In this document: positions 1 through 40,322 of the stretch, in pieces
How the letters are laid out: each line of letters opens with the position of its first letter
How positions within the stretch are numbered: position 1 is the first letter of the stretch
Source of the DNA: Alphaproteobacteria bacterium
Lineage (GTDB): Bacteria; Pseudomonadota; Alphaproteobacteria; SMXP01
NCBI GenBank assembly: GCA_004356335.1
Contig: SMXP01000021.1
Coordinates: 1 to 40,322, forward strand
Length of the DNA: 40,322 nucleotides
Direction of reading: 5' to 3'
Made by a program: the position numbers and the translations under genes
The notes under the pieces: generated by a model
The model's database searches: none
Told to the model about the DNA's origin: nothing
Seen by the model: only the letters and a program-made list of their open reading frames with translations

Positions 1-266
1 CCCACTTCCGGGGTCCACGGATCAATGCCGGGATTCACCGCCATCACTTCAAGCACGCCCAAATCGGCATCGCGGGCGAGCCGGATAAGCGTCTCCCCGT
101 CTTTGATCACATGCAGCCAAGTTTGACCGATAATGTCGTTTTGCTCTTGGGCAGCAGCCGGGGCGCCCAGCGCCAAAAACCCGGCAAACAGGAGACAGCT
201 TAAAGCGCCGACGCCACTCCGGAAGGGCTTCACGATGACCGGCATTCTGTTGTTCAGTAGATCCAT
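1..266 (-). CDS. L,D-transpeptidase-family protein, N-terminal part only (gene runs off the left edge)
   Basis: Absent from the ORF track because it is open at the window edge. My minus-strand translation from ATG 266 (second in-frame ATG at 245) reads MDLLNNRMPVIVKPFRSGVGALSCLLFAGFLALGAPAAAQEQNDIIGQTWLHVIKDGETLIRLARDADLGVLEVMAVNPGIDPWTPEV. This is a signal peptide followed by the LysM-like lead-in common in YkuD/ErfK-type L,D-transpeptidases. An in-frame TAG lies just upstream of 266. Confidence 0.55.
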   Translation of the reverse strand, partial: MDLLNNRMPVIVKPFRSGVGALSCLLFAGFLALGAPAAAQEQNDIIGQTWLHVIKDGETLIRLARDADLGVLEVMAVNPGIDPWTPEV

Positions 267-454
267 GGCAATCTCGATGGGGTCCGGGTGCTAATCTTTT
301 TGAACTCAAAACAACGACAAGGCTACATTAAAGCGAAAAAGTTGCTAACTGGCAAATATCATTGATGCTCAACAGACCCTCGAAAAGCACGAAAAGCGGG
401 TCTGTTGCCGAGAGGCAACAGTTCACCACAAAAATGACATCTTAACGGTCTCAG

Positions 455-504
455 AGGGCCAAAAGCCACAAACCGGCGCGGTTCTATCAACCGGCCGGTT
501 TGTG
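455..504 (-). terminator. Rho-independent terminator downstream of the Lpp/OprI-like gene
   Basis: Inverted repeat cacaaaccgg (467-476) / ccggtttgtg (495-504). On the minus strand the stem is followed by GCTTTTGG, about 40 nt after the stop at 544. Confidence 0.6.
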
Positions 505-543
505 TCCCAAGATGGATATCAAAGTATGTCTTGGAGCCTTAGG

Positions 544-738
544 TTATTTCCTGAGGCCTTCCTGGAACATACGATCACATTTCTGATTACACTCTTGCGC
601 TAGGGCCAACGCTTCGTCAGCCGTCGCCTGTGCCCGGGCAATCTGCGCACGCAGATCGTCTTTGGTCGCGCACCCACCGAGTGCCATCATCGGGGCGATC
701 GCAATGACCGCCACTAAAACCTTAAGTCTTGGCTTCAT
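544..738 (-). CDS. Lpp/OprI-family alanine-zipper lipoprotein (64 aa) ending in C-terminal Lys
   Basis: Signal peptide with lipobox MALGG|C. The mature part, CATKDDLRAQIARAQATADEALALAQECNQKCDRMFQEGLRK, resembles the P. aeruginosa OprI / E. coli Lpp helical region (ADEAL..AQ..) and ends in ..RK like Lpp (YRK) and OprI (SRK). Confidence 0.7.
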   Translation of the reverse strand: MKPRLKVLVAVIAIAPMMALGGCATKDDLRAQIARAQATADEALALAQECNQKCDRMFQEGLRK

Positions 739-932
739 TATTTTCCTCCATATAGCACTATACCCCCCGTCCTCGCTAAAGGAGGGCCGAGGTTATTTTC
801 ACAGAAATCGGAGATTTTCACAAGGGTTGAGACGACTTAATTCAGCTGAGCTAATAAAGCCTAATTCAACCTATAGGAGAGGGTTGGTCCATCCAATTTT
901 AATTGGATAGTGCGGTAATACAAAGCGCTTGG

Positions 933-1039
933 TTTAGAGCATTTCCGAGATTAATTGACTCATGAAAATGCTCTAGATTCCCAGTTTGGTCGCGTTTCCG
1001 GACGGAAAACCGGGTCCACTTTTCCTGGAAACGCTCTAG
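933..1039. repeat. Mosaic hairpin repeat locus R1 (module E-like + linker + half of module B, inverted)
   Basis: tagagcatttccgagattaattgactcatgaaaatgctctag (stem tagagcatttc/gaaaatgctcta), then linker attcccagtttggtc, then gcgtttccggacggaaaaccgggtccacttttcctggaaacgctctag. Related copies occur at the other R loci. Confidence 0.85.
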
Positions 1040-1147
1040 TATCCGGGAAAACGCCCCATAACGCCTAATTCCTACGGAAATCAGGCGACTGAGTAGGTAT
1101 GCGGTACAGCCGGCCCCTTGGGGCATCCAGGGCGAGAGACGGGATTC

Positions 1148-2020
1148 ATGACCAGCTCGAACGGTTTCGATGAACGATTTTTCCGCTCTTCGGATGGGTT
1201 GACTTTGTATTACCGGGATTACGCGGCACACAATAGGGCAGCCCCCATTCTGTGCCTTGCGGGTCTAACCCGTAATTCCCGTGACTTTGAAGCGCTGGCC
1301 CCGCATTTGGTCAAAACGGGCCGACGGGTCATCACACTCGATCTGCGGGGTCGAGGTAAATCACAATACGATTCGAATCCCGGTAATTATGTTCTGCCGG
1401 TTTATGCCCAAGATGTCTTGGATTTTCTTGACCATCTCGGCTTGGAAAAGGTCATCCTCATCGGAACCTCTTTGGGCGGATTGGTTGCCCTGAAAGTGGC
1501 CGCCATTAACCTGTCACTGCTTGACGCGATCATCCTCAACGATATCGGACCGGTGGTAAGCCCTGAAGGTCTTGAAAGGATTGGAAGCTATGTAGGCAAC
1601 AGGGGCACTTTCCGGAGTTGGCATGAAACCGCCACCGCCTTGCGCCGTGTCAATGAATGGATCTATCCGGATTTTGACATGGCGGATTGGCTAACGCTGG
1701 CACGGCGTACGTTCCGAGAAACGCCTTCAGGCGAGATCAGCGCAGACTATGACCCCGCCATCGCCATACCTTTCGACAAAGGCCGGGATGTCGATCCGAG
1801 CATCGACCCCTGGACCTTGTTCGAAAAATTAAAGGCCGTGCCCATATTGGTCATTCGCGGTGCCGCGTCGGATATTCTTTCTGCTGAAACCCTAAATAAA
1901 ATGAAACAAATAAAGCCCGACCTGAAAAGCCTGATCGTAGAAAACCGCGGCCACGTTCCTTTGCTGACCGAAGCCCAATGTTTGCAGGCCATAAACAGCT
2001 TTTTGGCGGAGATCCCCTAG
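1148..2020 (+). CDS. alpha/beta-fold hydrolase
   Basis: ORF 1118..2020; the likely start is ATG 1148 (MTSSNGFDERFF..). It has the HG-like oxyanion region PILCLAGLTRNSRDF, the nucleophile elbow GTSLGG and a C-terminal ..NRGHVPLL His motif, which is the typical alpha/beta hydrolase layout. Confidence 0.85.
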   Translation: MTSSNGFDERFFRSSDGLTLYYRDYAAHNRAAPILCLAGLTRNSRDFEALAPHLVKTGRRVITLDLRGRGKSQYDSNPGNYVLPVYAQDVLDFLDHLGLEKVILIGTSLGGLVALKVAAINLSLLDAIILNDIGPVVSPEGLERIGSYVGNRGTFRSWHETATALRRVNEWIYPDFDMADWLTLARRTFRETPSGEISADYDPAIAIPFDKGRDVDPSIDPWTLFEKLKAVPILVIRGAASDILSAETLNKMKQIKPDLKSLIVENRGHVPLLTEAQCLQAINSFLAEIP

Positions 2021-2070
2021 AGCGCATTCGAACCCAAAAACCGCGTACACTTTTTGTGAATGCGCTCCAG
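2017..2070. repeat. Mosaic hairpin repeat locus R2 (module A)
   Basis: ctagagcgcattcgaacccaaaaaccgcgtacactttttgtgaatgcgctccag, with stem gagcgcattc/gaatgcgctc. Near-identical copies at 20860-20908, 34340-34388 and 40041-40089, and an inverted copy at 40220-40268. Confidence 0.9.
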
Positions 2071-2170
2071 GGCTCGGGGGCCGTCTGACGTCTTTGAGAT
2101 AGATCAAGGAGCGCTGGCACCGTTTCCCCTATGAAACCGAGAGGATGTCGAATATCTGTTAGGACTTACC

Positions 2171-2557
2171 ATGAGCGATAAAGTGCCTTATGAGCTTTTA
2201 GGTGGCGAAAAGGGTGTCCGCCGACTATGCGACGCGTTTTACGACGTAGTGGATACATTGCCCGAGGCCAAAACAATCCGGCGGATGCACAAAGAAAATC
2301 TGGACGAAATCCGGCAAAAATTCTTCGAATATATGTCGGCCTGGCTGGGTGGCCCGCCGCTTTATCGCGATAAATATGGCGGCATGTGTATTACCGATCC
2401 TCATCGACCGTTTGCCATTGGGCCACAAGAGAGAGATATGTGGCTTTACTGTATGACTAAAGCGCTCGAACACATCGGCGCATCGGAAGAAGCAAAGAAA
2501 ATGATCGACCGGCCATTGTTCAACGTCGCCGATATGCTTCGCAACCGAGATAACTGA
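2171..2557 (+). CDS. truncated haemoglobin (group II / YjbI-like globin)
   Basis: 128 aa. The pattern Y..LGG...V..L...FY, WLGGPPLY and HRPFAIGPQERDMWLYCM matches the trHbO layout (compare M. tuberculosis GlbO: WGGPRTY, HAPFRI..ERDAWLRCM). Confidence 0.7.
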   Translation: MSDKVPYELLGGEKGVRRLCDAFYDVVDTLPEAKTIRRMHKENLDEIRQKFFEYMSAWLGGPPLYRDKYGGMCITDPHRPFAIGPQERDMWLYCMTKALEHIGASEEAKKMIDRPLFNVADMLRNRDN

Positions 2558-2640
2558 ACAACCATCCCCTCTATTTTCCGTTGCCGGTTAAGCGAACCCG
2601 GCTGCCTTGCGGCAAGCTGATATTGCTGAAACCCATAACA

Positions 2641-2680
2641 AAGCCGCGCCGACCAAATCAGAGGGGGCGCGGCTTTTACA
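2641..2680. terminator. GC-rich hairpin terminator between convergent genes
   Basis: aagccgcgcc (2641-2650) / ggcgcggctt (2666-2675), followed by TTTTAC on the plus strand and TTTGTTA on the minus strand. It lies between the globin (+) and the LLM oxidoreductase (-). Confidence 0.6.
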
Positions 2681-2710
2681 GTGCAATCAGCCATTGGATT
2701 GGTTTGGTTA

Positions 2711-2814
2711 TTAGTGTTTCCAGGAAAAGTGGACACCGGTTTTCCGTCCGGAAACACGACAAATAAATAACTTAGGGTCGGGTTTTGATTCTATCAAAAC
2801 CGGAAAGACCCTAA
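2711..2814. repeat. Mosaic hairpin repeat locus R3 (module B, two hairpins)
   Basis: ttagtgtttccaggaaaagtggacaccggttttccgtccggaaacacgacaaa..ttagggtcgggttttgattctatcaaaaccggaaagaccctaa. Copies at 25152-25257 (inverted), 34595-34699 and 40086-40192. Confidence 0.9.
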
Positions 2815-3821
2815 CTCAAGGCCGGAATAATCTTCTCTCCAATCAGCTTGATGCATTCGGCCGGATCTTCATAGATGCGTAAGGCGATTTCATTGAGCCC
2901 TGCGCTTTGAAAATCTTTTAGTTCCTCAATAATGCGGTCAATGTCTTCCAGACCGCCCCATAAGGTCAGCCCATCAACCAGTTTGTTCACCACCTCGTCC
3001 GGCACCCCTTCGATCACATGGGTGTTAGCGGCATAGGCCCTGAAGAATGCTGCCATATTGTCGCGGACCAATTGGACATCGTCTTCATCAAGGAACGGAC
3101 GGAGATACATGGGAAACAACATGCCCCGCAACACCAACCATCTTCGGGCCTCGCGCCGTGCCGCTTCTTTATCCTTTTTCACATGCCAGGCAAAAAAGTT
3201 ATTGATAGGGAAATCGGCCACCGATTTGCCTTGTTCCTTCAACTTGTCATGAGCCATTTTAATATAATCGCCCACGATAGGCCGCGGGATATCGCTCATC
3301 ATGATCCCATCAGCCACTTCGGCAGAGAATTCCATCACCTTACGTTTGTTGGCGCCCACATATATGGTCGGCGGCGGCTGCGTAACCCAAGTGGGCTCAT
3401 ATTTGCGGACTTCATAAAGGTCGCCTTTGTAACTGAATATATCGCCCTTGGCCGCCATTCTGATAATATCGATACATTCGCGGATCGCCGGCATTCGCTT
3501 TTGCGGTTTGATGCCCATGGCCTCGATGGTACCGCCGCCGCCGCCCACGACGATAATCGCGCGCCCTTTCGATATTTCGTTGAGCGTCAACAACGACGTC
3601 GCCATTTTGATGGGGTGTAATTCAAAGGGACTGATCGCAATGGGGCCCATCTTTATTTTAGATGTTGCCTGGGCGAGGATAGCAAAACTGGCGAATATAT
3701 CCTTTCCGTCGAGCTTGTTGGGCATCCAAACGGCGCCAAACCCAAGGCTTTCCGCCAATTGCCCTAATTCTACGACCTCTTCAGCCGATTTGTCGGGCTC
3801 TAGAATGACATCAATTCTCAT
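2811..3821 (-). CDS. LLM-class (luciferase-like) flavin/F420-dependent oxidoreductase
   Basis: 336 aa. The N-terminus MRIDVIL.., AESLGFGAVWMPNKL and IIVVGGGGG are typical of luciferase-like monooxygenase / methylene-H4MPT-reductase-like proteins. Confidence 0.75.
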   Translation of the reverse strand: MRIDVILEPDKSAEEVVELGQLAESLGFGAVWMPNKLDGKDIFASFAILAQATSKIKMGPIAISPFELHPIKMATSLLTLNEISKGRAIIVVGGGGGTIEAMGIKPQKRMPAIRECIDIIRMAAKGDIFSYKGDLYEVRKYEPTWVTQPPPTIYVGANKRKVMEFSAEVADGIMMSDIPRPIVGDYIKMAHDKLKEQGKSVADFPINNFFAWHVKKDKEAARREARRWLVLRGMLFPMYLRPFLDEDDVQLVRDNMAAFFRAYAANTHVIEGVPDEVVNKLVDGLTLWGGLEDIDRIIEELKDFQSAGLNEIALRIYEDPAECIKLIGEKIIPALS

Positions 3822-4144
3822 CCGCTTATCTCCTTACCGTTAGGTGCGGGTCATAGAATGCCGCAAGGGAGCCACTGGATGCCATGGCCCCCTTGTTCAC
3901 AGACCAAGCCGCGGCGGCGGGGACGGGGACAAGGACGGGATTGGTATAACCCCCTCAAGGAAAATCGGATCAGCACTATTCGTGGAATGGCGCCGCAGCA
4001 AGGCAGCGGATGCATCCTGGCAAAAGTAATCGTATCCTTAAACAGGTTAAGTGAGCACTAAATTCCAATGATCATCCCCCTGTGTGGCTATGCCATCATC
4101 AGGGGGCCATCGGTCGGAATATGTCACCATAAAGGGAGGCGACT

Positions 4145-5113
4145 TTGTCCCAAAAAAAGGATCTTAAATTTGGCGTAGCCATTCCTCAGGTCTTCCTCAA
4201 CGGCAAGGCCGATATGGATTTGGTAAAAAACAGCATACGCACGGCGGAGGATCTCGGCTATCACAGTATGTGGGTCCAAGATCAAGTGCATGGCTACGTG
4301 CCCCTGCAAGAATCCGTCAGCCTGCTGTGTTATGCGGCGGCGGTGAGCTCTAAGGTCAAGCTCGGCGTGTCCGTTATCGTTTTTCCCGTGCGCAATCCGG
4401 TGCACCTTGCGAAAAGCCTCAGCACCCTTGATCAAATGAGCAATGGACGATTGATTTTAGGCATTGGACTTGGACCGCCATCGGGAAGTGAGGATTTTTA
4501 TCTTGCCTTTGGCACCAGTTACAAAGGGCGGGTACGTCGATTCAACGAGAATCTTAAAATCTTGAAATCGCTTTGGACCGAGGACAAAACGAATATAGAG
4601 GGTGAGTGGGCAACCCTTCACAACATTTCAATGGAACCAAAGCCCATCCAAAAACCCCATCCGCCTATTTGGATTGGCGGTCAGCACCCTAATGCGCTAC
4701 GCCGCGCCGTAAAATATGGCGACGGTTTTGCCTCGGCAGGACCCACTTCGACCGAAAACTATAAAAAACACGTGACTCTGGTTCGCCAGTATATGGAAGA
4801 AGAGGGACGCGATCCAGCCACCTTCACCATTTCCAAACGCGTCTATTTGGCTGTGGATGACAACGAAGACCGCGCCAAAAGCCGGCTCGATGATTGGTTC
4901 AACAAACGCTACAGCTGGATGGTGAAACACCGTCCGAAAATGGTCGAGCAAAGCTGTGTTTGGGGCAGCACCGCACGTGTCACCGAAGGTCTTGCCGACA
5001 TCCTGTCCGGCGGCGCCGAAATGCTGATCCTGAATCCCTTGTGGGACTATATGGAACAAATGGAGGCACTGGCATCGGAAGTGATCCCGCAGCTTAGGTC
5101 GAATGTCCCGTAA
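4145..5113 (+). CDS. LLM-class flavin-dependent oxidoreductase
   Basis: 322 aa. TTG start 6 nt after GGAGG (4134-4138). Motifs AEDLGYHSMWVQDQ, GRLILGIGLG and PHPPIWIGG are classic LLM-family features. Divergent from the other LLM gene. Confidence 0.8.
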   Translation: MSQKKDLKFGVAIPQVFLNGKADMDLVKNSIRTAEDLGYHSMWVQDQVHGYVPLQESVSLLCYAAAVSSKVKLGVSVIVFPVRNPVHLAKSLSTLDQMSNGRLILGIGLGPPSGSEDFYLAFGTSYKGRVRRFNENLKILKSLWTEDKTNIEGEWATLHNISMEPKPIQKPHPPIWIGGQHPNALRRAVKYGDGFASAGPTSTENYKKHVTLVRQYMEEEGRDPATFTISKRVYLAVDDNEDRAKSRLDDWFNKRYSWMVKHRPKMVEQSCVWGSTARVTEGLADILSGGAEMLILNPLWDYMEQMEALASEVIPQLRSNVP

Positions 5114-5183
5114 GGAAGGATGCCGGCGGGATCGATATTGCCGCGAGCGAGAATCCGCACGAAGTATCAAAGCTTTCGGTCGC

Positions 5184-5888
5184 TCAACCGCCGGCGCAGC
5201 ATTCAATGGCCTCTGAATAACTCAGCCGTCGACATTCCGGAGAATCAAGCCAGCAACCGGACGACCATAGATAAACCGGCAGGATCTCCGGCTCGGATCC
5301 GTTGTTATGCCAGAAAGAATCAACCGCATACTGATTGCTTGTACCGCGTTCGATAATCGTGGCGGAATTGCTCGGCCAATCGTTAATCAACATGTTTCCG
5401 TAAATGACCGCTTCACCGATATCATGATAGGTCATCAGTCCGTCGTTCCGGAGAAAAGTCAAATAACTCGTCGTATTGGCGGATTCGTCAATACAATCCA
5501 ATTGACCGGCCTTGCCAAGATAAACAGCGCCGCCAATATCGCCCTCAATACCCGCCTTGGGACCTACTATTCTTTCGAGAAGGGCGATCGCAAGGCTAAT
5601 GCGTTTTCGCTCCTCTTCAGCATTTTGCGGACGCTGCACAAAAAGAGTGCGAACCTGAACCCATTCATCGTCGCTGATACTGACATTCGTTATGGACGTG
5701 CAGCCATAGCCATGACAGACATTAAAACTATGCCGCGTGCTATTTGTACCGACACGGTCTCTAAGCACATGTCCTACGGGAGAGCTCGTGCATCCGGCCA
5801 ACAAAACCACAAAGATCAGCGCTAACCAGCACCCCATTGACGAAAATCGAAGGTCCGATGATCCAGGTGAAAATTTACGCAATAACAT
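5184..5888 (-). CDS. Cys-rich lipoprotein of unknown function
   Basis: ORF 5184..5903. I prefer ATG 5888, which has GGAG 9 nt upstream. Lipobox VLLAG|C. Nine further Cys residues include HGYGC and a C-terminal SSGCWLDSPEC..ECCAGG. No family recognised. Confidence 0.6.
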   Translation of the reverse strand: MLLRKFSPGSSDLRFSSMGCWLALIFVVLLAGCTSSPVGHVLRDRVGTNSTRHSFNVCHGYGCTSITNVSISDDEWVQVRTLFVQRPQNAEEERKRISLAIALLERIVGPKAGIEGDIGGAVYLGKAGQLDCIDESANTTSYLTFLRNDGLMTYHDIGEAVIYGNMLINDWPSNSATIIERGTSNQYAVDSFWHNNGSEPEILPVYLWSSGCWLDSPECRRLSYSEAIECCAGG

Positions 5889-6290
5889 TTGTCCGCTCTC
5901 CAAAAGATTTCGCTCGTTCCTTCGCGGCCTGTGTTCAGGTCAAGCTCCCTTGGGCTTTCTCGTTAAGCCAGAGATCAAACGGAAATCCGTGAATAGAACA
6001 GCATTCGCCCATAGGCAGAGCAAGATGTTTATTTGCCGAACGAAAGACCTACATATCCCCACCTGAAACTTAACATCGCTCGCTGGAAGCGTATATATAC
6101 TTTATGCCATATGTCAAAATTCACCAATTAACCAAGCGGCGGCGGCAGGCGTCTCGTCGGCCACCATCCGAGTCGGAGACATCATCCCATTCATAGGGAA
6201 AACTCCGGCAAAAAACGGACCCTGCCCGGGCAATCGGTCCAAAACTCGGCCGGATTTTCGCTCAATCGCCAGTCCGCAGGCGGATCGAAT

Positions 6291-6361
6291 TAGAATGTTT
6301 CCAGGAAAACCGGGTCCACCCCGGCCTTCGCCGGGGCATGCTTTTCCTGAATGCGCTCTAA
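6291..6361. repeat. Mosaic hairpin repeat locus R4 (B1-like variant with inserted GC hairpin)
   Basis: tagaatgtttccaggaaaaccgggtccaccccggccttcgccggggcatgcttttcctgaatgcgctctaa. The inner hairpin ccccggc/gccgggg recurs in R7 (23359-23376). Confidence 0.75.
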
Positions 6362-6447
6362 CGTGCTTAAGCCACCGGGAGACGTAAAACAAGCGGCCGC
6401 CCAATGAAGAGCGGCCGCTTAACAAACAAAACTAAAAGTCAGATCCG

Positions 6448-7218
6448 TTATTCAGCAGCGTAAGGCGGGCTGCTTGTCAAACTGGCTTGATCTCTTTCCG
6501 AAACAAAAAGGCGCTGCACATTGGCCAGGTCTTCCTGCGTGTCCACCTCACCCCAAGTCAGACCTTCAATTGACGCCGCCTGGACGAAACCATCTCTTGC
6601 CATTTTGTCCACAACCATCAGATACCAGGCGTGCACCGCTTCAGGATCTTGCATGGCCTCCGCAATGGCTTGCGCAAAAAGCTGCGGGCCTTCGCCGCGG
6701 AAATACAAAAGGCCAATCGATTCGCCGTCCGTCTCCTCGCGCGACAATTTTTTGCCGACCGCCAAAAGACGCGTCCCATTGAGTTGAACTTTCATATCGT
6801 CATCGTCGTAAGACGACTTGCGATCAATGGTGATCGTGATCGGCGCGAGGGTACTGGAAAGAACACGCCGCGGTATTCTCGGCTCGAATAATGTATCACC
6901 ATTTACCAGTAGAAAATCACTGTCCATTTCATCAATCGCCATCCAACAACTGGCAAGGTTGTCCGATACCTGAAAGAAAGGATTGAAAATTGTCCGGATG
7001 CTGAGATTGGGACTTTGCCAAGGCGCCAAGGTACGCTCAACCGCCTCAGCACCAAACCCCGTGACGACACAAACGTTATTGACGCCGCAGTCATGTAAAA
7101 CCTTTATCTGCCGTTCAAGCATGGTAAGATGGCCGATTGGCAAAAGACACTTTGGTCGGTGTTGAGTCAAAGGAAGAAGTCGTGAACCGCGTCCCGCACT
7201 TAGTATTATAGCTTTCAT
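6448..7218 (-). CDS. LicC/IPCT-like phospho-alcohol cytidylyltransferase (NTP-transferase fold)
   Basis: ORF 6448..7296. The likely start is ATG 7218 (MKAIILSAGRGSRLLPLT..PKCLL), which forms an ATGA overlap with the upstream stop. It has the G-loop LSAGRGSRL, NPFFQVSDNLASCW and WGEVDTQEDL, as in CTP:phosphocholine / inositol-phosphate cytidylyltransferases. Confidence 0.75.
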   Translation of the reverse strand: MKAIILSAGRGSRLLPLTQHRPKCLLPIGHLTMLERQIKVLHDCGVNNVCVVTGFGAEAVERTLAPWQSPNLSIRTIFNPFFQVSDNLASCWMAIDEMDSDFLLVNGDTLFEPRIPRRVLSSTLAPITITIDRKSSYDDDDMKVQLNGTRLLAVGKKLSREETDGESIGLLYFRGEGPQLFAQAIAEAMQDPEAVHAWYLMVVDKMARDGFVQAASIEGLTWGEVDTQEDLANVQRLFVSERDQASLTSSPPYAAE

Positions 7219-7964
7219 TGTACCAGCAACTTCTGAAATGTTTTGTGTTGAAATTCCGAATGAGTCAATTTTTCCGTCCCGGGTGGTATATCCCAATCGA
7301 CCACTTCATATCCGAGTTTCCCAGCCTGCTTTTTAAAGTTTCGGTTCGGGTTCACGGCTATTCCACGGTCTGCCCAAGATAAAAGTGGCACATCCGACTT
7401 ATGATCCGAGTAAGCGATGATCGTACAATCCTCTCGCGACGCCGGCAGCGCCGCCGCGACAGCGCTTAGTTTTTCTTGCCCAAAACAGTTCTCCCCCTCA
7501 ATTGTGCCACAATATCGGTCCGCTTCGTCCCAGCTGGATTTTGTGCAAACGGTCAATGCAAAGCCCAGCCTGGTCGCCAGCGGACATGCCCAAAGGTCCA
7601 TACTGGCTGTCGCCAAAACCAATAGGTGTTTCTGGGATCTATGTTTCTCAATGGCAGGTCTAGTACCCCGGCGCAGGCCTCGTAAAAGCACCCTTTCCAC
7701 AAAAGCGTCAACATAATGGTTAATTTCCTGCCGCGAACGGCCGGCCAAAAACAGGCCGAGCATTCGCTCCTTGAAAGCCTGACGGGCGATCCCCCCCGTC
7801 AAATAGCGTAGTGCCGCTACAATCGCCGGTACCAAGGCCCAGGCTCGAGTAGGATTCTGGCGCAAGACCGAGAGAAGGAATGGCGTAAAGGTGCCGTACT
7901 TCGTCAGCGTTCGATCCAAATCAAACACAGCAACCGTCACCTTGTTATCTATCGTGTTTGCCAT
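7215..7964 (-). CDS. HAD-IB family phosphatase
   Basis: 249 aa. Motif I is VAVFDLDRTLT, followed by a cap region and motif IV-like AYSDHKSDVPLL. This is the HAD subfamily IB (SerB-like) pattern. Confidence 0.8.
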   Translation of the reverse strand: MANTIDNKVTVAVFDLDRTLTKYGTFTPFLLSVLRQNPTRAWALVPAIVAALRYLTGGIARQAFKERMLGLFLAGRSRQEINHYVDAFVERVLLRGLRRGTRPAIEKHRSQKHLLVLATASMDLWACPLATRLGFALTVCTKSSWDEADRYCGTIEGENCFGQEKLSAVAAALPASREDCTIIAYSDHKSDVPLLSWADRGIAVNPNRNFKKQAGKLGYEVVDWDIPPGTEKLTHSEFQHKTFQKLLVQ

Positions 7965-7983
7965 CAGCCTGAAATTATCTCGT

Positions 7984-9195
7984 TTAAGCCTGCGCTTCCG
8001 CCAACCAGGACGTGATCGAGTGACCTCGAGCCCGCATTACCAATGCCTGAATAAGCCGCACTGCATGGAATATGAACGTAATGACACTCCACACCGCCAG
8101 CATGAGGAACCCGATATCAGGCCGTGCGATCAGGGCCCCGATCATCAATAAGGCCACGTTCGGGTTGCGCCGTGCCGAAAATAGCCGGAACACCGAATCC
8201 ACAGACTGCCACATGTGAATTTGAATGGAGAACGAAAAGACGAATATGCCTTCAATAACACGACAAGCGAGATAGCCCGCCACGATAATCACCATAGCCG
8301 TTTCCAGCCAGGGGCCAAACTGATCGTATTGGGTGGCGCCGAGGCCAATCCACCATGCCACCCACCAAAACGGCGGATGGATATGATCAATGCCATGATC
8401 GTAAATATCGCCCCATTGCGAATAGGTCATCGTAACGCGGGCAAGCTTGCCGTCGACCGTATCCAACAGGGCCATGAGCCAGGCAGTCATAATACCGCTC
8501 ATGAAGTAGCCCTTAGCGAACAGATAGGTTGTCGCAATGACCAAAATGAGACTTCCCGTGGTCACCGTATTCGGTTTGATGCCCCTATTGGCGGCCCACC
8601 GCGTCACCCGCAATGCAGGGATCGGCCAGAACCATTTGGTCACGAAATCGGTTACCCCTTTGTACGATTGGGTGAACATTTTCTTCTCGATGCCGCGCGC
8701 CGACATTTCGTTCAACGAAATCGCATAAGGCACTTCCCGTTTTCGCAGTCCCTTATTGTAGGCAGAACCTAGTTCCGACGGGCATAAAATCCTGAGTCCC
8801 AGAGCCTCTGCCGACGTGTCATCAAACGCACCCTTGGTCACAAGGGCATGTGCTAATTCGAATCGGCGGGCATCCCCCTCGGCTTCAAGATGGATAGCGA
8901 CCACTTTCCGTTGGCCGTTGGCCGTTGGCTCGGTGACCAGAAGTACATTGGGCGATGTGGTTAGATTTCGCACCAGACTGGGATGCAGAACCCATTCGGC
9001 CCCGACCACCAAAACAGCCCTATCGGGCTTGGCTCGTTTGGTGTCGACTTCGGCGCCGGACCGTGAAAAGCCACGCGCCAAATGCTCCTTGGGTGTCAGC
9101 CCCCAAATCCGCTGTTTGCAGTCGCCGACAATGCGTAGTACCGGCTTCGAGTTTCCCTCCACCGCATCCCGCGACTGCGGCTCTTCGACCGTCAA
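7984..9195 (-). CDS. CDP-alcohol phosphatidyltransferase-family membrane protein with N-terminal soluble domain of about 170 aa
   Basis: The signature is complete: DTVDGKLARVTMTYSQWGDIYDHGID fits D-x2-DG-x2-AR-x8-G-x3-D-x3-D. Multiple TM segments follow. TTG start 9195 has GGAGG 10 nt upstream. Confidence 0.85.
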   Translation of the reverse strand: MTVEEPQSRDAVEGNSKPVLRIVGDCKQRIWGLTPKEHLARGFSRSGAEVDTKRAKPDRAVLVVGAEWVLHPSLVRNLTTSPNVLLVTEPTANGQRKVVAIHLEAEGDARRFELAHALVTKGAFDDTSAEALGLRILCPSELGSAYNKGLRKREVPYAISLNEMSARGIEKKMFTQSYKGVTDFVTKWFWPIPALRVTRWAANRGIKPNTVTTGSLILVIATTYLFAKGYFMSGIMTAWLMALLDTVDGKLARVTMTYSQWGDIYDHGIDHIHPPFWWVAWWIGLGATQYDQFGPWLETAMVIIVAGYLACRVIEGIFVFSFSIQIHMWQSVDSVFRLFSARRNPNVALLMIGALIARPDIGFLMLAVWSVITFIFHAVRLIQALVMRARGHSITSWLAEAQA

Positions 9196-9485
9196 TGCCC
9201 TCTTGCCTCCAAATTAAGTCTTCGATTAAACACCGCTTGCCCGCGCTTTGAGGCGGATTTGCGACCATATCGACAAGGTCGATTTCTTGGGGGGTACAAA
9301 TAGCATTATTGAAACTTTCACCAAAGCTTACTACCCCTTGTGAGGTGGCCGGCGCGCCGCGATCCTGGCTGCCGGACTCACCTGGTCGCTAGAGCGAAAT
9401 ATGCTGATGTCTTGCGCTATCCGGGGCTTTCGGGGCATCACACAGGCCACGAATTTTTGTTTGAATCGAAAGGTATTTCAAAACC

Positions 9486-9932
9486 ATGACAAAAAGTGAT
9501 TGGGTCAATGAGACGATTCTCAAGTTCGGATATCCCAAAACCCTTGTCGCCGAATCCACCCATTGGGTGATACTCCTGCGGCCACGTCAAGCGACGTTGG
9601 GCGCCCTGATCCTGGCCCATAAGGGACATGCGACGTCGTGGGGGCAGATTGAGGCGGGCGCCTTCGAAGAGCTCAAGAAAATCACCTCGGGCGTCGAAAA
9701 TGCCCTGTCCAAAGCCGTCGAATTCAAAAAGCTCAATTACCTGATGTTGATGATGGTGGATCCACAGGTTCATTTTCATGTTCTGCCCCGCTACGATCGC
9801 GACCAGACGTTCGCGGATATTGTTTTTCCTGATCCGGGATGGCCCGGCCCGCCGGATCTAGGTTACGCCCCCGATCTTGATCCGGGCGCTTTTGAACGAT
9901 TGCGCCAGCACATACGCAGTCACTGGGCCTAA
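9486..9932 (+). CDS. HIT-superfamily nucleotide hydrolase/transferase-like protein
   Basis: 148 aa. QVHFHVLPRY aligns with the HIT motif HxHxHVLPR. The first His is Gln and the two distal His are kept. Divergent from the CDP-alcohol transferase operon. Confidence 0.6.
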   Translation: MTKSDWVNETILKFGYPKTLVAESTHWVILLRPRQATLGALILAHKGHATSWGQIEAGAFEELKKITSGVENALSKAVEFKKLNYLMLMMVDPQVHFHVLPRYDRDQTFADIVFPDPGWPGPPDLGYAPDLDPGAFERLRQHIRSHWA

Positions 9933-9940
9933 ACGATTAT

Positions 9941-11356
9941 TTAAATTCGCGCCAACAGCCGTGACGCGATAACAAACAACAAAATGGCAGCCACAAGGTT
10001 GCCGATCAAAGCGGCAACGCCAGCGCCGATCAAACCTATTTCCATTAACAACACAATGATGGCGCTGACATGCACAATGCCCGCAACAAGCTTGATATAT
10101 AATGCCAGCTGCGGGCGGCCGATTGCATACAATGTTGGTTCAAAGGCAAACGTCGCCATGGCAACAGACGATGCAAGTGTGAGAATCAACAAGACGCCAT
10201 AAGCGTCGGCGAAGTCGTCACCGAAAAGATAAAAAAGTACCGGTTGGCCGGCAACAAATACAATAACGGTAAAAAGGCTACCGATCAGAAGGCCTAGTTT
10301 GCCCGACTTAAAGACGATCTGTCGCAAATAGGCGCCGCTCTGCGAACCCGCGAGCTTTGCCAATTCCGGGTAGATCGTGCTGTTAAACAACTGGGCCGCT
10401 TTGGTCAGTGCTCCGGCAATCTCCTGGGCCACTTTGAGAAGGGCAGCCCCGGCCGGACCAAGAATGAAACCAACAGACAGAGTCGCGATATACGTACTGG
10501 CCATATTAGCGGTGCCGTGGAAATTGGCCGTCCAAACAAATGGCCATATGCCTTCGTGGGGGGATGCCAATCCACGCAAACGCCAATCCATGCCTTCGGT
10601 CACTTTTTGCCTTTTTAATTCGCGCCACCCGAGACAAACTAAAACCAGCGCGCTCAATGCACCTGCAATAAACCAAACTAAAAGATAGATCTGCCAACTT
10701 GCGCCCATATAACTGGCAATCCCTACACCAATCAATCGCAAGATAGGCACGATCAACGCTTGAAATCCCAACAAATCGAATCGGTTGAACAATCGCAACA
10801 CACCCAAAGGCGTCGATTTGACGTTGATCAGAATGAGCACACAATAAACCGTTGCAAGCGGCACCGCATCGGGCGCAAGACCGAACCTTGGTCCAACATA
10901 TTGAATGGCAATAGCCCCGATAAGAAATCCGATTACCGCACTTGCCACGTCGAGACACAGTGTCAGTTTTAACAATTTCTGAAAGGCGCCGAGATCGTCT
11001 TTATCGAGATAGGCCGCGCCGTAACGAATGAGTGCTTGCCAGGATTTGAAGGAAACGATTTCTCGGACGAACGCCGAATAAGTATGAATTAAGACAATGA
11101 TGCCGAACTGAGCAGCACCCAATGCCTGTGCGGCAAGGGAAAGGTAGGCAACGCCCGCAACAACAGCCACGCCCTTACTACTGACCACAATGCCCGTATT
11201 TTTAAGCACCCGCCGGAACAAATGATCGGGCGACCAGCCATCCGATTGTCGTTGTGTAACATCGGTCGCAGAACCGGACGTGATGGAGCCTTCCGGCGAT
11301 GGGGCGTCGGCGTCGGAGGCCATCCCTTTTTGATTGTCCCGAGTGGTCATTTTCAC
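9941..11356 (-). CDS. MOP/Wzx-type polysaccharide or lipid-linked-substrate flippase
   Basis: 471 aa with at least 12 hydrophobic segments, like proteins annotated as lipopolysaccharide biosynthesis / Polysacc_synt. GTG 11356 overlaps the upstream TGA (GTGA). An alternative ATG lies at 11350. Confidence 0.7.
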   Translation of the reverse strand: MKMTTRDNQKGMASDADAPSPEGSITSGSATDVTQRQSDGWSPDHLFRRVLKNTGIVVSSKGVAVVAGVAYLSLAAQALGAAQFGIIVLIHTYSAFVREIVSFKSWQALIRYGAAYLDKDDLGAFQKLLKLTLCLDVASAVIGFLIGAIAIQYVGPRFGLAPDAVPLATVYCVLILINVKSTPLGVLRLFNRFDLLGFQALIVPILRLIGVGIASYMGASWQIYLLVWFIAGALSALVLVCLGWRELKRQKVTEGMDWRLRGLASPHEGIWPFVWTANFHGTANMASTYIATLSVGFILGPAGAALLKVAQEIAGALTKAAQLFNSTIYPELAKLAGSQSGAYLRQIVFKSGKLGLLIGSLFTVIVFVAGQPVLFYLFGDDFADAYGVLLILTLASSVAMATFAFEPTLYAIGRPQLALYIKLVAGIVHVSAIIVLLMEIGLIGAGVAALIGNLVAAILLFVIASRLLARI

Positions 11357-12162
11357 TGTCGCGCAAGCAAGATTTTTTCCGCTAGTTCCAGATCAGCCAT
11401 TTTATCAACATCGATGGCGGCTTCGGGAAACGGCAGGTTGACGGGCCTTGCCACAAGGCCAAGCCGATTCGAAGCGCGGTCTAACGCCTTAACCAATGTC
11501 GGTCGCCTCAGAAAAAACATTATAATGGTCAATAGACCAAATGCCCAAATTATGCGCCAGGGCCGTTTGCGATGGCGAACCACATCCCGCCAGAATTCCG
11601 CCGCCTTAAGTCCCTTCGCCGTTCGAAAGACGAAAAGATTGCACGAAGAATATTTGTCGTCCTTGAAAGGAAGGTAGGTTCGTTGAGCATCCGGAAATTT
11701 CTCTTGGATCAACCGGCCGGACGTAAAGGCAATCGATAAGTCGGCCGATGCTTTGAGCAACTCTTTACAGAAATAGTCGACAATCTCAACCGTCAGAAGA
11801 GCATTGTCTCCGGTTGTTACCAATAGGGGGAAAGGATCGGAAAGAGAGTGGGCGGCCGTCAAGAGACTATCAGGCGCGCTCCTTGCCGAAGGCATAAATT
11901 CAATGGCACCTTGATCCAGAAAGTCCTGCAACACCGGTATTGCCTCCAAGGCCTCGGCCTGATCCCCAACCACGATTATGCGCCCAATCCGGTGGCTGAC
12001 TTTCAAGGCATCAATAACACGCAGCAAAATTGGTGTCCCCGCTGCCGCCATGTAACACTTGTTATGTTGCCAAACCGACTCAATTGCATCACTCCCGGAA
12101 TGTCGCCCAGCTAAGATGAGCGCAGTAAAGAGTTGAGATTGTGACGCCAATTCCTCTGCCAC
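11353..12162 (-). CDS. MobA-like (NTP_transf_3) nucleotidyltransferase-family protein with C-terminal hydrophobic segment
   Basis: 269 aa. It has LFTALILAGRHSGSDAIE (G-loop-like), ..MAAAGTPILLRVIDAL and LLVTTGDNALL. GTG start 2 nt after the upstream stop. Confidence 0.6.
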   Translation of the reverse strand: MAEELASQSQLFTALILAGRHSGSDAIESVWQHNKCYMAAAGTPILLRVIDALKVSHRIGRIIVVGDQAEALEAIPVLQDFLDQGAIEFMPSARSAPDSLLTAAHSLSDPFPLLVTTGDNALLTVEIVDYFCKELLKASADLSIAFTSGRLIQEKFPDAQRTYLPFKDDKYSSCNLFVFRTAKGLKAAEFWRDVVRHRKRPWRIIWAFGLLTIIMFFLRRPTLVKALDRASNRLGLVARPVNLPFPEAAIDVDKMADLELAEKILLARQ

Positions 12163-12164
12163 TG

Positions 12165-13367
12165 TTAAAGTGCCTTCTCGTACATGCGATAAACTTTATA
12201 GGGGCGTCCGCCAATTGCCTCAATCATATTGCGCATGGCCGTATTGTCTTCGAGTATCCATGACATCTCACTTTTCTTGATTCCCCTTTCCAGGTGGCTC
12301 GCGTAAATATTCTCTATCGTTCCGTAAGCAAAAACGGCACCAAGCGGTGTCGCTTGAAATTCCTTACGAACCCCCATCAAGGGCACTCGGACGGTGCTCA
12401 CCCGGTTCAATTTCAGGCGATAAAGCAAGCGCGCCCAGCCAAACGGAAAAAGCCTGCCGTCAAGATCACGTATCGCCTCATTGAGATTGGGCAATGCCAT
12501 AGCAAAGGCGACCGGCCTGCCTTCAAATTCAGCAAAGCAGACCGAATGGGAATTAATGAGAGGCCGCACCTCTTTGGCAAGGTGCCGAATTTCTTTTTCC
12601 GTGAAAGGCAGGAATCCCCAATTCTCCGACCACGCATCGTTAAAGATATCAGCGATAATGGCCATTTCTCGTTCATAGGCGCTCCAATTGAGCGGACGCA
12701 ACGTGATTTTCGGATCGTGTTTTCCGCGATCCACCAATCGGCTAACCGACGGCGGAATGCCGCCTTCGCTCAATGTGATCAAATAAGCGATTAGATCCTT
12801 CGCCTTTTGGTAGCCGCATTGCTCCAGCATGCTCCCATAATAGGGCCTCGCATGTCCCATCATGAGCATAGGCGGGTCATCAAACCCCTCTACAAGCACA
12901 CCGCATTCGTCATTGACCGAAAAATTGAAAGGTCCAAGGCTGCGGCGCATATTGCGCGAGCGCAGCCATTCCTCCGCCGCCGCAAGCAACGCCTCGAAGA
13001 CATCTTTCGAGTTAACCGCCTCCAAAAAGCCGATATGTCCCGTATGGGCATCGTGTTTTTCTAGAAAGCGGCGGTCAATCTGCGCACTCAGCCGGCCCAC
13101 GACTTCCCCGTCTTGCAACGCCAACCACAGCTGAACCTCTGCTTGGTCAAAGTAAGGATTATGTTTTGAACTTAAATGACGCAAGCGCTCGACAAGCAGC
13201 GGTGGAACCCACGCCGGGTCATCGGCGTATATCTTCCACGGCAGGCGGATGAAAGTTTTTAGATCTTTACGGGTCCTAACCGGAACGATGTGGATTGCGG
13301 AAACCCCATTCGCATCTGGAGACGGAGTGGCCTCGCGCGTTATCGAAGACGGCTCAAATGTCGGCAT
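12165..13367 (-). CDS. large (about 400 aa) GNAT-fold N-acyltransferase; candidate bacterial ceramide synthase (tentative)
   Basis: ORF 12165..13427. The likely start is ATG 13367 (MPTFEPSS), sharing 1 nt with the upstream TGA (TGATG). Motifs FIRLPWKIYADDPAWVPPLL, GRLSAQIDRRF, GFLEAV and GPFNFSVNDECGVLVEGFD belong to a family often mislabelled dATP pyrophosphohydrolase. Confidence 0.55.
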   Translation of the reverse strand: MPTFEPSSITREATPSPDANGVSAIHIVPVRTRKDLKTFIRLPWKIYADDPAWVPPLLVERLRHLSSKHNPYFDQAEVQLWLALQDGEVVGRLSAQIDRRFLEKHDAHTGHIGFLEAVNSKDVFEALLAAAEEWLRSRNMRRSLGPFNFSVNDECGVLVEGFDDPPMLMMGHARPYYGSMLEQCGYQKAKDLIAYLITLSEGGIPPSVSRLVDRGKHDPKITLRPLNWSAYEREMAIIADIFNDAWSENWGFLPFTEKEIRHLAKEVRPLINSHSVCFAEFEGRPVAFAMALPNLNEAIRDLDGRLFPFGWARLLYRLKLNRVSTVRVPLMGVRKEFQATPLGAVFAYGTIENIYASHLERGIKKSEMSWILEDNTAMRNMIEAIGGRPYKVYRMYEKAL

Positions 13368-14137
13368 CAATTCTTGGCAGCAACGATCGGGGCTGTCTCG
13401 GAACCCGTGGACAATTGTGCCACCCAAGGATATCGCTTGGCTTCGCTGTCCGTGTAACCCAAATTTCGCGCGGTTGGGCTACGCGGCACCGAACTGTTGC
13501 TGTCATAATAGGACGAGAAAAACCTGTCCCACAAATAGTTGGTAATGCCGTAATTGCCCGTCTCATTGTGAAAGTGGTGAGCCATATGCAATTGCTTGAT
13601 TCGCTCGAGAAAAGCGCTCTTTGGCGCATATCCCAGATGTTGACTGCAATGACAAAACTCATAAAAGCAAGTGACCAGGATGCCTGCCGCAAGTCCAATT
13701 GCCGCCCCCGACAAACCGCCAATAAGCCCGCCCATGGGCGCGGTCACGACCACAACCGTCGGCAGCGTGGTATGCAGACCGCCGAACAGCACCGCCATAT
13801 CGTTCGGATTCTGATGATGATCGAAATGTATCCGCTTCCAAAGCGCTGCCGTCATCTCCGATTTATAAAGCCAGCGACCGTGCAGAAGGAAACGGTGAAG
13901 AACATACCAAACAAGAGGATAAACCAAAATGACAACCACCACGACAATCGCCAAATCAGCCAATCGACCGAGCGAATAAACCGCCAAAATACACAGCGCG
14001 AAAAACAACATGAGATAGACTTGAATTCCTGGATAGGTGAAATAGGCCTTGACCAGGTCATTTAGAGACATCTTGTCCAGAAGATATTTCTGACTCTTCC
14101 AGGTCTTGTAACTCATAAACACGAGAGTCGCTCCCAA
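13367..14137 (-). CDS. fatty-acid hydroxylase / sterol-desaturase-superfamily membrane di-iron enzyme
   Basis: His boxes HRFLLH, HFDHHQNP and HMAHHFHNE, with an N-terminal TM pair. First gene of a four-gene overlapping operon. Confidence 0.8.
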   Translation of the reverse strand: MGATLVFMSYKTWKSQKYLLDKMSLNDLVKAYFTYPGIQVYLMLFFALCILAVYSLGRLADLAIVVVVVILVYPLVWYVLHRFLLHGRWLYKSEMTAALWKRIHFDHHQNPNDMAVLFGGLHTTLPTVVVVTAPMGGLIGGLSGAAIGLAAGILVTCFYEFCHCSQHLGYAPKSAFLERIKQLHMAHHFHNETGNYGITNYLWDRFFSSYYDSNSSVPRSPTARNLGYTDSEAKRYPWVAQLSTGSETAPIVAAKN

Positions 14138-14307
14138 GTTGACGTCCTAAGATATGCGGCTTTGTGGCCCGAAAATAGACGGTAAAACGTCGCATTCGAG
14201 GGCCGACTGCCCGGGGATTCGGGCCGGCACGCCCATTTCTGCGTACCCGGCCCTATTTGAATCAATTCGGCGGACAATTGCAACCGATCGACCAAAACCC
14301 GCAAAAG

Positions 14308-14346
14308 CTAGAGTGTTTCCAAGAAAACCGGGTTCGTTCATCCTAG
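14308..14346. repeat. Mosaic hairpin repeat locus R5 (truncated B1-like module)
   Basis: ctagagtgtttccaagaaaaccgggttcgttcatcctag shares its first 25 nt or so with module B and R4. Confidence 0.6.
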
Positions 14347-14351
14347 CCGCT

Positions 14352-14948
14352 TTATTTTTTTGACGGCCAATTTTTCAACACAATCTCCACATCGGCGCCG
14401 TTTTCACCGACTTCGAAGGACAGGTCGCTAAATTTCGGTACCCTTAATCGTATTCGCGGATTGTTCGACAAGCCGAACGGCTCCTTGGGAAAACCCAACC
14501 AATTCTTGTCGAATTTTCTATTCCCGTTGATGTCGTGATAAACCGCAATGGCATAAGTGCCATATGTTTCCACCGGAACACATAAACGGACCTGGTCAAA
14601 CGCTGCCGACACCCGCGTGCGCGAGATTTTCATACCTTTCTTGAGGATATGATCCGGGTTGTCGGCAAGAAGGTCCACCACAATCGACCCGCTCGCCGTC
14701 CTTACATCTTGCACCGTAACCAATATATGAGATGCTAATTGGGCGCAGCCGGCGACACCGAGGCTTTGTGAAGGCACGGCTGAAACCACAACGCCCAAGA
14801 CCACAATGAGCGCTGCCAGCGGCCAATATAGAGCAGGCCGAAGAAAAGATATTACAGCCGGTAAATAAAAAGTGACCGGCGATAAACGAGAATTATTGTG
14901 GATTGAAGGGTCCAACCCACTGAAATTGAGCAAATCTCTCAATATCAT
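14352..14948 (-). CDS. DUF2141-like exported/anchored protein
   Basis: ORF 14352..14987. The start is uncertain (GTG 14987, ATG 14963 or ATG 14948). It has a TM/signal segment PLAALIVVLGVVVSAV and a C-terminal YAIAVYHDINGNRKFDKNWLGFPKEPFGLSNN, which I recognise as the DUF2141 signature. Confidence 0.6.
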   Translation of the reverse strand: MILRDLLNFSGLDPSIHNNSRLSPVTFYLPAVISFLRPALYWPLAALIVVLGVVVSAVPSQSLGVAGCAQLASHILVTVQDVRTASGSIVVDLLADNPDHILKKGMKISRTRVSAAFDQVRLCVPVETYGTYAIAVYHDINGNRKFDKNWLGFPKEPFGLSNNPRIRLRVPKFSDLSFEVGENGADVEIVLKNWPSKK

Positions 14949-15000
14949 GCCCCCCTGAAGCATATGAAACAGCAAACATTTACCCACTTAGCCCAACTAT

Positions 15001-15021
15001 TTGCGATAATGGATATCGCAA
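15001..15021. promoter_or_regulatory. Perfect 8-bp inverted repeat in the divergent DUF2141 / lptF promoter region (candidate operator)
   Basis: TTGCGATA-atgga-TATCGCAA, located 56 nt upstream of the lptF ATG (15077). Confidence 0.35.
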
Positions 15022-15076
15022 GCCGGGTCAAGATTACGATGCCCTCTGTTGAGTTCACGAAAATGCGGCGAACGAA

Positions 15077-16291
15077 ATGAGTTTGGTCAACCGATACATA
15101 TTGCGACAACTAATTGTCTATTCGGCAACGATCATGTTGATTGCCTTGGCCGCGCTGTTGCTCGAACGCATGCTTAGGTTGCTCGATCTGACGGTAAATT
15201 CAGATGGTATGATCGGTTATGTCTCGCAAATGCTACTGAATCTAATTCCGCATTATTTGGGAATCGCAATACCGACGACATTCTTTCTCGCAGTGCTTTT
15301 GACAGTGAGCCGCATGAGCCGCAACAGCGAGCTCACGGCGCTCAATGCAGCCGGCGTCGGACTGTTGAGATTGATGTATCCCATTATGGCGACAGCAATT
15401 TTACTAACGGCAATCACCGCAATATTACTCTCCGTCATTCAACCCTACAGCCGCTACACTCATCGATCGCTGGTTCACGACGTTAGCTACCGCTCTCTTG
15501 ACACGGCACTCAAGGAAGGTGCCTTCGTACATGCCGGCGACATGACTTTCATGGCGGAGGGCCGGTCAACAATGGGCGACATATTGACGAATGTCTTCGT
15601 GTTTAAGCGCAACGATGACGGAAGCTCTACTGTTACGACAGCACCCAAAGGTCTATTGCTAAAGGACGCCCCTGAGCTCGGTATGTCCCTCGGCCTTGAA
15701 AATGGCGTCCGCATTGATTTCACCAAACAAGGGAGTTTTGACCGCCGCTTGAGTTTTGAGTCGTTTTTGTGGCCGGTTAATATCGGCACTTTGGGGCCGT
15801 TCCGTGCCCGAGGTCGTGACGAACGCGAGCTGACCCTCACGGAACTTTGGCAGTATCGAAATTCCGCGCCAGAAAAAATCGGTAAAAATAAAATCGTTTC
15901 GGAGTTTCACGTGCGACTCGTGAAGATTCTGTCGATATTAATCTTGCCCCTCATGGCTGTGCCTTTGGGGCTCAATAATAGCCGCACCAGTCAATCCTGG
16001 GGTGTGGCACTCGGGGTACTCGTACTCATTGTCTACCAAAAAGTCATCGAGCTCGGCAGTGCGTTATCGGGGGTCGGCGCAGCATCTCCTTTGGTTAGCA
16101 TGTGGCTACCGTTTCTGTTGTTTTTAGTGGTCGGAGCGGGACTTTTTTATCACGTGAGTCGGCGCGTCACCGCCGACCCGACAGACTGGCTCGCACACCA
16201 ATTTGGTGGATTTGCGTCATGGGTGCAGGGATTTTTCGATCGCGCAAAAGATGGGGCGACCGTTGCTAGACGGCCGCAACAAACTAGATGA
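15077..16291 (+). CDS. lptF: LptF-type LPS export permease (YjgP/YjgQ family)
   Basis: 404 aa. The N-terminus NRYILRQL.. is typical of LptF/LptG. There are six hydrophobic segments with a large periplasmic insert between TM3 and TM4. Confidence 0.8.
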   Translation: MSLVNRYILRQLIVYSATIMLIALAALLLERMLRLLDLTVNSDGMIGYVSQMLLNLIPHYLGIAIPTTFFLAVLLTVSRMSRNSELTALNAAGVGLLRLMYPIMATAILLTAITAILLSVIQPYSRYTHRSLVHDVSYRSLDTALKEGAFVHAGDMTFMAEGRSTMGDILTNVFVFKRNDDGSSTVTTAPKGLLLKDAPELGMSLGLENGVRIDFTKQGSFDRRLSFESFLWPVNIGTLGPFRARGRDERELTLTELWQYRNSAPEKIGKNKIVSEFHVRLVKILSILILPLMAVPLGLNNSRTSQSWGVALGVLVLIVYQKVIELGSALSGVGAASPLVSMWLPFLLFLVVGAGLFYHVSRRVTADPTDWLAHQFGGFASWVQGFFDRAKDGATVARRPQQTR

Positions 16292-17355
16292 CGTCTACCT
16301 TACATCGATATCTCACCAAGTTATTTTTCTCGCGCTTGGTGCTATTGCTGGTCGGTATCAATTTTCTTGTCGTCATTCTGGATTTTATGGCCAATGGCGA
16401 CGATGTGATCAGCTCGAACTCGACACCGCTTTTGTCATCCTTTCGCTATATGGGGCTGCGCCTGCCTCAAATTGCGTCAACACTCATGCCGTTTGTATTG
16501 CTTATTGCGGTTCTCCTTACATTGATGGAACTGGTCCGGCATCAAGAAATGGCGGCGATGATGTCGGCCGGCATGTCACAGCTTAAAGTCATGTTGACCC
16601 TGCTGCCCGCGGGCATGATCGTCGCGGTTTTACAATTTGCCATTAATGACCAATTGGAGCCGAGAGCTATAAAGGAACTAAAGAATTGGGGAGTCGGAGA
16701 ATACAAAGTTGATAAGGGGGAGGAGATCGATGCAATTTGGTTTCACCATCAAAGTGACATAATTCGCGTGGGCCGCGTCGAACGCGGTGATCTACTTCAC
16801 GACATTACTATTTTCCGGCGTGGTCAAGACGGAAACATAGTCGAGCGCATTCATGCGAATAGGCTGGTTCACGAAAATGGGACTTGGATTCTGAGTGACG
16901 TCAGCCGTTCGACCATTACTCGCCGCGAGCCGGAACAACTCGACCATCTTGAATGGCAGAGCAATCTGCAGCCCCATCTTGTGGCATCGCTTGCATCTCA
17001 TCCCAAGGATCTATCCGTTTTTGAGATCAGACGATTTTGGCAAGAGGCAAGGTTTGGCAGCTTTCCCAATCATGTTTATGAAGTGTGGATGCACCGGAAA
17101 ATTGTTGCGCCCCTCGTCCTTTTTGTCATGGTTCTAATGTCTGTTCCGCTTGTCCAGCGCTACCAACGTGATACAAATTTAGTTTCGATATTAGTATTCG
17201 GATTGGCTGCGGGTTTTTTCTTCATTGTCTTTGACGATCTTTTGATGACATTTGGCGAGGCGGGGCTCATCCCGCCCATATTGGCTGCTTGGGCGGCAAC
17301 TCTGATCTTCGCCGCAATCGGCGCGACATTGGCCTTGCACCACGAGTCACTCTGA
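16288..17355 (+). CDS. lptG: LptG-type LPS export permease (YjgP/YjgQ family)
   Basis: 355 aa with the same architecture (LHRYLTKLFFSRLVLLL..). ATGA overlap with lptF at 16288-16291. Confidence 0.8.
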   Translation: MTSTLHRYLTKLFFSRLVLLLVGINFLVVILDFMANGDDVISSNSTPLLSSFRYMGLRLPQIASTLMPFVLLIAVLLTLMELVRHQEMAAMMSAGMSQLKVMLTLLPAGMIVAVLQFAINDQLEPRAIKELKNWGVGEYKVDKGEEIDAIWFHHQSDIIRVGRVERGDLLHDITIFRRGQDGNIVERIHANRLVHENGTWILSDVSRSTITRREPEQLDHLEWQSNLQPHLVASLASHPKDLSVFEIRRFWQEARFGSFPNHVYEVWMHRKIVAPLVLFVMVLMSVPLVQRYQRDTNLVSILVFGLAAGFFFIVFDDLLMTFGEAGLIPPILAAWAATLIFAAIGATLALHHESL

Positions 17356-17357
17356 AC

Positions 17358-18332
17358 ATGAACACGCCCGCCGTAAAAGTAGGCCTCATATCAAATCCCT
17401 TAAGTCAAAGAAATAAGAAGCGCCGGGGTAAGCTTAACGACATCGTTAGTTCACACGCCGATATATTATACGAGCCCCTTGAGGAGATCGCCGCTTTGGC
17501 AGAGATTCTCAAAAAGTTTTCGGCCCGTGAGGTCGGGCTGATTGTGCTGGATGGCGGCGATGGCACGGTTCAAGCGGCTTTGACCGAATTACTAAACGGC
17601 AACGCTTACGACACACCGCCATTGCTGTGTGTCTTGCCAAGCGGTATGACCAACTTAATTGCCGGCGATGTCAGCGGCAAAGGAACACCGGAAATGGGTT
17701 TCTCTCGAGTGATAGAGAGAGCGCGCAACGAATCCTTCGATCAATGGATCGTTGAGCGCCATGTCATTCGCGTGCAATATGCACCAGACCTGTCACCCAT
17801 TTACGGCATGTTTTTTGGCATGGGCGCGGTGACACGGGCGATCGAACAATGTCGTCGCGTCATTCACCCCCTGCGAATTGAAGGACCCGGCGCGGTAGGC
17901 CTTACCTTGGCCGGCCTGCTCATACGCAGATCGATCAGAGGGAACCGCGACGATACTGTGTTTCGCGGCGACAATATCACGCTTCAATTTAATGACGGTA
18001 AGGCGATCCCGATACATAACCTGCTGGTTTTGATCTCGACTTTGAAGCGACTTGCGCTTGGAACGCGGCCCTTTTGGGGAGAAGGCAATGGCGGTCTCCA
18101 AGTTACAAGCATCGCCTATCCGCCCACTCGATTTTGGCGCTCACTTTTCCCCCTGCTATATGGCAAGGAAAGGCGCAACCTTGATTCCGAGATTTATTTG
18201 AGCCAAAGAACCGATCATCTCGCCATCACAATGAACAGCCCGTTCACATTGGACGGTGAGATGTTCCAGCCTTCACCGGACATTCCCGTCAGATTAGAGG
18301 CTGCCGGTCCGGTTCGGTTTATCCGCTGGTGA
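17358..18332 (+). CDS. diacylglycerol-kinase-fold lipid kinase (candidate ceramide/sphingoid kinase)
   Basis: ORF 17289..18332. The likely start is ATG 17358 (MNTPAVKVGLISNPLS), 2 nt after the lptG stop. It has the DAGK_cat signature LIVLDGGDGTVQAAL and LPSGMTNL. Confidence 0.75.
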   Translation: MNTPAVKVGLISNPLSQRNKKRRGKLNDIVSSHADILYEPLEEIAALAEILKKFSAREVGLIVLDGGDGTVQAALTELLNGNAYDTPPLLCVLPSGMTNLIAGDVSGKGTPEMGFSRVIERARNESFDQWIVERHVIRVQYAPDLSPIYGMFFGMGAVTRAIEQCRRVIHPLRIEGPGAVGLTLAGLLIRRSIRGNRDDTVFRGDNITLQFNDGKAIPIHNLLVLISTLKRLALGTRPFWGEGNGGLQVTSIAYPPTRFWRSLFPLLYGKERRNLDSEIYLSQRTDHLAITMNSPFTLDGEMFQPSPDIPVRLEAAGPVRFIRW

Positions 18333-18336
18333 CGCC

Positions 18337-19284
18337 ATGTCAATGGAACAAACGCTTGCTCAAATTATTCGACGGGAGATTTATCAGCCGGTACCGCAAG
18401 CGGTGCAAACAGCCGCACAGGGCGTTCGCGATCGACATGGTGATGGTGTCGCGGCAATTCTTTTCTACGGCTCTTGCCTTAGAGACCAATCGGTTGAAGG
18501 CAAAGTGATTGATTTTTACGTACTCGTGGAGCACTACCATAACATCCACAAGAGCTGGATCATGAGCACGGCAAATGCCCTGCTTCCGCCCAACGTCTAC
18601 TATCTAGAGGTCCCCGATGATGGAGGCACGGTCCGCATCAAATACGCCGTTTATACGTTAAACGCATTTAACAGGGGGGCATCCCAACGCACCATACAGT
18701 CGACAATATGGGCACGATTCGCGCAACCCTGTATTCTGCTATACGCGCGCAGTGATGCGGTCGAGGGGCGGATTGTTTCGGCATTGGTCAAGTCCATCAC
18801 GACGTTGATGAAACTAACCACACCTCTCATGGCCACAACATTCACCTCGAAAGAATTATGGGTGCGCGCTTTTCAAGAAAGCTATAGATCGGAATTGCGC
18901 GCGGAACGTTCGGATCGCCCCGCCCAACTCTATGATCATTTTGAAATGCGTTACGAAAAGCTGAGCAAACTTTGTTTGATCGGCGCCGAACAACAAGAAA
19001 GTCAACCTCAAACGCCCACACGCTACCGAAATTCAAGCGGCAAATGGGCTAGAGCCCTCACCCAAACGAGATGTGTGGTGCGGCGGTTCTACGGCAAGTT
19101 TCTCACAATATTGCGCCTTGTGAAGGCGGCATTTACGTTTGATGGCGGACTCGACTACATCCTTTGGAAGATTGAAACCCATTCGGCCGTGCGGGTAAGA
19201 CCGACGCCCTGGCAAGAGCGGCACCCGGTGCTGGCGGCACCGATCTTGGCATGGCGGTTATACCGGCAAGGGGCTTTTCGCTGA
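18337..19284 (+). CDS. Tam41/Mmp37-like nucleotidyltransferase (phosphatidate cytidylyltransferase-like)
   Basis: 315 aa, starting 4 nt after the kinase stop. AAILFYGSCLRD, VIDFYVLVEHY, PPNVYYLEV, IKYAVYTLNAF and IWARFAQPCILLY follow the Tam41 pattern as I remember it (GYGSGVF.Q, DFI..V, GVYFN, KYGV.., AGR.QKPV). Confidence 0.55.
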   Translation: MSMEQTLAQIIRREIYQPVPQAVQTAAQGVRDRHGDGVAAILFYGSCLRDQSVEGKVIDFYVLVEHYHNIHKSWIMSTANALLPPNVYYLEVPDDGGTVRIKYAVYTLNAFNRGASQRTIQSTIWARFAQPCILLYARSDAVEGRIVSALVKSITTLMKLTTPLMATTFTSKELWVRAFQESYRSELRAERSDRPAQLYDHFEMRYEKLSKLCLIGAEQQESQPQTPTRYRNSSGKWARALTQTRCVVRRFYGKFLTILRLVKAAFTFDGGLDYILWKIETHSAVRVRPTPWQERHPVLAAPILAWRLYRQGAFR

Positions 19285-20493
19285 GGCGTCAGAAGATGTC
19301 GGCATGGCATCTCGCCGCATTTCGGCCAAGCGTGAGAAAATCTCTCCAATTTCCTCAATCTCCTCAACGCTGTGAGCGGCTGAAACGCTCAATCGAAGAA
19401 GTGAGGTGGCGTTAGGCGTACCGGGCGGAATAGCCAGATTTACGTAAACGCCTGCTTGAATGAGCCAGTTCCAACACGTCACAGCGTCTTCACGGCTTGG
19501 CATCTTGACCGCAATAATGGGTCCCTTGTCGGCGCAAAGCTCAAACCCTAGTTGATGCAACCGATCGTAAAGCCGTGATGAATTGCGCCAAAGTGTTTGA
19601 CGCAGTTCGGGACGCTTCTCGATCTGATGTACCGCTTCGAGCACCGATGCCACATTGGCCGGCGACATCGACGCGGTGAACATATAAGGCCGGCTGACGC
19701 AACGCAGAAGCTCAAATTCCGGGTGATTGGATGCGGCAAAACCACCTACCGATCCCAGGCTCTTGCTAAAAGTGCCTACATAAAAATCGATTTTATCAAG
19801 CACGCCCTGATCTTCTGAAACGCCGCGACCCTTATCACCAAACACTCCATAAGAATGTGCTTCATCGACAAAAAGATAAGCGTCATGTTCATGGGTAATC
19901 TTTTCGATCTCGGCGACGGGCGCCACATCACCGAACATGCTGTACATCCCTTCAACAATGACCAGCACATTACCGCCGTCTTGGCCCAAGCGGGTTAAGC
20001 GTTTATCCAAATCTTCCGGAGAGTTGTGGCGAAATCGGATGGTCTCGGCGTCGCTCAATTTGCAACCGTCATAAATCGAAGCATGGCAATCGGCATCAAT
20101 TAGAATCGTATCTCCCTGTCCTGTGAGACCCGATATAACGCCGAGATTGGCTTGATAACCGGTTGAAAACACAATCGTGTATTGATAGCCGAGAAACTTT
20201 GCCAGCGCCTGCTCCAGCGCTTTGTGATTCGCATAGGTACCATTGGCGAAACGAGAACCCGTGGTACCGGTTCCTTGCTTCGCCATGGCTTCTTGGCCAG
20301 CGCGCACACATTCCGGGTCGAAGGTGAGGCCGAGATAATTATTGGTGCCCGCTAACAACACCTCACGCCCGTCGATCAACGCTCGAGTAGGCGACAATAT
20401 CTCCGCCATACAGACACTGAACGGATCATCTCCGACCTCTAGGATAGAGTTATACAGATCCGATAATGGTCCAAACTTATCAAAAATACTCAT
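19258..20493 (-). CDS. spt: serine palmitoyltransferase (alpha-oxoamine synthase family)
   Basis: 411 aa. Long collinear similarity to Sphingomonas paucimobilis SPT as I remember it: GTNNYLGLTFDP, GTGTTGSRFANGT, VFSTGYQANLG, DADCHASIYDG, IRFRHNS.EDLDKRL, VDEAHS, and GTFSKSLGSVGG with the PLP lysine. Confidence 0.9.
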   Translation of the reverse strand: MSIFDKFGPLSDLYNSILEVGDDPFSVCMAEILSPTRALIDGREVLLAGTNNYLGLTFDPECVRAGQEAMAKQGTGTTGSRFANGTYANHKALEQALAKFLGYQYTIVFSTGYQANLGVISGLTGQGDTILIDADCHASIYDGCKLSDAETIRFRHNSPEDLDKRLTRLGQDGGNVLVIVEGMYSMFGDVAPVAEIEKITHEHDAYLFVDEAHSYGVFGDKGRGVSEDQGVLDKIDFYVGTFSKSLGSVGGFAASNHPEFELLRCVSRPYMFTASMSPANVASVLEAVHQIEKRPELRQTLWRNSSRLYDRLHQLGFELCADKGPIIAVKMPSREDAVTCWNWLIQAGVYVNLAIPPGTPNATSLLRLSVSAAHSVEEIEEIGEIFSRLAEMRRDAMPTSSDASAKSPLPV

Positions 20494-20497
20494 GGCC

Positions 20498-20752
20498 TTA
20501 TTTTTCGCTCACAAGCTTTTGAACAGACTTAACCAGATCGCCCACAGTCCGCAGTTCAGACATTAAATTCATGGGGAAGGATATATCGTAACTATCCTCC
20601 AACTCCATGATCAAATCTAAGATAGCCACGGAATCGATCTCCAATTCCGTTGCAATATCGGTGTCTTTCGTCAATTCAATGTTATTGACATTGAAGACTT
20701 TCAGCAATGCACAAGTCTTTTGAAAGACCAAATCGTGATCTTCCTGTGGCAT
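20498..20752 (-). CDS. dedicated acyl carrier protein
   Basis: ORF 20498..20875. I prefer ATG 20752 (MPQEDHDLV..) or 20770, because the upstream 35 codons are repeat-derived (the same peptide appears in ORF 39862..40206). Phosphopantetheine site ELEIDSVAILDL. The stop is 4 nt before the spt ATG. Confidence 0.85.
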   Translation of the reverse strand: MPQEDHDLVFQKTCALLKVFNVNNIELTKDTDIATELEIDSVAILDLIMELEDSYDISFPMNLMSELRTVGDLVKSVQKLVSEK

Positions 20753-20802
20753 CTTTTCTCTATCCTTCATCTTTTGGTTCTCATTCGGATATACGCTATC
20801 AA

Positions 20803-20947
20803 CTAGAGCACGTTCACAAAAGATGGAATCACTAACGTGCTCTAGGTCTTTGTTTTGTCGCGCATTCGAACCCAAAAACCGCGTACACTTTTTGTGAATG
20901 CGCTCTAGACCACGTTCTTCGATTCTATGAATTGTGAACGTGGTCTA
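20803..20947. repeat. Mosaic hairpin repeat locus R6 (modules C + A + D)
   Basis: C: ctagagcacgttcacaaaagatggaatcactaacgtgctctag (20803-20845). Linker gtctttgttttgtc. A: 20860-20908. D: ctagaccacgttcttcgattctatgaattgtgaacgtggtcta (20905-20947). It is intercistronic between the acyl ligase and the ACP. Confidence 0.9.
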
Positions 20948-20994
20948 TTGTAATATATCCATCCGGCCGGCTTATAGCAGCTTGTTATGATTTC

Positions 20995-22761
20995 TCACTC
21001 TGCCAAGACAGACAAGCCTTCGGCGGATTCATTGGATCGGTCCTCAAAGGCACCGGCAAGGAATCTAGCTTTTACCTTAGCCCGGCTCAGCTTGCCGGAC
21101 GATGTCATGGTCAGACTGCGCAGCGGTGCCAAAACGATCTTGCTCGTCACACCCGCTGTTGCATGGATCGTTGTTTTGATCCGACGCAATAATTGCTGGC
21201 GCGCTTCATCGCCCTTAACACGGCACTCGACCACCGTCACAACCGATTCCGTCCCATCGGACTTCTCAACTGAAAAAGCCGCCACACCGCCGCTACGTAT
21301 TTCGGGCAGGCGTTCTATGGCCCACTCAATATCGTGAGGCCAAATATTGCGTCCGTTGACGATGATCAAATCTTTGCTGCGACCTGTGACGACAAGCTCC
21401 CCGTCGATCAGGTAGCCCATGTCACCCGTATCCATCCAGCCGTCATCCGTTAAAACCCGTTGCGATGCTTCTTTGTCCTGAAAATAGCCGGCCATAAGGC
21501 TTGGACCACTGATAAAAATGTCGCCAACCTCACGATCCGCCACAAGGGATCCATCGCTGCGTCTGATTTCAAGTCCGTGTCCCGGCATGGGCTTACCGCA
21601 AATGACGAATGTGCGTCTCTTATCCGCGTTACCGTTTAATTTTATGGGTTTAGCGATACCCGAATTGGCATAGACCTGCATATCAATGGTATCTCTCGCG
21701 AAGTCCTCATCGACATCGGCAAAGGTCATGGCGAGCGTTGCTTCCGCAAGGCCATAGCTGGGTACAAATGTCGAGCGTCGATACCCCACGGGCTCGAACG
21801 TCGAGATAAACGTATCAAGCACGTCGGCACGAATCATGTCGCCGCCAATGCCCGCAACGCGCCAAGACGACAAATCGATCCCGTCCAAGGAACCATTCTT
21901 TGCCCGCCGGCAACACAATTCGTATCCGAACGACGGGCTGAACGCCATGGTTGCTTTGTTGTCCGAGATAATCTTGAGCCAGAGCAACGGACGGCGCGCG
22001 AAGTCTGCAGTAGCAATATAATCGACGCTCACCTGCATCATGAGCGGCCCCAGCGCAAACCCCACAAGACCCATATCATGGTAAAGCGGTAGCCAGGAAA
22101 TCGTACGATCTCCTTGCCGACATTTCAGGCCGTGTCGAAGAATGGCGGTGATATTACTTGTCGTGGATTTTTGCGTCGCCGTGACGCCTTTGGGTGAGCT
22201 CGTGCTGCCCGAGGAATATTGAATGTAGCAAGGCTCATCGGGGCCGAGCGGTTGAAGCTCCACCTCGGCTTTGGTCATTTGATCGAAATCGCTATACGTA
22301 CCTATCAAGAGGCCAGGTTGTGATTTCCCGGCTTCCTTAAGAAGTTCGATGAGATGATCGGACGTTACAGCGGCGCAGGCACCAGCCTTGGCCATCATAA
22401 TGCGAATCTGTTCGATATAGGCTTCCTTACCACCCAAATTAATCGGCAACAGAAGCGGTACCGGCAGCAAGCCCGCATATTGGCAGGCAAAGAAGAAAAC
22501 GTGAAATTGCGGGATCGTCTCGGCCAGGATGGCCACCCGACCATGGCGAGGAAAACCCGCCGCAACAAGACGCAATGCCAGTTCTTTGGCCCGGACGCGC
22601 AGCTCCGTATAGGAAATTTGAGCGATCACTTCACCCCGAACAGAATAAAAGTTCAAGCCGGTCTCGCCGCGCGCCGCGTATTCAAGTCCTTCTACGAGTG
22701 TATCGAAACCACTTACCTTGAAGGGCAGTTTCTCGTTTATTGTTGGTGTCGGATTAGGCAT
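20995..22761 (-). CDS. fatty acyl-AMP ligase / acyl-ACP synthetase (ANL superfamily)
   Basis: 588 aa. AMP-binding motifs YIQYSSGSTSSPKGV, WLPLYHDMGL, YGLAEATL and GWMDTGDMGY are present, and the FAAL-like length matches. It is adjacent to the ACP and spt, as in described bacterial sphingolipid loci. Confidence 0.85.
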   Translation of the reverse strand: MPNPTPTINEKLPFKVSGFDTLVEGLEYAARGETGLNFYSVRGEVIAQISYTELRVRAKELALRLVAAGFPRHGRVAILAETIPQFHVFFFACQYAGLLPVPLLLPINLGGKEAYIEQIRIMMAKAGACAAVTSDHLIELLKEAGKSQPGLLIGTYSDFDQMTKAEVELQPLGPDEPCYIQYSSGSTSSPKGVTATQKSTTSNITAILRHGLKCRQGDRTISWLPLYHDMGLVGFALGPLMMQVSVDYIATADFARRPLLWLKIISDNKATMAFSPSFGYELCCRRAKNGSLDGIDLSSWRVAGIGGDMIRADVLDTFISTFEPVGYRRSTFVPSYGLAEATLAMTFADVDEDFARDTIDMQVYANSGIAKPIKLNGNADKRRTFVICGKPMPGHGLEIRRSDGSLVADREVGDIFISGPSLMAGYFQDKEASQRVLTDDGWMDTGDMGYLIDGELVVTGRSKDLIIVNGRNIWPHDIEWAIERLPEIRSGGVAAFSVEKSDGTESVVTVVECRVKGDEARQQLLRRIKTTIHATAGVTSKIVLAPLRSLTMTSSGKLSRAKVKARFLAGAFEDRSNESAEGLSVLAE

Positions 22762-23332
22762 CCAATTCCCCGCTTCGTAATGCCAGTCGGGCCGTGCATT
22801 TCTTGACTGTTTTATTTGTCGGTTTGAGTCTAATGAGTTGAAGTCGGCCCGTACGCTCCCTCACTTCTGATGCCATTCGTCGGATCACTGAATCTCACCA
22901 TAAACAGAGACCAAGAGTCGATAAAGACCGTCAACCCTTGGCACAACTCGCCTGTGGCGGGAAATCCCCTGATCCGTCTGGAAACTGACCCTCCGAGCAG
23001 GAGCCATATTATCCCAGCAGCCCACCGGCCGTAAATACATGGATGTTCCGCCGTTAATACCCTCGAAGCCAGCCGAAAACGGCGCTTTCGACCATAAAGA
23101 TGCCCACGCATAATCGACAATAATGGCTTTTACTGTGCCCCAAATAACACAGGTCGAGACCTCTACGACACAGTTTTTTGTGCGCCCGATCGAGCCGGGC
23201 CATCCGCAGAGGCCTCAACGCTCCATTCTCAAGAGTTTCCGCTGTCACAAGTTGCCCGTTCGACAATGAAATTTGCGCCTACCCATCAAGGTTAGATCCG
23301 TCATACGACGGACTCAAAATATTCGTCCCATT

Positions 23333-23462
23333 TAGAGCGCATTGACAAAAAGCATGTCCCGGCGAAGGCCGGGGTGTGCGCGGTTTTTTGGGTTCGAACG
23401 GGCGACAGAACAAAGACTTTTAGAGCGTTTTCGCGATTCTGTTAAGTTCGAAAACGCTCTAG
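23333..23462. repeat. Mosaic hairpin repeat locus R7 (inverted module A with inserted GC hairpin + inverted module E)
   Basis: tagagcgcattgacaaaaagcatg[tcccggcgaaggccgggg]tgtgcgcggttttttgggttcgaacgggcgac, then tagagcgttttcgcgattctgttaagttcgaaaacgctctag. Confidence 0.8.
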
Positions 23463-23551
23463 CCCTTAGGCTTTGCACCTGATACGGAACCCGTTGCGTG
23501 GGCTTGTTCAACTGTAGGTCATTATTCGAAGGATCATATCAATTGAGGAAA

Positions 23552-24964
23552 ATGAGTCCTGCGGGGATAATGGTGGCGGCTGTGCTGAGCAGCATGGCGC
23601 TGGTGTTGCCGGCTTGGGCGGGCGCCGACACCGATTGCTGCAATGCCATCGAGGAATTGCAGCGCCAGATTTTGCTGCTTCAAGCGCAGATCGATGAGCT
23701 CAAGGCACAACAGGAAGCCCAAGACGGCGATGGAAGTGACATTCAAGTGAAATGGCAGGGGGCGCCTGAAATTTCGAGCGCCGACGGCGATTTCAAATTT
23801 AAGGTCCGTGGTCGTTTATATGCGGATTACGGCACCATGGACGGCCATACGTTCGGCGATCCCAGCCCCGATCCCTATAATCACGGCACCGAGTTGCGCA
23901 CCGCACGCCTGGGCGTAGAAGGTCAGATCTTTGGTCATACGAAGTATAGGTTTGAAGCCGATTTCGCCGGCGGCACCGACGATGTGGAAGTTAAGGACGC
24001 CTATCTGCAATGGGATTTGAGCCCGGCCAGCCTCACCATAGGCCAGTTCAAGACCCCTAATTCATTGGAAGAGCAAACCAGTTCCCGCTTTACCAGCTTT
24101 ATGGAGCGGGCCGCCTTTACCGATTCCTTCGGCCTGGCCCGGCAAGTGGGGATCGGCGTCGGCTTTAAGGGCGACAATTGGACTCTCAAGGCCGGCGGCT
24201 TCGGCGAAAACCTGCATGCCGAGACCGACTTTGAAGAAGGCTGGACCGTTGCCGCCCGCGGCACCTTCGCGCCCATCGCCGTCGGCAACAAAGCAGTCCA
24301 TTTAGGCGCCTCGGTGCGCTGGCGCTGGCGCTCCGAAGATGACCCCTCAACCGATTATGGGGTGCGGCCGCTCATCCATATGGCGTCTGAGAAATTTGTC
24401 GGCCTCAAGGGCCTGCCGGTGGACCAAGACCTCTTCTGGGGCGTCGAGGCGGCCGGCGTCTGGGGTCCGGTCTCAATCCAAGGCGAATATGCCATGCTCA
24501 ATGTGGATTTCGAGCACAGCACGGGGGGGCTCGGGGCCTTCCTGCCGGGACAAAACTTTGACAGGACTGATCCCGACTTTGCCGGCTGGTATATTGGCGG
24601 TTCTGTCTTCCTGACCGGTGAGAGCCGCACTTATAAGGCGGACAAAGGGGCGTTTGATCGCATTGAGGTCAAGAGCCCGGTCAATGACGGCGGCATGGGC
24701 GCGTGGCAACTGGCACTGCGCTATGATTCCCTTGATCTCAATGATGACGGGGTCAATCTGGGCGAACAAGACGCCCTGGTTGTCGGGATCAATTGGTATT
24801 TCAACAATTACACCCGTCTTATGGTCAATTACATCCGTGCGAATGTGACGGCGCCATCCGAACTGACTTTGATGTTGCCCACGGGCGAATCCGCCATCAT
24901 CGGCGGCACCCCCACCGACAACGACATCGAGTCCGTCGGCGTCCGTGCTCAAATCGATTGGTGA
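23552..24964 (+). CDS. OprO/OprP-family phosphate-selective porin
   Basis: ORF 23498..24964. The likely start is ATG 23552 (MSPAGIMVAAVLSSMALVLPAWA signal peptide). It has an N-terminal coiled coil, then FKFKVRGRLYADY, alternating beta-strand periodicity, and a C-terminal ..VRAQIDW. It lies next to the pst genes. Confidence 0.8.
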   Translation: MSPAGIMVAAVLSSMALVLPAWAGADTDCCNAIEELQRQILLLQAQIDELKAQQEAQDGDGSDIQVKWQGAPEISSADGDFKFKVRGRLYADYGTMDGHTFGDPSPDPYNHGTELRTARLGVEGQIFGHTKYRFEADFAGGTDDVEVKDAYLQWDLSPASLTIGQFKTPNSLEEQTSSRFTSFMERAAFTDSFGLARQVGIGVGFKGDNWTLKAGGFGENLHAETDFEEGWTVAARGTFAPIAVGNKAVHLGASVRWRWRSEDDPSTDYGVRPLIHMASEKFVGLKGLPVDQDLFWGVEAAGVWGPVSIQGEYAMLNVDFEHSTGGLGAFLPGQNFDRTDPDFAGWYIGGSVFLTGESRTYKADKGAFDRIEVKSPVNDGGMGAWQLALRYDSLDLNDDGVNLGEQDALVVGINWYFNNYTRLMVNYIRANVTAPSELTLMLPTGESAIIGGTPTDNDIESVGVRAQIDW

Positions 24965-25052
24965 TCTCAAACCGCCGCGCATCCATGCGAACACGACAAA
25001 CCAGCAGGCGCCTTATTTTCCCCTTAGGCGCTTGCTTTCTTTTGCAATATCC

Positions 25053-25096
25053 CTGTCACCAAACCATAATATTTGCATTACAAAACTGTCACAAAG
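25053..25096 (+). promoter_or_regulatory. Candidate Pho-box array upstream of pstS
   Basis: Four 11-bp phased units: CTGTCACcaaa / ccataatattt / gcattacaaaa / CTGTCACaaag. Units 1 and 4 match the CTGTCA(T/C) PhoB half-site, while units 2-3 are weak. This arrangement is atypical for a Pho box. Confidence 0.35.
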
Positions 25097-25151
25097 GCGC
25101 GTCATGATGCTCACAGATCAAACCAGGGATTTGTCTCGCCATCCTCCCGCC

Positions 25152-25257
25152 TTAGGGTCTTTCCGGTTTTGATAGAATCAAAACCTGACCCTAAGTTATC
25201 GTTTTGTCGTGTTTCCGGACGGAAAACCGGTATCCACTTTTCCTGGAAACACTCTAG
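25152..25257. repeat. Mosaic hairpin repeat locus R8 (module B, inverted)
   Basis: ttagggtctttccggttttgatagaatcaaaacctgaccctaa..gtgtttccggacggaaaaccggtatccacttttcctggaaacactctag. It sits between the candidate Pho box and the pstS start. Confidence 0.9.
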
Positions 25258-25296
25258 AGGAGCCGGACCGTCCCAACAATTAGAGCAGAGGATAAG

Positions 25297-26172
25297 GTGA
25301 TTAGTAAAAGACTATTGTTAGTAGGGATGACGGTGGGCGCGGTCTTTCTGTCAGCCTCTGTCCAGGCGCGTGTTTTGATCCAGAACAAGGGGTCGGACAC
25401 TTTGGTCAATGTGGCGCAGGCGTGGGCCGAAGCCTACCAGACCATCGATCCCGACGTCGCCGTGGCGGTCTCGGGCGGTGGCTCGGGCACGGGAATCGCT
25501 GCATTGATCAACGGAACCGTGGATCTGGCCAATACCAGCCGCGCCATGAAACAAAAGGAAATCGACTTAGCTCGATCTAAAGGGCAGAATCCGGTACAGC
25601 ATATTGTGGGTTACGATGCGCTTGTGGTCTATTTACACAAAGACAATCCCGCCGAATCACTGTCCATCCCTCAATTAGCCGAAATCTATGGGAAATACGG
25701 CGAGACGGAGAATTGGTCACAGCTGAATATCGAGATACCCGGTTGCAAGGGTCAGGAAATGGTCATCGTGAGTCGCCAGAATAATTCGGGATCCTATGTC
25801 TATTTTCGCCAAGCCGTGCTGGGCAAGATGCGCGATTACAAAATGGGTACCCGCGATATGCACGGATCAAAGGACGTTGTGGAATTGGTCGAGAACACCC
25901 CCTGCGCCATTGGCTTTAGCGGCCTAGCTTACGCCACACCCGAGGTCAAATTGGCATGCATTGCGATGGAAGACGGCGCCCCTTGCGTGATGCCATCGGT
26001 TGAGACCGCCCTCGACCGTAGCTATCCGATCGCACGACCGCTTTTTATGTACACCAATGGCGAACCAACCGGTAAAATTCAGGAATATTTGAATTGGATC
26101 CTCAGCGATGAAGGGCAATGTATCATCCGCAAGAAGGGATACGCACCGGTGCAGAATGTGACATGCAATTGA
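25297..26172 (+). CDS. pstS: phosphate ABC transporter substrate-binding protein PstS
   Basis: 291 aa. It has a signal peptide, GSDTLVNVAQAWAEAY, the phosphate-binding SGGGSGTGIAAL, and NNSGSY. Confidence 0.85.
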   Translation: MISKRLLLVGMTVGAVFLSASVQARVLIQNKGSDTLVNVAQAWAEAYQTIDPDVAVAVSGGGSGTGIAALINGTVDLANTSRAMKQKEIDLARSKGQNPVQHIVGYDALVVYLHKDNPAESLSIPQLAEIYGKYGETENWSQLNIEIPGCKGQEMVIVSRQNNSGSYVYFRQAVLGKMRDYKMGTRDMHGSKDVVELVENTPCAIGFSGLAYATPEVKLACIAMEDGAPCVMPSVETALDRSYPIARPLFMYTNGEPTGKIQEYLNWILSDEGQCIIRKKGYAPVQNVTCN

Positions 26173-26317
26173 AACCACAGACACCTAAGCGGACGCAAAC
26201 TCACTGAGTTAGTTTTGGGCGGGGGGATCAACCGGTAGCGGCTGCCTTGCCGCCTCGCTCCGCTAGGCACTGGGACTGCGGCAGTTTTCGAGGCAGAACG
26301 CAGAACATAGAATAATC

Positions 26318-27403
26318 ATGTCCCTATATGAAGAACGCCTGACCAAAGACCTCGACCGGATGAAAAACGAGATCACGGTTCTTGGGACTTGGGTCGTGCA
26401 AGCTTTGCGCGATGCGGTGCACGCACATCTTGAAGGCAACACGAAGCTCGCCAACGAAACCATCCTTGGCGACAAACGGATCAACCGCAAGAAAAACCAG
26501 ATCAATAAACTGGCCTATGCCTTTATGGCGGTTCATCTGCCGAGCGCCGGCCATCTGCGCAAAGTCGCCTCCATAATGCGGATTGTCAACGAGCTGGAGC
26601 GAATTGGCGATTATGCGGTCATCATCGCCCGGGAGGCCCTGCAACTTCCCCATCCCCCCACCGGGCAACTCAGAGAAAAAATGGAACAGATGGCACGCCA
26701 AGCCGAAACCGCCTTGGAGCAAGCCATGACCGCATTCAACACAAACGACGTAGAACTGGCACAGAAAGCCCGTGCTATCGCCTCACAGTCAAAGGACCGG
26801 GCAGGCAGAGCTTTCGACGATTTGGTCTTAGAAGGTGAGAAGCAAGAGGAACAAATCCGCTATCTCTTCGATATGCTCATCACTCTGGATCGACTGAAAC
26901 GCGTAAGCGATCGCGCCAAAAATATATGTGAGGAAACCAGCTTCACCGTAACCGGTAAAACCAAGAAGCGGAAGGTTTACAAAATCCTCTTTCTCGATCC
27001 GGAAAATAACTGCCAAAGCCAGATCGCCGAAGCTTTGGCACGCAGAAATTATCCAAATAGTGGCGAATATAGCAGCGCCGGTCGCTCCAAAGAGGCAAAC
27101 CCGGCGCTCGGTCTAATAGAATTCATGGAAACTAAGGGCCTCGCTGTTTCACCTATCACACGACAAGTGGTGGGGCCCCATATCGACAATGCTGCTGCTT
27201 ACGACATTATTGTGAGCTTGAATGGTCCGGTAAGCGACTATTTCCCAACTCAGCCGTTCCGCACTGTCTTTTTGGAATGGGATGTCGGACAGGCTCCAAA
27301 CAGCCCGGCCGAAACGGATGAACACTATATCGCCATTTACCGTGAAACCACGGCCCGACTTCGAGACCTGATGGAAATGCTCCGCGGCGAAGAGGCCGAC
27401 TAA
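26318..27403 (+). CDS. PhoU-domain protein fused to a degenerate LMW-PTP/ArsC-like domain
   Basis: Residues 1-215 or so are a two-repeat PhoU (..RIVNELERIGDYAV.. and ..TLDRLKRVSDRAKNI..). The C-terminal 140 aa or so align with LMW phosphatase/ArsC, but the P-loop reads LFLDPENNCQSQIAEAL instead of ..CTGNSCRSQMAE.. (Cys to Asp, Arg to Gln). The stop abuts the pstC ATG. Confidence 0.75.
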   Translation: MSLYEERLTKDLDRMKNEITVLGTWVVQALRDAVHAHLEGNTKLANETILGDKRINRKKNQINKLAYAFMAVHLPSAGHLRKVASIMRIVNELERIGDYAVIIAREALQLPHPPTGQLREKMEQMARQAETALEQAMTAFNTNDVELAQKARAIASQSKDRAGRAFDDLVLEGEKQEEQIRYLFDMLITLDRLKRVSDRAKNICEETSFTVTGKTKKRKVYKILFLDPENNCQSQIAEALARRNYPNSGEYSSAGRSKEANPALGLIEFMETKGLAVSPITRQVVGPHIDNAAAYDIIVSLNGPVSDYFPTQPFRTVFLEWDVGQAPNSPAETDEHYIAIYRETTARLRDLMEMLRGEEAD

Positions 27404-28348
27404 ATGACCGGCACCGTCAGATCACTCGCCGCCGCCACACCGTCGGCTAGGAAACAACTCGACCAACTCGACCGTGCTTGGTACATCGATAAAATCGTTC
27501 AATTCATCGTATTTGCGAGCGGTATTTCGGCAATCATTTTCATTGTCGGGATTTTCATATTCGTCACCAAAGAGGGCTTCGGATTTATCCTCGGGGCGTT
27601 CGATTTTGCCGAGTTCTTCGGCTCACCTCGCTGGAAACCAACGTCCGAATATAATCCGACTTACGGCATTCTCGCTTTGATCGCCGGTACGGCCAGCGTG
27701 ACGGGCCTGGCTATGTTGATTGCCATTCCCTTTTCGATTGGCGCGGCCATTTACGTTGCGGAATTTGCCACCGGTAAGACCAGGGAGGCGCTCAAGGTCC
27801 TTGTGGAACTATTGGCTGCTATCCCTTCAGTCGTCTGGGGCTTTATTGCACTGAGTTTGATGAATCCTTTGATTATTGAACTGTTCGACGTTCCGGTCGG
27901 TCTCAACATACTCAATGCCGGCATCATCCTCGCTCTCATGGCGGCTCCGATTATGACATCCATTGCCGAGGATGCGCTCAAGGCGGTACCGGACCGTTAT
28001 CGCGAGGCCGCCGAAGCCCTGGGCGCAACCCGTTGGCAAGTGATCTCCAAAGTGGTGCTCCCTGCCGCCAAAAACGGCTTGCTGGGCGCGGTACTTTTAG
28101 GAGTGGGCAGAGGGTTTGGCGAAACCATGGCCGTCTTGATGGCAACCGGTCACTCGATCAATTTGCCTGATAGCATTTTTGATTCAGTGCGCGCCCTCAC
28201 AGCAACCATTGCATCAGAGCTCGGCGAGACCGTTGTCGGATCCGATCATTATCAAGCCTTGTTCACCATCGGAATTTTTCTGTTTCTGATTACCTTCGTC
28301 ATAAACCTATGTGCCGACCTTGTTGTGCGGGGCATCGGCAAAGTATAG
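27404..28348 (+). CDS. pstC: phosphate ABC transporter permease PstC
   Basis: 314 aa with six TM segments and the EAA-type loop SIAEDALKAVPDRYREAAEALGATRWQ. Confidence 0.85.
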   Translation: MTGTVRSLAAATPSARKQLDQLDRAWYIDKIVQFIVFASGISAIIFIVGIFIFVTKEGFGFILGAFDFAEFFGSPRWKPTSEYNPTYGILALIAGTASVTGLAMLIAIPFSIGAAIYVAEFATGKTREALKVLVELLAAIPSVVWGFIALSLMNPLIIELFDVPVGLNILNAGIILALMAAPIMTSIAEDALKAVPDRYREAAEALGATRWQVISKVVLPAAKNGLLGAVLLGVGRGFGETMAVLMATGHSINLPDSIFDSVRALTATIASELGETVVGSDHYQALFTIGIFLFLITFVINLCADLVVRGIGKV

Positions 28349-28367
28349 TTACGGGAACAATGCAAAG

Positions 28368-29237
28368 ATGTTCGCTGCAAGTGGTTTAAACTCTCGGAAT
28401 AATCGGCGGCAGGCCTTAATACGTATTCTCTTTATGCTTATGACCGGTCTTTTGATTCTCCCGGTCCTGATCATCCTTACCACTTTGCTCTACAAAGGCG
28501 GCCCGGCGATCTCTTTTGAATTTCTGTTCGGCAATCCGACCAACGGTATGACAGAAGGTGGTATCTTTCCGGCTTTGGTGGGCACGATTTGGCTTGTAGC
28601 GGTAGCTTTGTTGTTCTCCGTTCCGCTAGGTGTTGCCGCAGCCATTTATCTTAGCGAGTTCGCAGCGGAAAATTGGTTTACCCGTGCAATCAACCTGGCA
28701 ATCATCAATCTCGCGGGTGTGCCCTCTATCGTGCATGCGCTTTTCGGAGTCGGCGCGTTCGTTTTGTTCATGGATTTCGGCACCAGCATCTTGGCGGCGA
28801 GTTTAACCCTTGCCATCATGACATTACCGGTGGTGATCGTAGCGACCCGTGAGTCACTTCAGGCGGTACCATATGCTTTTCGTGAAGCTTGTTGGAATAT
28901 GGGCGCAACGCGCTGGCAGACAATTCGACGTGTTGTATTACCCAACGCCGTCAGCGGCATATTGACCGGTGTCATTCTTGAAGTGTCGCGCACAGCGGGC
29001 GAAACCGCACCCATCATGTTTACCGGTGCGGCCTTCTTCCTTCCCTTCTTGCCGGAAAGCGTATTCGATCAGACCATGGCCATGTCCCTGCACCTTTTCG
29101 TCATTTCCACTCAAGTGCCCGGCGTTCCTGACGAATTGCCTTTCGGGGTGGCTTTGGTGCTCATCGCTATGGTTCTGATAATGAATTCCTTTTCAATCGC
29201 GCTACGTATTTATTTGCGCGTTAACAAAAAATGGTAG
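28368..29237 (+). CDS. pstA: phosphate ABC transporter permease PstA
   Basis: ORF 28311..29237. GTG 28311 would overlap pstC by 38 nt, so I prefer ATG 28368 (MFAASGLNS..). EAA loop ATRESLQAVPYAFREACWNMGATRWQ. Confidence 0.8.
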   Translation: MFAASGLNSRNNRRQALIRILFMLMTGLLILPVLIILTTLLYKGGPAISFEFLFGNPTNGMTEGGIFPALVGTIWLVAVALLFSVPLGVAAAIYLSEFAAENWFTRAINLAIINLAGVPSIVHALFGVGAFVLFMDFGTSILAASLTLAIMTLPVVIVATRESLQAVPYAFREACWNMGATRWQTIRRVVLPNAVSGILTGVILEVSRTAGETAPIMFTGAAFFLPFLPESVFDQTMAMSLHLFVISTQVPGVPDELPFGVALVLIAMVLIMNSFSIALRIYLRVNKKW

Positions 29238-30058
29238 AGGCGTTGACCCAGAATCATCCATACGACACCGTGCCAAAACAAGCTCCTACCAAGCCGTCAT
29301 CGTCGCCCGTGAAGCTCGATATACGAAACCTATCCATAAGCTATAATGGCATTCCGGCATTGGTAGGCGTCAACCTTAAGATTTACGAGAACGAGATATT
29401 CGGAATAATTGGACCTGCGAACAGCGGTAAAACCTCGTTGCTTAAGGCCTTGAATCGCATGGACATGTTTGATTCGGCCATGACTGTGTCGGGGGAGATC
29501 CTGTTCGACGGCTATAACATTCAACGCTGGCGTAATGTTTATGCGCTACGCCGTCGCATTGGGGTGGTTTTCCCCTTGCCGGTCGGCTTGCCGATGACCG
29601 TCTATGATAATGTCGCGTTAGCGCCGCGTCTATCGGGCATTAACAACAAGGCAGAGTTAGACGAAACCGTTGAACGGTGCCTGAAGCGGGCAGCCCTATG
29701 GGACGAGGTCAAGGACCGGCTTCAATCTTTGGGCAGCCTCCTTTCCGGCGGTCAACAGCAGCGTCTAACCATCGCCCGCGCTCTGTCGCAAAACCCCGAC
29801 TTATTGATGCTTGATGAATTTTCTATTGCCGTCGATCCCGTTACAACCATGCGCATAGAGGACGTTCTGAAGGAACTTAAGAGGGAAATGACCATCATCC
29901 TCGTGACAAATCTGACACAACAGGCCCACCGGCTCGCTGAACGTATCGCATTCTTCATGAATGGAACGTGCATCGAAATTGGCGACACTGAGTCTATGTT
30001 CTCCGGAAACGTGACGGATAACCGTACAGCAGATTACATCGCCGGGCGGTTTGGTTAG
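29231..30058 (+). CDS. PstB-like ABC ATPase, catalytically degenerate paralogue
   Basis: Walker A GPANSGKT and the signature LSGGQQQRL are intact. The Q-loop reads VVFPLP (Gln to Pro), the H-loop reads LVTNLTQQA (His to Asn), and Walker B is LLMLDEF. The C-terminus ADYIAGRFG is PstB-like. Confidence 0.8.
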   Translation: MVEALTQNHPYDTVPKQAPTKPSSSPVKLDIRNLSISYNGIPALVGVNLKIYENEIFGIIGPANSGKTSLLKALNRMDMFDSAMTVSGEILFDGYNIQRWRNVYALRRRIGVVFPLPVGLPMTVYDNVALAPRLSGINNKAELDETVERCLKRAALWDEVKDRLQSLGSLLSGGQQQRLTIARALSQNPDLLMLDEFSIAVDPVTTMRIEDVLKELKREMTIILVTNLTQQAHRLAERIAFFMNGTCIEIGDTESMFSGNVTDNRTADYIAGRFG

Positions 30059-30076
30059 GAGTTCAAGGAATCGATA

Positions 30077-30910
30077 ATGGATCGGCAGGCCGTGATACGA
30101 GACGCCAAACATTCGGCGGAAGCACAGCAGAGCAGTGCAACGTCGCAATATGCCATCGTTACACAAGACCTCAATGTTTGGTACGGTGATTTTCAAGCCC
30201 TTTACGACGTCACTCTGAATATCAAAAAAGACATCATCACGTCACTCATTGGCCCCTCCGGTTGCGGAAAATCGACTTTCTTGCGCAGCATCAATCGAAT
30301 CAACGAGCGGCTGAGCTACGTTCGTATCGATGGATCAATTACGGTTTACGACCACAATATATATGGCGATCACGTCGAGTTGGCTCAGGTGCGCAAGCAG
30401 ATAGGGATGGTGTTTCAGCGGCCCAATCCGTTGCCTATTTCAATTCGTGACAACGTGCTTTTTGGATTGAGCATTCACAGCGAAAGTCGCAAGAAATTGC
30501 CCCGTAACGAGGTAGACGACATCGTCGAGCAAGCATTACAGCAGGTGCTTTTGTGGCACACCGTTAAGGACCGGCTTGGCCGTAAGGCCACCGAGTTATC
30601 GCTTGAGGAACAGCAGAAGCTCTGCATTGCCCGCCTGCTGCCGATCAAACCAACTATTCTACTGATGGACGAACCTTGTAGCGCACTGGATGCCAAGGGA
30701 ACCGAAGCGGTAGAGGAGCTGCTATGGGGATTACGGGGCCGTTATACGATTGTGATCGTCACTCACAACATGGCCCAGGCGCGGCGTGCCAGCGACGAAT
30801 GCATCTTCATGCTGATGGGAAAAGTCATCGAACATACGCCAACGGCGGAAATGTTTGTCACCCCGGCCCATAAGGAGACAGCCGATTATATCGAAGGGCG
30901 TTACGGTTAG
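30077..30910 (+). CDS. pstB: phosphate ABC transporter ATPase PstB (canonical catalytic motifs, degenerate signature)
   Basis: Canonical motifs are Walker A GPSGCGKST, Q-loop MVFQRPNP, Walker B LLMDEPCSALD and H-loop VTHNMAQA. The ABC signature reads LSLEEQQKL instead of LSGGQQQRL. Confidence 0.85.
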   Translation: MDRQAVIRDAKHSAEAQQSSATSQYAIVTQDLNVWYGDFQALYDVTLNIKKDIITSLIGPSGCGKSTFLRSINRINERLSYVRIDGSITVYDHNIYGDHVELAQVRKQIGMVFQRPNPLPISIRDNVLFGLSIHSESRKKLPRNEVDDIVEQALQQVLLWHTVKDRLGRKATELSLEEQQKLCIARLLPIKPTILLMDEPCSALDAKGTEAVEELLWGLRGRYTIVIVTHNMAQARRASDECIFMLMGKVIEHTPTAEMFVTPAHKETADYIEGRYG

Positions 30911-31049
30911 TGTCACACAGGATCATCACGTCCGGTCGGTGTTTTTCGCGCAGGTCAAGGGAATCAATAAATCCCGGAAAAGGCCTGGAAATCCGCCCGG
31001 AGCTGTGGGATGTTCTCCCAAATAGAGCAGATAAAAGTACCATTATAGT

Positions 31050-31772
31050 ATGATTAGAAAACGTTGGGTCGCCCATATCCGTTGGGCGTTATTACTTTTT
31101 GGGGCGATGAACTTGGCCGCTTGCGCGAATTTGAGGGGCGTGGTGGGCGCAGATTGCGCCCCGCCGCCGGCCGAGGCCGCTGCGGACGAAACAACGGAAG
31201 CCCCTTTGGAGAAAGAACAGCCGCTGGCCGAGGCCGCCTCTGCGGAAACAACGGAAGCCCCTTTGGAGGATGCGATGGTTGGAGAACAGCCGCCAAATCC
31301 GACACCCGAAACGAACCATAGGTTGGACGTATCGCGGCTGCAAACCGCCGATGGCCGGCTGATTCTCGGAAGCGTCGAAACCATACGACTTGATCCGTTG
31401 GGTATCATATATGAAGCGCGGATCGACACCGGCGCCGAAACCTCATCGATTGATGCGCAAAACATCGTGCTTTTCGAGCGGGACGGTAAAAGGTGGGCAC
31501 GATTTGAGCTACAGGATGCCGGTCAAAATGACCCGGTAGTGGTGGAAAAACGTATTAGACGATTTGTCTTGGTTAGCCAAATAAATAATCTGGAGCTGGA
31601 CCGCCGCCCCGTGGTTCGAATGCGTTTGCAGGTGGGTGCAACAATTGAAACCGTCGATATCAGTTTGACGAACCGTTCCCGCATGTCCTTCCCTATCTTA
31701 TTGGGGCGGGAATTTCTGCTCGACCGAGCCGTCGTTGATGTTTCCAGAAGTCATATTCAGGACTTACAATGA
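31050..31772 (+). CDS. DUF785 / putative ATP-dependent zinc protease family (retropepsin-like aspartic protease) lipoprotein
   Basis: Lipobox NLAA|C, then an acidic repeat linker, then a catalytic-type ARIDTGAETSSIDA (D-T-G) and a C-terminal ILLGREFL. This is the family usually found next to RimK-like ligases. Confidence 0.75.
   Translation: MIRKRWVAHIRWALLLFGAMNLAACANLRGVVGADCAPPPAEAAADETTEAPLEKEQPLAEAASAETTEAPLEDAMVGEQPPNPTPETNHRLDVSRLQTADGRLILGSVETIRLDPLGIIYEARIDTGAETSSIDAQNIVLFERDGKRWARFELQDAGQNDPVVVEKRIRRFVLVSQINNLELDRRPVVRMRLQVGATIETVDISLTNRSRMSFPILLGREFLLDRAVVDVSRSHIQDLQ
31170..31283 (+). repeat. In-frame 57-nt tandem duplication inside the protease linker
   Basis: gccgaggccgctgcggacgaaacaacggaagcccctttggag (31170-31211) recurs at 31227-31268. 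It encodes AEAAADETTEAPLEKEQPL / AEAASAETTEAPLEDAMVGEQP. Confidence 0.85.
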
Positions 31773-33298
31773 TCGGACTGTCTGCGTCTCGTTTGTTGTT
31801 CTTTTTTCTAGTCTTTTCATTGTTTGCGGGTGGCATCGTCCAAATACTTCACCGTCATTTGTCGTTAGGCATTCCATTACTGCCCTCGGCCAGTCGCGAT
31901 GTCTGGTTCGTTGATGCCAAAGTAACCTTTGAAGCAACCGGGGGGCCGGTTACCGTATCTTTCGCACTGCCGGCCAGCCAAACCGGTTACACATTGTTGG
32001 GAGAAACTTTAGTGTCACCGGGCTATGGTGTCTCGCTCTTACCATCCGGCGGTTTGCGTCGGGCGGAATGGACAATTGCAGACACGGACGGCACACAAAA
32101 GCTTTATTACAAGGCACAATTTGCCGCCGATAATTTGATCGTTTCCTCATCCGACTCACCGCCGTCTTTAGCATTGGAACCACCCTTATCGTTGGATGAG
32201 GTTGATCAGGCAGCAGCGCAGGAAGTTTTGACGGAGGCAATCGAGAAGTCCGCAGGACCCCTTTCACTTACGCGTCAGATTCTGAAAATTCTAACTCGGT
32301 CGCCGCCGACGCAAACCGTCGAACTCCTTCGTACAAATTTCGAGCCGGCCGATCTACTGATAACCCTGCTGACTCAAGGGGGGGTGGCGGCCCGTTCCGT
32401 GTTTGGCCTTGAATTGGAAGACGGTCGTCGGCGCAAGCGTCTGGAGAGTTTCGTTGAAGTTTTCGCGGACGGAGAATTGCATCTCTTCGATCCCGCTACG
32501 GGTGCCGAAGGACGACCCGATAACGTGCTATTGTGGGCACCGGGGGCGCTATCTATTCTCGATGTGCAAGGCGGTCGAAATTCCGACTTGACCTTTTCGA
32601 TATTATTACAGGAAGAGGCCGCTCTGAAGAGTGTTCTCACTCAATTGGACGATTTGGGGCAAGACGATTTTTCCATATATCGCTTGCCTCTCGAGGAACA
32701 AGCTTTGCTCAAGGGAATGTTTTTGATTCCCATTGGGGTCCTCGTGGTCGTCTTTATCCGTGTGATCATCGGCTTCAGAACGAGCGGTACATTCATGCCG
32801 GTTTTGCTCGCCATAGCCTTTATTCAAACGAAGTTGATACCGGGTTTGATCGGCTTTGTGCTTATTGTCGGTACCGGGCTCATTGTGAGATCTTACCTGT
32901 CGACCGTCAATCTGTTACTCGTTGCACGTATCTCGGCAACTCTCAGCGTTGTTATAGGTTTGACGATTCTATTCACGCTTCTGAGCGAACGAATGGGATT
33001 GGAGAATATTCAAAACTTCACTTTTTTCCCGCTTGTCATCATGACTTGGACCATCGAACGCATGTCCATACTTTGGGAGGAAGAAGGCCCTAAAGAAGTT
33101 TTAATCCAAGCGGCGGGAACTTTGGTGGTGGCGGTCATAGCTTATTCTCTAATGTCGACACCCATCGTTCGGCATCTTAGTTTTAATTTTCTTGGCCTGC
33201 AGCTGGTCATTCTATCCCTTATTCTTTTGATGGGCCAATATACCGGCTACCGGGTGCTTGAGCTGCACCGGTTTAGGTCTCTCGGCAAGGATGTTTGA
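31769..33298 (+). CDS. inactive-transglutaminase-like N-domain fused to a 7-TM module
   Basis: 509 aa with an N-terminal TM, a periplasmic domain of about 300 aa, then seven hydrophobic helices in the C-terminal 200 aa. ATGA overlap with the protease gene. The architecture matches the 7TM_transglut family associated with RimK-like ligases. Confidence 0.65.
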   Translation: MIGLSASRLLFFFLVFSLFAGGIVQILHRHLSLGIPLLPSASRDVWFVDAKVTFEATGGPVTVSFALPASQTGYTLLGETLVSPGYGVSLLPSGGLRRAEWTIADTDGTQKLYYKAQFAADNLIVSSSDSPPSLALEPPLSLDEVDQAAAQEVLTEAIEKSAGPLSLTRQILKILTRSPPTQTVELLRTNFEPADLLITLLTQGGVAARSVFGLELEDGRRRKRLESFVEVFADGELHLFDPATGAEGRPDNVLLWAPGALSILDVQGGRNSDLTFSILLQEEAALKSVLTQLDDLGQDDFSIYRLPLEEQALLKGMFLIPIGVLVVVFIRVIIGFRTSGTFMPVLLAIAFIQTKLIPGLIGFVLIVGTGLIVRSYLSTVNLLLVARISATLSVVIGLTILFTLLSERMGLENIQNFTFFPLVIMTWTIERMSILWEEEGPKEVLIQAAGTLVVAVIAYSLMSTPIVRHLSFNFLGLQLVILSLILLMGQYTGYRVLELHRFRSLGKDV

Positions 33299-34248
33299 TG
33301 TTCAATTTCATAAAACGTCTGCGCAAGAGAGGAATCCTGAGCATGAATCAACGGAATGTCCGGTACATAGGACAATACAATGACCGTCGCCTCTACCCGC
33401 TGGTCGATGACAAGCTGAAAACAAAGCTCTTGGCTACCGAGCATAACGTCAACGTGCCCGGCCTCATTGGAACAATTCAATATTACCACGAAACCCGACT
33501 CATTGATCGCATCATAGGGCAGCGCAGCGGTTTTGTTATCAAGCCGGCCAGAGGCTCAGGTGGAAAAGGAATTCTTGTGATTGTCGGCAGCAAAGGTGAG
33601 GCGTATTTAAGATCTAACGGCTCGGTTGTGACCCTGCCCGATATCCGGCGCCATTTATCGAATATTTTGAGTGGCCTATACAGTCTTGGCGGCAGTCAAG
33701 ATGTCGCCATCATCGAGGAATTGATTCATTCCGATCCACGGCTGGAACCTTACACCCATGAGGGTGTGCCCGATATTCGGGTCATCGTTTTCAAAGGCTT
33801 TCCCGTTATGGCCATGATACGCTTGGCCACCCGCCAATCGGCCGGCCGGGCCAACTTGCATCAGGGGGCCGTGGGTGTGGGTCTTGATTTAGCGGCGGGC
33901 CGGGCTTTGGGCGGTGTGCAATTCAATGCGCCCATAGAGATCCACCCCGACACCGGAGCAACTTTAAAAAATCTCTTTATTCCGAAATGGGAAGAACTGC
34001 TGGAGCTGTCAGCCAAATGTTTCGACATGTCCAATTTCGGTTATTTGGGGTGCGATTTCGTGCTCGATGAGTCTCACGGGCCTTTGCTGCTCGAATTGAA
34101 CGCGCGCCCGGGTCTTGCCATCCAAATCGCCAATCAAAGCGGATTGTTGCTTGCCCTCAATCACATCGAACAGGGTCGCGCGCCCAAAAATCTCTCCCCT
34201 AAACAAAGAGCATCTTACGCAATCGACAAATTGGCGAAACTATCCTGA
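33298..34248 (+). CDS. alpha-L-glutamate-ligase-like (RimK-related) ATP-grasp protein
   Basis: The start ATG 33298 overlaps the upstream TGA (TGATG). It has GILSMNQRNVRYIGQYNDRRLYPLVDDKLKTK and the ATP-grasp core FVIKPARGSGGKGI..DIRVIVF..ANLHQGAVGVG..GCDFVLD..GPLLLELNARPG. Confidence 0.8.
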   Translation: MFNFIKRLRKRGILSMNQRNVRYIGQYNDRRLYPLVDDKLKTKLLATEHNVNVPGLIGTIQYYHETRLIDRIIGQRSGFVIKPARGSGGKGILVIVGSKGEAYLRSNGSVVTLPDIRRHLSNILSGLYSLGGSQDVAIIEELIHSDPRLEPYTHEGVPDIRVIVFKGFPVMAMIRLATRQSAGRANLHQGAVGVGLDLAAGRALGGVQFNAPIEIHPDTGATLKNLFIPKWEELLELSAKCFDMSNFGYLGCDFVLDESHGPLLLELNARPGLAIQIANQSGLLLALNHIEQGRAPKNLSPKQRASYAIDKLAKLS

Positions 34249-34282
34249 TTCATTTGCCTCGCATGCCGTCATTTTGAACATT

Positions 34283-34490
34283 CTAGACCACGTTCACAAT
34301 TCATTGAATCGGGAACGCGGTCTAGATTTCCTATTGGTCGCGCATTCGAACCCAAAAACCGCGTACACTTTTTGTGAATGCGCTCTAGAGCATTTCCGAA
34401 CTTAACAGAATCGCGGAAACGCTCTAAGTTCTTGTTTGGTCGCGCCGTTTGCGCGCAAAACCGCACACACTTTTGCGCACGGCGCTCTAG
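34283..34490. repeat. Mosaic hairpin repeat locus R9a (modules D + A + E + A-like variant)
   Basis: Four consecutive hairpins bounded by CTAG and joined by linkers atttcctattggtc / gttcttgtttggtc. The last unit, gcgccgtttgcgcgcaaaaccgcacacacttttgcgcacggcgctctag, is a diverged module A. Confidence 0.9.
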
Positions 34491-34594
34491 ACACCTGTAA
34501 GAAGAAACGATAACGCCGTATCCCCGAGAAAATCATCTGCAACCGCCGCGCCAATTCTATGCCAGACAAGTATTGCTCTAACGGAAATAGGCCT

Positions 34595-34699
34595 TAGAGT
34601 GTTTCCAGGAAAAGTGGCCCCCGGTTTTCCGTCCGGAAACACGACAAAACAATAACTTATGGTCAGGTTTTGATTCCATCAAAACCGGAAAGACCCTAG
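34595..34699. repeat. Mosaic hairpin repeat locus R9b (module B)
   Basis: tagagtgtttccaggaaaagtggcccccggttttccgtccggaaacacgacaaaacaataacttatggtcaggttttgattccatcaaaaccggaaagaccctag. Confidence 0.9.
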
Positions 34700-34738
34700 A
34701 ATGGCCGTTTCGGTACGACCTCAACCATAAGAGAAACG

Positions 34739-35200
34739 ATGATTGAAATCGAAGAGATCACGACCAACAAGGCTGGGATTTGCCGCACGATTCTGGAAGC
34801 TCTTCCAGACCGGTTCGGCAATCAAAGAGTTGTCGAGCTCATTGTTAAAGAGGCTCCATTGCTATCTATGCTTGGCGCGCGTGACGGCGACGACTATGTG
34901 GGTATGATGACTGTTAAGCGGCAAACACCACAGACAATTGAAATTAGGGCCTTGGGTGTGATGCCCGATCGCCATCGGCAGGGGATCGGCCGGGCCTTGA
35001 TCCAAGAAGTGGAAAGCTACGCCATACAACAAGGGGCAGTCCTGCTTTCATTGAAGACCGTTGGCCCGTCAGATCCCAATCCGATCTACCAAAACACTCG
35101 TGCCTTTTACCATGCTCTCGGATTTGTCCAAGTTGAAGAACTGCCTCTCTGGGGGCCCGATGCAGCCTGCTTGTTGATGGTTAAGTCGTTAAAGCCGTGA
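34739..35200 (+). CDS. GNAT-family N-acetyltransferase
   Basis: 153 aa with the acetyl-CoA-binding motif RHRQGIGRALI (Q/RxxGxG/A) and a C-terminal YHALGF. Confidence 0.8.
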   Translation: MIEIEEITTNKAGICRTILEALPDRFGNQRVVELIVKEAPLLSMLGARDGDDYVGMMTVKRQTPQTIEIRALGVMPDRHRQGIGRALIQEVESYAIQQGAVLLSLKTVGPSDPNPIYQNTRAFYHALGFVQVEELPLWGPDAACLLMVKSLKP

Positions 35201-35301
35201 TCGTTATATCGGCGTTCGGCTCTCGAACTTTTCCACCGTTTACCGAATGGATGCCGCACACGACTATATGATGGCCAGGACGAAAAAGGATCGCCGCCGC
35301 A

Positions 35302-35949
35302 ATGAGCGCCACCATAGCCGAAGATATCTTCAGAAACCTGGCCGACCAAATCTTATCCGGACGCATAGCGCCCGGCCAAAGGATGGAGGAGCAAGTCGTC
35401 GCAAATGAATTCGGCGTTTCCCGAACGCCGGTGCGGGATGCCTTGAGGCAATTGGCGGCGACGGGTCTTGTGGAGATTAAACCCAATAGGGGAGTGACCG
35501 TTGTCGACCCCCCTATTCATCAGCTCAACGACATGTTCGAGGCCCTTGGAGAGCTTGAGGCGCTGTGCGCAAGACTAAGCGCACAACGAATGAGTGACAT
35601 CGAACGCAAGAAACTTGACATGATCATGCAAGAATGTCGAACGGCGATGCGCGGCAAGAATCGTAAGAAGTACGCAGATGCGAACGAGCAGTTTCACAAA
35701 TTGATCTATCAGGGCTCCCACAATCAAACTCTAGAAGAAATCGCCGTCGCTCTTTGGCAACGGCTAGAACCTTTCCGCAGATCCAGCTTTTTCGAAGTGC
35801 GCGGTCGCATGCAAGCATCGCTCAAAGAGCATGAAGGTATTTCAAAGGCGATTCTCGCCAAAAACGCCGAGCTGGCCCACACCATGATGCGGGATCACGT
35901 AACAAATTCAAACATGAATGCCGTTGAGCACTTAACGTCTCAAAAATGA
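35302..35949 (+). CDS. GntR-family transcriptional regulator (FadR/FCD subfamily)
   Basis: The N-terminal wHTH is ..RMEEQVVANEFGVSRTPVRDALRQLAATGLVEIKPNRG. The C-terminal domain is all-helical and FCD-like, with H..I/L motifs. Confidence 0.85.
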   Translation: MSATIAEDIFRNLADQILSGRIAPGQRMEEQVVANEFGVSRTPVRDALRQLAATGLVEIKPNRGVTVVDPPIHQLNDMFEALGELEALCARLSAQRMSDIERKKLDMIMQECRTAMRGKNRKKYADANEQFHKLIYQGSHNQTLEEIAVALWQRLEPFRRSSFFEVRGRMQASLKEHEGISKAILAKNAELAHTMMRDHVTNSNMNAVEHLTSQK

Positions 35950-35951
35950 TG

Positions 35952-36171
35952 CTAGAGCACGTTGACAAAAGATGGAATCCCTAACGTGCTCTAAGTCCTT
36001 GTTTGGTCGCGCATTCGGACGGAAAACCGGGTCCACTTTTCCTGAATGCGCTCTACGTCTTTGTTTGGTCGCGCATTCGGACGGAAAACCGGTGCCCGTT
36101 CATCCCTTCAATCGATCCACCGGATCGATTGACCTTGGCAAGGACGGTCTTCACTCCTGAATGCGCTCTAG
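35952..36171. repeat. Mosaic hairpin repeat locus R10 (module C + two B1-related units in tandem)
   Basis: Three hairpin units separated by the conserved junction gctcta(a/c)-GTC(C/T)TTGTTTGGTC-gcgcattcggacggaaaaccgg (35995-36030 and 36057-36092). It fills the entire gap between the GntR and PanE-like stops. Confidence 0.9.
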
Positions 36172-36172
36172 A

Positions 36173-37153
36173 TCAGGCATTATAGGCGCCGGCCAATTTA
36201 CCTTCCAGCTTGACAAGCGCTAGCACCGTATCAATGGTCGGTGTTTGGATCTTGTTTAGGCGACCTAACTCTTGCACCACACCGAGCAATGCATCGACCT
36301 CCATAATCCGACCCTTCTCCAGATCCTGCAACATGGAAGTTTTGTGATCGCCCACCTCGAGTGCACCGGCAATCCTTTTGTCCAGGTCGATCTTAAAGGT
36401 AACACCAAGGCTCTCGGCAATCAGTTTCGCCTCCAGCATCATCGCCCTGATAATCGTGAGCGCGCCCGGATCTTCGATTATCTGGCGAATTGTTCCGCCA
36501 GTGAGCGCACTTACGGGATTGAAACTGAGATTGCCCCAAAGCTTCACCCAAATTTCATCTCTAATGTTCGTACGCACCCGTGCTTTAAAACCGGCATTCG
36601 ACAGCATATCCGAAAGGATCAGCAAACGGGTCGATTTTGATCGATCGGGCTCTCCAATAGAAAACCGATTGCTATAAATATGTTTTATCACGCCGGGTTC
36701 GACGATCTCAGCCGCCGGATAGACGACACATCCGATCGCCCGTTCCGGGCCGATAAACTTCCATTGACTGTTCCCCGGATCAACCGACGCGATTCGTCTG
36801 CCGTCATAAGGCCCGCCATGTTGATAAAAGTACCACCACGGTATGCCGTTTTGGGCCGTAACAACAGCGGTGTCCCGACCGAGAAGCGGCGTCATGCGCT
36901 GTGCCACACTATGCGCCGACGGCGCTTTTACAGCGACGATAACATAGTCTTGCGGACCCAAATCATTAGGATCATCGGTACAGGGCATTTTTTCTATGTG
37001 TTCTTCGCCACCGATCAACAGCTTCAAGCCGTTCTTTTGAATAGCGCGCAGATGATCTCCGCGGGCGATACAGGTAACGTCGACGCCGGCTCGCTTGAGC
37101 TCAACGGCCAAATAACCGCCGATGGCACCGGCACCGTAAATACAAACCTTCAT
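36173..37153 (-). CDS. ketopantoate-reductase-family (PanE/ApbA) oxidoreductase; candidate oxalyl-CoA reductase
   Basis: 326 aa with the N-terminal Rossmann motif MKVCIYGAGAIGG and the PanE-like KTSMLQDLEKGR. ATGA overlap with the upstream ligase (37150-37153). Confidence 0.75.
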   Translation of the reverse strand: MKVCIYGAGAIGGYLAVELKRAGVDVTCIARGDHLRAIQKNGLKLLIGGEEHIEKMPCTDDPNDLGPQDYVIVAVKAPSAHSVAQRMTPLLGRDTAVVTAQNGIPWWYFYQHGGPYDGRRIASVDPGNSQWKFIGPERAIGCVVYPAAEIVEPGVIKHIYSNRFSIGEPDRSKSTRLLILSDMLSNAGFKARVRTNIRDEIWVKLWGNLSFNPVSALTGGTIRQIIEDPGALTIIRAMMLEAKLIAESLGVTFKIDLDKRIAGALEVGDHKTSMLQDLEKGRIMEVDALLGVVQELGRLNKIQTPTIDTVLALVKLEGKLAGAYNA

Positions 37154-38700
37154 GGCAACTTTGCTTTGCCCGGCTCAGTGAGGCCGAATTGTTTGTGTAG
37201 TCCAAGGCGCACCAGTTTTCCGGTTGCCCCCGTGGGAATTTCATCAACGAATAAGATCGTTCGGGGAATTTTGAAGGAGGCTAACTTCGACGACGCAAAA
37301 TCTTTAACTTCCTGCTTGTCCAGCGTCTGACCCTCTTTCAGCACGATTGCCGCACCTACTTCCTCGCCCAACTTTGGATCCGGTATGGCAAAAGTGACAA
37401 CTTGTGCAATGGCGGGGTGCTCCAAAAGGACCTCATCCACTTCGCGCGGCGATATCTTTTCGCCGCCGCGGTTGATGATCTCTTTCAATCGGCCGGTGAT
37501 ACGCAAATAGCCATCAGCGTCCAATTGTCCTTGATCGCCTGTACGGAACCATCCATGGCTGAAGGCCGCTTCATTGCCCTTGGGATTGGCCTCGTAACCA
37601 TGAGTGACGTTGGGCCCTCGAACAACGATTTCACCTATACTTTCATGCGGTAACAGGTTTCCTTCATTGTCCATGATGGCGATTTCCGGCCCGGCCGGCA
37701 ATCCCACCGATCCGGCCTTACGCGCACGTGGCGGCAATGGGTTCGACGACATTTGATGCGCCGCCTCGGTCATTCCATAGGATTCGATGACCGGACACCT
37801 GAATGTCTTCTCGAGTTCGGTCATAACGTTGGGCGGCAGCGAAGACGAGGACGATCGGATGAATCGCAAGTTTGATTTGGCCGCTATGTGGCGATTTCTT
37901 TCGGCACGAGCAAGAATGGCCTGATGCATGGTTGGAACCGCCGTGTACCAAGTGGGTTGCGCATCATCCAGCCAGCCAAAGAATCTCATCGCATTAAAAC
38001 CCGACGTACAATAAACGTTAGCCCCCACCGCCAAGCTTGCAAGCACCGCTGCCATCAGACCGTGAATATGAAAAAGCGGCATGATGTTGAGACATCGATC
38101 ATCCGCGGTCAATAATAAGAATTTAGAAACATGTTCCGCGGAGGCGCAGACATTGGCCTGGCTCAATGGCACTATCTTTGGTCGAGATGTTGTCCCCGAC
38201 GTGTGCAGAACGAGCGCGATATCCCCGGTCATTGCGGGCCCACCTGAGGACGCCGGCACTAGACCATGTTTTGGTGTCGTTAGGTCGAACATCCCGGCGG
38301 CGGCATTCGATTGAACCGCTATTGGGAAAATCGGAATTCCCAGTTTCTGCGCCACGTTAACGGCAGGAGATTGATCTCCCGCCATCACCACCAGTGCTTT
38401 CACATTAAGATCCAAAAGATGGAATCTGAACTCGTCGGTGCGATAATTCGGGTTCAAGGGAGCGGCAGTGGCACCTGCCGCAATGGTGATAAAAGCCGAC
38501 GCCATGACAGGACCATTCGGCAAGATAATGGCAACACGATCGTTCCGACCAATACCGGCCATATTGAGCGTGTCGATGACCGACTTGGTAAGTTCTAAAA
38601 GATCGCCGAAGGTAAGCGATGTTTGGCCTGGCGCGCTGATAGCCGCGCCGGATATATGATTTTGACTCAATAGTTCGAAAATCGTCGGGCCGACACTCAA
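37150..38700 (-). CDS. AMP-forming acyl-activating enzyme resembling oxalate--CoA ligase (AAE3/Pcs60 type)
   Basis: ORF 37150..38775. I prefer TTG 38700, which has GGAG 7 nt upstream. Motifs LHTSGTTSRPK, WYTAVPTMHQAIL, LRFIRSSSSSLPP, MTEAAHQMSSNPLP, VRGPNVTHGYE, GWFRTGD and GRLKEIINRGGEKISPREVD closely track Arabidopsis AAE3 as I remember it. Confidence 0.7.
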   Translation of the reverse strand: MSVGPTIFELLSQNHISGAAISAPGQTSLTFGDLLELTKSVIDTLNMAGIGRNDRVAIILPNGPVMASAFITIAAGATAAPLNPNYRTDEFRFHLLDLNVKALVVMAGDQSPAVNVAQKLGIPIFPIAVQSNAAAGMFDLTTPKHGLVPASSGGPAMTGDIALVLHTSGTTSRPKIVPLSQANVCASAEHVSKFLLLTADDRCLNIMPLFHIHGLMAAVLASLAVGANVYCTSGFNAMRFFGWLDDAQPTWYTAVPTMHQAILARAERNRHIAAKSNLRFIRSSSSSLPPNVMTELEKTFRCPVIESYGMTEAAHQMSSNPLPPRARKAGSVGLPAGPEIAIMDNEGNLLPHESIGEIVVRGPNVTHGYEANPKGNEAAFSHGWFRTGDQGQLDADGYLRITGRLKEIINRGGEKISPREVDEVLLEHPAIAQVVTFAIPDPKLGEEVGAAIVLKEGQTLDKQEVKDFASSKLASFKIPRTILFVDEIPTGATGKLVRLGLHKQFGLTEPGKAKLP

Positions 38701-38740
38701 CTGGGATCTCCTGTTACGGATTTTCGACGACGGGGCAATA

Positions 38741-38770
38741 TTGTATACATTATAGAAATTTCGTATACTT
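38741..38770. promoter_or_regulatory. Two GTATAC-core palindromes in the divergent ligase/formamidase promoter (candidate GntR-type operators)
   Basis: tTGTATACAt (core 38742-38749) and cGTATACt (38763-38768), with centres about 20 bp apart. They fit the FadR-subfamily GT-n-AC type consensus. Confidence 0.4.
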
Positions 38771-38861
38771 GTCAATTGAGCGCGACAAAGTAGGGCGACC
38801 GGAAGAGAAAATTGGCTTACTTTGTCCTCACCTATCTGGTCACATTGTCAGAGGGACCTTC

Positions 38862-39956
38862 ATGACGCTCATGCATCATCACGGCGAACCGGCCAAAGAC
38901 ACCTCCCCCACAGCGCTTCATCGCCTTAACGCGACCGCCCAAACCGTCCATTGGGGCTATTTCGATGCCGCACTGGCGCCGGTGCTTCGGGTATCGAGCG
39001 GCGACCTGATAGAGGCCCAAGCGGTCACCCACCATGCAGGCGATGCGCCCGACCTGATGATGGACAAGGCGATCGAGACACTCTACCGCGAGATTCCCGA
39101 GGCCGATCGTAATCCCGGCGTCCATATCATGACCGGCCCCATTCATATTGAAGGTGCCAAGCCCGGCGACATGCTGGAAGTGCGATATCTACGGATGACA
39201 CCGCGATTCAATTACGGCTCTAATCTGGCGGCCAATTGGGGCTATCTCTACAAGGAATTTGACGAAAAGGAACGGGTCACTATTTATAAGATCGACCCCA
39301 GCGCCAATCATGCCCAAGCAGTCTACGCGTATGATTTCCCCGGAAAATATGAGATTCCCGGTACGATTACCCATTGTCCGGTTTGTGATCGTGAATCAGC
39401 GCTTAAGGGTATTCGCGTTCCCGTCCGCCCTCATTTGGGAACGGCAGGCGTTGCACCTAATGTCACGGGCCGGATCAGCACGATTCCCCCAGGAGCTCAC
39501 GGCGGCAATATTGACAATTGGCGGATCGGAGCGGGAGCGACAATGTATTACCCGATCGCGGTCGACGGCGCACTTTTTTCAATCGGCGACCCGCATATCT
39601 CCCAAGGCGATGGCGAGCTCAGCGGCACGGCGATCGAAGCATCACTGAACGTATTGTTTCAGGTGGTTCTAAGGAAGGACTTTGAGTTTCCCTCACCGCT
39701 TCTCGAGACACCGAATTGGTGGATCGTGCATGGCTTTGACGAGGACCTTAACGTGGCCATGCGCAACGCGTCGTTAGACATGTTGACTCTACTGACCGAG
39801 CATCAGGGGTTGTCGCGCAACGATTCCTACTCGCTTATAAGCGTCGCCGCCGATTTCGCCGTTACCCAGGTAGTCGACGGCCGGCAGGGGATTCACGTGC
39901 GGATCCCAAGAGACATTTTTCCCAGTCGAGGCGTGGTGCAAGATGTCGATTTATAA
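38862..39956 (+). CDS. acetamidase/formamidase-family amidohydrolase
   Basis: ORF 38769..39956. The likely start is ATG 38862 (MTLMHHHGEP), with AGAGGGA upstream. Motifs TGPIHIEGAKPGDMLEV, HGGNIDNW and FSIGDPHISQGDGELSGTAIE are typical of FmdA/AmdA. Confidence 0.8.
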   Translation: MTLMHHHGEPAKDTSPTALHRLNATAQTVHWGYFDAALAPVLRVSSGDLIEAQAVTHHAGDAPDLMMDKAIETLYREIPEADRNPGVHIMTGPIHIEGAKPGDMLEVRYLRMTPRFNYGSNLAANWGYLYKEFDEKERVTIYKIDPSANHAQAVYAYDFPGKYEIPGTITHCPVCDRESALKGIRVPVRPHLGTAGVAPNVTGRISTIPPGAHGGNIDNWRIGAGATMYYPIAVDGALFSIGDPHISQGDGELSGTAIEASLNVLFQVVLRKDFEFPSPLLETPNWWIVHGFDEDLNVAMRNASLDMLTLLTEHQGLSRNDSYSLISVAADFAVTQVVDGRQGIHVRIPRDIFPSRGVVQDVDL

Positions 39957-39983
39957 TCTGACGATACGTTATCAGCGGAGCAA

Positions 39984-40322
39984 CTAGAGCACGTTCACAA
40001 AAGATGGAATCACTAACGTGCTCTAGGTCTTTATTTTGTCGCGCATTCGAACCCAAAAACCGCGGACACTTTTTGTGAATGCGCTCTAGAGTGTTTCCAG
40101 GAAAAGTGGCCACCGGTTTTCCGTCCGGAAACACGACAAAACAACAACTTAGGGTCAGGTTTGATTCCATCAAAACCGGAAAGACCCTAAACACAGCACC
40201 TTCCAAATACCCGAATGATCAGAGCGCATTCACAAAAAGTGTATGCGGTTTTTGGGTTCGAATGCGCGACCACTAAAGAATCTGGACCACGTTCTTCGAT
40301 TCTATGATTTATGAACGTGGTC
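39984..40322. repeat. Mosaic hairpin repeat locus R11 (modules C + A + B, spacer, inverted A, D; runs off the right edge)
   Basis: C 39984-40026, A 40041-40089, B 40086-40192, inverted A 40220-40268, and D from 40283 to the window end. The C+A part is nearly identical to R6. Confidence 0.9.

Follow-up and report, generated by a model that had tools for sequence, protein, structure and literature searches.

Repeat copies in the window and architecture of the unit

The window, by which we mean the whole 40,322-nt stretch of alphaproteobacterial DNA that was analysed, carries among its genes a hydrolase gene (1118-2020), a porin gene, pstS and a phoU-like gene, and its long intergenic spacers are mostly explained by repeat units of ~104 nt. 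Using an nhmmer profile of the unit, we found 12 full and 5 partial copies at 11 intergenic loci, which together make up 1,580 nt (3.9 % of the window). An earlier note on this DNA, made from the sequence alone, had placed 11 hairpin-repeat loci at these positions and estimated them at ~1.4 kb. All 17 copies lie outside the called ORFs with the exception of the terminal TAG, as the note had also observed, and the hairpin-2 pattern described below occurred 9 times compared with 0 in 100 shuffles.

The unit consists of TA, a 100-nt core and a second TA, with hairpin 1, a T-rich linker and hairpin 2 in that order. The core begins with GAGC, hairpin 1 with GANTC at its tip, and GCTC, which are followed by the linker and by hairpin 2 with a GCTC end. 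The median core length is 100 nt (interquartile range 99-100; 42 units from many genomes), and units of the window span 102-106 nt by nhmmer coordinates, the copy with a nested insert reaching 130 nt. The repeats had previously been split into five or more hairpin modules, but these were not independent, since all of them (A to E) align as a single hairpin 1-linker-hairpin 2 unit in which module A is hairpin 2, modules C, D and E are variants of hairpin 1, and module B is the entire unit. An identity of 90-100 % had likewise been estimated, and this holds within subfamilies (88-98 %) but not between them (53-87 %). The copies, together with one empty target site, are as follows.

934..1039, plus strand: full unit with E-type hairpin 1; core 937-1036 between the TAs (nhmmer)
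2018..2069, plus strand: solo hairpin 2 (module A); right TA decayed to CA; its first TAG serves as stop codon for the hydrolase gene 1118-2020
2713..2814, minus strand: full unit, B type; terminal TAG 2813-2811 is the stop of gene 2811-3821
6291..6360, no strand given: hairpin-2-like palindrome, partial copy, with a nested GC hairpin at 6319-6336; within a 257-nt segment missing from four other strains
about 14306..14345, minus strand: TA-flanked fragment, partial copy; one hairpin-2 arm, then GTTCATCC
20803..20908, plus strand: full unit, C hairpin 1 and A hairpin 2; 98 % identical to 39984-40089
20905..20947, minus strand: solo hairpin 1, D type, partial copy; CTAG 20905-20908 in common with unit 20803..20908
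23333..23462, minus strand: full unit whose hairpin-2 loop carries a ~21-nt GC hairpin; in a divergent intergenic region
25152..25257, plus strand: full unit of B type, with the porin gene and pstS on either side; also in contig L127
26263..26266, no strand given: CTAG target, empty in the window, with pstS and the phoU-like gene on its two sides
34283..34490, plus strand: pair of full units in head-to-tail order (34283-34388 and 34385-34490), with one CTAG in common
34595..34699, minus strand: full unit, B type, in opposite orientation to its neighbours
35952..36171, plus strand: full unit (35952-36055), then a second linker and hairpin 2 (partial, 36049-36171), whose hairpin-2 loop holds a nested insert of ~60 nt (36098-36158)
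39984..40190, both strands: pair of full units in tail-to-tail order (39984-40089 plus, 40086-40190 minus), with one CTAG in common
40221..40322, minus strand: full unit, D hairpin 1 and A hairpin 2, truncated by the window end; TA at the hairpin-2 end decayed to CA

The extra nested GC hairpins that had been noted at 6319-6336 and 23359-23376 are real. The consensus folds into two hairpins, with 89 % of cells paired compared with 76 % in shuffles (0/500 reaching 89 %), and compensatory changes were found in 16 of 18 consensus pairs, while slid controls gave 34-51 %; the hairpin-2 pattern drove the genome scan, so the conservation of hairpin-2 columns is in part circular. At the two ends of the unit, the outermost ~14 nt form imperfect inverted repeats. 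When the first 14 nt were compared with the reverse complement of the last 14, the mean match was 8.6/14 and reached 11/14 in the main subfamily, and the ends co-vary, the within-unit match being 8.6/14 compared with 7.1/14 between units (p = 4e-9). GANTC was present at the hairpin-1 tip in 12/12 full units of the window, at unit position ~23, and in 29/49 units from other genomes, compared with 7 % of random 48-mers.

Filled and empty sites

The window was compared with contig L127, which is 98.7 % identical to it, and with Logan contigs of runs X1, X2, X3 and X5. At 26263-26266 the window reads GC-CTAG-CG and L127 reads GC-C-TA-[GAGC...GCTC]-TA-G-CG; the same site is empty in X3, filled as in L127 (100-nt core plus duplicated TA) in X1 and X5, and filled differently in X2. 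The unit 934-1039 is precisely missing in X1, X3 and X5 (skip of 935-1036, 102 nt), and the unit 2713-2814 is cleanly missing in X5 (skip of 100 nt in a contiguous record). Gene 2811-3821 ends in AGC-TAA in X5, which lacks the latter unit, versus AGT-TAG in the window, and the insertion at 2713-2814 converted the TAA stop to TAG.

Unit termini read YTAG on the left in 40/42 units and CTAR on the right in 38/42. The left and right terminal 4-mers are identical in only 15 of the 42, which favours a 2-bp duplication over a 4-bp one, and they differ in the other 27, so a 4-bp (CTAG) duplication was rejected. The three filled/empty comparisons showed that the element inserts at the TA of Y-TA-R words, mostly CTAG, and duplicates TA. 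A filled/empty pair on its own is also compatible with a non-duplicating insertion beside CTAG by an element with CTAG at its own ends, and empty alleles could also come from precise excision.

Copies at these three sites are present in some strains and missing in others that are 97-99 % identical, and the family is therefore active now or was so very recently. In metagenomes with this organism the repeat bins reached some 30-660x the unique depth, with a large variety of flanks beginning exactly at unit borders. The repeat family is still moving between closely related marine-sediment strains; the depth, the many flanks and the presence or absence at three sites bear out the earlier proposal of a dispersed, non-autonomous and spreading family. 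Local duplication as the origin was rejected on the basis of the depth, the many different flanks and the homologues in other genomes.

Collectively, we consider the loci to be copies of one non-coding, TA-inserting mobile element of the CIR/RIME/Bru-RS type that is moved in trans, with a probability of about 0.82. It would probably be moved by a TA-duplicating DDE transposase acting in trans, which may be IS630/Tc1-mariner-like or IS5/IS427-like such as IS711. Each arm may represent an end-like sequence, which would be the main reason for the hairpins, and effects on transcripts, for example through 3'-end hairpins, would be a by-product and not the cause of the pattern. A Pfam scan found no transposase among the 10 window proteins that it covered, and no IS-sized element with unit-like ends was present in the 1.1 Mb of fetched loci.

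Mosaics, stop codons and gene context

The core begins with G and finishes with C, and every copy therefore rebuilds YTAG and CTAR at its borders. These rebuilt words allow new copies to stack on old ones, resulting in 'mosaics'. When the element lands in a TAA or TAG stop, the gene still ends in TAG, which allows copies to adjoin genes directly, and the stops of called genes coincide exactly with 43/163 element ends.

The gene context bears on a second reading, which we regard as improbable though worth weighing, in which the copies are first of all cis elements selected by the host, with mobility second, acting as 3'-end hairpins or terminators, in the stability of operon mRNA, or as CcrM/GcrA GANTC sites. 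Compensatory changes that preserve both hairpins across at least five orders, GANTC at the hairpin-1 tip far above chance and a T-rich tract directly after hairpin 1 all suit such a role. Convergent intergenic regions are enriched in copies (31/83 versus a background of 146/695), and the polymorphic insertion directly after pstS occupies a plausible place for a stabilising hairpin, but other copies lie in a divergent promoter region and within operons, including the pst operon, and presence varies among near-identical strains. A role at 3' ends is also not reflected in orientation, which looks random relative to genes and shows no robust bias: we counted 18 co-oriented versus 22 anti-oriented copies in tandem regions and 8 versus 23 in convergent regions, using approximate gene calls from GC3-filtered ORFs, and among full units 7 stops lie at the hairpin-1 end versus 11 at the hairpin-2 end. 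The scan for terminator and promoter consensus revealed no excess (terminator-like sites, 24 found versus 23.5 expected) and flagged only the GC-insert variant at 23333..23462, which resembles a bidirectional terminator and in this respect fits selection by the host. Repeat-to-gene depth ratios were about equal in RNA-labelled and DNA runs, the former being contig-level 'metatranscriptomic WGA' whose contigs break at repeats and are uninformative on 3' ends or stable RNAs.

The mobile-element explanation does not account for everything, as the hairpin-2 core and GANTC are conserved class-wide more strongly than a transposase needs, which hints at a host-level constraint. Tentatively, and against the odds as we judge them, CIR-type repeats might be active TA-duplicating MITEs whose hairpin-1 GANTC is a CcrM methylation switch, so that the conserved features control the movement of the element itself, and whose G...C ends are an adaptation making stop codons safe landing sites. 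GANTC would then couple mobilisation or transposase binding to the passage of the replication fork, and Dam sites on IS10 and IS50 exert an analogous replication-coupled control. If true, this would explain the persistence of a ~100-nt element across at least five alphaproteobacterial orders.

The earlier note had likened the repeats to REP/BIME elements mobilised by a RAYT transposase (the REPIN model), an analogy that did not hold and that we now find very unlikely. The likeness lies in intergenic palindromes at gene ends, clustered into mosaics and found in both orientations, and in the conserved CTAG beside the hairpins, which loosely recalls the GTAG head carried by REPs, but the family differs in size, architecture, target duplication and end structure. 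It is MITE-like and not REP/RAYT-like because it measures ~104 nt and has two different hairpins, whereas a REP is a 20-40-nt GC-rich palindrome or an inverted pair of these; because TA is duplicated at Y-TA-R, with one TA within YTAR at empty sites and a TA on each side at filled sites, whereas IS200/IS605-type enzymes to our knowledge produce no target duplication; and because the unit ends are weakly inverted-repeat-like.

Counts of G-U versus A-C and the forward and reverse folding energies hint at opposite strands. A multicopy small-RNA gene family akin to the Brucella sRNA candidate BASRCI27 (Rfam RF02600) is the least credible reading, since the full-model match on the unit's minus strand (40.9 bits, E = 1e-7) falls below the gathering score of 59.8, the more stable fold of the reverse strand in 53/61 units is one consensus property and not 61 independent events, the units have no promoter or terminator linked to them, and the copies lie directly against stop codons, point in either direction and vary in presence among strains.

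Relatives and implications

The window's B-type unit matches 297 plasmids of Rhizobium, Sinorhizobium, Agrobacterium, Ensifer and others, and these plasmid copies may be the named RIME1, a '108-bp element with two large palindromes'. Plasmid copies in Asticcacaulis (Caulobacteraceae) are 80-84 % identical over the linker and hairpin 2, and units of the same build are present in loci of Brucella pecoris, Brucella cytisi and Ochrobactrum. Related units were found in at least five orders, namely Hyphomicrobiales (including Brucella), Caulobacterales, Rhodobacterales, Sphingomonadales and Rhodospirillales, with no Caulobacter copy among the matches listed in the genome scan. Rfam, where the earlier note had suggested looking, gave no match for the window repeats at gathering thresholds, and the sub-threshold BASRCI27 score indicates a related architecture and not membership.

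For annotation, ~104-nt units of this kind should be masked before sRNAs, promoters or terminators are searched for; a repeat of this kind seems to form the basis of one Rfam Brucella 'sRNA' model, BASRCI27. In published reviews the mobility of CIR is an open question, and TA duplication at Y-TA-R has now been seen in natural marine-sediment populations, where the three filled/empty pairs also demonstrate ongoing activity and the regeneration of stop codons. This provides a testable model for the mobilisation of CIR-type repeats by an IS630-like or IS711-like DDE transposase.

Comparison with known systems

RUP of Streptococcus pneumoniae and Correia/NEMIS of Neisseria are non-coding MITEs of ~100-150 bp with TA target duplication, both form transcript hairpins, and both are thought to be mobilised in trans, RUP by IS630-Spn1 (PMC2229807). 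The window family resembles them in being small, non-coding and TA-flanked and in duplicating TA. In RUP and Correia/NEMIS, however, the two ends pair as one long hairpin, whereas the window family has two separate arms and a linker, and the conserved methylation site is a feature of the window family, unlike RUP and Correia/NEMIS. The work reportedly cited for the target preference of IS630 is that of Tenzen and Ohtsubo in 1991. A passage in PMC2170065 states that elements of the IS630 family duplicate TA and that IS630 prefers CTAG.

CIR elements (CcrM-associated intergenic repeats) are ~110 bp long, with two inverted-repeat arms, a linker and GANTC in or at one terminal loop, and they have 5'-TA-3' termini, are strictly intergenic and are conserved between alphaproteobacterial species (PMC2229807, PMC3184786, PMC10969869). 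They have been tabulated without terminal inverted repeats and with a '?' for target duplication (PMC2229807). Likened by description, the window units share with CIR1-CIR4 the length of ~110 bp, the two arms and linker, the loop GANTC, the TA ends and the strictly intergenic position; they differ in that the ends of the window family are weakly inverted-repeat-like and TA duplication at Y-TA-R has been shown. Chen and Shapiro (2003) are said to be the source of the Caulobacter CIR1-CIR4, which we know through later summaries, and the study reportedly named for Bru-RS1 and Bru-RS2 is that of Halling and Bricker in 1994.

The Bru-RS repeats of Brucella are palindromic, intergenic and 103-106 bp long (PMC10800456, PMC2266754), and IS711 prefers them and duplicates TA in YTAR (PMC2266754). 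Bru-RS is a hot spot for IS711, whose YTAR/TA target rule is the one seen in the window family. In the Brucella Rfam consensus the ends are TAAAGC and the inner stem is CCAAAG/CTTTGG, whereas the window family has TAGAGC and GGAAAA/TTTTCC. RIME1 reportedly stands for Rhizobium-specific intergenic mosaic elements, after Osteras et al. in 1995. Like the window family, RIME1 and the Sm-repeats and AB/C palindromes of Sinorhizobium meliloti, which are rhizobial intergenic mosaic repeats, show conserved sequence and structure (PMC2573895).

The earlier note had held that a match to a described family would change its interpretation, and such a match was found, to CIR by description, with Bru-RS and RIME as relatives. 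The element kind is long known, and the finding is solid, not surprising: the family is not new but belongs to a known alphaproteobacterial type, and the published description of CIR fits it point by point.

Structure of the repeat unit

The repeat families described in an earlier note on this DNA were all recovered by a repeat scan, and the sequences were read at 11 of 11 loci. The note had described at least five hairpin modules (A to E); alignment of the copies revealed that these are not independent, each being a part or a variant of a single bipartite unit of about 104 nt, in which a 100-nt core made up of hairpin 1 (~43 nt), a T-rich linker, GTCTTTGTTTTGTC, and hairpin 2 (~48 nt) lies between two TA dinucleotides. 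Module A is hairpin 2 of this unit, modules C, D and E are variants of hairpin 1, and module B is an entire unit in the opposite orientation. Using a profile HMM of the unit we found 12 full and 5 partial copies in the window, totalling 1,580 nt (3.9% of it), and the hairpin-2 pattern had 9 matches in the window compared to 0 in 100 shuffles. The hairpin types in the window were not freely shuffled, being tied into whole-unit subfamilies (C+A and D+A with two units each, B+B with four, and E joined to various partners), and identity was 88–98% inside subfamilies versus 53–87% across them.

The nested GC hairpins (6319-6336 and 23359-23376) were confirmed by the repeat scan. Another insert, of ~60 nt and with its own palindrome, CAATCGATCC...GGATCGATTG, was found at 36098-36158 in a hairpin-2 loop, its host being the second hairpin 2 there (36049-36171). 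It starts with GTTCATCC, and the same junction occurs directly after the fragment 14308-14334 (at 14335-14343). Because further copies of the insert are visible in metagenome contigs, it is apparently another small repeat which, like the GC hairpin, sits inside hairpin-2 loops.

Insertion sites and strain polymorphism

Filled and empty sites were compared between the window and closely related strains. A JGI metagenome contig, L127, which aligns with the window over 5.2 kb at 98.7% identity, carries an additional unit between pstS and a phoU-like gene. The empty site in the window reads ...CAGTGC-CTAG-CGGAGC..., and the filled site reads ...CAGTGC-C-TA-[GAGC...100 nt...GCTC]-TA-G-CGGAGC.... 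In Logan contigs from four metagenome runs carrying related strains (X1, X2, X3 and X5), the same site (26263-26266) was empty in X3, held the unit of L127 in X1 and X5, and had a different filling in X2, with another hairpin 2 on one side. Unit 934-1039 was cleanly missing in X1, X3 and X5, where 934 is followed directly by 1037 within single contigs, a 102-nt skip that leaves T-TA-G. Unit 2713-2814 was cleanly missing in X5, with a 100-nt skip in one contiguous 988-nt record; there the luciferase-like gene ends in ...AGC-TAA, and in the window it ends in ...AGT-TAG, the final G being contributed by the element.

The left end was YTAG in 40 of 42 units and the right end CTAR in 38, and the left and right 4-mers were equal in 15 of the 42 only. 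The duplicated part is therefore TA and the target is Y-TA-R; the reconstructed targets were CTAG (15), CTAA (11) and TTAG (9). New copies land at the ends of old ones because each copy recreates CTAG-like words there, which accounts for the apparent mosaics: all adjoining units in the window have exactly one CTAG in common (20905-20908, 34385-34388 and 40086-40089). The target rule, together with the terminal G of the element, also explains the coincidence with stop codons. Of 163 element ends in the fetched loci, 43 fell precisely on a called gene's stop codon, and the window shows the same at 2018-2020 and 2811-2813. TA duplication at Y-TA-R, the regeneration of stop codons and live presence/absence polymorphism in natural populations are what the present analysis adds.

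Two other length differences between strains were observed. A 257-nt segment (6133-6389), which includes a hairpin-2-like palindrome (6291-6360) and lies between 8-nt direct repeats, CAAGCGGC (~6133 and 6390), was absent from four of four metagenome strains examined, whose contigs join 6132 to 6390; either the window's lineage gained it by insertion, or the other strains lost it through a microhomology deletion. Behind 14354, beside the stop of the DUF2141 gene, the X1, X3 and X5 strains have a 12-nt insertion, TTTTTTTGACCG, a small indel polymorphism at a T-run.

Conservation and folding across the class

In a class-wide alignment of 55 units, several features that the search pattern does not impose were at least 90% conserved, namely the letters TAG.G of the unit start CTAGAGC, the G, second A and C of GAATC at the hairpin-1 tip, the C and A of GCTCTA closing hairpin 1, and three T's in the GTTT linker. 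The core between the flanking TA dinucleotides was almost always 100 nt long. Pairing was found in 89% of cells in both hairpins compared to 76% in shuffles, none of 500 reaching 89%, and slid controls gave 34–51% paired cells. Double changes occurred at 16 of 18 base pairs. Both hairpins are maintained by compensatory changes.

We also observed that the reverse-complement RNA of the full unit was ~4.8 kcal/mol more stable than the forward RNA in 53 of 61 copies from the window and the loci; this asymmetry is a single property of the family consensus.

Dispersal in and beyond the genome

The window had a depth of 5–43x in marine-sediment and subsurface metagenomes, and in repeat-bearing bins the summed contig depth, which is not a copy number, was ~30–660x the unique depth, with a similar ratio between samples. 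Hundreds of distinct contigs started or ended exactly at unit borders (20803/20908, 23420/23462 and 25153/25257), and the flanks beyond showed no common consensus. The depth and the varied flanks fit hundreds of copies. Outside this genome, the B-type unit matched 297 plasmids (Rhizobium, Sinorhizobium, Agrobacterium, Ensifer, Martelella, Nitratireductor, Shinella and Phyllobacterium), and the A-type hairpin 2 matched Asticcacaulis plasmids.

A class-wide scan with the hairpin-2 pattern, using one genome per species, gave at least 120 loci. The matches listed included Hyphomicrobiales (Rhizobium, Mesorhizobium, Bradyrhizobium, Bosea, Methylobacterium, Methylocystis, Hyphomicrobium, Blastochloris and Brucella/Ochrobactrum), Caulobacterales (Asticcacaulis), Rhodobacterales (Roseovarius and Nioella), Sphingomonadales (Sphingobium, Novosphingobium and Pontixanthobacter) and a Rhodospirillum sp., with at least 49 complete bipartite units in the listed loci. 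The family is neither local to the window nor private to its genome. The proposal of a dispersed, non-autonomous and still-spreading family was thus upheld by depth, varied flanks and strain presence/absence polymorphism.

A typical unit close to the 34385-34490 subtype was also seen at 4992-5103 of a contig binned as 'uncultured Acidimicrobiia' (L076), which is probably a mis-binned alphaproteobacterial contig. Some relatives, such as those on an Agrobacterium vitis plasmid (L002) and an S. meliloti pSymB-type plasmid (L001), have the linker and hairpin 2, with hairpin 1 replaced by an unrelated hairpin or lacking; the conserved superfamily core is therefore the linker plus hairpin 2.

Gene context and possible action in cis

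It had also been suggested that the units double as terminators or mRNA stabilisers. By rough gene calls, 31 units lay in convergent, 40 in tandem and 12 in divergent regions, against a background of 146, 407 and 142. The same calls gave no robust bias in orientation relative to the adjoining gene. Some copies in the window are found in a divergent region (23333-23462), others within operons (ACP-ligase, and in other strains pstS-phoU). A consensus terminator scan of the units found no excess and flagged just one variant, in which an inserted GC hairpin separates the A-run of hairpin 2 from its T-run. The repeat-to-gene ratio was the same in RNA as in DNA (contig level, amplified metatranscriptomes). 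Such a role in cis is possible but unproven.

In a ~78% identical relative (L131), the acyl ligase/ACP spacer holds at 568-1521 a gene for a 317-aa NAD-dependent epimerase/dehydratase-family reductase (Pfam PF01370, E = 2e-29). The region compared in the window was 20753-20994, where that spacer is 232 nt, taken up by one unit and a solo hairpin 1, and tblastn found no homologue of the reductase anywhere in the window. This gene bears on the ketoreductase noted earlier as missing from the sphingolipid cluster. Two 49-nt direct repeats at 31163-31268, 57 nt apart and 88% identical, lie within ORF 31050-31772; they look like a coding tandem repeat and have no relation to the hairpin family.

Mobilisation and relation to known repeat families

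When one end of a unit is inverted, it matches the other at 8.6 of 14 positions on average, versus 7.1 of 14 for ends of different units (p = 4e-9); in the main subfamily the value is 11 of 14. A single transposase binding both ends would account for this likeness. The RAYT/REPIN mechanism makes no target duplication and its substrate is short REP hairpins, so the analogy drawn in the earlier note with REP/BIME elements and their RAYT transposases is a poor fit to units that duplicate TA at Y-TA-R. TA duplication is known for IS630/Tc1-mariner elements (PMC2170065), and a preference of IS630 for CTAG is mentioned there in a passage citing Tenzen and Ohtsubo 1991. IS711, an IS5-family element, also duplicates TA, uses a YTAR target and prefers Bru-RS repeats (PMC2266754). 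No IS630- or IS711-type element was found in the fetched loci.

At gathering thresholds no Rfam family matched the units. At E-value thresholds, the Brucella sRNA candidate BASRCI27 (RF02600) matched over its full model length on the reverse strand, with a score of 40.9 bits, below its gathering score of 59.8, and its model consensus is visibly a repeat with the same build as the unit. The match lies on the strand of the more stable fold.

The consensus sequences had not been recognised from the DNA alone, but the units fit a known kind of repeat. Caulobacter CcrM-associated intergenic repeats (CIRs), which passages in two papers attribute to Chen and Shapiro 2003, are ~110 bp in size, numerous and strongly conserved across Alphaproteobacteria, and are built of two arms from long inverted repeats and a joining linker, with a conserved GANTC in or at the terminal loop of one arm and TA termini; they are never intragenic, and reviews list their mobility mechanism as unknown (PMC2229807, PMC10969869). 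Each published CIR feature was tested on the units and all were found, the comparison being with the published description. GANTC stood at unit position ~23 in 12 of 12 window units and 29 of 49 units elsewhere, compared to 7% of random 48-mers. Bru-RS1/2 of Brucella are likewise palindromic repeats, of 103 and 106 bp (PMC10800456); in S. meliloti, the RIMEs and Sm-repeats (PMC2573895), likened by description, are probably the same or sister families. The family in the window belongs to this known CIR/RIME/Bru-RS kind.

Follow-up and report, generated by a model that had tools for sequence, protein, structure and literature searches.

A HAD-IB phosphatase gene lies within a probable ceramide diphosphoglycerate head-group operon of an alphaproteobacterium

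Which alcohol is attached to which lipid by a three-gene operon encoding a CDP-alcohol phosphotransferase, a HAD-IB phosphatase and a cytidylyltransferase, and what does the phosphatase do there? The operon lies in a 40,322-nt stretch of alphaproteobacterial DNA (contig SMXP01000021.1, henceforth referred to as the window). An earlier note on this DNA had described it as a CDP-alcohol head-group module, possibly linked, given its flanking sphingolipid genes, to a ceramide-based lipid, but held that the alcohol could not be read from the sequence and that the chemical direction was ambiguous.

The open reading frame list and direct reading of the sequence place the three genes on the minus strand at 7984-9195 (transferase, 403 aa), 7215-7964 (phosphatase, 249 aa) and 6448-7218 (cytidylyltransferase, 256 aa). 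The transferase has a TTG start, with a GGAGG motif ending 10 nt 5' of it. Exactly 19 nt separate its TAA from the phosphatase ATG (acgagataatttcaggctg), and the phosphatase stop overlaps the cytidylyltransferase start in an ATGA, so that these two genes are translationally coupled; both junctions are as the note described. The cytidylyltransferase was counted from the ATG in MKAIILSAGRGSRL; a 282-aa TTG form was also considered and found unneeded. All three products, at 403, 249 and 256 aa, recur in a separate public gene call (metagenome assembly GCA_004566115.1). A terminator-like hairpin (6390-6421, minus strand; 13-bp stem with 9 G-C pairs, then TTTT; a consensus match only) starts 27 nt past the last stop codon and closes the operon. 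A promoter-like site (9453-9481, minus strand; TTGAAA-17-AAAAAT, 9/12 matches) sits in the 290-bp divergent region that separates the transferase gene from a HIT-family gene, and is weak in that the scan total was not above chance expectation. Taken together, the two signals fit a three-gene operon.

The transferase matches PF01066 (aa 208-342) and carries the complete signature noted earlier, D245-x2-D248-G249-x2-A252-R253-x8-G262-x3-D266-x3-D270, which is invariant across homologue sets of 27 and 112 sequences. Its N-terminal ~175-200 residues match no family in Pfam, in agreement with the note, which had left this domain unassigned and proposed predicting its structure. In the AF2 model (pLDDT 93.3), a cytoplasmic domain (~aa 19-176) precedes a catalytic domain of six transmembrane segments (6-TM), and the best fold match, across both domains, is Archaeoglobus fulgidus AF2299 (TM-score 0.75). 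The N-terminal domain thus models as an AF2299-type cytoplasmic domain with a nucleotidyltransferase-like fold; it has no GxGxR G-loop, and it compares weakly with nucleotidyltransferase profiles (probability 20%, E 1e-3). NCBIfam gave no match to PgsA or PssA, housekeeping identities that the note had set against its own reading, and only sub-threshold matches to PIPS, AIPS and DIPPS. The transferase is the reciprocal BLASTP best hit (46% identity, same two-domain build) of the C. segnis CpgA gene located between a CC_1158-type phosphoesterase and cpgB, and we thus identify it as an orthologue of cpgA (CC_1159/CCNA_01217 type).

The cytidylyltransferase (PF00483, PF12804), in which the reported LSAGRGSRL G-loop and WGEVDTQEDL motif are both found, is likewise the reciprocal BLASTP best hit of C. 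segnis CpgD (47% identity), i.e., an orthologue of cpgD (CC_1152/CCNA_01210 type). CpgD has been shown by biochemistry and crystallography to convert CTP and 2-phospho-D-glycerate into CDP-glycerate (PMC12275187, PMC13228409). Equivalents of its ligand contacts G12, R16, K26, T88, N90, T93, N110, G111, D112, M147, K161, S170 and W201 are kept as G9, R13, K23, S85, N87, S90, N106, G107, D108, M142, K156, S167 and W198 (numbering carried over via a C. segnis orthologue, using motifs and offsets), including the whole glycerate-contacting set N90, N110, M147, K161 and S170. These positions are conserved in 41-44 of 44 orthologues, with Ser/Thr/Ala variation at T88 and T93 included. Both window proteins are as close to their Caulobacter counterparts as the accepted orthologues of Hyphomonas, Sphingomonas and Nitrosomonas (CpgA 41-45%, CpgD 44-54% identity). 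Given these counterparts and the known reaction of CpgD, the "unknown alcohol" can be assigned as phosphoglycerate; the earlier interpretation thus stands as to a sphingolipid head-group module and fails in holding the alcohol unreadable.

The surroundings of the operon agree with this assignment. Fourteen open reading frames of the C. segnis cluster map one-to-one onto window genes (reciprocal BLASTP), so that the Caulobacter CC_1152-CC_1168 phosphosphingolipid cluster has 14 counterparts in the window; Pfam families of the C. segnis neighbours agree with the literature for CC_1152, CC_1158 and CC_1159. Divergent from cpgA is a HIT-family gene (9486-9932, plus strand; CC_1157 orthologue, 44% identity to C. 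segnis, HIT domain E 0.001). On the minus strand follow a flippase-like polytopic membrane protein (9941-11356; CC_1166 orthologue, 35% identity over 409 aa, no Pfam match), a MobA/CofC-like nucleotidyltransferase (11353-12162; CC_1153 orthologue, PF12804, 39% identity), the bacterial ceramide synthase bCerS (12165-13427; CC_1154 orthologue, GNAT domain, 47% identity over 383 aa) and a fatty acid hydroxylase family protein (13367-14137; PF04116, 54% identical to an ORF of the C. segnis cluster). The plus strand then encodes an LptF2/LptG2-type permease pair (15077-16291 and 16288-17355; CC_1156/CC_1155 orthologues, PF03739 in both), the ceramide kinase CpgB (17289-18332; CC_1160 orthologue, DAGK_cat domain, 29% identity over 326 aa) and CpgC (18337-19284; the gene that the note called Tam41-like; CC_1161 orthologue, 33% identity over 311 aa, no Pfam match; its Tam41 assignment is from PMC11324152, S1 Text). 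Further minus-strand genes encode serine palmitoyltransferase (19258-20493; CC_1162 orthologue, PF00155, 52% identity), the specialised acyl carrier protein AcpR (20498-20875; CC_1163 orthologue, PP-binding domain 1.6e-9, 39% identity), which probably starts inside the listed ORF, and the acyl-ACP synthetase AasR (20995-22761; CC_1165 orthologue, AMP-binding domain, 45% identity over 569 aa).

We then surveyed 80 loci encoding a CpgA relative, counting neighbours within 10 kb. Most contained cpgB (69/80), cpgC (68/80), lptF2 (66/80), lptG2 (63/80), spt (59/80), a CC_1153-like gene (55/80), cerS (54/80) and cpgD (49/80), and the HIT gene adjoined cpgA in 64. The fatty acid hydroxylase family gene is kept in some related clusters (17/80 loci). 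The Caulobacter loci showed the published gene order, CC_1152 to CC_1166 (PMC11324152, Fig. 4 and S1 Text). In natural fusions, the partner of CpgA is CpgB, CpgC, the flippase-like protein or a CC_1153-type nucleotidyltransferase.

The ceramide diphosphoglycerate (CPG2) pathway has been studied in Caulobacter (Zik 2022; Olea-Ozuna 2024; Dhakephalkar 2025; Raquib 2026 preprint). Genetics there indicate that CpgB (kinase) and CpgC make ceramide phosphoglycerate (CPG), and that CpgD and CpgA are required solely to add the second phosphoglycerate, mutants of either losing CPG2 and keeping CPG (PMC9393093, PMC11324152), which largely settles the supposed ambiguity of chemical direction. We therefore consider it likely that the operon carries out the second-phosphoglycerate step of this anionic sphingolipid, with the HAD phosphatase as an accessory in the place of CC_1158. 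Specifically, the CpgD orthologue would convert CTP and 2-phosphoglycerate into CDP-glycerate and pyrophosphate, and the CpgA orthologue would transfer phosphoglycerate from CDP-glycerate onto CPG, supplied by the neighbouring CpgB and CpgC, yielding CPG2 and CMP. We infer this donor and acceptor for CpgA from mutant lipid profiles and the CpgD product (PMC12275187; PMC13228409). The true donor could be different or more complex, given that CC_1153 is needed for CPG2 in Caulobacter and that, in one natural fusion, the domain attached to the CpgA N-terminus is a CC_1153-type nucleotidyltransferase and not CpgD; an alternative scheme of this kind has been put forward (PMC11324152). The straightforward reaction of CDP-glycerate with CPG does not need a phosphatase.

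The phosphatase is the sole unusual part of the operon, most relatives having another phosphoesterase there, and makes it a minor variant of a known pathway. It belongs to the TIGR01490 subfamily (126 bits, cut-off 98; PF12710 at 3e-32), and D15, D17, T19, T119, K165, D187 and D191 are invariant among 23 homologues; with its catalytic motifs intact, it is probably active. Its nearest fold is an uncharacterised protein, followed by SerB-type phosphoserine phosphatases, with ThrH and pyrimidine 5'-nucleotidases also among the neighbours. Phosphoserine is similar to phosphoglycerate. Across the 80 loci, 61 carried a CC_1158-type metallophosphoesterase, 9 a HAD, none both and 10 neither; all nine HAD loci, and one further metagenomic locus, have the order cpgA-HAD-cpgD, and the window itself contains no CC_1158-type gene. 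The HAD thus probably stands in for the metallophosphoesterase. However, on the CpgA tree the loci with a HAD and those lacking both genes group in a few basal clades; the pattern therefore reflects few independent events, and its hypergeometric P of 4e-7 overstates the evidence. Furthermore, some loci with neither gene have full flanks (L014, L017 and L019), meaning that the cluster does not depend on either phosphoesterase. In Caulobacter, deletion of CC_1158 lowers CPG2 only in part, and CPG accumulates. As an accessory phosphohydrolase, the HAD may boost the yield of CPG2 from CPG, its substrate most likely being a small phosphoglycerate-type phosphomonoester, i.e., a phosphorylated intermediate or by-product; this role in the pathway is one that we infer.

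Alternatively, the phosphatase may be integral rather than accessory, with CpgA joining a CDP-activated partner to an acceptor that already bears a phosphate (2-phosphoglycerate, 3-phosphoglycerate or a phospho-CPG species) and the HAD, or CC_1158 elsewhere, stripping the terminal phosphate to give CPG2, much as in PgsA/Pgp pairs. The nearest characterised relatives of CpgA (PIPS, AIPS and DIPPS) do take phosphorylated acceptors and need a later phosphatase, a phosphoesterase gene lies beside cpgA in 70 of the 80 loci, and Olea-Ozuna et al. suggested a last phosphoesterase step for CC_1158. The tight coupling of the HAD between cpgA and cpgD, its SerB-like fold (which suits a group resembling phosphoserine or phosphoglycerate), its faint likeness to PgpC (TIGR01545, 23.8 bits) and the automatic PgpC labels on some homologues point the same way. 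Yet CPG2 is merely reduced in part without CC_1158, 10 of the 80 loci have neither gene, CDP-glycerate from CpgD would yield CPG2 directly with no phosphate left to trim, and a phosphorylated CPG2 intermediate is absent from the cited literature. We thus regard an integral phosphatase as possible but unlikely.

Slightly more doubtful is that the HAD trims nothing and serves as a metabolic helper: a phosphoserine phosphatase providing serine for Spt, a phosphoglycerate phosphatase providing glycerate, or a scavenger whose removal of CMP or pyrophosphate drives the nucleotidyl transfer reactions forward. Its fold neighbours (SerB-type enzymes, ThrH, pyrimidine 5'-nucleotidases) and the mild effect of losing the analogous CC_1158 are compatible with such a role, and remoter homologues occur away from cpgA operons, close to Mla and Lgt genes or to flippase and nucleotidyltransferase genes. 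By contrast, all context-checked homologues of at least 44% identity lie within cpgA-HAD-cpgD, the SerB equivalog model in NCBIfam is unmatched (the best named matches falling far under cut-off), and the CC_1158 mutant builds up CPG instead of losing it, contrary to a supply of glycerate or serine.

A CDP-inositol route is highly improbable. It would follow archaeal IPCT/DIPPS, or the Bacteroides vulgatus/Prevotella genes put forward as an "alternative inositol lipid cluster", with the cytidylyltransferase making CDP-inositol, the transferase forming inositol-phospho-ceramide or a phosphate of it, and the HAD completing the product. The trio does match the content of the Bacteroides cluster (NTP transferase, CDP-alcohol transferase and HAD; PMC9246714), the only bifunctional model matched by both window enzymes is IPCT/DIPPS (NF041135), the best profile matches of the transferase are PIPS and AIPS, and the cytidylyltransferase aligns weakly, end to end, with the IPCT structures 2xme and 4mnd. 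However, each profile score lies well under its curated cut-off (32.8 and 66.7 against 580, 45.6 against 170, 43.5 against 180), and the window ORFs that were scanned include no inositol-phosphate synthase, as the note had also reported. Moreover, the top structural neighbour of CpgD itself is also IPCT, yet its substrate is phosphoglycerate, and the window orthologue retains all glycerate-contacting residues. Inositol phosphate is thus not favoured, nor are choline, serine or an aminophosphonate, which the note had listed beside it. A soluble phosphodiester solute (di-myo-inositol phosphate- or diglycerate phosphate-like) as the product of the trio is barely credible: IPCT/DIPPS/phosphatase logic is that of a solute pathway and the match to the IPCT-DIPPS fold (4mnd) extends over 449 columns, but in most of the 80 loci the CpgA family sits amid genes for sphingolipid synthesis and Lpt-like transport, it occurs in fusions with ceramide kinase, CpgC and the flippase-like protein, and its loss in Caulobacter abolishes a lipid, CPG2.

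Among known systems, AF2299 (PDB 4o6m/4q7c) and IPCT-DIPPS (4mnd) resemble CpgA in placing a nucleotidyltransferase-fold cytoplasmic domain before a 6-TM CDP-alcohol phosphotransferase domain (~390 columns aligned with AF2299), at only 12-16% identity. In the window, the substrate would be phosphoglycerate on a ceramide lipid and not inositol phosphate, and the active cytidylyltransferase is encoded as a separate gene. The putative Bacteroides vulgatus/Prevotella cluster (BVU_RS13095, BVU_RS13105 and BVU_RS13115; Heaver 2022, PMC9246714), compared by protein superfamily, shares the three superfamilies, a sphingolipid-producing host and Kennedy-like logic; it differs in adjoining an inositol-phosphate synthase, with CDP-inositol use proposed, where the window has a CpgD orthologue and no such synthase. 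PgsA/PgpC and PIPS/PIP-phosphatase pairs likewise combine a CDP-alcohol-family transferase with a phosphatase. PgpC, too, is a HAD-IB enzyme, but its model reaches only 23.8 bits on the window HAD against a cut-off of 259, and no PgsA model matches the transferase.

Caulobacter crescentus shares with the window the enzyme families, the two-domain CpgA and the partners cpgB, cpgC, CC_1153, cerS, spt, acpR, aasR, lptF2/G2, HIT and the flippase-like gene. There, however, cpgD lies ~7 kb off beside CC_1153, and the calcineurin-like phosphoesterase CC_1158 is divergent from cpgA, with no HAD; the window in turn has no counterparts of CC_1158, CerR, CC_1167 or LptC2. The Hyphomonadaceae type (Henriciella loci L015, L036 and L062) has the same order as the window (HIT, cpgA, HAD-IB, cpgD) and no CC_1158 orthologue. 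Hyphomonas neptunium HNE_1582-HNE_1579 would share this arrangement, the published table giving HNE_1581 as CpgA and HNE_1579 as CpgD, with no assignment for HNE_1580. Identity to the window is just 36-46% for the HAD and 42-48% for CpgA; the window represents a lineage of its own, its closest relatives being uncultured Kiloniellales and Rhodospirillales.

The main result of our analysis is a correction: a head-group module described in an earlier note as one of an unknown alcohol is now placed, by orthology and residue conservation, in the pathway for ceramide diphosphoglycerate (CPG2). The module consists of three minus-strand genes, which encode a CDP-alcohol transferase of 403 aa (7984-9195; TTG start, with GGAGG ending 10 nt upstream), a HAD phosphatase of 249 aa (7215-7964) and a nucleotidyltransferase of 256 aa (6448-7218; ATG start of MKAIILSAGRGSRL). 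The 19-nt gap and subsequent ATGA overlap reported between them were borne out by the ORF table and by direct reads. In a public metagenome assembly the transferase recurs unchanged, and its gene calls agree for all three genes. On the minus strand, a strong terminator-like hairpin at 6421-6390 lies 3' of the last gene, that of the cytidylyltransferase, and the 290-bp region 5' of the transferase is common to a divergently transcribed HIT gene. The sites returned by a promoter scan did not exceed the chance expectation, and an Rfam scan of the whole window gave zero matches.

We found that the transferase is, judging from its sequence, a member of the family of Caulobacter crescentus CpgA (CC_1159/CCNA_01217). 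Specifically, it is the reciprocal best hit of the C. segnis protein L025:9887-11101 (45.6% identity over 388 aa; the comparison is to C. segnis, not C. crescentus), and its homologues align over 94-100% of its length. It matches PF01066 at aa 208-342 (32.9 bits vs. a Pfam cut-off of 22), and its DxxDGxxAR-x8-G-x3-D-x3-D signature is complete, as had been noted earlier, with D245, D248, G249, A252, R253, G262, D266 and D270 invariant in two sets of 27 and 112 homologues. Its relatives number in the thousands, are full-length proteins of about 400 aa with 42-55% identity and come mostly from Alphaproteobacteria; a CpgA profile search retrieved 404 representatives at E ≤ 1e-30. The nearest relatives in genomes belong to uncultured Kiloniellales and Rhodospirillales (46-48% identity), and the exact window proteins were otherwise seen on short metagenomic contigs alone. 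No PgsA or PssA model of NCBIfam matched the transferase at E ≤ 0.01, and PgsA structures ranked low in its fold search (e.g., 7drk, E 0.03, TM 0.26 normalised to query).

The alcohol can be approached through the cytidylyltransferase, the counterpart of CpgD (CC_1152/CCNA_01210). It matches PF00483 (44.0 bits) and PF12804 (43.3 bits), both over cut-off, and its C. segnis orthologue has the same families. PDB sequence searches returned distant matches only. CpgD is a Mg-dependent CTP:phosphoglycerate cytidylyltransferase that makes CDP-glycerate and prefers 2-phospho-D-glycerate (PMC12275187), and crystal structures have named its CTP- and glycerate-contacting residues (PMC13228409). We transferred their numbers through the C. 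segnis orthologue by motif and offset, so that the mapping is an inferred one. All 13 mapped contacts are kept in the window protein and near-invariant in 44 orthologues: G12 (G9 in the window), R16 (R13), K26 (K23), T88 (S85; T88 makes contact via its backbone), N90 (N87), T93 (S90; hydroxyl retained), N110 (N106), G111 (G107), D112 (D108), M147 (M142), K161 (K156), S170 (S167) and W201 (W198). The production of CDP-glycerate from CTP and 2-phospho-D-glycerate is demonstrated for the Caulobacter enzyme only; orthology and residue conservation together make the module assignable to the CPG2 pathway. The operon falls within the published pathway. The central idea of the earlier note, a ceramide head-group module, was right, and its statement that the alcohol cannot be read from the sequence has to be given up.

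In Caulobacter, mutants in cpgB and cpgC lose both ceramide phosphoglycerate (CPG) and CPG2, and mutants in cpgA, cpgD and CC_1153 lose CPG2 and keep CPG (PMC9393093, PMC11324152). The best-supported reading is a scheme of three steps: ceramide would be phosphorylated by the kinase CpgB, ceramide-1-phosphate would be converted to CPG by CpgC, and CpgD would supply CDP-glycerate, from which CpgA is proposed to move phosphoglycerate onto CPG, releasing CMP. The role of Caulobacter CpgA in converting CPG to CPG2 comes from deletion and complementation lipidomics only, and our literature search found no enzyme assay for any member of the family. The pathway allows Caulobacter to live in the absence of lipid A and determines how sensitive it is to polymyxin.

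According to Pfam, the neighbours of the operon encode a flippase-like membrane protein, a MobA-like nucleotidyltransferase, a GNAT protein, a fatty-acid hydroxylase, a DUF2141 protein, an LptF/LptG pair, a DAG-kinase-like protein, a 315-aa protein without a family, a serine-palmitoyltransferase-like aminotransferase, an acyl carrier protein and an AMP-binding enzyme, followed by a Pst/PhoU phosphate-uptake cluster. Fourteen ORFs of the C. segnis cluster map one-to-one to window genes by reciprocal BLASTP: CC_1152/CpgD to 6448-7218 (47% identity; ORF in the BLASTP search 6448-7296), CC_1153 to 11353-12162 (39%), bCerS to 12165-13427 (47%), HIT to 9486-9932 (44%), CpgA to 7984-9195 (46%), CpgB to 17289-18332 (29%) and CpgC to 18337-19284 (33%), with further identities of 52% for Spt, 39% for AcpR, 45% for AasR and 35% for the flippase-like protein. 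These values equal or exceed those of the literature-accepted orthologues of Hyphomonas, Sphingomonas and Nitrosomonas, and the Pfam families of the C. segnis genes agree with the literature for CC_1152, CC_1158 and CC_1159. CpgD and CC_1153 have separate reciprocal partners in the window and are thus distinct. In the cpgC counterpart, previously labelled Tam41-like, Pfam found nothing even at E ≤ 1, and the Tam41 label is literature-based. A CC_1164-type ceramide reductase (CerR) was found neither between acpR and aasR (20498-22761), its place in Caulobacter, nor elsewhere in the 40-kb window, which also lacks counterparts of CC_1167 and LptC2 (CC_1168).

We then compared the window proteins by tblastn with 80 loci encoding a CpgA relative, taken from a one-genome-per-species scan and many of them from Caulobacter; 36-40% 'D' matches at two loci (L058 and L078) were left out as doubtful. 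Within 10 kb of cpgA we found a cpgB-like kinase at 69 of the 80 loci, the 315-aa protein (cpgC) at 68, LptF at 66, HIT at 64, LptG at 63, Spt at 59, the MobA-like nucleotidyltransferase at 55, GNAT at 54, the LicC-like nucleotidyltransferase at 49 and an acyl-ACP synthetase at 44. The Caulobacter loci have exactly the order published for CC_1152 to CC_1166 (PMC11324152, Fig. 4, S1 Text). The DUF2141 protein (14352-14987, minus strand) is a recurrent member of the cluster (27/80 loci); in C. segnis its gene is flanked by those for HIT and the phosphoesterase, and it is missing from the published CC_1152-CC_1168 gene list. Two loci, L017 and L042, carry full-length CpgA homologues (40-43% identity) without other cluster genes in the flanks checked (10 kb on each side and about 3.9 kb downstream, respectively), which reflects either a scattering of the pathway genes or another use for the transferase family.

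The Caulobacter cluster lacks the middle gene, that of the HAD, and instead carries CC_1158, a calcineurin-like phosphoesterase divergent from cpgA. The window HAD matches PF12710 and belongs to subfamily HAD-IB (TIGR01490, 126.4 bits vs. a cut-off of 98.3), with motifs I-IV intact and invariant among homologues (D15-x-D17-x-T19, T119, K165, D187-x3-D191). The top fold match of its AF2 model (pLDDT 92.3) is the uncharacterised 3fvv (TM 0.85); next come phosphoserine phosphatases, ThrH, MtnX and pyrimidine 5'-nucleotidases. The model for phosphatidylglycerophosphatase C (PgpC, YfhB), TIGR01545, reached 23.8 bits, under its cut-off of 259, over the N-terminal 74 residues only. With 72 proteins at E ≤ 1e-10, the HAD subfamily is a small one, and one member, 48% identical, sits in an identical hydroxylase-CerS-CC_1153-HIT-cpgA-HAD-cpgD order.

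Across the 80 loci the HAD and the phosphoesterase follow an either/or pattern. A CC_1158-type gene occurs at 61 loci, where its median distance upstream of cpgA is 127 bp, the HAD at 9, invariably as cpgA-HAD-cpgD, the two together at none and neither at 10, some of them on truncated contigs; the window itself has no CC_1158-type Metallophos (PF00149) homologue (tblastn E > 3), the HAD being of a different fold. The hypergeometric P of 4e-7 overstates this pattern, as loci with the HAD or with neither gene group in a few basal clades of a neighbour-joining CpgA tree and few events therefore lie behind it. Deletion of CC_1158 lowered CPG2 only partly, and its authors suspected a substitute gene. 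In the published tables, Hyphomonas neptunium lacks CC_1158 and has HNE_1581 as CpgA and HNE_1579 as CpgD, with HNE_1580 between these numbers left without assignment; our literature search found no mention of that gene. In three loci of Henriciella and one more of the Hyphomonadaceae the HAD occupies the equivalent position, between the CpgA and CpgD genes, and HNE_1580 is thus probably, by analogy, a HAD of the cpgA-HAD-cpgD type.

With moderate confidence, we take the HAD to do the work of CC_1158, as a stand-in at the level of function rather than as a member of its family. Its substrate may be a phosphorylated intermediate of the CPG type, by the logic of PgsA/PgpC, or else a small by-product. 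A further and less likely proposal is that the HAD-IB protein, like CC_1158, is a true pathway enzyme which trims a terminal-phosphate product of CpgA, following the rule for PgsA, PIPS and DIPPS. If true, the one-step model (CDP-glycerate + CPG to CPG2) would be incomplete. The HAD/CC_1158 alternation offers a candidate, open to testing, both for the phosphoesterase step that still lacks an explanation and for the CC_1158 orthologue that Hyphomonas-type clusters are missing.

The N-terminal part of the transferase, on record in the literature for CC_1159 as a cytoplasmic domain, had been called unassigned. This holds for Pfam, which is empty even at E ≤ 1, but not for the fold search. In the confident AF2 model (pLDDT 93.3, pTM 0.89), aa 19-176 form an alpha/beta domain and TM helices come after it. 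Foldseek aligned both domains with the two-domain Archaeoglobus fulgidus protein AF2299 (TM 0.75 normalised to target, ~390 columns) and with IPCT-DIPPS 4mnd (449 columns), with weaker matches to stand-alone IPCT and RmlA. End-to-end matches to the PIPS entries 5d92, 5d91, 6wm5 and 6wmv were set aside as independent evidence because, according to their molecule names, these crystallisation fusions carry the AF2299 N-terminal domain. A comparison of the CpgA- and CpgD-family profiles aligned aa 25-153 with nucleotidyltransferase positions 23-192, which is topologically sensible though non-significant (probability 20%, E 1e-3) and serves as supporting evidence only, the assignment resting on the fold search; the GxGxR loop had no counterpart in the CpgA domain in this comparison. 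We read the modelled domain as one of nucleotidyltransferase fold that has lost its catalytic loop, and speculate that it may dock CDP-glycerate or CpgD.

Two kinds of linkage bear on the published reaction scheme. Metagenomic proteins (P0211, P0230, P0289, P0256, P0307, P0239, P0254, P0267) fuse CpgA with CpgB, CpgC or the flippase-like protein, and one fusion places a CC_1153-type MobA-like nucleotidyltransferase N-terminal to CpgA, in the order of IPCT-DIPPS, which hints that this enzyme may feed CpgA directly. Fusions with CpgD, HAD or phosphoesterase were absent among the metagenomic fusion proteins examined, and some of the CpgA fusions could be gene-calling artefacts. The HIT gene (9486-9932, plus strand), orthologue of CC_1157, lies beside cpgA at 64/80 loci and at most 2.5 kb upstream at 55/80. 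The Caulobacter literature regards CC_1157 as probably unrelated to phosphosphingolipid synthesis; the conserved linkage suggests that CC_1157-type HIT proteins take part in it. Together, the fusions and the conserved HIT gene suggest that the published scheme is not yet complete.

Several other genes of the window were recorded alongside. A full phosphate-uptake set at 23498-30910 (phosphate-selective porin O/P, PstS, PstC, PstA and two PstB-like ATPases) directly adjoins the phospholipid-rich sphingolipid cluster, with PhoU fused to a low-molecular-weight phosphatase domain at 26318-27403. Three consecutive genes at 31050-34248, for a putative ATP-dependent zinc protease (PF05618), a fusion of an inactive transglutaminase with 7 TM helices (PF14400, PF14402) and a sugar-transfer-associated ATP-grasp protein (PF14397), have the look of a conserved system of their own, without relation to the head-group operon. 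Just past the operon terminator, a 239-aa ORF (5184-5903, minus strand) carries the lipoprotein-like signal LLAGC, belongs to no Pfam family and has a counterpart at 0/80 loci. Two luciferase-like monooxygenase family genes upstream of the cluster (2811-3821, minus strand; 4145-5113, plus strand) are probably unrelated to it.

An inositol route was considered first, from profile matches to IPCT/DIPPS and PIPS and from a similar trio in Bacteroides. As the principal reading it was rejected because the scores are far under cut-off, an inositol-phosphate synthase is absent among the window ORFs scanned and the CpgD orthology is clear. Specifically, IPCT/DIPPS model NF041135 (cut-off 580 bits) gave 32.8 bits for the transferase and 66.7 for the cytidylyltransferase, and the models for PIP synthase (NF045883, cut-off 170) and archaetidylinositol-phosphate synthase (NF040950, cut-off 180) gave 45.6 and 43.5 bits over the motif region only. 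Pfam turned up no inositol-phosphate synthase in these ORFs, in agreement with the earlier note.

What is new is modest, namely the HAD in place of the phosphoesterase, the fold of the N-terminal domain and the linkage observations (fusions and HIT conservation), and the general understanding of CPG2-type systems is unchanged. In gene content, the operon matches the 'alternative inositol lipid cluster' proposed for Bacteroides and Prevotella, which likewise combines an NTP transferase, a CDP-alcohol transferase and a HAD protein, and for which our literature search found no functional confirmation. There, unlike in the window operon, an inositol-phosphate synthase adjoins the trio. The three genes described here belong to a known pathway, whose operon has a variant form in the window.

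Follow-up and report, generated by a model that had tools for sequence, protein, structure and literature searches.

The four abutting or overlapping minus-strand genes at 14137..9941 make up the ceramide-synthase section of a sphingolipid cluster of a bacterial kind already known from Caulobacter. The entire region from about 6.4 to 22.8 kb is a Caulobacter-type CPG2 cluster, here extended by a lipid hydroxylase and a putative lipid flippase. The block is predicted, with high probability, to serve ceramide formation and export priming in a Caulobacter-type cluster for an anionic phosphosphingolipid (ceramide phosphoglycerate, CPG/CPG2). The main value of the locus is the comparative backing that it gives to a candidate sphingolipid flippase.

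Gene layout and junctions

The window, that is, the whole stretch of 40,322 nucleotides that was analysed, comes from an uncultured bacterium of marine sediment. The features of the cluster are collected in Table 1, and linkage counts refer to 80 genome loci retrieved with the GNAT as query.

Table 1. Genes of the sphingolipid cluster in the window
Feature	Position	Strand	Profile match
LicC-like cytidylyltransferase, CpgD-like (CC_1152)	6448..7296	-	PF00483, PF12804
HAD-IB phosphatase	7215..7964	-	PF12710, TIGR01490
CDP-alcohol phosphotransferase, CpgA-like (CC_1159)	7984..9195	-	PF01066
HIT-like protein, CC_1157-like, convergent with flippase gene	9486..9932	+	PF01230 weak, E 0.001
MOP-superfamily Wzx-like membrane transporter, 469-471 aa, candidate sphingolipid flippase, CC_1166-like	9941..11356	-	
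MobA/CofC-like nucleotidyltransferase, predicted counterpart of CC_1153/CCNA_01211	11353..12162	-	PF12804, 31.7 bits (cutoff 27)
Tandem-GNAT N-acyltransferase, probable bCerS (CC_1154/CCNA_01212 family)	12165..13367	-	PF00583, 34 bits
Di-iron membrane hydroxylase, FA2H/Scs7-like, ~249-256 aa	13367..14137	-	PF04116, E 2.4e-20
DUF2141 protein, N-terminal hydrophobic segment	14352..14987	-	PF09912, E 2e-28
LptF2/LptG2 pair	15077..17355	+	PF03739, E 5e-69 and 3e-65
Ceramide kinase-like protein (CpgB, DAGK_cat), then CpgC-like 315-aa protein	17289..19284	+	PF00781
spt, dedicated ACP and acyl-ACP synthetase (AasR-like), in this order	19258..22761	-	PF00155, PF00550, PF00501

The four open reading frames proposed in the first-pass annotation were all found in place in the order hydroxylase, GNAT, nucleotidyltransferase and Wzx-like protein, and the three junctions that it described were read directly in the sequence. 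The hydroxylase stop codon (TGA, 13369-13367) and the GNAT start codon (ATG, 13367-13365) share one nucleotide in TGATG; the GNAT stop codon (TAA, 12167-12165) is followed by a 2-nt gap (CA, 12164-12163) and the GTG of the nucleotidyltransferase at 12162; and the nucleotidyltransferase stop codon (TGA, 11355-11353) overlaps the GTG of the flippase gene (11356-11354) in GTGA (11353-11356). These overlapping or nearly abutting stop and start codons indicate translational coupling of the four products. Among the 36 related loci that allowed measurement of the GNAT-to-nucleotidyltransferase junction, 20 have a 4-nt overlap there; such tight coupling is not coincidental.

In most database copies, the membrane protein starts at an in-frame ATG at 11350 (469 aa), which leaves a 2-nt gap and no overlap. 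One NCBI model of the GNAT has its start shifted 24 codons downstream to a non-canonical ATC (376 aa); no canonical start other than ATG 13367 precedes the conserved region. For the hydroxylase, ATG 14116 is a possible alternative to TTG 14137 as start codon, and the LicC-like cytidylyltransferase probably starts at ATG 7218. The DUF2141 gene, located on the same strand 214 bp upstream of the block, may be co-transcribed with it; promoter-like and terminator-like sites were searched for in the gap (14138-14351) and none was found. DUF2141 genes recurred in 15 of the 80 loci, and one adjoins spt in locus L084. Two runs labelled metatranscriptomic contained the region at a flat, DNA-like depth, so they have no bearing on co-transcription.

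The putative ceramide synthase and its gene neighbourhood

It is very probable that the 400-aa GNAT functions as a bacterial ceramide synthase (bCerS). No transmembrane segment was predicted, and the AlphaFold model (pLDDT 84) had a tandem-GNAT fold. The family comprises more than 7000 homologues, and public sources confirmed the earlier remark that it is labelled 'dATP pyrophosphohydrolase'. The case for orthology to Caulobacter bCerS is strong, resting on a two-step chain of similarity and on synteny. In clusters of the Nitrosomonas type, GNAT homologues are found at the position published for bCerS. The genes of locus L080 run GNAT, MobA-like, LptF, LptG, CDP-OH transferase, DAG-kinase-like and CpgC-like, an order identical to that of N. 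eutropha Neut_1100-1106, whose published counterparts are, in order, CC_1154, CC_1153, CC_1156, CC_1155, CC_1159, CC_1160 and CC_1161; the N. eutropha counterpart of CC_1154 was reported at 41% identity (E 5e-105).

Within 10 kb of the GNAT homologue, spt was found in 45 of the 80 loci. In 55 loci the next gene downstream of the GNAT was the nucleotidyltransferase, in most cases overlapping by 4 nt, and in 34 the gene immediately upstream of the GNAT was the hydroxylase. The core of hydroxylase, bCerS and nucleotidyltransferase was the conserved part of the block, whose exact four-gene order was seen in 0 of the 80 loci. LptF2/LptG2, sphingolipid-specific paralogues of the LPS extractor with a role described in Caulobacter, were co-located in more than 50 loci, and the CpgB-CpgC-like pair was conserved in 44-48. 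The HIT-like protein was found at 44-56% identity in 19-20 loci, mostly just upstream of LptF2. No cerR gene was detected in the 40-kb window, including between the ACP and synthetase genes, where it is located in 29 related loci.

If spt were adjacent by chance, the block could be devoted to a different acylated component of the envelope, lipid or polymer (an ornithine lipid or other aminolipid, LPS, capsule), with the GNAT as an aminolipid N-acyltransferase, an OlsE-like hydroxylase and a Wzx protein that flips polysaccharide. Aminolipid and sterol hydroxylases also belong to PF04116, the usual cargo of PF01943 proteins is undecaprenyl-linked sugars, the flippase homologues are publicly named 'O-antigen/teichoic acid export membrane protein', and a few GNAT loci lack a sphingolipid neighbour; in six long ones, no other sphingolipid gene was found within 10 kb. 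We nevertheless regard this reading as very improbable, given the systematic linkage to spt, ACP, synthetase, ceramide kinase-like and LptF2/G2 genes across several proteobacterial classes, the presence of the flippase family within aas-cerR-acp-spt operons, and a block in which no glycosyltransferase or polymerase gene was found. The first-pass annotation had proposed a bCerS-type GNAT in a block for sphingolipid synthesis and export, an idea that would fail if the GNAT had no specific relationship to bCerS and the block were common without spt; in 69 of the 80 genomes, spt or another gene of the sphingolipid cluster accompanied the GNAT homologue, which supports the proposal, as does the bCerS position of the homologues in Nitrosomonas-type clusters.

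The nucleotidyltransferase matches Caulobacter CC_1153 as its predicted counterpart. CC_1153 follows bCerS in Caulobacter and was demonstrated by genetics to be required for conversion of CPG to CPG2 (ceramide diphosphoglycerate). The protein encoded here matched PDB 2dpw (E 9e-13), the sole match of its C-terminal half was the uncharacterised TTHA0179, and it scored far under the cutoffs of the equivalog models for MobA and IspD. Three nucleotidyltransferase folds had been considered unusual for a lipid locus. The same trio is known in the Caulobacter CPG2 cluster, namely CpgD (described as LicC-like), CC_1153 (MobA/CofC-like) and CpgC (Tam41-like), and since these are a signature of that cluster, their presence is not an oddity.

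The LicC-like cytidylyltransferase had LicC (1jyk, E 1e-12) as its best PDB match, and the CDP-alcohol phosphotransferase occupies the Neut_1104 slot in L080 and two other loci (L065 and L068). The position of the HAD-IB phosphatase is that of a calcineurin-like phosphoesterase (CC_1158-like) in other clusters; a metallophosphoesterase gene, present in 31 of the 80 loci, was not found in the 40-kb window. A sphingolipid with a head group other than phosphoglycerate was also considered. In that case, the product of the LicC-like enzyme would be CDP-inositol or a different CDP-alcohol, attached by the CDP-alcohol transferase, and a terminal phosphate would be removed by the HAD phosphatase, a scheme similar to inositol-phosphate lipid pathways; the substrate of the MobA-like enzyme would differ from that in Caulobacter. 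In NCBIfam, the transferase was most similar to phosphatidylinositol-phosphate synthases (E 6e-12), an E-value of 2.7e-18 was obtained for the LicC-like enzyme against the inositol-1-phosphate cytidylyltransferase/DIPP synthase model, and the HAD phosphatase stands in place of the usual metallophosphoesterase. This alternative appears unlikely, however: the inositol-type scores were all far under the family cutoffs, both genes were 34-54% identical to CpgA- and CpgD-slot genes of standard clusters, the window yielded no inositol-phosphate synthase, and the cluster does contain the genes that typify the CPG route, ceramide kinase-like and CpgC-like.

The hydroxylase and the candidate flippase

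Four histidine clusters (H81-H86, H104-H108, H163-H167 and H184-H190) were counted in the hydroxylase, instead of the three His boxes previously noted, together with three hydrophobic segments. Yeast Scs7, a ceramide acyl 2-hydroxylase, was the only solved structure matched by the sequence (E 2.4e-13 over 152 residues), with all four His motifs aligned. Hydroxylase homologues adjoin spt clusters in one Nitrospinales MAG and one Parvularculaceae MAG; another homologue (L085) had no sphingolipid neighbours. Similarity and linkage predict that the target is a sphingolipid, most likely C2 of the N-acyl chain. The enzyme might instead be a Sur2-like C4-hydroxylase of the long-chain base, with a phytoceramide product, or a desaturase, as PF04116 and the His motifs are common to these types. 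We consider this possible but doubtful in view of Scs7 as the only solved structure matched by sequence, the hydroxylation of the acyl chain in Caulobacter, the 2-hydroxy acyl chains commonly carried by bacterial sphingolipids, and the FA2H-like fatty acid 2-hydroxylases documented in myxobacteria (Ring et al. 2009, as cited in PMC10002949).

A Pfam search with the Wzx-like protein itself gave no match; homologues at 43-52% identity carry PF01943, and a weak profile match to WzxE was obtained (E 0.003). The AlphaFold model (pLDDT 88) had a MOP/Wzx fold and matched MurJ and WzxE at TM-scores of 0.70-0.73 (0.79 normalised to WzxE), in agreement with the earlier 'Wzx-like' label. The family was found within sphingolipid clusters at varying positions: directly after spt in aas-cerR-acp-spt operons (L081, L082), before bCerS (L053, L073) or divergent from the hydroxylase (L008, L024, L025). 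An MsbA-like ABC exporter was found in the same slots in 18 other loci, never together with the flippase family. Caulobacter's own candidate flippase, CC_1166, is likewise embedded in a sphingolipid cluster. The data suggest that the Wzx-like protein is a candidate sphingolipid flippase, with the cargo indicated by genomic context.

Proposed pathway and comparison with known systems

Spt, the dedicated ACP and the acyl-ACP synthetase would generate 3-ketosphinganine, and the Spt product would be N-acylated at the cytoplasmic face by the soluble bCerS, for which the orthology evidence is strong. The membrane hydroxylase would then introduce a hydroxyl group, most probably at C2 of the amide-linked acyl chain. 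The head group would be supplied by the nearby-encoded ceramide kinase-like, CpgC-like, CpgD-like and CpgA-like enzymes, and the MobA/CofC-like protein may perform a further NTP-dependent activation step, the one needed in Caulobacter for CPG2. The MOP/Wzx-like transporter would flip an intermediate of sphingolipid synthesis, or else the completed anionic lipid, over the inner membrane, and LptF2/LptG2 would next extract it toward the outer membrane.

The reference system is the Caulobacter crescentus sphingolipid/CPG2 cluster CC_1152-CC_1168 (CCNA_01210-01226), which includes bCerS, CC_1153, CpgA-D, LptF2/G2/C2 and CC_1166. Both clusters contain Spt, a dedicated ACP, an acyl-ACP synthetase, a tandem-GNAT bCerS followed by a MobA/CofC-like nucleotidyltransferase, an LptF/LptG paralogue pair, a DAG-kinase-like ceramide kinase, a CpgC-like protein, a CDP-alcohol transferase, a LicC-like cytidylyltransferase, a HIT protein and a PF01943-type candidate flippase. 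Here an FA2H/Scs7-like hydroxylase gene precedes bCerS in translational coupling with it, whereas Caulobacter has the unlinked DesA-family CC_0202; the flippase gene follows the nucleotidyltransferase and is joined to the bCerS operon, whereas in Caulobacter it is beside the synthetase. Unlike the Caulobacter cluster, this one has a HAD-IB phosphatase in place of the calcineurin-like CC_1158 and additionally a DUF2141 protein, and neither cerR nor LptC2 was found in the window.

The nucleotidyltransferase has the PF12804 fold in common with CofC/MobA/CobY-type enzymes, and the known substrates of CofC are small 2- or 3-phospho acids, chemically near phosphoglycerate. The hydroxylase is of the same membrane di-iron type as Scs7, FA2H and the myxobacterial enzymes, with the same four histidine motifs, but unlike Scs7/FA2H it has only about 250 aa and no N-terminal cytochrome b5 domain. 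The predicted fold of the candidate flippase resembles those of WzxE (lipid III) and MurJ (lipid II) at a sequence identity of only 13-17%; the cargo of WzxE and MurJ is undecaprenyl-pyrophosphate-linked, whereas the genomic context here suggests a ceramide-based one.

Gene block and its neighbourhood

Four ORFs on the reverse strand, encoding an FA2H/Scs7-like hydroxylase, a GNAT acyltransferase, a MobA-like nucleotidyltransferase and a MOP/Wzx-like candidate flippase, were found closely packed in the lipid cluster of the window. Read from the sequence, the hydroxylase stop codon TGA (13369-13367) shares one base with the ATG of the GNAT gene (13367-13365); after the GNAT stop codon TAA (12167-12165) come CA and a GTG at 12162; and the nucleotidyltransferase TGA (11355-11353) overlaps the GTG (11356-11354) of the flippase ORF. 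The block and its junctions had been described in the same way in the first-pass annotation, and translational coupling of the four products would be expected. Other starts were noted: the hydroxylase may begin at ATG 14116, one NCBI model of the GNAT begins 24 codons further on, at ATC, and the flippase ORF has an alternative ATG at 11350 that yields a protein of 469 aa, the form of most database copies. With any of these starts, the four genes remain tightly packed.

Promoter and terminator scans stayed at background level and placed no boundary within the block. The scan found no promoter-like or terminator-like site between the DUF2141 gene and the hydroxylase gene, so the transcription unit may extend further. 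Composition was even over the entire window. Depth in two runs labelled metatranscriptomic was flat and the same as in DNA runs, and the junction-spanning contigs from these runs are therefore not readable as co-transcription. The window itself is an entire public metagenome contig of 40322 bp, and near-identical sequence was found in marine sediment and subsurface metagenomes.

Features of the lipid cluster and of the adjoining DNA (coordinates in the window)
Feature	Coordinates	Strand	Remarks
CDP-alcohol transferase, HAD-IB phosphatase and LicC-like nucleotidyltransferase genes	9195-6448	-	second operon
HAD-IB phosphatase gene	7215-7964	-	
HIT-like gene	9486-9932		148 aa
Hydroxylase, GNAT, MobA-like and candidate flippase ORFs	9941-14137	-	256, 400 (counted from ATG), 269 and 471 codons
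DUF2141 gene	14352-14987	-	214 bp upstream of the block
LptF/LptG pair	15077-17355		
DAG-kinase-like gene and 315-aa gene without domain	17289-19284		
spt, ACP and acyl-ACP-synthetase-like genes	19258-22761		
Phosphate-uptake cluster	23498-30910		O/P porin, PstS-like binding protein, two permeases, two ATPases
PhoU domain fused to low-molecular-weight phosphatase domain	26318-27403		
Three consecutive genes	31050-34248		putative ATP-dependent zinc protease (PF05618), 7TM protein with inactive transglutaminase domain (PF14400/PF14402), sugar-transfer-associated ATP-grasp protein (PF14397)
TTTTGTGAATGCGCTCTAG element half-sites	2052, 6343, 20803/20890, 23332, 34370, 35952/36038, 39984/40071, 40219		

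Outside the genes, a REP/MITE-like palindromic intergenic element with the core TTTTGTGAATGCGCTCTAG was observed (11 half-sites against 0.01 expected), several half-sites forming inverted pairs about 90 bp apart. At two of its copies, the depth of metagenome contigs was 30-150 times that of the flanks, which points to high repetition of the element within the community. The copies at about 6.3 kb and 20.8 kb enclose most of the lipid cluster. The lipid cluster is adjoined by the phosphate-uptake cluster.

Species-representative genomes were scanned with the GNAT alignment, the best 80 loci were taken (45-55% identity, no Caulobacter included), and the window proteins were placed on them by tblastn and family HMMs. 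Most of these loci were alphaproteobacterial (Kiloniellaceae, Geminicoccaceae and other Rhodospirillales), with some from beta-, gamma- and deltaproteobacteria. The rival possibility that the block has a non-sphingolipid function has to be weighed against the gene content of these neighbourhoods: at least one sphingolipid-cluster gene was present in 69 of the best 80 loci, and spt, which lies 6 kb from the GNAT gene in the window, was within 10 kb of the GNAT homologue in 45. The hydroxylase was immediately 5′ of the GNAT in 34/80 and the MobA-like gene immediately 3′ in 55/80, the latter junction being a 4-nt overlap in 20 of the 36 loci where it was measurable. The exact four-gene order occurred in none of the best 80 loci; the nearest architecture to the window, one of the loci retrieved with the GNAT (L004), has no flippase. 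The proposal of the first-pass annotation that the block would N-acylate, hydroxylate, activate and flip a sphingolipid was essentially right, though the system was already known.

Ceramide synthase and head-group genes

The GNAT matched PF00583 over its N-terminal half only, and its AlphaFold model (pLDDT 84) is a tandem GNAT, like MshD and glucosamine N-acetyltransferases. It has no hydrophobic or transmembrane segment, as expected of a soluble or peripheral acyltransferase, and the bacterial ceramide synthase (bCerS) of Caulobacter is reported to be a peripheral protein without transmembrane regions. A search of the PDB gave no sequence match to the GNAT, and none of the NCBIfam models covered this protein, the hydroxylase or the flippase. 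The family comprises more than 7000 database clusters, and the few public names read "dATP pyrophosphohydrolase", the label given in the first-pass annotation.

The GNAT was assigned as a probable bCerS orthologue because of the linkage statistics and an indirect chain in two steps. Proteins occupying the Neut_1100 slot in three loci (L065, L068 and L080) share 49-50% identity with the window protein, and Neut_1100 of Nitrosomonas eutropha has been reported to share 41% identity with Caulobacter CC_1154 (E 5e-105, 100% coverage). Locus L080, in the order GNAT, MobA-like, LptF, LptG, CDP-OH transferase, kinase-like and CpgC-like, equals N. eutropha Neut_1100-1106 gene for gene; Nitrosomonas communis (L065) carries the same run minus the MobA-like gene. 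Homology and linkage mark the GNAT as very probably a bCerS-family enzyme, with N-acylation of 3-ketosphinganine or sphinganine as its predicted reaction.

The MobA-like protein scored 31.7 bits with PF12804 (cutoff 27), and the sole match of its C-terminal half was an uncharacterised Thermus protein. Neut_1101 is reported to be the orthologue of CC_1153, and the Neut_1100/1101 pair is reproduced in L080; homology and linkage identify the MobA-like gene as the CC_1153 counterpart. All five head-group gene types (CpgB-, CpgC-, CpgA-, CpgD- and CC_1153-like) are present in the window, in synteny with the order published for the orthologues of N. eutropha. The best PDB match of the LicC-like gene was LicC, and the CpgC-like 315-aa protein had no Pfam match. 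A head group that differs from the ceramide phosphoglycerate (CPG) type, with inositol phosphate as the case considered, is a minor rival and would have to be reconciled with this complete set; the same homology and linkage show a CPG-type cluster, with CPG or ceramide diphosphoglycerate (CPG2) as its predicted product.

Two small ORFs near the 3′ end of the block were also considered. The 148-aa ORF was dropped as a candidate LptC2 and is HIT-like, and a 113-aa ORF (9438-9779) was rejected as an antisense shadow of it. No LptC-like protein was seen among the ORFs scanned, which included part of the small ones.

Hydroxylase and candidate flippase

The hydroxylase matched PF04116 (E 2.4e-20). 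Among solved structures its sole sequence match was Scs7 of yeast (E 2.4e-13), an enzyme that 2-hydroxylates the acyl chain of ceramide, and all four histidine motifs were aligned (H81xxxxH86, H104xxHH108, H163xxxH167 and H184xxHH188), one more than the three His boxes counted in the first-pass annotation. The four-motif di-iron site is common to the window protein and FA2H/Scs7, but the window protein, at about 250 aa, consists of the hydroxylase domain only, and Pfam detected no N-terminal cytochrome b5 domain. Hydroxylation of the long-chain base rather than the acyl chain is the rival reading; the match to Scs7 points to C2 of the ceramide acyl chain as the probable site. Three hydroxylase homologues were chosen purely for their long contigs, and two of them, one in a Nitrospinales MAG and the other in a Parvularculaceae MAG, adjoined spt clusters, whereas the third did not. 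Beside the Nitrospinales homologue (L083) a compact operon was observed at 8835-15537, containing spt, a 374-aa protein without Pfam domains, an epimerase-type reductase, a CDP-alcohol transferase and an MMPL transporter, the last of which might provide a further means of export.

The candidate flippase of the window had no Pfam match, even at E ≤ 5; among its homologues, PF01943 was found in 36/43, those at 43-52% identity included. The family profile matched the lipid III flippase WzxE (E 0.003), and the all-helical AlphaFold model (pLDDT 88) gave TM-scores of 0.70-0.73 to MurJ and WzxE. At least nine strongly hydrophobic segments were counted, consistent with the MOP fold of about 12 or more transmembrane helices. 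This family is rarer (43 database clusters) and lies consistently within sphingolipid loci. The gene stands immediately after spt in aas-cerR-acp-spt operons (L081, L082), immediately before bCerS (L053, L073), divergent from the hydroxylase (L008, L024, L025) or, as in the window, after the nucleotidyltransferase (L074).

The same two slots, after spt and before bCerS, are filled by an MsbA-like ABC exporter in 18 other loci, and the two proteins occurred together in none of 31 loci. The ABC exporter loci L012, L035, L037, L038, L045, L048, L055, L063, L066, L071 and L077-L079 were set against the MOP protein loci L008, L053, L073, L081 and L082. The tie of the MOP protein to bCerS, through the proposed coupling, and its alternation with the ABC exporter across genomes yield two concrete flippase candidates, and the MOP protein would flip a ceramide-based lipid. 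Taken jointly, and with somewhat less than even confidence, we suggest that the missing sphingolipid flippase of the Gram-negative inner membrane is the MOP/Wzx-like protein, with the MsbA-like exporter as its non-orthologous substitute in other lineages, and that the FA2H/Scs7-like enzyme encoded in the bCerS operon serves many marine alphaproteobacteria as ceramide alpha-hydroxylase. If so, the window encodes a self-contained module for acylation, hydroxylation, activation and flipping that could be transferred to Caulobacter or E. coli.

Comparison with the Caulobacter cluster

How bacteria make sphingolipids was established only in 2021-2026, nearly all of it in Caulobacter. The contig represents this pathway in an alphaproteobacterium of marine sediment that is uncultured, and the rearrangements in it are informative. 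Current understanding is not overturned by any of these results; their added value is modest and lies in genome comparisons that bear on the steps of flipping and hydroxylation.

The Caulobacter crescentus cluster CC_1152-CC_1168 has the same gene content as the window cluster. CC_1154 is bCerS, directly adjoined by CC_1153, a MobA/CofC-like nucleotidyltransferase needed for CPG2; CC_1152 is CpgD, a LicC-like CTP:phosphoglycerate cytidylyltransferase; CC_1155 and CC_1156 are LptG2 and LptF2; CC_1157 is a HIT protein; and CC_1159, CC_1160 and CC_1161 are CpgA, CpgB and CpgC. Because of this shared content, the three nucleotidyltransferase folds, previously thought unusual for a lipid locus, are a known signature of the CPG2 pathway.

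Several genes differ. The Caulobacter cluster contains the ceramide reductase gene cerR, whereas no such PF01370-type reductase was found in the window, including the ACP-synthetase interval (20498-22761), and tblastn of 29 CerR-like proteins against the window gave a single chance-level match. The gene lies between the ACP and acyl-ACP synthetase genes in 29 of the best 80 loci and may be elsewhere in this genome. CC_1158 is a calcineurin-like phosphoesterase, for which tblastn gave no match in the window; in its place, between the CpgA-like and CpgD-like genes, the window has the HAD-IB phosphatase, whose stop codon seems to share an ATGA with the probable start (ATG 7218) of the gene that follows. 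Thirty-one related loci have a CC_1158-like metallophosphoesterase at this position, and the exchange, also seen in L004, looks like a non-orthologous replacement. The DUF2141 gene does not appear in the gene list of the Caulobacter cluster; its product has an N-terminal hydrophobic segment and was observed in 15/80 best loci, and a DUF2141 protein lies beside spt in the Parvularculaceae MAG (L084, 2641-3153).

The Caulobacter hydroxylase is an unlinked, DesA-type enzyme, whereas the window has an FA2H-like hydroxylase putatively coupled to bCerS. In lineages without the DesA-type enzyme, the FA2H-like gene is a candidate for hydroxylating sphingolipids. In the Caulobacter literature no sphingolipid flippase has been identified, and the PF01943-type CC_1166 is given as a candidate only; unlike in Caulobacter, the candidate flippase of the window lies in the bCerS operon.

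Follow-up and report, generated by a model that had tools for sequence, protein, structure and literature searches.

Four tightly packed plus-strand genes at 15077-19284 of a 40,322-nucleotide stretch of DNA (the window), encoding LptF, LptG, a DAGK_cat kinase and a 315-aa Tam41-like protein, very probably (about 0.85) constitute the lptF2-lptG2-cpgB-cpgC module of an anionic phosphosphingolipid locus homologous to the CPG/CPG2 locus of Caulobacter crescentus (CC_1152-CC_1168). Computational tools were used here to identify the genes, to recognise the Tam41 fold and to establish that synteny is conserved, and the predicted orthology of the window genes to those of Caulobacter was assigned from family, fold and synteny. 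The gene arrangement is far from chance. The block is real but belongs to an already described kind, of which it is a new example, carried by an uncultured bacterium.

The same four open reading frames (Table 1) were returned with identical boundaries by an independent gene caller on a Logan contig. Direct reading of the sequence gave an ATGA overlap at the lptF/lptG junction (16288-16291), a 2-nt gap between lptG and the kinase gene (TGA-ac-ATG) and a 4-nt gap between the kinase gene and gene 4 (TGA-cgcc-ATG). The last nucleotide of gene 4 is 19284 and that of the convergent spt is 19258, which makes their 3' ends overlap by 27 nt. The packing and the convergence on spt given in the preliminary description were thus confirmed, and its identification of all four genes was correct, for the Tam41-like protein by family and fold. 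The source organism is known from metagenome contigs only, and its closest genome relatives were ~50% identical.

Table 1. Coordinates of the four-gene block and neighbouring genes in the window, with the supporting matches
Feature	Coordinates	Strand	Evidence
NTP_transferase (cpgD-like cytidylyltransferase)	6448..7296	-	PF00483 3.4e-11; PF12804
HAD-IB phosphatase	7215..7964	-	PF12710 3.3e-32; TIGR01490 126 bits, cutoff 98
CDP-alcohol phosphotransferase (cpgA-like; CDP-OH_P_transf)	7984..9195	-	PF01066 1e-7
HIT-like protein (CC_1157-like)	9486..9932	+	HIT 20.1 bits, E 0.001, gathering score 21.5; HFHVLP
Wzx/MOP-type flippase-like membrane protein (CC_1166-like)	9941..11356	-	10-12 hydrophobic segments; homologues with PF01943, PF13440
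MobA/CofC-like nucleotidyltransferase (CC_1153-like)	11353..12162	-	NTP_transf_3 2.1e-7
GNAT acyltransferase, bCerS-like ceramide synthase	12165..13427	-	Acetyltransf_1 4.8e-8; syntenic with ceramide genes
Fatty acid hydroxylase family protein	13367..14137	-	PF04116 2.4e-20
DUF2141 protein, divergent from lptF	14352..14987	-	PF09912 2.2e-28; N-terminal hydrophobic segment
lptF2-like permease, 404 aa	15077..16291	+	Pfam LptF_LptG 5.1e-69
lptG2-like permease, 355 aa	16288..17355	+	Pfam LptF_LptG 2.8e-65
cpgB-like lipid (ceramide) kinase, 324 aa	17358..18332	+	DAGK_cat 8.6e-10
Gene 4, cpgC-like Tam41-fold protein, 315 aa, putative C1P-activating cytidylyltransferase	18337..19284	+	Family, fold
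spt, serine palmitoyltransferase	19258..20493	-	NF047599 608 bits, cutoff 500; convergent with gene 4
acpR-like acyl carrier protein	20498..20875	-	PP-binding 1.6e-9
aasR-like fatty acyl-AMP/ACP ligase	20995..22761	-	AMP-binding 3e-54; NF006624 fatty acyl-AMP ligase 750.8 bits

Gene 4 encodes a protein that is Tam41-like at the family level and in its predicted fold, as judged from PF09139 matches within the family, Foldseek and a profile match in the PDB. The motifs FYGSCLRD, VIDFYVLV, PPNVYYLEV and IKYAVYTL, pointed out in the preliminary description together with GGDGT in the kinase, were all present in the translations. The Pfam matches expected from that description were obtained for LptF_LptG and DAGK_cat and, at the family level, for Tam41, but the gene-4 protein itself matched neither Pfam (even at E <= 10) nor NCBIfam models. 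PF09139 was matched by 22 of its 42 homologues (best 6.4e-8), and ten tested family members scored 24.9-32.8 bits, the gathering score being 24. Relatives passing the Pfam Tam41_Mmp37 threshold were roughly 50% identical to the window protein. With the AF2 model (pLDDT 90, pTM 0.87), the top five Foldseek matches in the PDB were all Tam41 (6ig2, 6ig4, 7ecd; E 7e-9 to 8e-8), at TM 0.50-0.60 over 276-295 columns and at full length, compared to TM of about 0.3 for the next fold and at most ~0.37 for other NTases. S. pombe Tam41 was the sole match of a homologue profile to PDB sequences, in an alignment that paired KY(A/G)V, GRxxQP/GRFQKP and SYxxxxR.

Compared with the Tam41/Mmp37 CDP-diacylglycerol synthases (PF09139; 6IG2, 6IG4, 7ECD), the two-domain fold, an NTase domain plus a winged-helix domain, aligned over nearly its full length, and the KY(G/A)V, GRxx(K/Q)P and SYxxxxR motifs were common to both, as apparently was a GS...D NTase core in which only one Asp is invariant. 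Within the gene-4 family this core reads GS-x12-D59-x-Y61; D59 never varies, and the strand contains no further Asp. Of the three acidic residues usual in NTases, the Tam41 active site has only one, together with basic CTP-binding residues. Also invariant in the family were R49, K102, R127 and R188, among many basic residues. A basic C-terminal region lacking a TM helix was a further common feature: the C-terminal third of the gene-4 protein is strongly basic, contains an amphipathic helix and is free of TM segments. The gene-4 protein differed from Tam41 in being only 14-17% identical over the structural alignment, in a sequence that fell below detection by the Pfam model, and in a genomic context that points to ceramide-1-phosphate rather than phosphatidate as the putative substrate. 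Gene 4 sits between the kinase gene and spt, as does CpgC of Caulobacter (CCNA_01219/CC_1161), which carries the Tam41/CDP-DAG-synthase InterPro domain IPR015222 (Olea-Ozuna et al. 2024, PMC11324152).

The kinase agreed with the features described for CpgB, namely a DAGK/LCB5 catalytic domain, a GGDG ATP-binding motif, the lack of the eukaryotic CxxxCxxC motif and solubility (PMC10331486), as it had a DAGK_cat match and GGDGT, no CxxxCxxC in its translation and no TM segment. Matches to NCBIfam YegS/DgkB-type models were faint. From the adjacency to a cpgC-like gene in related loci (65/70) and from published gene orders, we infer orthology to CCNA_01218, the proven ceramide kinase CpgB of Caulobacter (PMC10331486).

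Both permeases matched LptF_LptG (PF03739) at full length (233.4 and 221.1 bits, profile positions 1-352 of 353) and had ~6 TM segments each by hydropathy. LptG passed the NCBIfam model TIGR04408 (259.6 bits, cutoff 240) while LptF, at 223.6 bits, was 6 bits below the cutoff of 230 for TIGR04407. The full-length PF03739 domain, the six-TM topology and the coupling-helix glutamates were shared with the LPS extractor LptB2FG of E. coli, in which LptF E84 and LptG E88 contact LptB (PMC5082905); E84 was kept in the window LptF and E87 of the window LptG was paired with E88 in the alignment. The window proteins differed from E. coli LptF and LptG in being 21-23% identical to them and in being co-operonic with sphingolipid headgroup enzymes.

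Synteny was counted over 80 related genome loci. In 65 of 70 testable loci the gene-4 homologue was immediately preceded by the kinase gene, and in 41 of 75 the next gene downstream was a convergent spt. The kinase/Tam41-like pair usually neighbours spt, ceramide-synthesis genes and lptFG. LptF/G were <=10 kb away in 32 of 41 fully flanked loci, linking the pair to sphingolipid genes, and in 37/41 the kinase/Tam41-like pair showed linkage to spt, ceramide synthase or aasR. The window gene order was identical to that published for Hyphomonas neptunium HNE_1586-1590 (LptF2, LptG2, kinase, Tam41-like, Spt) and similar to those of S. wittichii, Z. mobilis and N. eutropha. A Tam41-domain gene between kinase and spt has been published for CC_1160-1162, HNE_1588-1590 and Swit_3900-3903, so the earlier placement of CpgB beside spt in Caulobacter was nearly right, with cpgC lying between them.

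Family-level counterparts in the window were found for 13 of the 17 genes in the Caulobacter cluster, including, besides the block and Spt, AcpR, AasR, the bCerS-like GNAT, CC_1153-like, CpgD-like, CpgA-like, HIT and Wzx-like proteins. CpgD (CC_1152) has the same Pfam domains as the window NTP_transferase (PF00483, PF12804). The Caulobacter bCerS, CC_1154, is described as an N-acyltransferase, and its gene adjoins the CC_1153 nucleotidyltransferase gene, and the CC_1153-like gene likewise adjoins the GNAT gene in the window and in N. eutropha. Unlike the Caulobacter cluster, the 40-kb window had no cerR; among the ORFs scanned, neither lptC2 nor CC_1167 nor the CC_1158 phosphoesterase had a counterpart. 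The window had in addition the HAD-IB phosphatase, the fatty acid hydroxylase and the DUF2141 protein. Caulobacter cpgA is directly upstream of cpgB, whereas the cpgA-like gene of the window is 9 kb off and shares another operon with the cpgD-like and HAD genes; in related loci, cpgA-like homologues were directly upstream of the kinase gene in 23 of 61.

In the proposed pathway, Spt, AcpR, AasR and the GNAT ceramide synthase would produce ceramide, the CpgB-like DAGK-fold kinase would convert it to ceramide-1-phosphate, and the CpgC-like Tam41-fold protein would then act on this product. The CpgD-like, CC_1153-like and CpgA-like enzymes (6448-12162) would extend the headgroup, and the Wzx-like flippase and LptF2G2 permeases would take the anionic lipid from the inner membrane, powered by an LptB encoded elsewhere. 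The passage from kinase through ceramide-1-phosphate to Tam41-like activation is plausible, while CDP-ceramide chemistry and the headgroup in this organism are presumed. Experimental demonstration comes from Caulobacter only, and covers the kinase activity of CpgB, the need for CpgC in converting ceramide-1-phosphate to CPG, the synthesis of CDP-glycerate by CpgD, and, for LptF2G2, interaction with LptB and conditional essentiality. Both an NDP-activated ceramide made from ceramide-1-phosphate and a dedicated Lpt paralogue were proposed by Olea-Ozuna et al. 2024 (PMC11324152), and the corresponding ideas of the preliminary description were therefore already published. The phrase CDP-ceramide was absent from the searched literature, and the compound has never been detected. 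The CDP-alcohol phosphotransferase and HAD genes, to which it gave the completing role in a copy of PA -> CDP-DAG -> PGP -> PG, are real, but that role conflicts with Caulobacter genetics. The copy fits poorly because in Caulobacter CPG is still made without the CDP-alcohol transferase CpgA, which is needed for CPG2 only and is modelled as a user of CDP-glycerate from CpgD. Since CpgA is dispensable for CPG, CDP-ceramide, if made, is left with no assigned consuming enzyme. The window cpgA-like protein weakly resembled PIP synthase and DIPPS models.

An alternative reaction for the Tam41-fold protein, proposed by Zik et al. 2022, is the direct joining of glycerate, or of a phosphoglycerate-derived group, to ceramide-1-phosphate with no CDP-lipid. 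The NTase fold would there serve as another kind of phosphotransferase. Consistent with such joining, the CCNA_01219 deletion keeps and accumulates ceramide phosphate and has lost CPG, no further gene was found necessary for this step, and CpgA, unnecessary for CPG, is the sole CDP-alcohol transferase of the Caulobacter cluster; many invariant residues of the gene-4 family are also not common to Tam41. We consider direct joining possible but the less probable course, as glycerate addition would be energetically unfavourable according to Olea-Ozuna et al. (PMC11324152) and the fold and the KYxV, GRxxxP and SYxxxxR motifs agree with those of an enzyme known only for transferring CMP to a lipid phosphate. 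That the kinase and Tam41-like enzyme instead act on glycerolipids (DAG -> PA -> CDP-DAG), unrelated to their sphingolipid neighbours, is very improbable. In vitro, DAG is about as good a substrate of CpgB as ceramide (PMC10331486), and Tam41 proper uses phosphatidate, but PA levels were unchanged in the Caulobacter cpgB deletion (PMC10331486), CPG and CPG2 are specifically lost when cpgB or cpgC is deleted, and the linkage of the pair in 37/41 loci argues against this role.

The cargo of the window LptFG is probably an anionic sphingolipid, by analogy with Caulobacter LptF2G2. Caulobacter has two LptFG pairs, of which the locus-linked one is sphingolipid-specific; LptF2/G2 bind LptB and are deletable only if anionic sphingolipid is absent, and the evidence of this 2026 preprint for export via LptB is genetic and from pull-downs only (bioRxiv 10.64898/2026.04.12.717747). 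The idea of a dedicated Lpt paralogue is now backed in Caulobacter by genetic and pull-down data. With LptG passing and LptF nearly passing the canonical equivalog cutoffs, the window pair could instead be the only LptFG of the organism, a housekeeping pair that carries both LPS and sphingolipid or belongs to an organism with no LPS. The sphingolipid-locus pair of S. wittichii was reported as its sole LptFG (bioRxiv 10.64898/2026.04.12.717747), and none of lptB, lptC and lptA was found in the scanned window, which would agree with a housekeeping pair. This assignment is nevertheless rather doubtful given the two Caulobacter pairs, the linkage to sphingolipid genes in 32/41 loci, and the absence from the window of the separate genomic surroundings in which canonical lptFG is usually found.

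Two of the genes additional to the Caulobacter cluster recurred elsewhere. The DUF2141 gene had the same position in many related loci, and the fatty acid hydroxylase gene adjoined the GNAT gene in most of them.

Four genes (lptF2-, lptG2-, cpgB- and cpgC-like, genes 1 to 4) were packed on the forward strand and converged on the serine palmitoyltransferase gene spt, as a preliminary description of the sequence had proposed. Junction reading confirmed the open reading frames, the ATGA start/stop overlap of genes 1 and 2 (16288-16291) and the spacings of 2 nt between genes 2 and 3 and 4 nt between genes 3 and 4. The 3' ends of gene 4 and spt shared 27 nt. The same boundaries, including the kinase ATG at 17358, came from independent gene calls on a Logan metagenome contig of 10.9 kb with an identical protein, and all peptide motifs cited in the preliminary description were found in the translations. 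A promoter/terminator scan of 14000-21000 gave counts at or below the shuffled expectation and was uninformative for operon boundaries. The earlier annotation of two LptF_LptG proteins, a DAGK_cat kinase and a Tam41-like protein was correct, the last for superfamily and fold.

Features of the sphingolipid island in the window, with coordinates, strand and supporting matches
Feature	Coordinates	Strand	Remark
NTP_transferase, CpgD-like	6448-7296	-	
HAD-IB phosphatase	7215-7964	-	
CDP-alcohol phosphotransferase, CpgA-like	7984-9195	-	
HIT-like ORF	9486-9932	+	HIT 20.1 bits against gathering score 21.5; HFHVLP motif
471-aa polytopic membrane protein	9941-11356	-	10-12 hydrophobic segments
MobA/CofC-like nucleotidyltransferase	11353-12162	-	
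GNAT acyltransferase	12165-13427	-	
Fatty acid hydroxylase	13367-14137	-	
DUF2141 protein	14352-14987	-	
Gene 1, LptF_LptG protein	15077-16291	+	Pfam 5e-69
Gene 2, LptF_LptG protein	16288-17355	+	Pfam 3e-65
Gene 3, DAGK_cat kinase	17358-18332	+	DAGK_cat 8.6e-10; GGDGT motif
Gene 4, Tam41-fold protein	18337-19284	+	Family and fold
spt, downstream of gene 4	19258-20493	-	608 bits against cutoff 500
Acyl carrier protein, then fatty acyl-AMP ligase, downstream of gene 4		-	

Positions 6448-22761 form one sphingolipid island, which on family, fold and gene order very probably corresponds (probability roughly 0.85-0.9) to the Caulobacter crescentus cluster CC_1152-CC_1168; the putative orthology of individual genes rests on these same features. 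In that cluster, Olea-Ozuna et al. 2024 (PMC11324152) described CC_1156/1155 as LptF2/LptG2, CC_1160 as the ceramide kinase, CC_1161 as carrying InterPro IPR015222 (Tam41/Mmp37), CC_1162 as Spt, CC_1159 as having PF01066, CC_1157 as a HIT protein, CC_1166 as a putative flippase, CC_1154 as the ceramide synthase bCerS, CC_1153 as CofC/MobA-like and CC_1152 as an NTP transferase. In their orthologue tables the H. neptunium genes HNE_1586-1590 (LptF2, LptG2, kinase, Tam41-like, Spt) match the window order exactly, and S. wittichii, Z. mobilis and N. eutropha have related gene orders. Conceptually the window brings nothing new; the gene arrangement and the two mechanistic ideas of the preliminary description, a CDP-ceramide route and dedicated export, were already published, the former still as a hypothesis.

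The genes at 6448-9195 were closely packed as a separate operon (82-nt overlap, 19-nt gap), making the CDP-alcohol transferase co-operonic with the CpgD-like cytidylyltransferase, a pair with weak similarity to the two parts of bifunctional IPCT/DIPPS, where the CDP-alcohol donor is soluble. The HAD-IB gene was seen in two of the 80 related loci (L002, L037), and the Caulobacter cluster has no counterpart of it. The 471-aa protein itself had no Pfam or NCBIfam match; relatives 40-52% identical to it carry PF01943/PF13440 (Wzx/MOP flippase), and it is likely the counterpart of CC_1166, which is reported absent from the N. eutropha and gammaproteobacterial clusters. The HIT-like ORF is probably the counterpart of CC_1157, considered unrelated to the pathway in published work. 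Taken as its longest open reading frame, from a TTG, the ceramide-synthase-like GNAT gene shared 61 nt with the hydroxylase gene upstream of it; translation probably begins further downstream. Related loci have an NAD-dependent epimerase/reductase gene of ~1.1 kb that separates the genes for the acyl carrier protein and the acyl-AMP ligase; in the window these two are only 120 bp apart (20875-20995), and tblastn with four reductases from those loci found no match for cerR anywhere in the 40 kb.

The Tam41-like call for gene 4 (315 aa) held for superfamily and fold, through Foldseek and the Pfam matches of its family, and failed in the Pfam test of the window protein itself. Gene 4 had no match among Pfam or NCBIfam models with the threshold relaxed to E <= 10, phmmer against the PDB gave a chance match only and a 42-sequence family profile did not reach Tam41 in the PDB. 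A ribosome-entry match of a single homologue in the PDB was rejected as spurious. The family comprised 4095 protein clusters (90% identity) at E <= 1e-3, and the Pfam Tam41_Mmp37 model was matched by 22 of 42 sampled relatives; ten Pfam-positive relatives scored 24.9-32.8 bits against a gathering score of 24 and were collinear with profile positions ~65-179. An AlphaFold2 model of gene 4 from the 42-sequence alignment (pLDDT 90, pTM 0.87) had Tam41 structures (S. pombe 6IG2 and 6IG4; Firmicutes 7ECD) as its five best Foldseek matches in the PDB, with E 7e-9 to 8e-8 and TM 0.50-0.60 over 276-295 columns, and all other nucleotidyltransferases reached TM ~0.37 at most. A profile of ten Pfam-positive relatives retrieved S. 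pombe Tam41 only, at a marginal E of 0.028, aligning PPNVYY with GTGVYY, KYAV with KYGV, WGRxxQP with AGRFQKP and ESYRTELR with LSYLGDIR (gene-4 family and S. pombe Tam41, respectively). The family core was GS-x12-D-x-Y; one invariant Asp lay in the nucleotidyltransferase strand, and several Arg/Lys residues were also invariant. Tam41 reportedly retains just one of the three acidic residues usual in nucleotidyltransferases, a property that the lone Asp of the family may share. The family Pfam scores, fold and profile alignment therefore bear out the Tam41-like call for gene 4 at the superfamily and fold level. Its last 80 residues, which include an amphipathic helix and lack a transmembrane segment, had a net charge of +11, and this basic C-terminus may resemble the peripheral membrane binding of Tam41.

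In the mechanism that has the most support, ceramide would be phosphorylated to ceramide-1-phosphate by gene 3, the Tam41-fold enzyme would act on this product, the headgroup would be extended by CpgD-, CC_1153- and CpgA-like enzymes, and the lipid would be flipped by the Wzx-like protein and extracted by LptF2G2 with shared LptB. The CpgC family, including gene 4, might consist of CTP:ceramide-1-phosphate cytidylyltransferases with CDP-ceramide as the product, a reading to which we give somewhat less than an even chance. CDP-ceramide, the sphingolipid counterpart of CDP-diacylglycerol, is to our knowledge a liponucleotide never yet observed. The idea was voiced in 2024 as "NDP-activated ceramide" (PMC11324152), the published wording; the literature searched gave nothing under "CDP-ceramide" or for Tam41 combined with bacterial sphingolipids, and gene 4 adds independent structural support to the published hypothesis. 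With 4095 clusters and several phyla, the family is far larger than originally described, and the CDP-ceramide route could therefore be a common way into phosphosphingolipid headgroup synthesis in bacteria. The main rival is direct transfer of glycerate or phosphoglycerate by gene 4 with no liponucleotide intermediate. Deletion of cpgC leaves ceramide phosphate in place and abolishes the ceramide-phosphoglycerate lipid CPG (PMC9393093); the step from ceramide-1-phosphate to ceramide phosphoglycerate is the pathway's main unsolved one, and the mechanism of CpgC was still described as unidentified in May 2026.

The preliminary description had the CDP-alcohol transferase and HAD phosphatase consume CDP-ceramide, and this is not favoured; in Caulobacter CPG is made without need of CpgA, and CpgD makes CDP-glycerate, the proposed CpgA donor for the conversion of CPG to CPG2 (PMC12275187). 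A glycerolipid salvage pair, in which the kinase and gene 4 would convert DAG to PA and CDP-DAG, was rejected on the basis of synteny and Caulobacter genetics. Gene 3 had no transmembrane segment and matched YegS/DgkB-type NCBIfam models only faintly, and CpgB is a ceramide kinase by experiment (PMC10331486).

A homologue scan with one genome per species gave 567 gene-4 relatives, and the analysis covered the 80 best loci. Gene 4 was ~50% identical to its nearest genome relatives. The window organism is known from metagenome contigs alone. Hosts of the relatives included Alpha- and Gammaproteobacteria, Desulfobacterota, Nitrospirota and Binatia. The kinase lay directly upstream on the same strand in 65 of 70 testable loci, and spt was convergent and immediately downstream in 41 of 75. 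Within 10 kb, 32 of 41 fully flanked loci had LptF/G and 37 of 41 had one or more of the ceramide genes (spt, the GNAT synthase gene, the ligase gene). The exact lptG-kinase-gene 4 order was found in 16 of 61 testable loci, and a CDP-alcohol transferase lay directly upstream of the kinase in 23 of 61. Conservation of the cpgB-cpgC pair, usually alongside lptFG and ceramide genes, thus extends to lineages far outside Caulobacterales and Sphingomonadales. Nine of the 80 loci had two divergent CDP-alcohol transferase paralogues, one of them directly upstream of the kinase and the other beside lptG (L019, L031, L033, L052, L056, L069, L077) or downstream of the gene-4 homologue (L054, L080); the second paralogue is one candidate consumer of CDP-ceramide. 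A Rhodospirillales MAG locus (L024, 10963-13917) had two tandem spt genes, each ~64% identical to the window Spt.

Genes 1 and 2 were full-length LptF_LptG matches with about six hydrophobic segments each, and both conserved the coupling-helix glutamate that contacts LptB (E. coli LptF E84, LptG E88). Gene 1 fell 6 bits below the NCBIfam LptF equivalog cutoff and gene 2 exceeded that of LptG (259.6 against 240). The near-canonical scores leave room for this being the organism's only pair, as reported for S. wittichii, which has the locus-linked lptFG alone (10.64898/2026.04.12.717747). Dedicated export, published earlier as the probable carriage of phosphosphingolipids to the outer membrane by Lpt paralogues (PMC11324152), has initial experimental support in Caulobacter from the same 2026 preprint; lptF2, lptG2 and lptC2 could be deleted only without spt or cpgB, and LptF2 and LptG2 co-purified mutually and with LptB. 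In the outer membrane of Caulobacter, anionic sphingolipids can take the place of lipid A and are what colistin targets. The gene for the DUF2141 protein, which has an N-terminal hydrophobic anchor, lies just upstream of lptF and is transcribed away from it, an arrangement shared by many related loci (L001, L008, L011, L017, L018, L020, L024 and others). Because no lptC2-like gene was seen in the window, a role for this protein in periplasmic hand-over is conceivable.

Immediately beside the island was a phosphate-uptake block (23498-30910, forward strand) encoding a phosphate-selective porin O/P, PstS, PstC, PstA, two consecutive PstB-like ATPases and two PhoU domains fused to a low-molecular-weight phosphotyrosine phosphatase domain. 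A three-gene set at 31050-34248 on the same strand encoded a putative ATP-dependent zinc protease, a fusion of an inactive transglutaminase with seven transmembrane helices and a sugar-transfer-associated ATP-grasp protein.

What the first reader, a model, noticed from the sequence alone, without database searches (positions are those of the whole stretch)
31050..34248. DUF785 aspartic protease / 7TM transglutaminase-like / RimK-like ATP-grasp triad directly downstream of the pst operon
Seen directly: three genes are coupled by ATGA (31769-31772) and TGATG (33296-33300) overlaps. The first is a lipoprotein with a D-T-G active-site motif (ARIDTGAETSS). The second has a large periplasmic domain and seven C-terminal helices. 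The third has an ATP-grasp core and the alpha-L-glutamate-ligase-like N-terminus (GILSMNQRNVRYI). Established: comparative-genomics surveys of ATP-grasp amidoligases have noted this conserved neighbourhood, and RimK itself polyglutamylates ribosomal protein S6. I know of no experimentally determined substrate for this triad. Inference: it may be a membrane-associated peptide-ligation and processing system, for example one that builds or trims a poly-amino-acid tail on an envelope or secreted substrate. Its position 139 nt after pstB on the same strand raises possible co-expression under phosphate limitation.
Basis: partly seen in the sequence, partly recalled or inferred. Interest (0 to 1): 0.6.

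Follow-up and report, generated by a model that had tools for sequence, protein, structure and literature searches.

The report
Alphaproteobacterial copy of rloABC operon
The three tightly packed genes are a copy of the rloABC envelope-stress operon, named and genetically characterised in Pseudomonas in 2025, here in an uncultured alphaproteobacterium; its position after the phosphate-transport genes is seen only in this genome, so the locus is real but ordinary.

Summary
Three same-strand genes at 31050-34248 overlap by ATGA and TGATG. They encode:
- a lipoprotein retropepsin-like aspartic peptidase (PF05618, D126-T-G-A);
- a cysteine-free transglutaminase-like membrane protein with seven C-terminal helices (PF14400 + PF14402);
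- a RimK-related ATP-grasp ligase (TIGR02291, 419.6 bits against a cut-off of 314.2), with all ATP/Mg residues present.

This is an orthologue of rloA-rloB-rloC (Lormand et al., mBio 2025, PMC12239564). That paper showed that RloA cuts runs of at least 8 glutamates in vitro. It also showed that loss of all RloA peptidases is lethal in low-osmolarity medium, and that deleting rloB or rloC rescues this. The physiological substrate is still unknown.

The same gene order occurs in all 80 fetched loci and in three same-family genomes. None has pst genes next to it. I found no Pho box, promoter-like site or terminator in the 139-nt gap, and the tool for finding RNA-seq runs was closed. The phosphate link is therefore unsupported but not excluded.

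The one modest point of interest is taxonomic. The operon is in 4 of 7 genomes of this alphaproteobacterial family and in 0 of 34 genomes from other families of the class.

The parts
31050..31772 (+). rloA: lipoprotein retropepsin-like aspartic peptidase (240 aa). It has a signal peptide with lipobox LAAC (Cys25, 31122-31124), an acidic Pro/Ala-rich linker (residues 26-104), and a protease domain (residues 105-238).
   Evidence: PF05618 scores 114.4 bits against a cut-off of 27. The best PDB sequence matches are 9g59 and 9g58 (RloA2 of P. aeruginosa, RloA of P. fluorescens) and 2pma, at E 1e-16 to 4e-12. The lipobox and the linker composition (16 D/E against 5 K/R) come.
31425..31436 (+). Active-site motif D126-T-G-A of RloA. 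The Ala after DTG is the retropepsin hallmark.
   Evidence: Read directly from the sequence. D-[TS]-G-A is kept in every orthologue fetched, as are R124, R186 (RPV) and R209 (NRS). By spacing and alignment to 9g58/9g59, these three arginines correspond to the poly-Glu-binding K46, R114 and R137 of P. aeruginosa RloA.
31769..33298 (+). rloB: inner-membrane protein (509 aa). It has an N-terminal helix (residues 9-27), a periplasmic transglutaminase-like domain without any cysteine, and a C-terminal seven-helix block (about residues 308-503).
   Evidence: PF14400 scores 153.2 bits and PF14402 scores 312.6 bits. The protein has 0 Cys, and the hydropathy segments are. The AlphaFold model has pLDDT 76.1. 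Its external domain matches 3isr, a putative cysteine protease with a transglutaminase-like fold (E 2e-9). The helical block has no significant PDB match.
33298..34248 (+). rloC: cytoplasmic RimK-related ATP-grasp ligase (316 aa from ATG 33298, or 317 aa from TTG 33295).
   Evidence: TIGR02291 scores 419.6 bits against a cut-off of 314.2, and PF14397 scores 305.1 bits. K83, D160-I-R162, N187-L-H189, D254, E267 and N269 are invariant in 15 orthologues and align with the matching RimK blocks. The model has pLDDT 88.2, and its best fold matches are RimK 5zct (E 5.5e-11) and ArgX/LysX. There are no hydrophobic segments.
30911..31049 (+). 139-nt gap between pstB2 and rloA. No recognisable promoter, terminator or Pho box.
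   Evidence: The consensus scan gives no site inside the gap. The RNA fold is no more stable than shuffles (z = 0.08). The Pho-box pattern has no match there, and there is no Rfam match.
30077..30910 (+). pstB2, the last gene of the upstream pst operon. This is context only and not part of the rlo system.
   Evidence: TIGR00972 scores 317.7 bits. Adjacency to rlo is seen only in this genome.

Best explanation
The locus is an orthologue of the rloABC operon.

Shown here by sequence, profile and model:
- RloA is a secreted, lipid-anchored retropepsin-like aspartic peptidase. Its catalytic D-T-G-A motif and the three basic residues that bind poly-glutamate in the Pseudomonas enzyme are intact.
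- RloB is an inner-membrane protein with a cysteine-free, hence non-catalytic, transglutaminase-like domain in the periplasm and a seven-helix block.
- RloC is a soluble cytoplasmic ATP-grasp amino-acid ligase whose nearest solved relative is the poly-alpha-L-glutamate synthetase RimK.

Taken from the published Pseudomonas work:
- RloA cuts runs of 8 or more glutamates.
- Cells without RloA peptidases die in low-osmolarity medium.
- Removing RloB or RloC rescues them.

Inferred mechanism (about 35-40% likely in this form): RloC uses ATP to build a glutamate-rich alpha-linked chain at the inner face of the membrane. RloB is needed to hold that product or pass it to the periplasmic side. RloA, tethered by its roughly 80-residue acidic linker, trims or degrades it, so that the product does not build up to harmful levels.

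The position behind the pst operon is most likely a local accident of gene order in this genome.
For: Domain and family matches:
- PF05618; PF14400 + PF14402; PF14397 and TIGR02291 above its cut-off.
- Among NCBIfam models, the RloA3/RloA2/RloA and RloB models are the best hits for genes 1 and 2.
- RloA matches the Rlo crystal structures 9g58/9g59.

Conservation:
- The A-B-C gene order is kept in 80 of 80 fetched loci and in three same-family genomes.
- Packing is tight family-wide.
- Catalytic residues are kept in RloA and RloC.

Structure:
- RloB has no Cys and a transglutaminase-like fold.
- The RloC model is nearest to RimK.

Published genetics and biochemistry: PMC12239564.

Against a pst link: there are no Pst genes near rlo in any other locus.
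Against: - The scores against the NCBIfam Rlo models are far below their cut-offs (RloA3 98.8 against 210; RloB 279.7 against 900). Those models are narrow, Pseudomonas-centred ones, so by that standard this is a distant orthologue and not an equivalog.
- The disulfide pair described for the periplasmic Pseudomonas RloA proteins is absent: the protease domain has no Cys. It is also absent from the operon-linked lipoprotein RloAs of Aeromonas, Shewanella and others.
- Nothing here or in the literature shows what RloC makes or what RloB does, so the mechanism is an inference from epistasis and homology.
- No function was tested in this organism, which is an uncultured MAG, 78% complete.
Confidence: 0.85

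Rival explanations
1. Phosphate-starvation module. In this reading rloABC is transcribed by read-through from the PhoB-controlled pst operon and works as part of the response to phosphate limitation, for example by supplying a phosphorus-free periplasmic polyanion.
For: The genes are on the same strand, 139 nt after pstB2. The gap contains no terminator-like hairpin and no recognisable own promoter.
Against: The adjacency is not conserved. No Pst gene lies within 8 kb in any of the 80 other loci. In the three same-family genomes, rlo and pstB are on different contigs, and in two of them other, divergent genes lie upstream of rloA. There is no Pho box in the gap. In V. cholerae the operon is reported to be under VxrAB, a cell-wall stress system, not under Pho.
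Confidence: 0.1
2. Protein tail-writing system rather than a free polymer. In this reading RloC adds glutamates post-translationally to a specific membrane or envelope protein, possibly RloB itself or a partner of it. RloA then removes or shortens that tail on the periplasmic side, in analogy to RimK/RimB acting on ribosomal protein S6.
For: The nearest solved relatives of RloC include RimK, which extends the C-terminus of S6, and ArgX/LysX, which ligate onto the C-terminal Glu of a carrier protein. RloA cleaves a poly-Glu tail on S6 in vitro. The authors name this possibility.
Against: RloC is cytoplasmic and RloA is periplasmic, so a modified tail would have to cross the membrane. The RloB C-terminus here (…HRFRSLGKDV) is basic and carries no Glu acceptor. 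No candidate substrate gene is conserved in the operon.
Confidence: 0.25
3. Cell-wall homeostasis system. In this reading the products act on peptidoglycan precursors, or on regulators of peptidoglycan synthases or hydrolases, and poly-Glu cleavage in vitro is only a side activity.
For: The Pseudomonas mutants show defects in cell shape, beta-lactam sensitivity and hypo-osmotic survival. D-Ala-D-Ala ligases are among the fold matches of RloC.
Against: The RloA residues that bind poly-Glu are needed for function in vivo in Pseudomonas and are conserved here. By both sequence and fold, RloC is closer to RimK than to Ddl or Mur ligases.
Confidence: 0.12

Closest known systems
rloABC operon of Pseudomonas aeruginosa / P. 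fluorescens (PA14_41690-41710-41730; Lormand et al., mBio 2025, PMC12239564)
   Same: It has the same three protein families in the same order and is tightly packed. RloA is secreted and carries D-T-G-A and the conserved basic substrate-channel residues. RloB is an inactive transglutaminase joined to 7TM. RloC is a cytoplasmic ATP-grasp ligase.
   Different: - The host is an uncultured alphaproteobacterium.
- RloA is a lipoprotein with an acidic linker of about 80 residues and lacks the disulfide pair.
- Scores to the Pseudomonas-trained NCBIfam models are well under their cut-offs.
- There is only one RloA paralogue, and no RimB or RimK was found in the 78% complete genome.
- It lies directly after a pst operon.
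Operon-linked rloABC of Aeromonadaceae, Shewanellaceae, Halomonadaceae and related Gammaproteobacteria
   Same: Most have a lipoprotein-type RloA with a long N-terminal linker and no Cys in the protease domain, as here. They show the same gene order and the same tight spacing.
   Different: Identity is only about 47-52% for RloB and 53-60% for RloC. The four alphaproteobacterial copies form their own clade on a long branch (SH-aLRT 100).
RimK-RimB (ribosomal protein S6 poly-glutamylation and trimming)
   Same: It is an ATP-grasp glutamate ligase paired with a retropepsin-like peptidase of the same Pfam family. RimK is the best solved match for RloC by both profile and fold.
   Different: - RimK and RimB are both cytoplasmic and have no membrane partner.
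- The scores here are below the RimK (41.9 against 143.4) and RimB (64.1 against 200) cut-offs.
- The first roughly 56 residues of RloC are modelled as all-helical. From memory, RimK has an alpha/beta N-domain there; this was not compared here.

Membership tests
rloABC operon (Rlo system) | RloA: PF05618 retropepsin-like domain with catalytic D-T/S-G followed by Ala | tested here: met
   PF05618 scores 114.4 bits. D126-T-G-A is read directly from the sequence. The protein aligns to 9g58/9g59.
rloABC operon (Rlo system) | RloA is secreted (N-terminal signal peptide), unlike cytoplasmic RimB | tested here: met
   The N-terminus is MIRKRWVAHIRWALLLFGAMNLAAC: a basic n-region, a hydrophobic core and the lipobox LAAC. 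This is judged by pattern only; no signal-peptide predictor was available.
rloABC operon (Rlo system) | Basic residues that coordinate poly-Glu (K46, R114, R137 of P. aeruginosa RloA) | tested here: met
   R124, R186 and R209 occupy the matching positions: 2 residues before the catalytic Asp, the RPV motif, and the D/N-R-S motif. The R186-R209 spacing of 23 equals 137-114. All three are conserved in every fetched orthologue. The R92 equivalent was not mapped.
rloABC operon (Rlo system) | Disulfide-forming Cys pair reported as conserved in periplasmic RloA orthologues | tested here: not met
   The protease domain has no Cys. The same holds for the operon-linked lipoprotein RloAs of the fetched Gammaproteobacteria. 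The pair therefore appears to be a feature of the Pseudomonas-type subgroup and not of the whole family.
rloABC operon (Rlo system) | [quoted passage not shown] | tested here: met
   PF14400 scores 153.2 bits and PF14402 scores 312.6 bits. The protein has 0 Cys. The external domain of the model matches 3isr at E 2e-9.
rloABC operon (Rlo system) | RloC: cytoplasmic ATP-grasp protein of the TIGR02291 type with intact ATP/Mg residues | tested here: met
   TIGR02291 scores 419.6 bits against a cut-off of 314.2. K83, D160, R162, N187, H189, D254, E267 and N269 are invariant and align to RimK motifs. The fold match to RimK has E 5.5e-11.
rloABC operon (Rlo system) | Gene order rloA-rloB-rloC in one operon | tested here: met
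   The genes overlap by ATGA and TGATG. The same order occurs in 80 of 80 loci and in 3 relatives.
rloABC operon (Rlo system) | NCBIfam equivalog/exception models RloA, RloA2, RloA3 and RloB reached at their curated cut-offs | tested here: not met
   The scores are 98.8 against 210 (RloA3), 81.4 against 250 (RloA2), 69.4 against 280 (RloA) and 279.7 against 900 (RloB). These are narrow models. The result marks a distant orthologue, not a different family.
rloABC operon (Rlo system) | Function: hypo-osmotic tolerance; rloB/rloC loss epistatic to rloA loss; cleavage of at least 8 Glu | not testable with these tools
   Known only from Pseudomonas experiments.
RimK/RimB system | RimK-family ligase (TIGR00768) and cytoplasmic RimB (NF052261) at their cut-offs | tested here: not met
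   TIGR00768 scores 41.9 against 143.4, and RimB scores 64.1 against 200. The protease also carries a signal peptide.
Pho regulon member | Pho box upstream, or conserved linkage to pst genes | tested here: not met
   No Pho-box-like match lies in 30911-31049. There is no pst linkage in 80 other loci or in 3 same-family genomes.

The most novel reading that the evidence does not exclude
In this alphaproteobacterium rloABC has been captured by an atypical pst operon and is read through from it. Under phosphate starvation the cell would then make and tune an RloC/RloB-dependent, phosphorus-free periplasmic polyanion (poly-alpha-glutamate). This would be a peptide counterpart to the swap of phosphate-containing envelope polymers for phosphate-free ones seen in other bacteria.
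Probability: 0.05. Interest if true: 0.6.

Novelty: new member of a known kind. Interest (0 to 1): 0.2.

Why it matters
The chemistry of the Rlo system is still an open question: what RloC makes and what RloB does with it. In Pseudomonas the system affects osmotic tolerance, biofilm formation and beta-lactam sensitivity.

This copy adds three small points:
- It extends the known range of the operon to an alphaproteobacterial family.
- It shows that the lipoprotein, disulfide-free form of RloA is the common operon-linked form outside Pseudomonas.
- It shows that the catalytic and poly-Glu-binding residues are kept at 36-59% identity.

It does not open a new route to the mechanism, and the phosphate link that made it look special does not survive comparison.

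Tried and rejected
- Pho-box search (CTGTCAY-N4-YTGTCAY, up to 3 mismatches): 17 matches in the window against 12 expected, and none in the gap before rloA.
- The promoter/terminator scan and the RNA fold of the gap showed nothing above background.
- Rfam search at E up to 0.1 over 24500-35500 gave no match.
- Tandem Repeats Finder found no array in the rloA linker, even though the peptide motif ETTEAPLE occurs twice.
- Base composition gave no sign of recent transfer: the rlo genes have 50-55% GC against 52% for the window.
- A single-sequence search of RloC against PDB sequences found nothing. A profile and a fold search were needed.
I could confirm only that later papers cite it.
- I looked for RimB/RimK in the same genome. 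The only PF05618 hit is RloA, and the best RimK-family hit is glutathione synthase.
- The 7TM block of RloB has no significant solved structural relative, so the fold gives no clue to transport.
Full report
**What is there.** Three + strand ORFs fill 31050-34248. They are a 240-aa protein (31050-31772), a 509-aa protein (31769-33298) and a 316/317-aa protein (33298 or 33295 to 34248).
- The first pair overlaps by ATGA at 31769-31772.
- pstB2 ends at 30910, so the gap to the first gene is 139 nt.

There is one correction: the second protein has an extra N-terminal membrane helix (residues 9-27), so it has eight helices in all.

**Family assignment.**
- Gene 1 matches PF05618 (114.4 bits).
- Gene 2 matches PF14400 (153.2 bits) and PF14402 (312.6 bits, positions 2-247 of 248).
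- Gene 3 matches PF14397 (305.1 bits) and TIGR02291 (419.6 bits against a cut-off of 314.2).
- The best NCBIfam hits for genes 1 and 2 are models named RloA3/RloA2/RloA/RimB and RloB. All score well below their narrow cut-offs.

Those names led to Lormand et al., mBio 2025 (PMC12239564). That paper defines the rloABC operon of Pseudomonas aeruginosa and reports the following:
- RloA proteins are secreted retropepsin-like aspartic peptidases, with crystal structures 9G58 and 9G59.
- They cleave runs of 8 or more glutamates in vitro.
- A triple rloA mutant cannot grow in low-osmolarity medium and has biofilm, antibiotic-sensitivity and cell-shape defects.
- Deleting rloB (inactive transglutaminase-7TM) or rloC (ATP-grasp) rescues these defects.

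The physiological substrate and the activities of RloB and RloC remain unknown. Earlier notes of this scan on the same triad in Vibrio and Pseudomonas reached the same identification. I checked it independently here.

**RloA.** The N-terminus MIRKRWVAHIRWALLLFGAMNLAAC is a lipoprotein signal with Cys25. Residues 26-104 form a Pro/Ala-rich acidic linker (16 D/E against 5 K/R). The protease domain follows.
- The protein aligns to 9g59, 9g58 and 2pma at E 1e-16 to 4e-12.
- D126-T-G-A is intact.
- R124, R186 (in RPV) and R209 (in NRS) sit where the poly-Glu-binding K46, R114 and R137 of the Pseudomonas enzyme sit. All are kept in every orthologue I fetched.
- The disulfide pair described for the periplasmic Pseudomonas proteins is absent.

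The disulfide pair is also absent from the operon-linked RloAs of Aeromonas, Shewanella, Oceanisphaera and others. Most of those are likewise lipoproteins with linkers of roughly 100 residues. The lipoprotein form is therefore the usual form outside Pseudomonas and not a peculiarity of this locus.

**RloB.** The protein contains no cysteine at all, so it cannot have a transglutaminase or papain-type catalytic triad. An AlphaFold model built on 22 orthologues (pLDDT 76.1) gives three parts: an N-terminal helix, a beta-sandwich plus alpha/beta external domain, and a helical bundle from about residue 308 to 503. Against the PDB, the external domain matches 3isr, a putative cysteine protease with a transglutaminase-like fold (E 2e-9). 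The helical block matches nothing significant.

**RloC.** There are no hydrophobic segments. A profile of 15 orthologues finds RimK as the best solved relative by sequence (5zct, 7qys, 4iwx; E about 5e-4). Three blocks align:
- DKLKTK…VIKPAxGSGGKG
- PDIRVIVF…ANLHQGA
- GxDxVLD…GPLLLELNARPGL

These blocks carry the ATP-binding Lys and the Asp/Glu/Asn metal ligands. K83, D160, R162, N187, H189, D254, E267 and N269 are invariant. The model (pLDDT 88.2) is closest in fold to RimK (E 5.5e-11), then to ArgX/LysX, Ddl and cyanophycin synthetase. The first roughly 56 residues are modelled as helices and are highly conserved. This may be where RloC meets RloB, but that is only an inference.

**Conservation and context.** A scan of one genome per species returned 372 confirmed relatives of RloB. 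All of the best 80 carry RloA-RloB-RloC in this order, with median gaps of 5 and 3 nt. None has a Pst gene within 8 kb. Within the window's own class, PF14402 is found in 4 of 7 genomes of the family and in 0 of 34 genomes from other families.

The closest copy (68% RloB identity) is titled 'Alphaproteobacteria bacterium OFTM124'. The next-closest copies are gammaproteobacterial, at about 50%. On a concatenated RloB+RloC tree the four alphaproteobacterial copies form one clade (SH-aLRT 100) on a long branch. The tree is unrooted, so the direction of any transfer is not shown. Composition gives no sign of recent arrival.

In the three relatives:
- rlo lies on short contigs. Divergent genes of unknown function lie upstream in two of them. 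In the third, only 560 bp without a PstB match lie upstream before the contig ends.
- Their pstB lies on other contigs and is only 45-48% identical to the window's pstB2.

**The phosphate idea.** The gap of 139 nt contains no terminator-like hairpin, no sigma-70-like promoter and no Pho-box-like site. Its predicted RNA structure is no more stable than shuffled sequence, and it has no Rfam match. Read-through from pstB2 is therefore possible, but nothing supports a functional tie. The lack of any conserved linkage argues for a chance neighbourhood.

**Mechanism.** The following points are shown:
- the three enzyme/domain types;
- their predicted compartments (cytoplasm, inner membrane, periplasm with lipid anchor);
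- intact catalytic residues;
- from the literature, poly-Glu cleavage by RloA and suppression of the rloA defects by loss of rloB or rloC.

From these I infer that RloC and RloB together produce something that is harmful unless RloA cuts it. The simplest candidate is an alpha-linked glutamate-rich chain, made by RloC at the membrane and exposed to the periplasm through or on RloB. I put this at roughly 35-40%. The rivals are a polyglutamylated protein substrate (about 25%) and a peptidoglycan-related role (about 12%). The identification as an rloABC orthologue I hold at about 85-90%.

**Verdict.** However, the system is already named and partly characterised, and the feature that seemed special, its position after pst, is confined to this genome. 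It is a new member of a known kind, from an unusual host lineage, and of low interest.

Noticed in passing
window 29231-30058 and 30077-30910: Two tandem PstB paralogues that are only 33% identical to each other. Both score below the TIGR00972 cut-off (278.1 and 317.7 against 343.2). The best PstB in each of six same-family genomes is only 45-48% identical to PstB2, so this pst operon is an unusually divergent one.
   Followed up: partly
window 26318-27403: A PhoU protein (two PhoU repeats) fused to a C-terminal low-molecular-weight phosphatase/ArsC-like domain. Its gene lies between pstS and pstC and abuts the pstC start.
   Followed up: no
window 34355-34389 and 34457-34491 (also 2037, 20875, 40056, 40218): A dispersed 35-nt intergenic repeat, AAAACCGCGTACACTTTTTGTGAATGCGCTCTAGA, has 6 copies in the window against 0 expected. 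Two copies lie just downstream of rloC, in the 490-nt non-coding stretch before the GNAT gene.
   Followed up: partly
G000 (whole genome of the window): No RimB and no RimK were found. The only PF05618 hit is RloA, and the best RimK-family hit is glutathione synthase on contig 120. The Pseudomonas paper says most rloABC carriers also have RimB-RimK. The MAG is only 78% complete.
   Followed up: partly
L003/L088, L083/L086, L085/L087 and Halomonadaceae loci (e.g. L046, L048, L053): RloA in the three alphaproteobacterial relatives and in Halomonadaceae reads D-S-G-A at the active site. The window and most other loci read D-T-G-A.
   Followed up: yes
window 31125-31361 (RloA residues 26-104): The linker between the lipid anchor and the protease domain is acidic and Pro/Ala-rich. 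It contains the peptide motif ETTEAPLE twice, about 25 residues apart. Tandem Repeats Finder reports no DNA-level array.
   Followed up: partly
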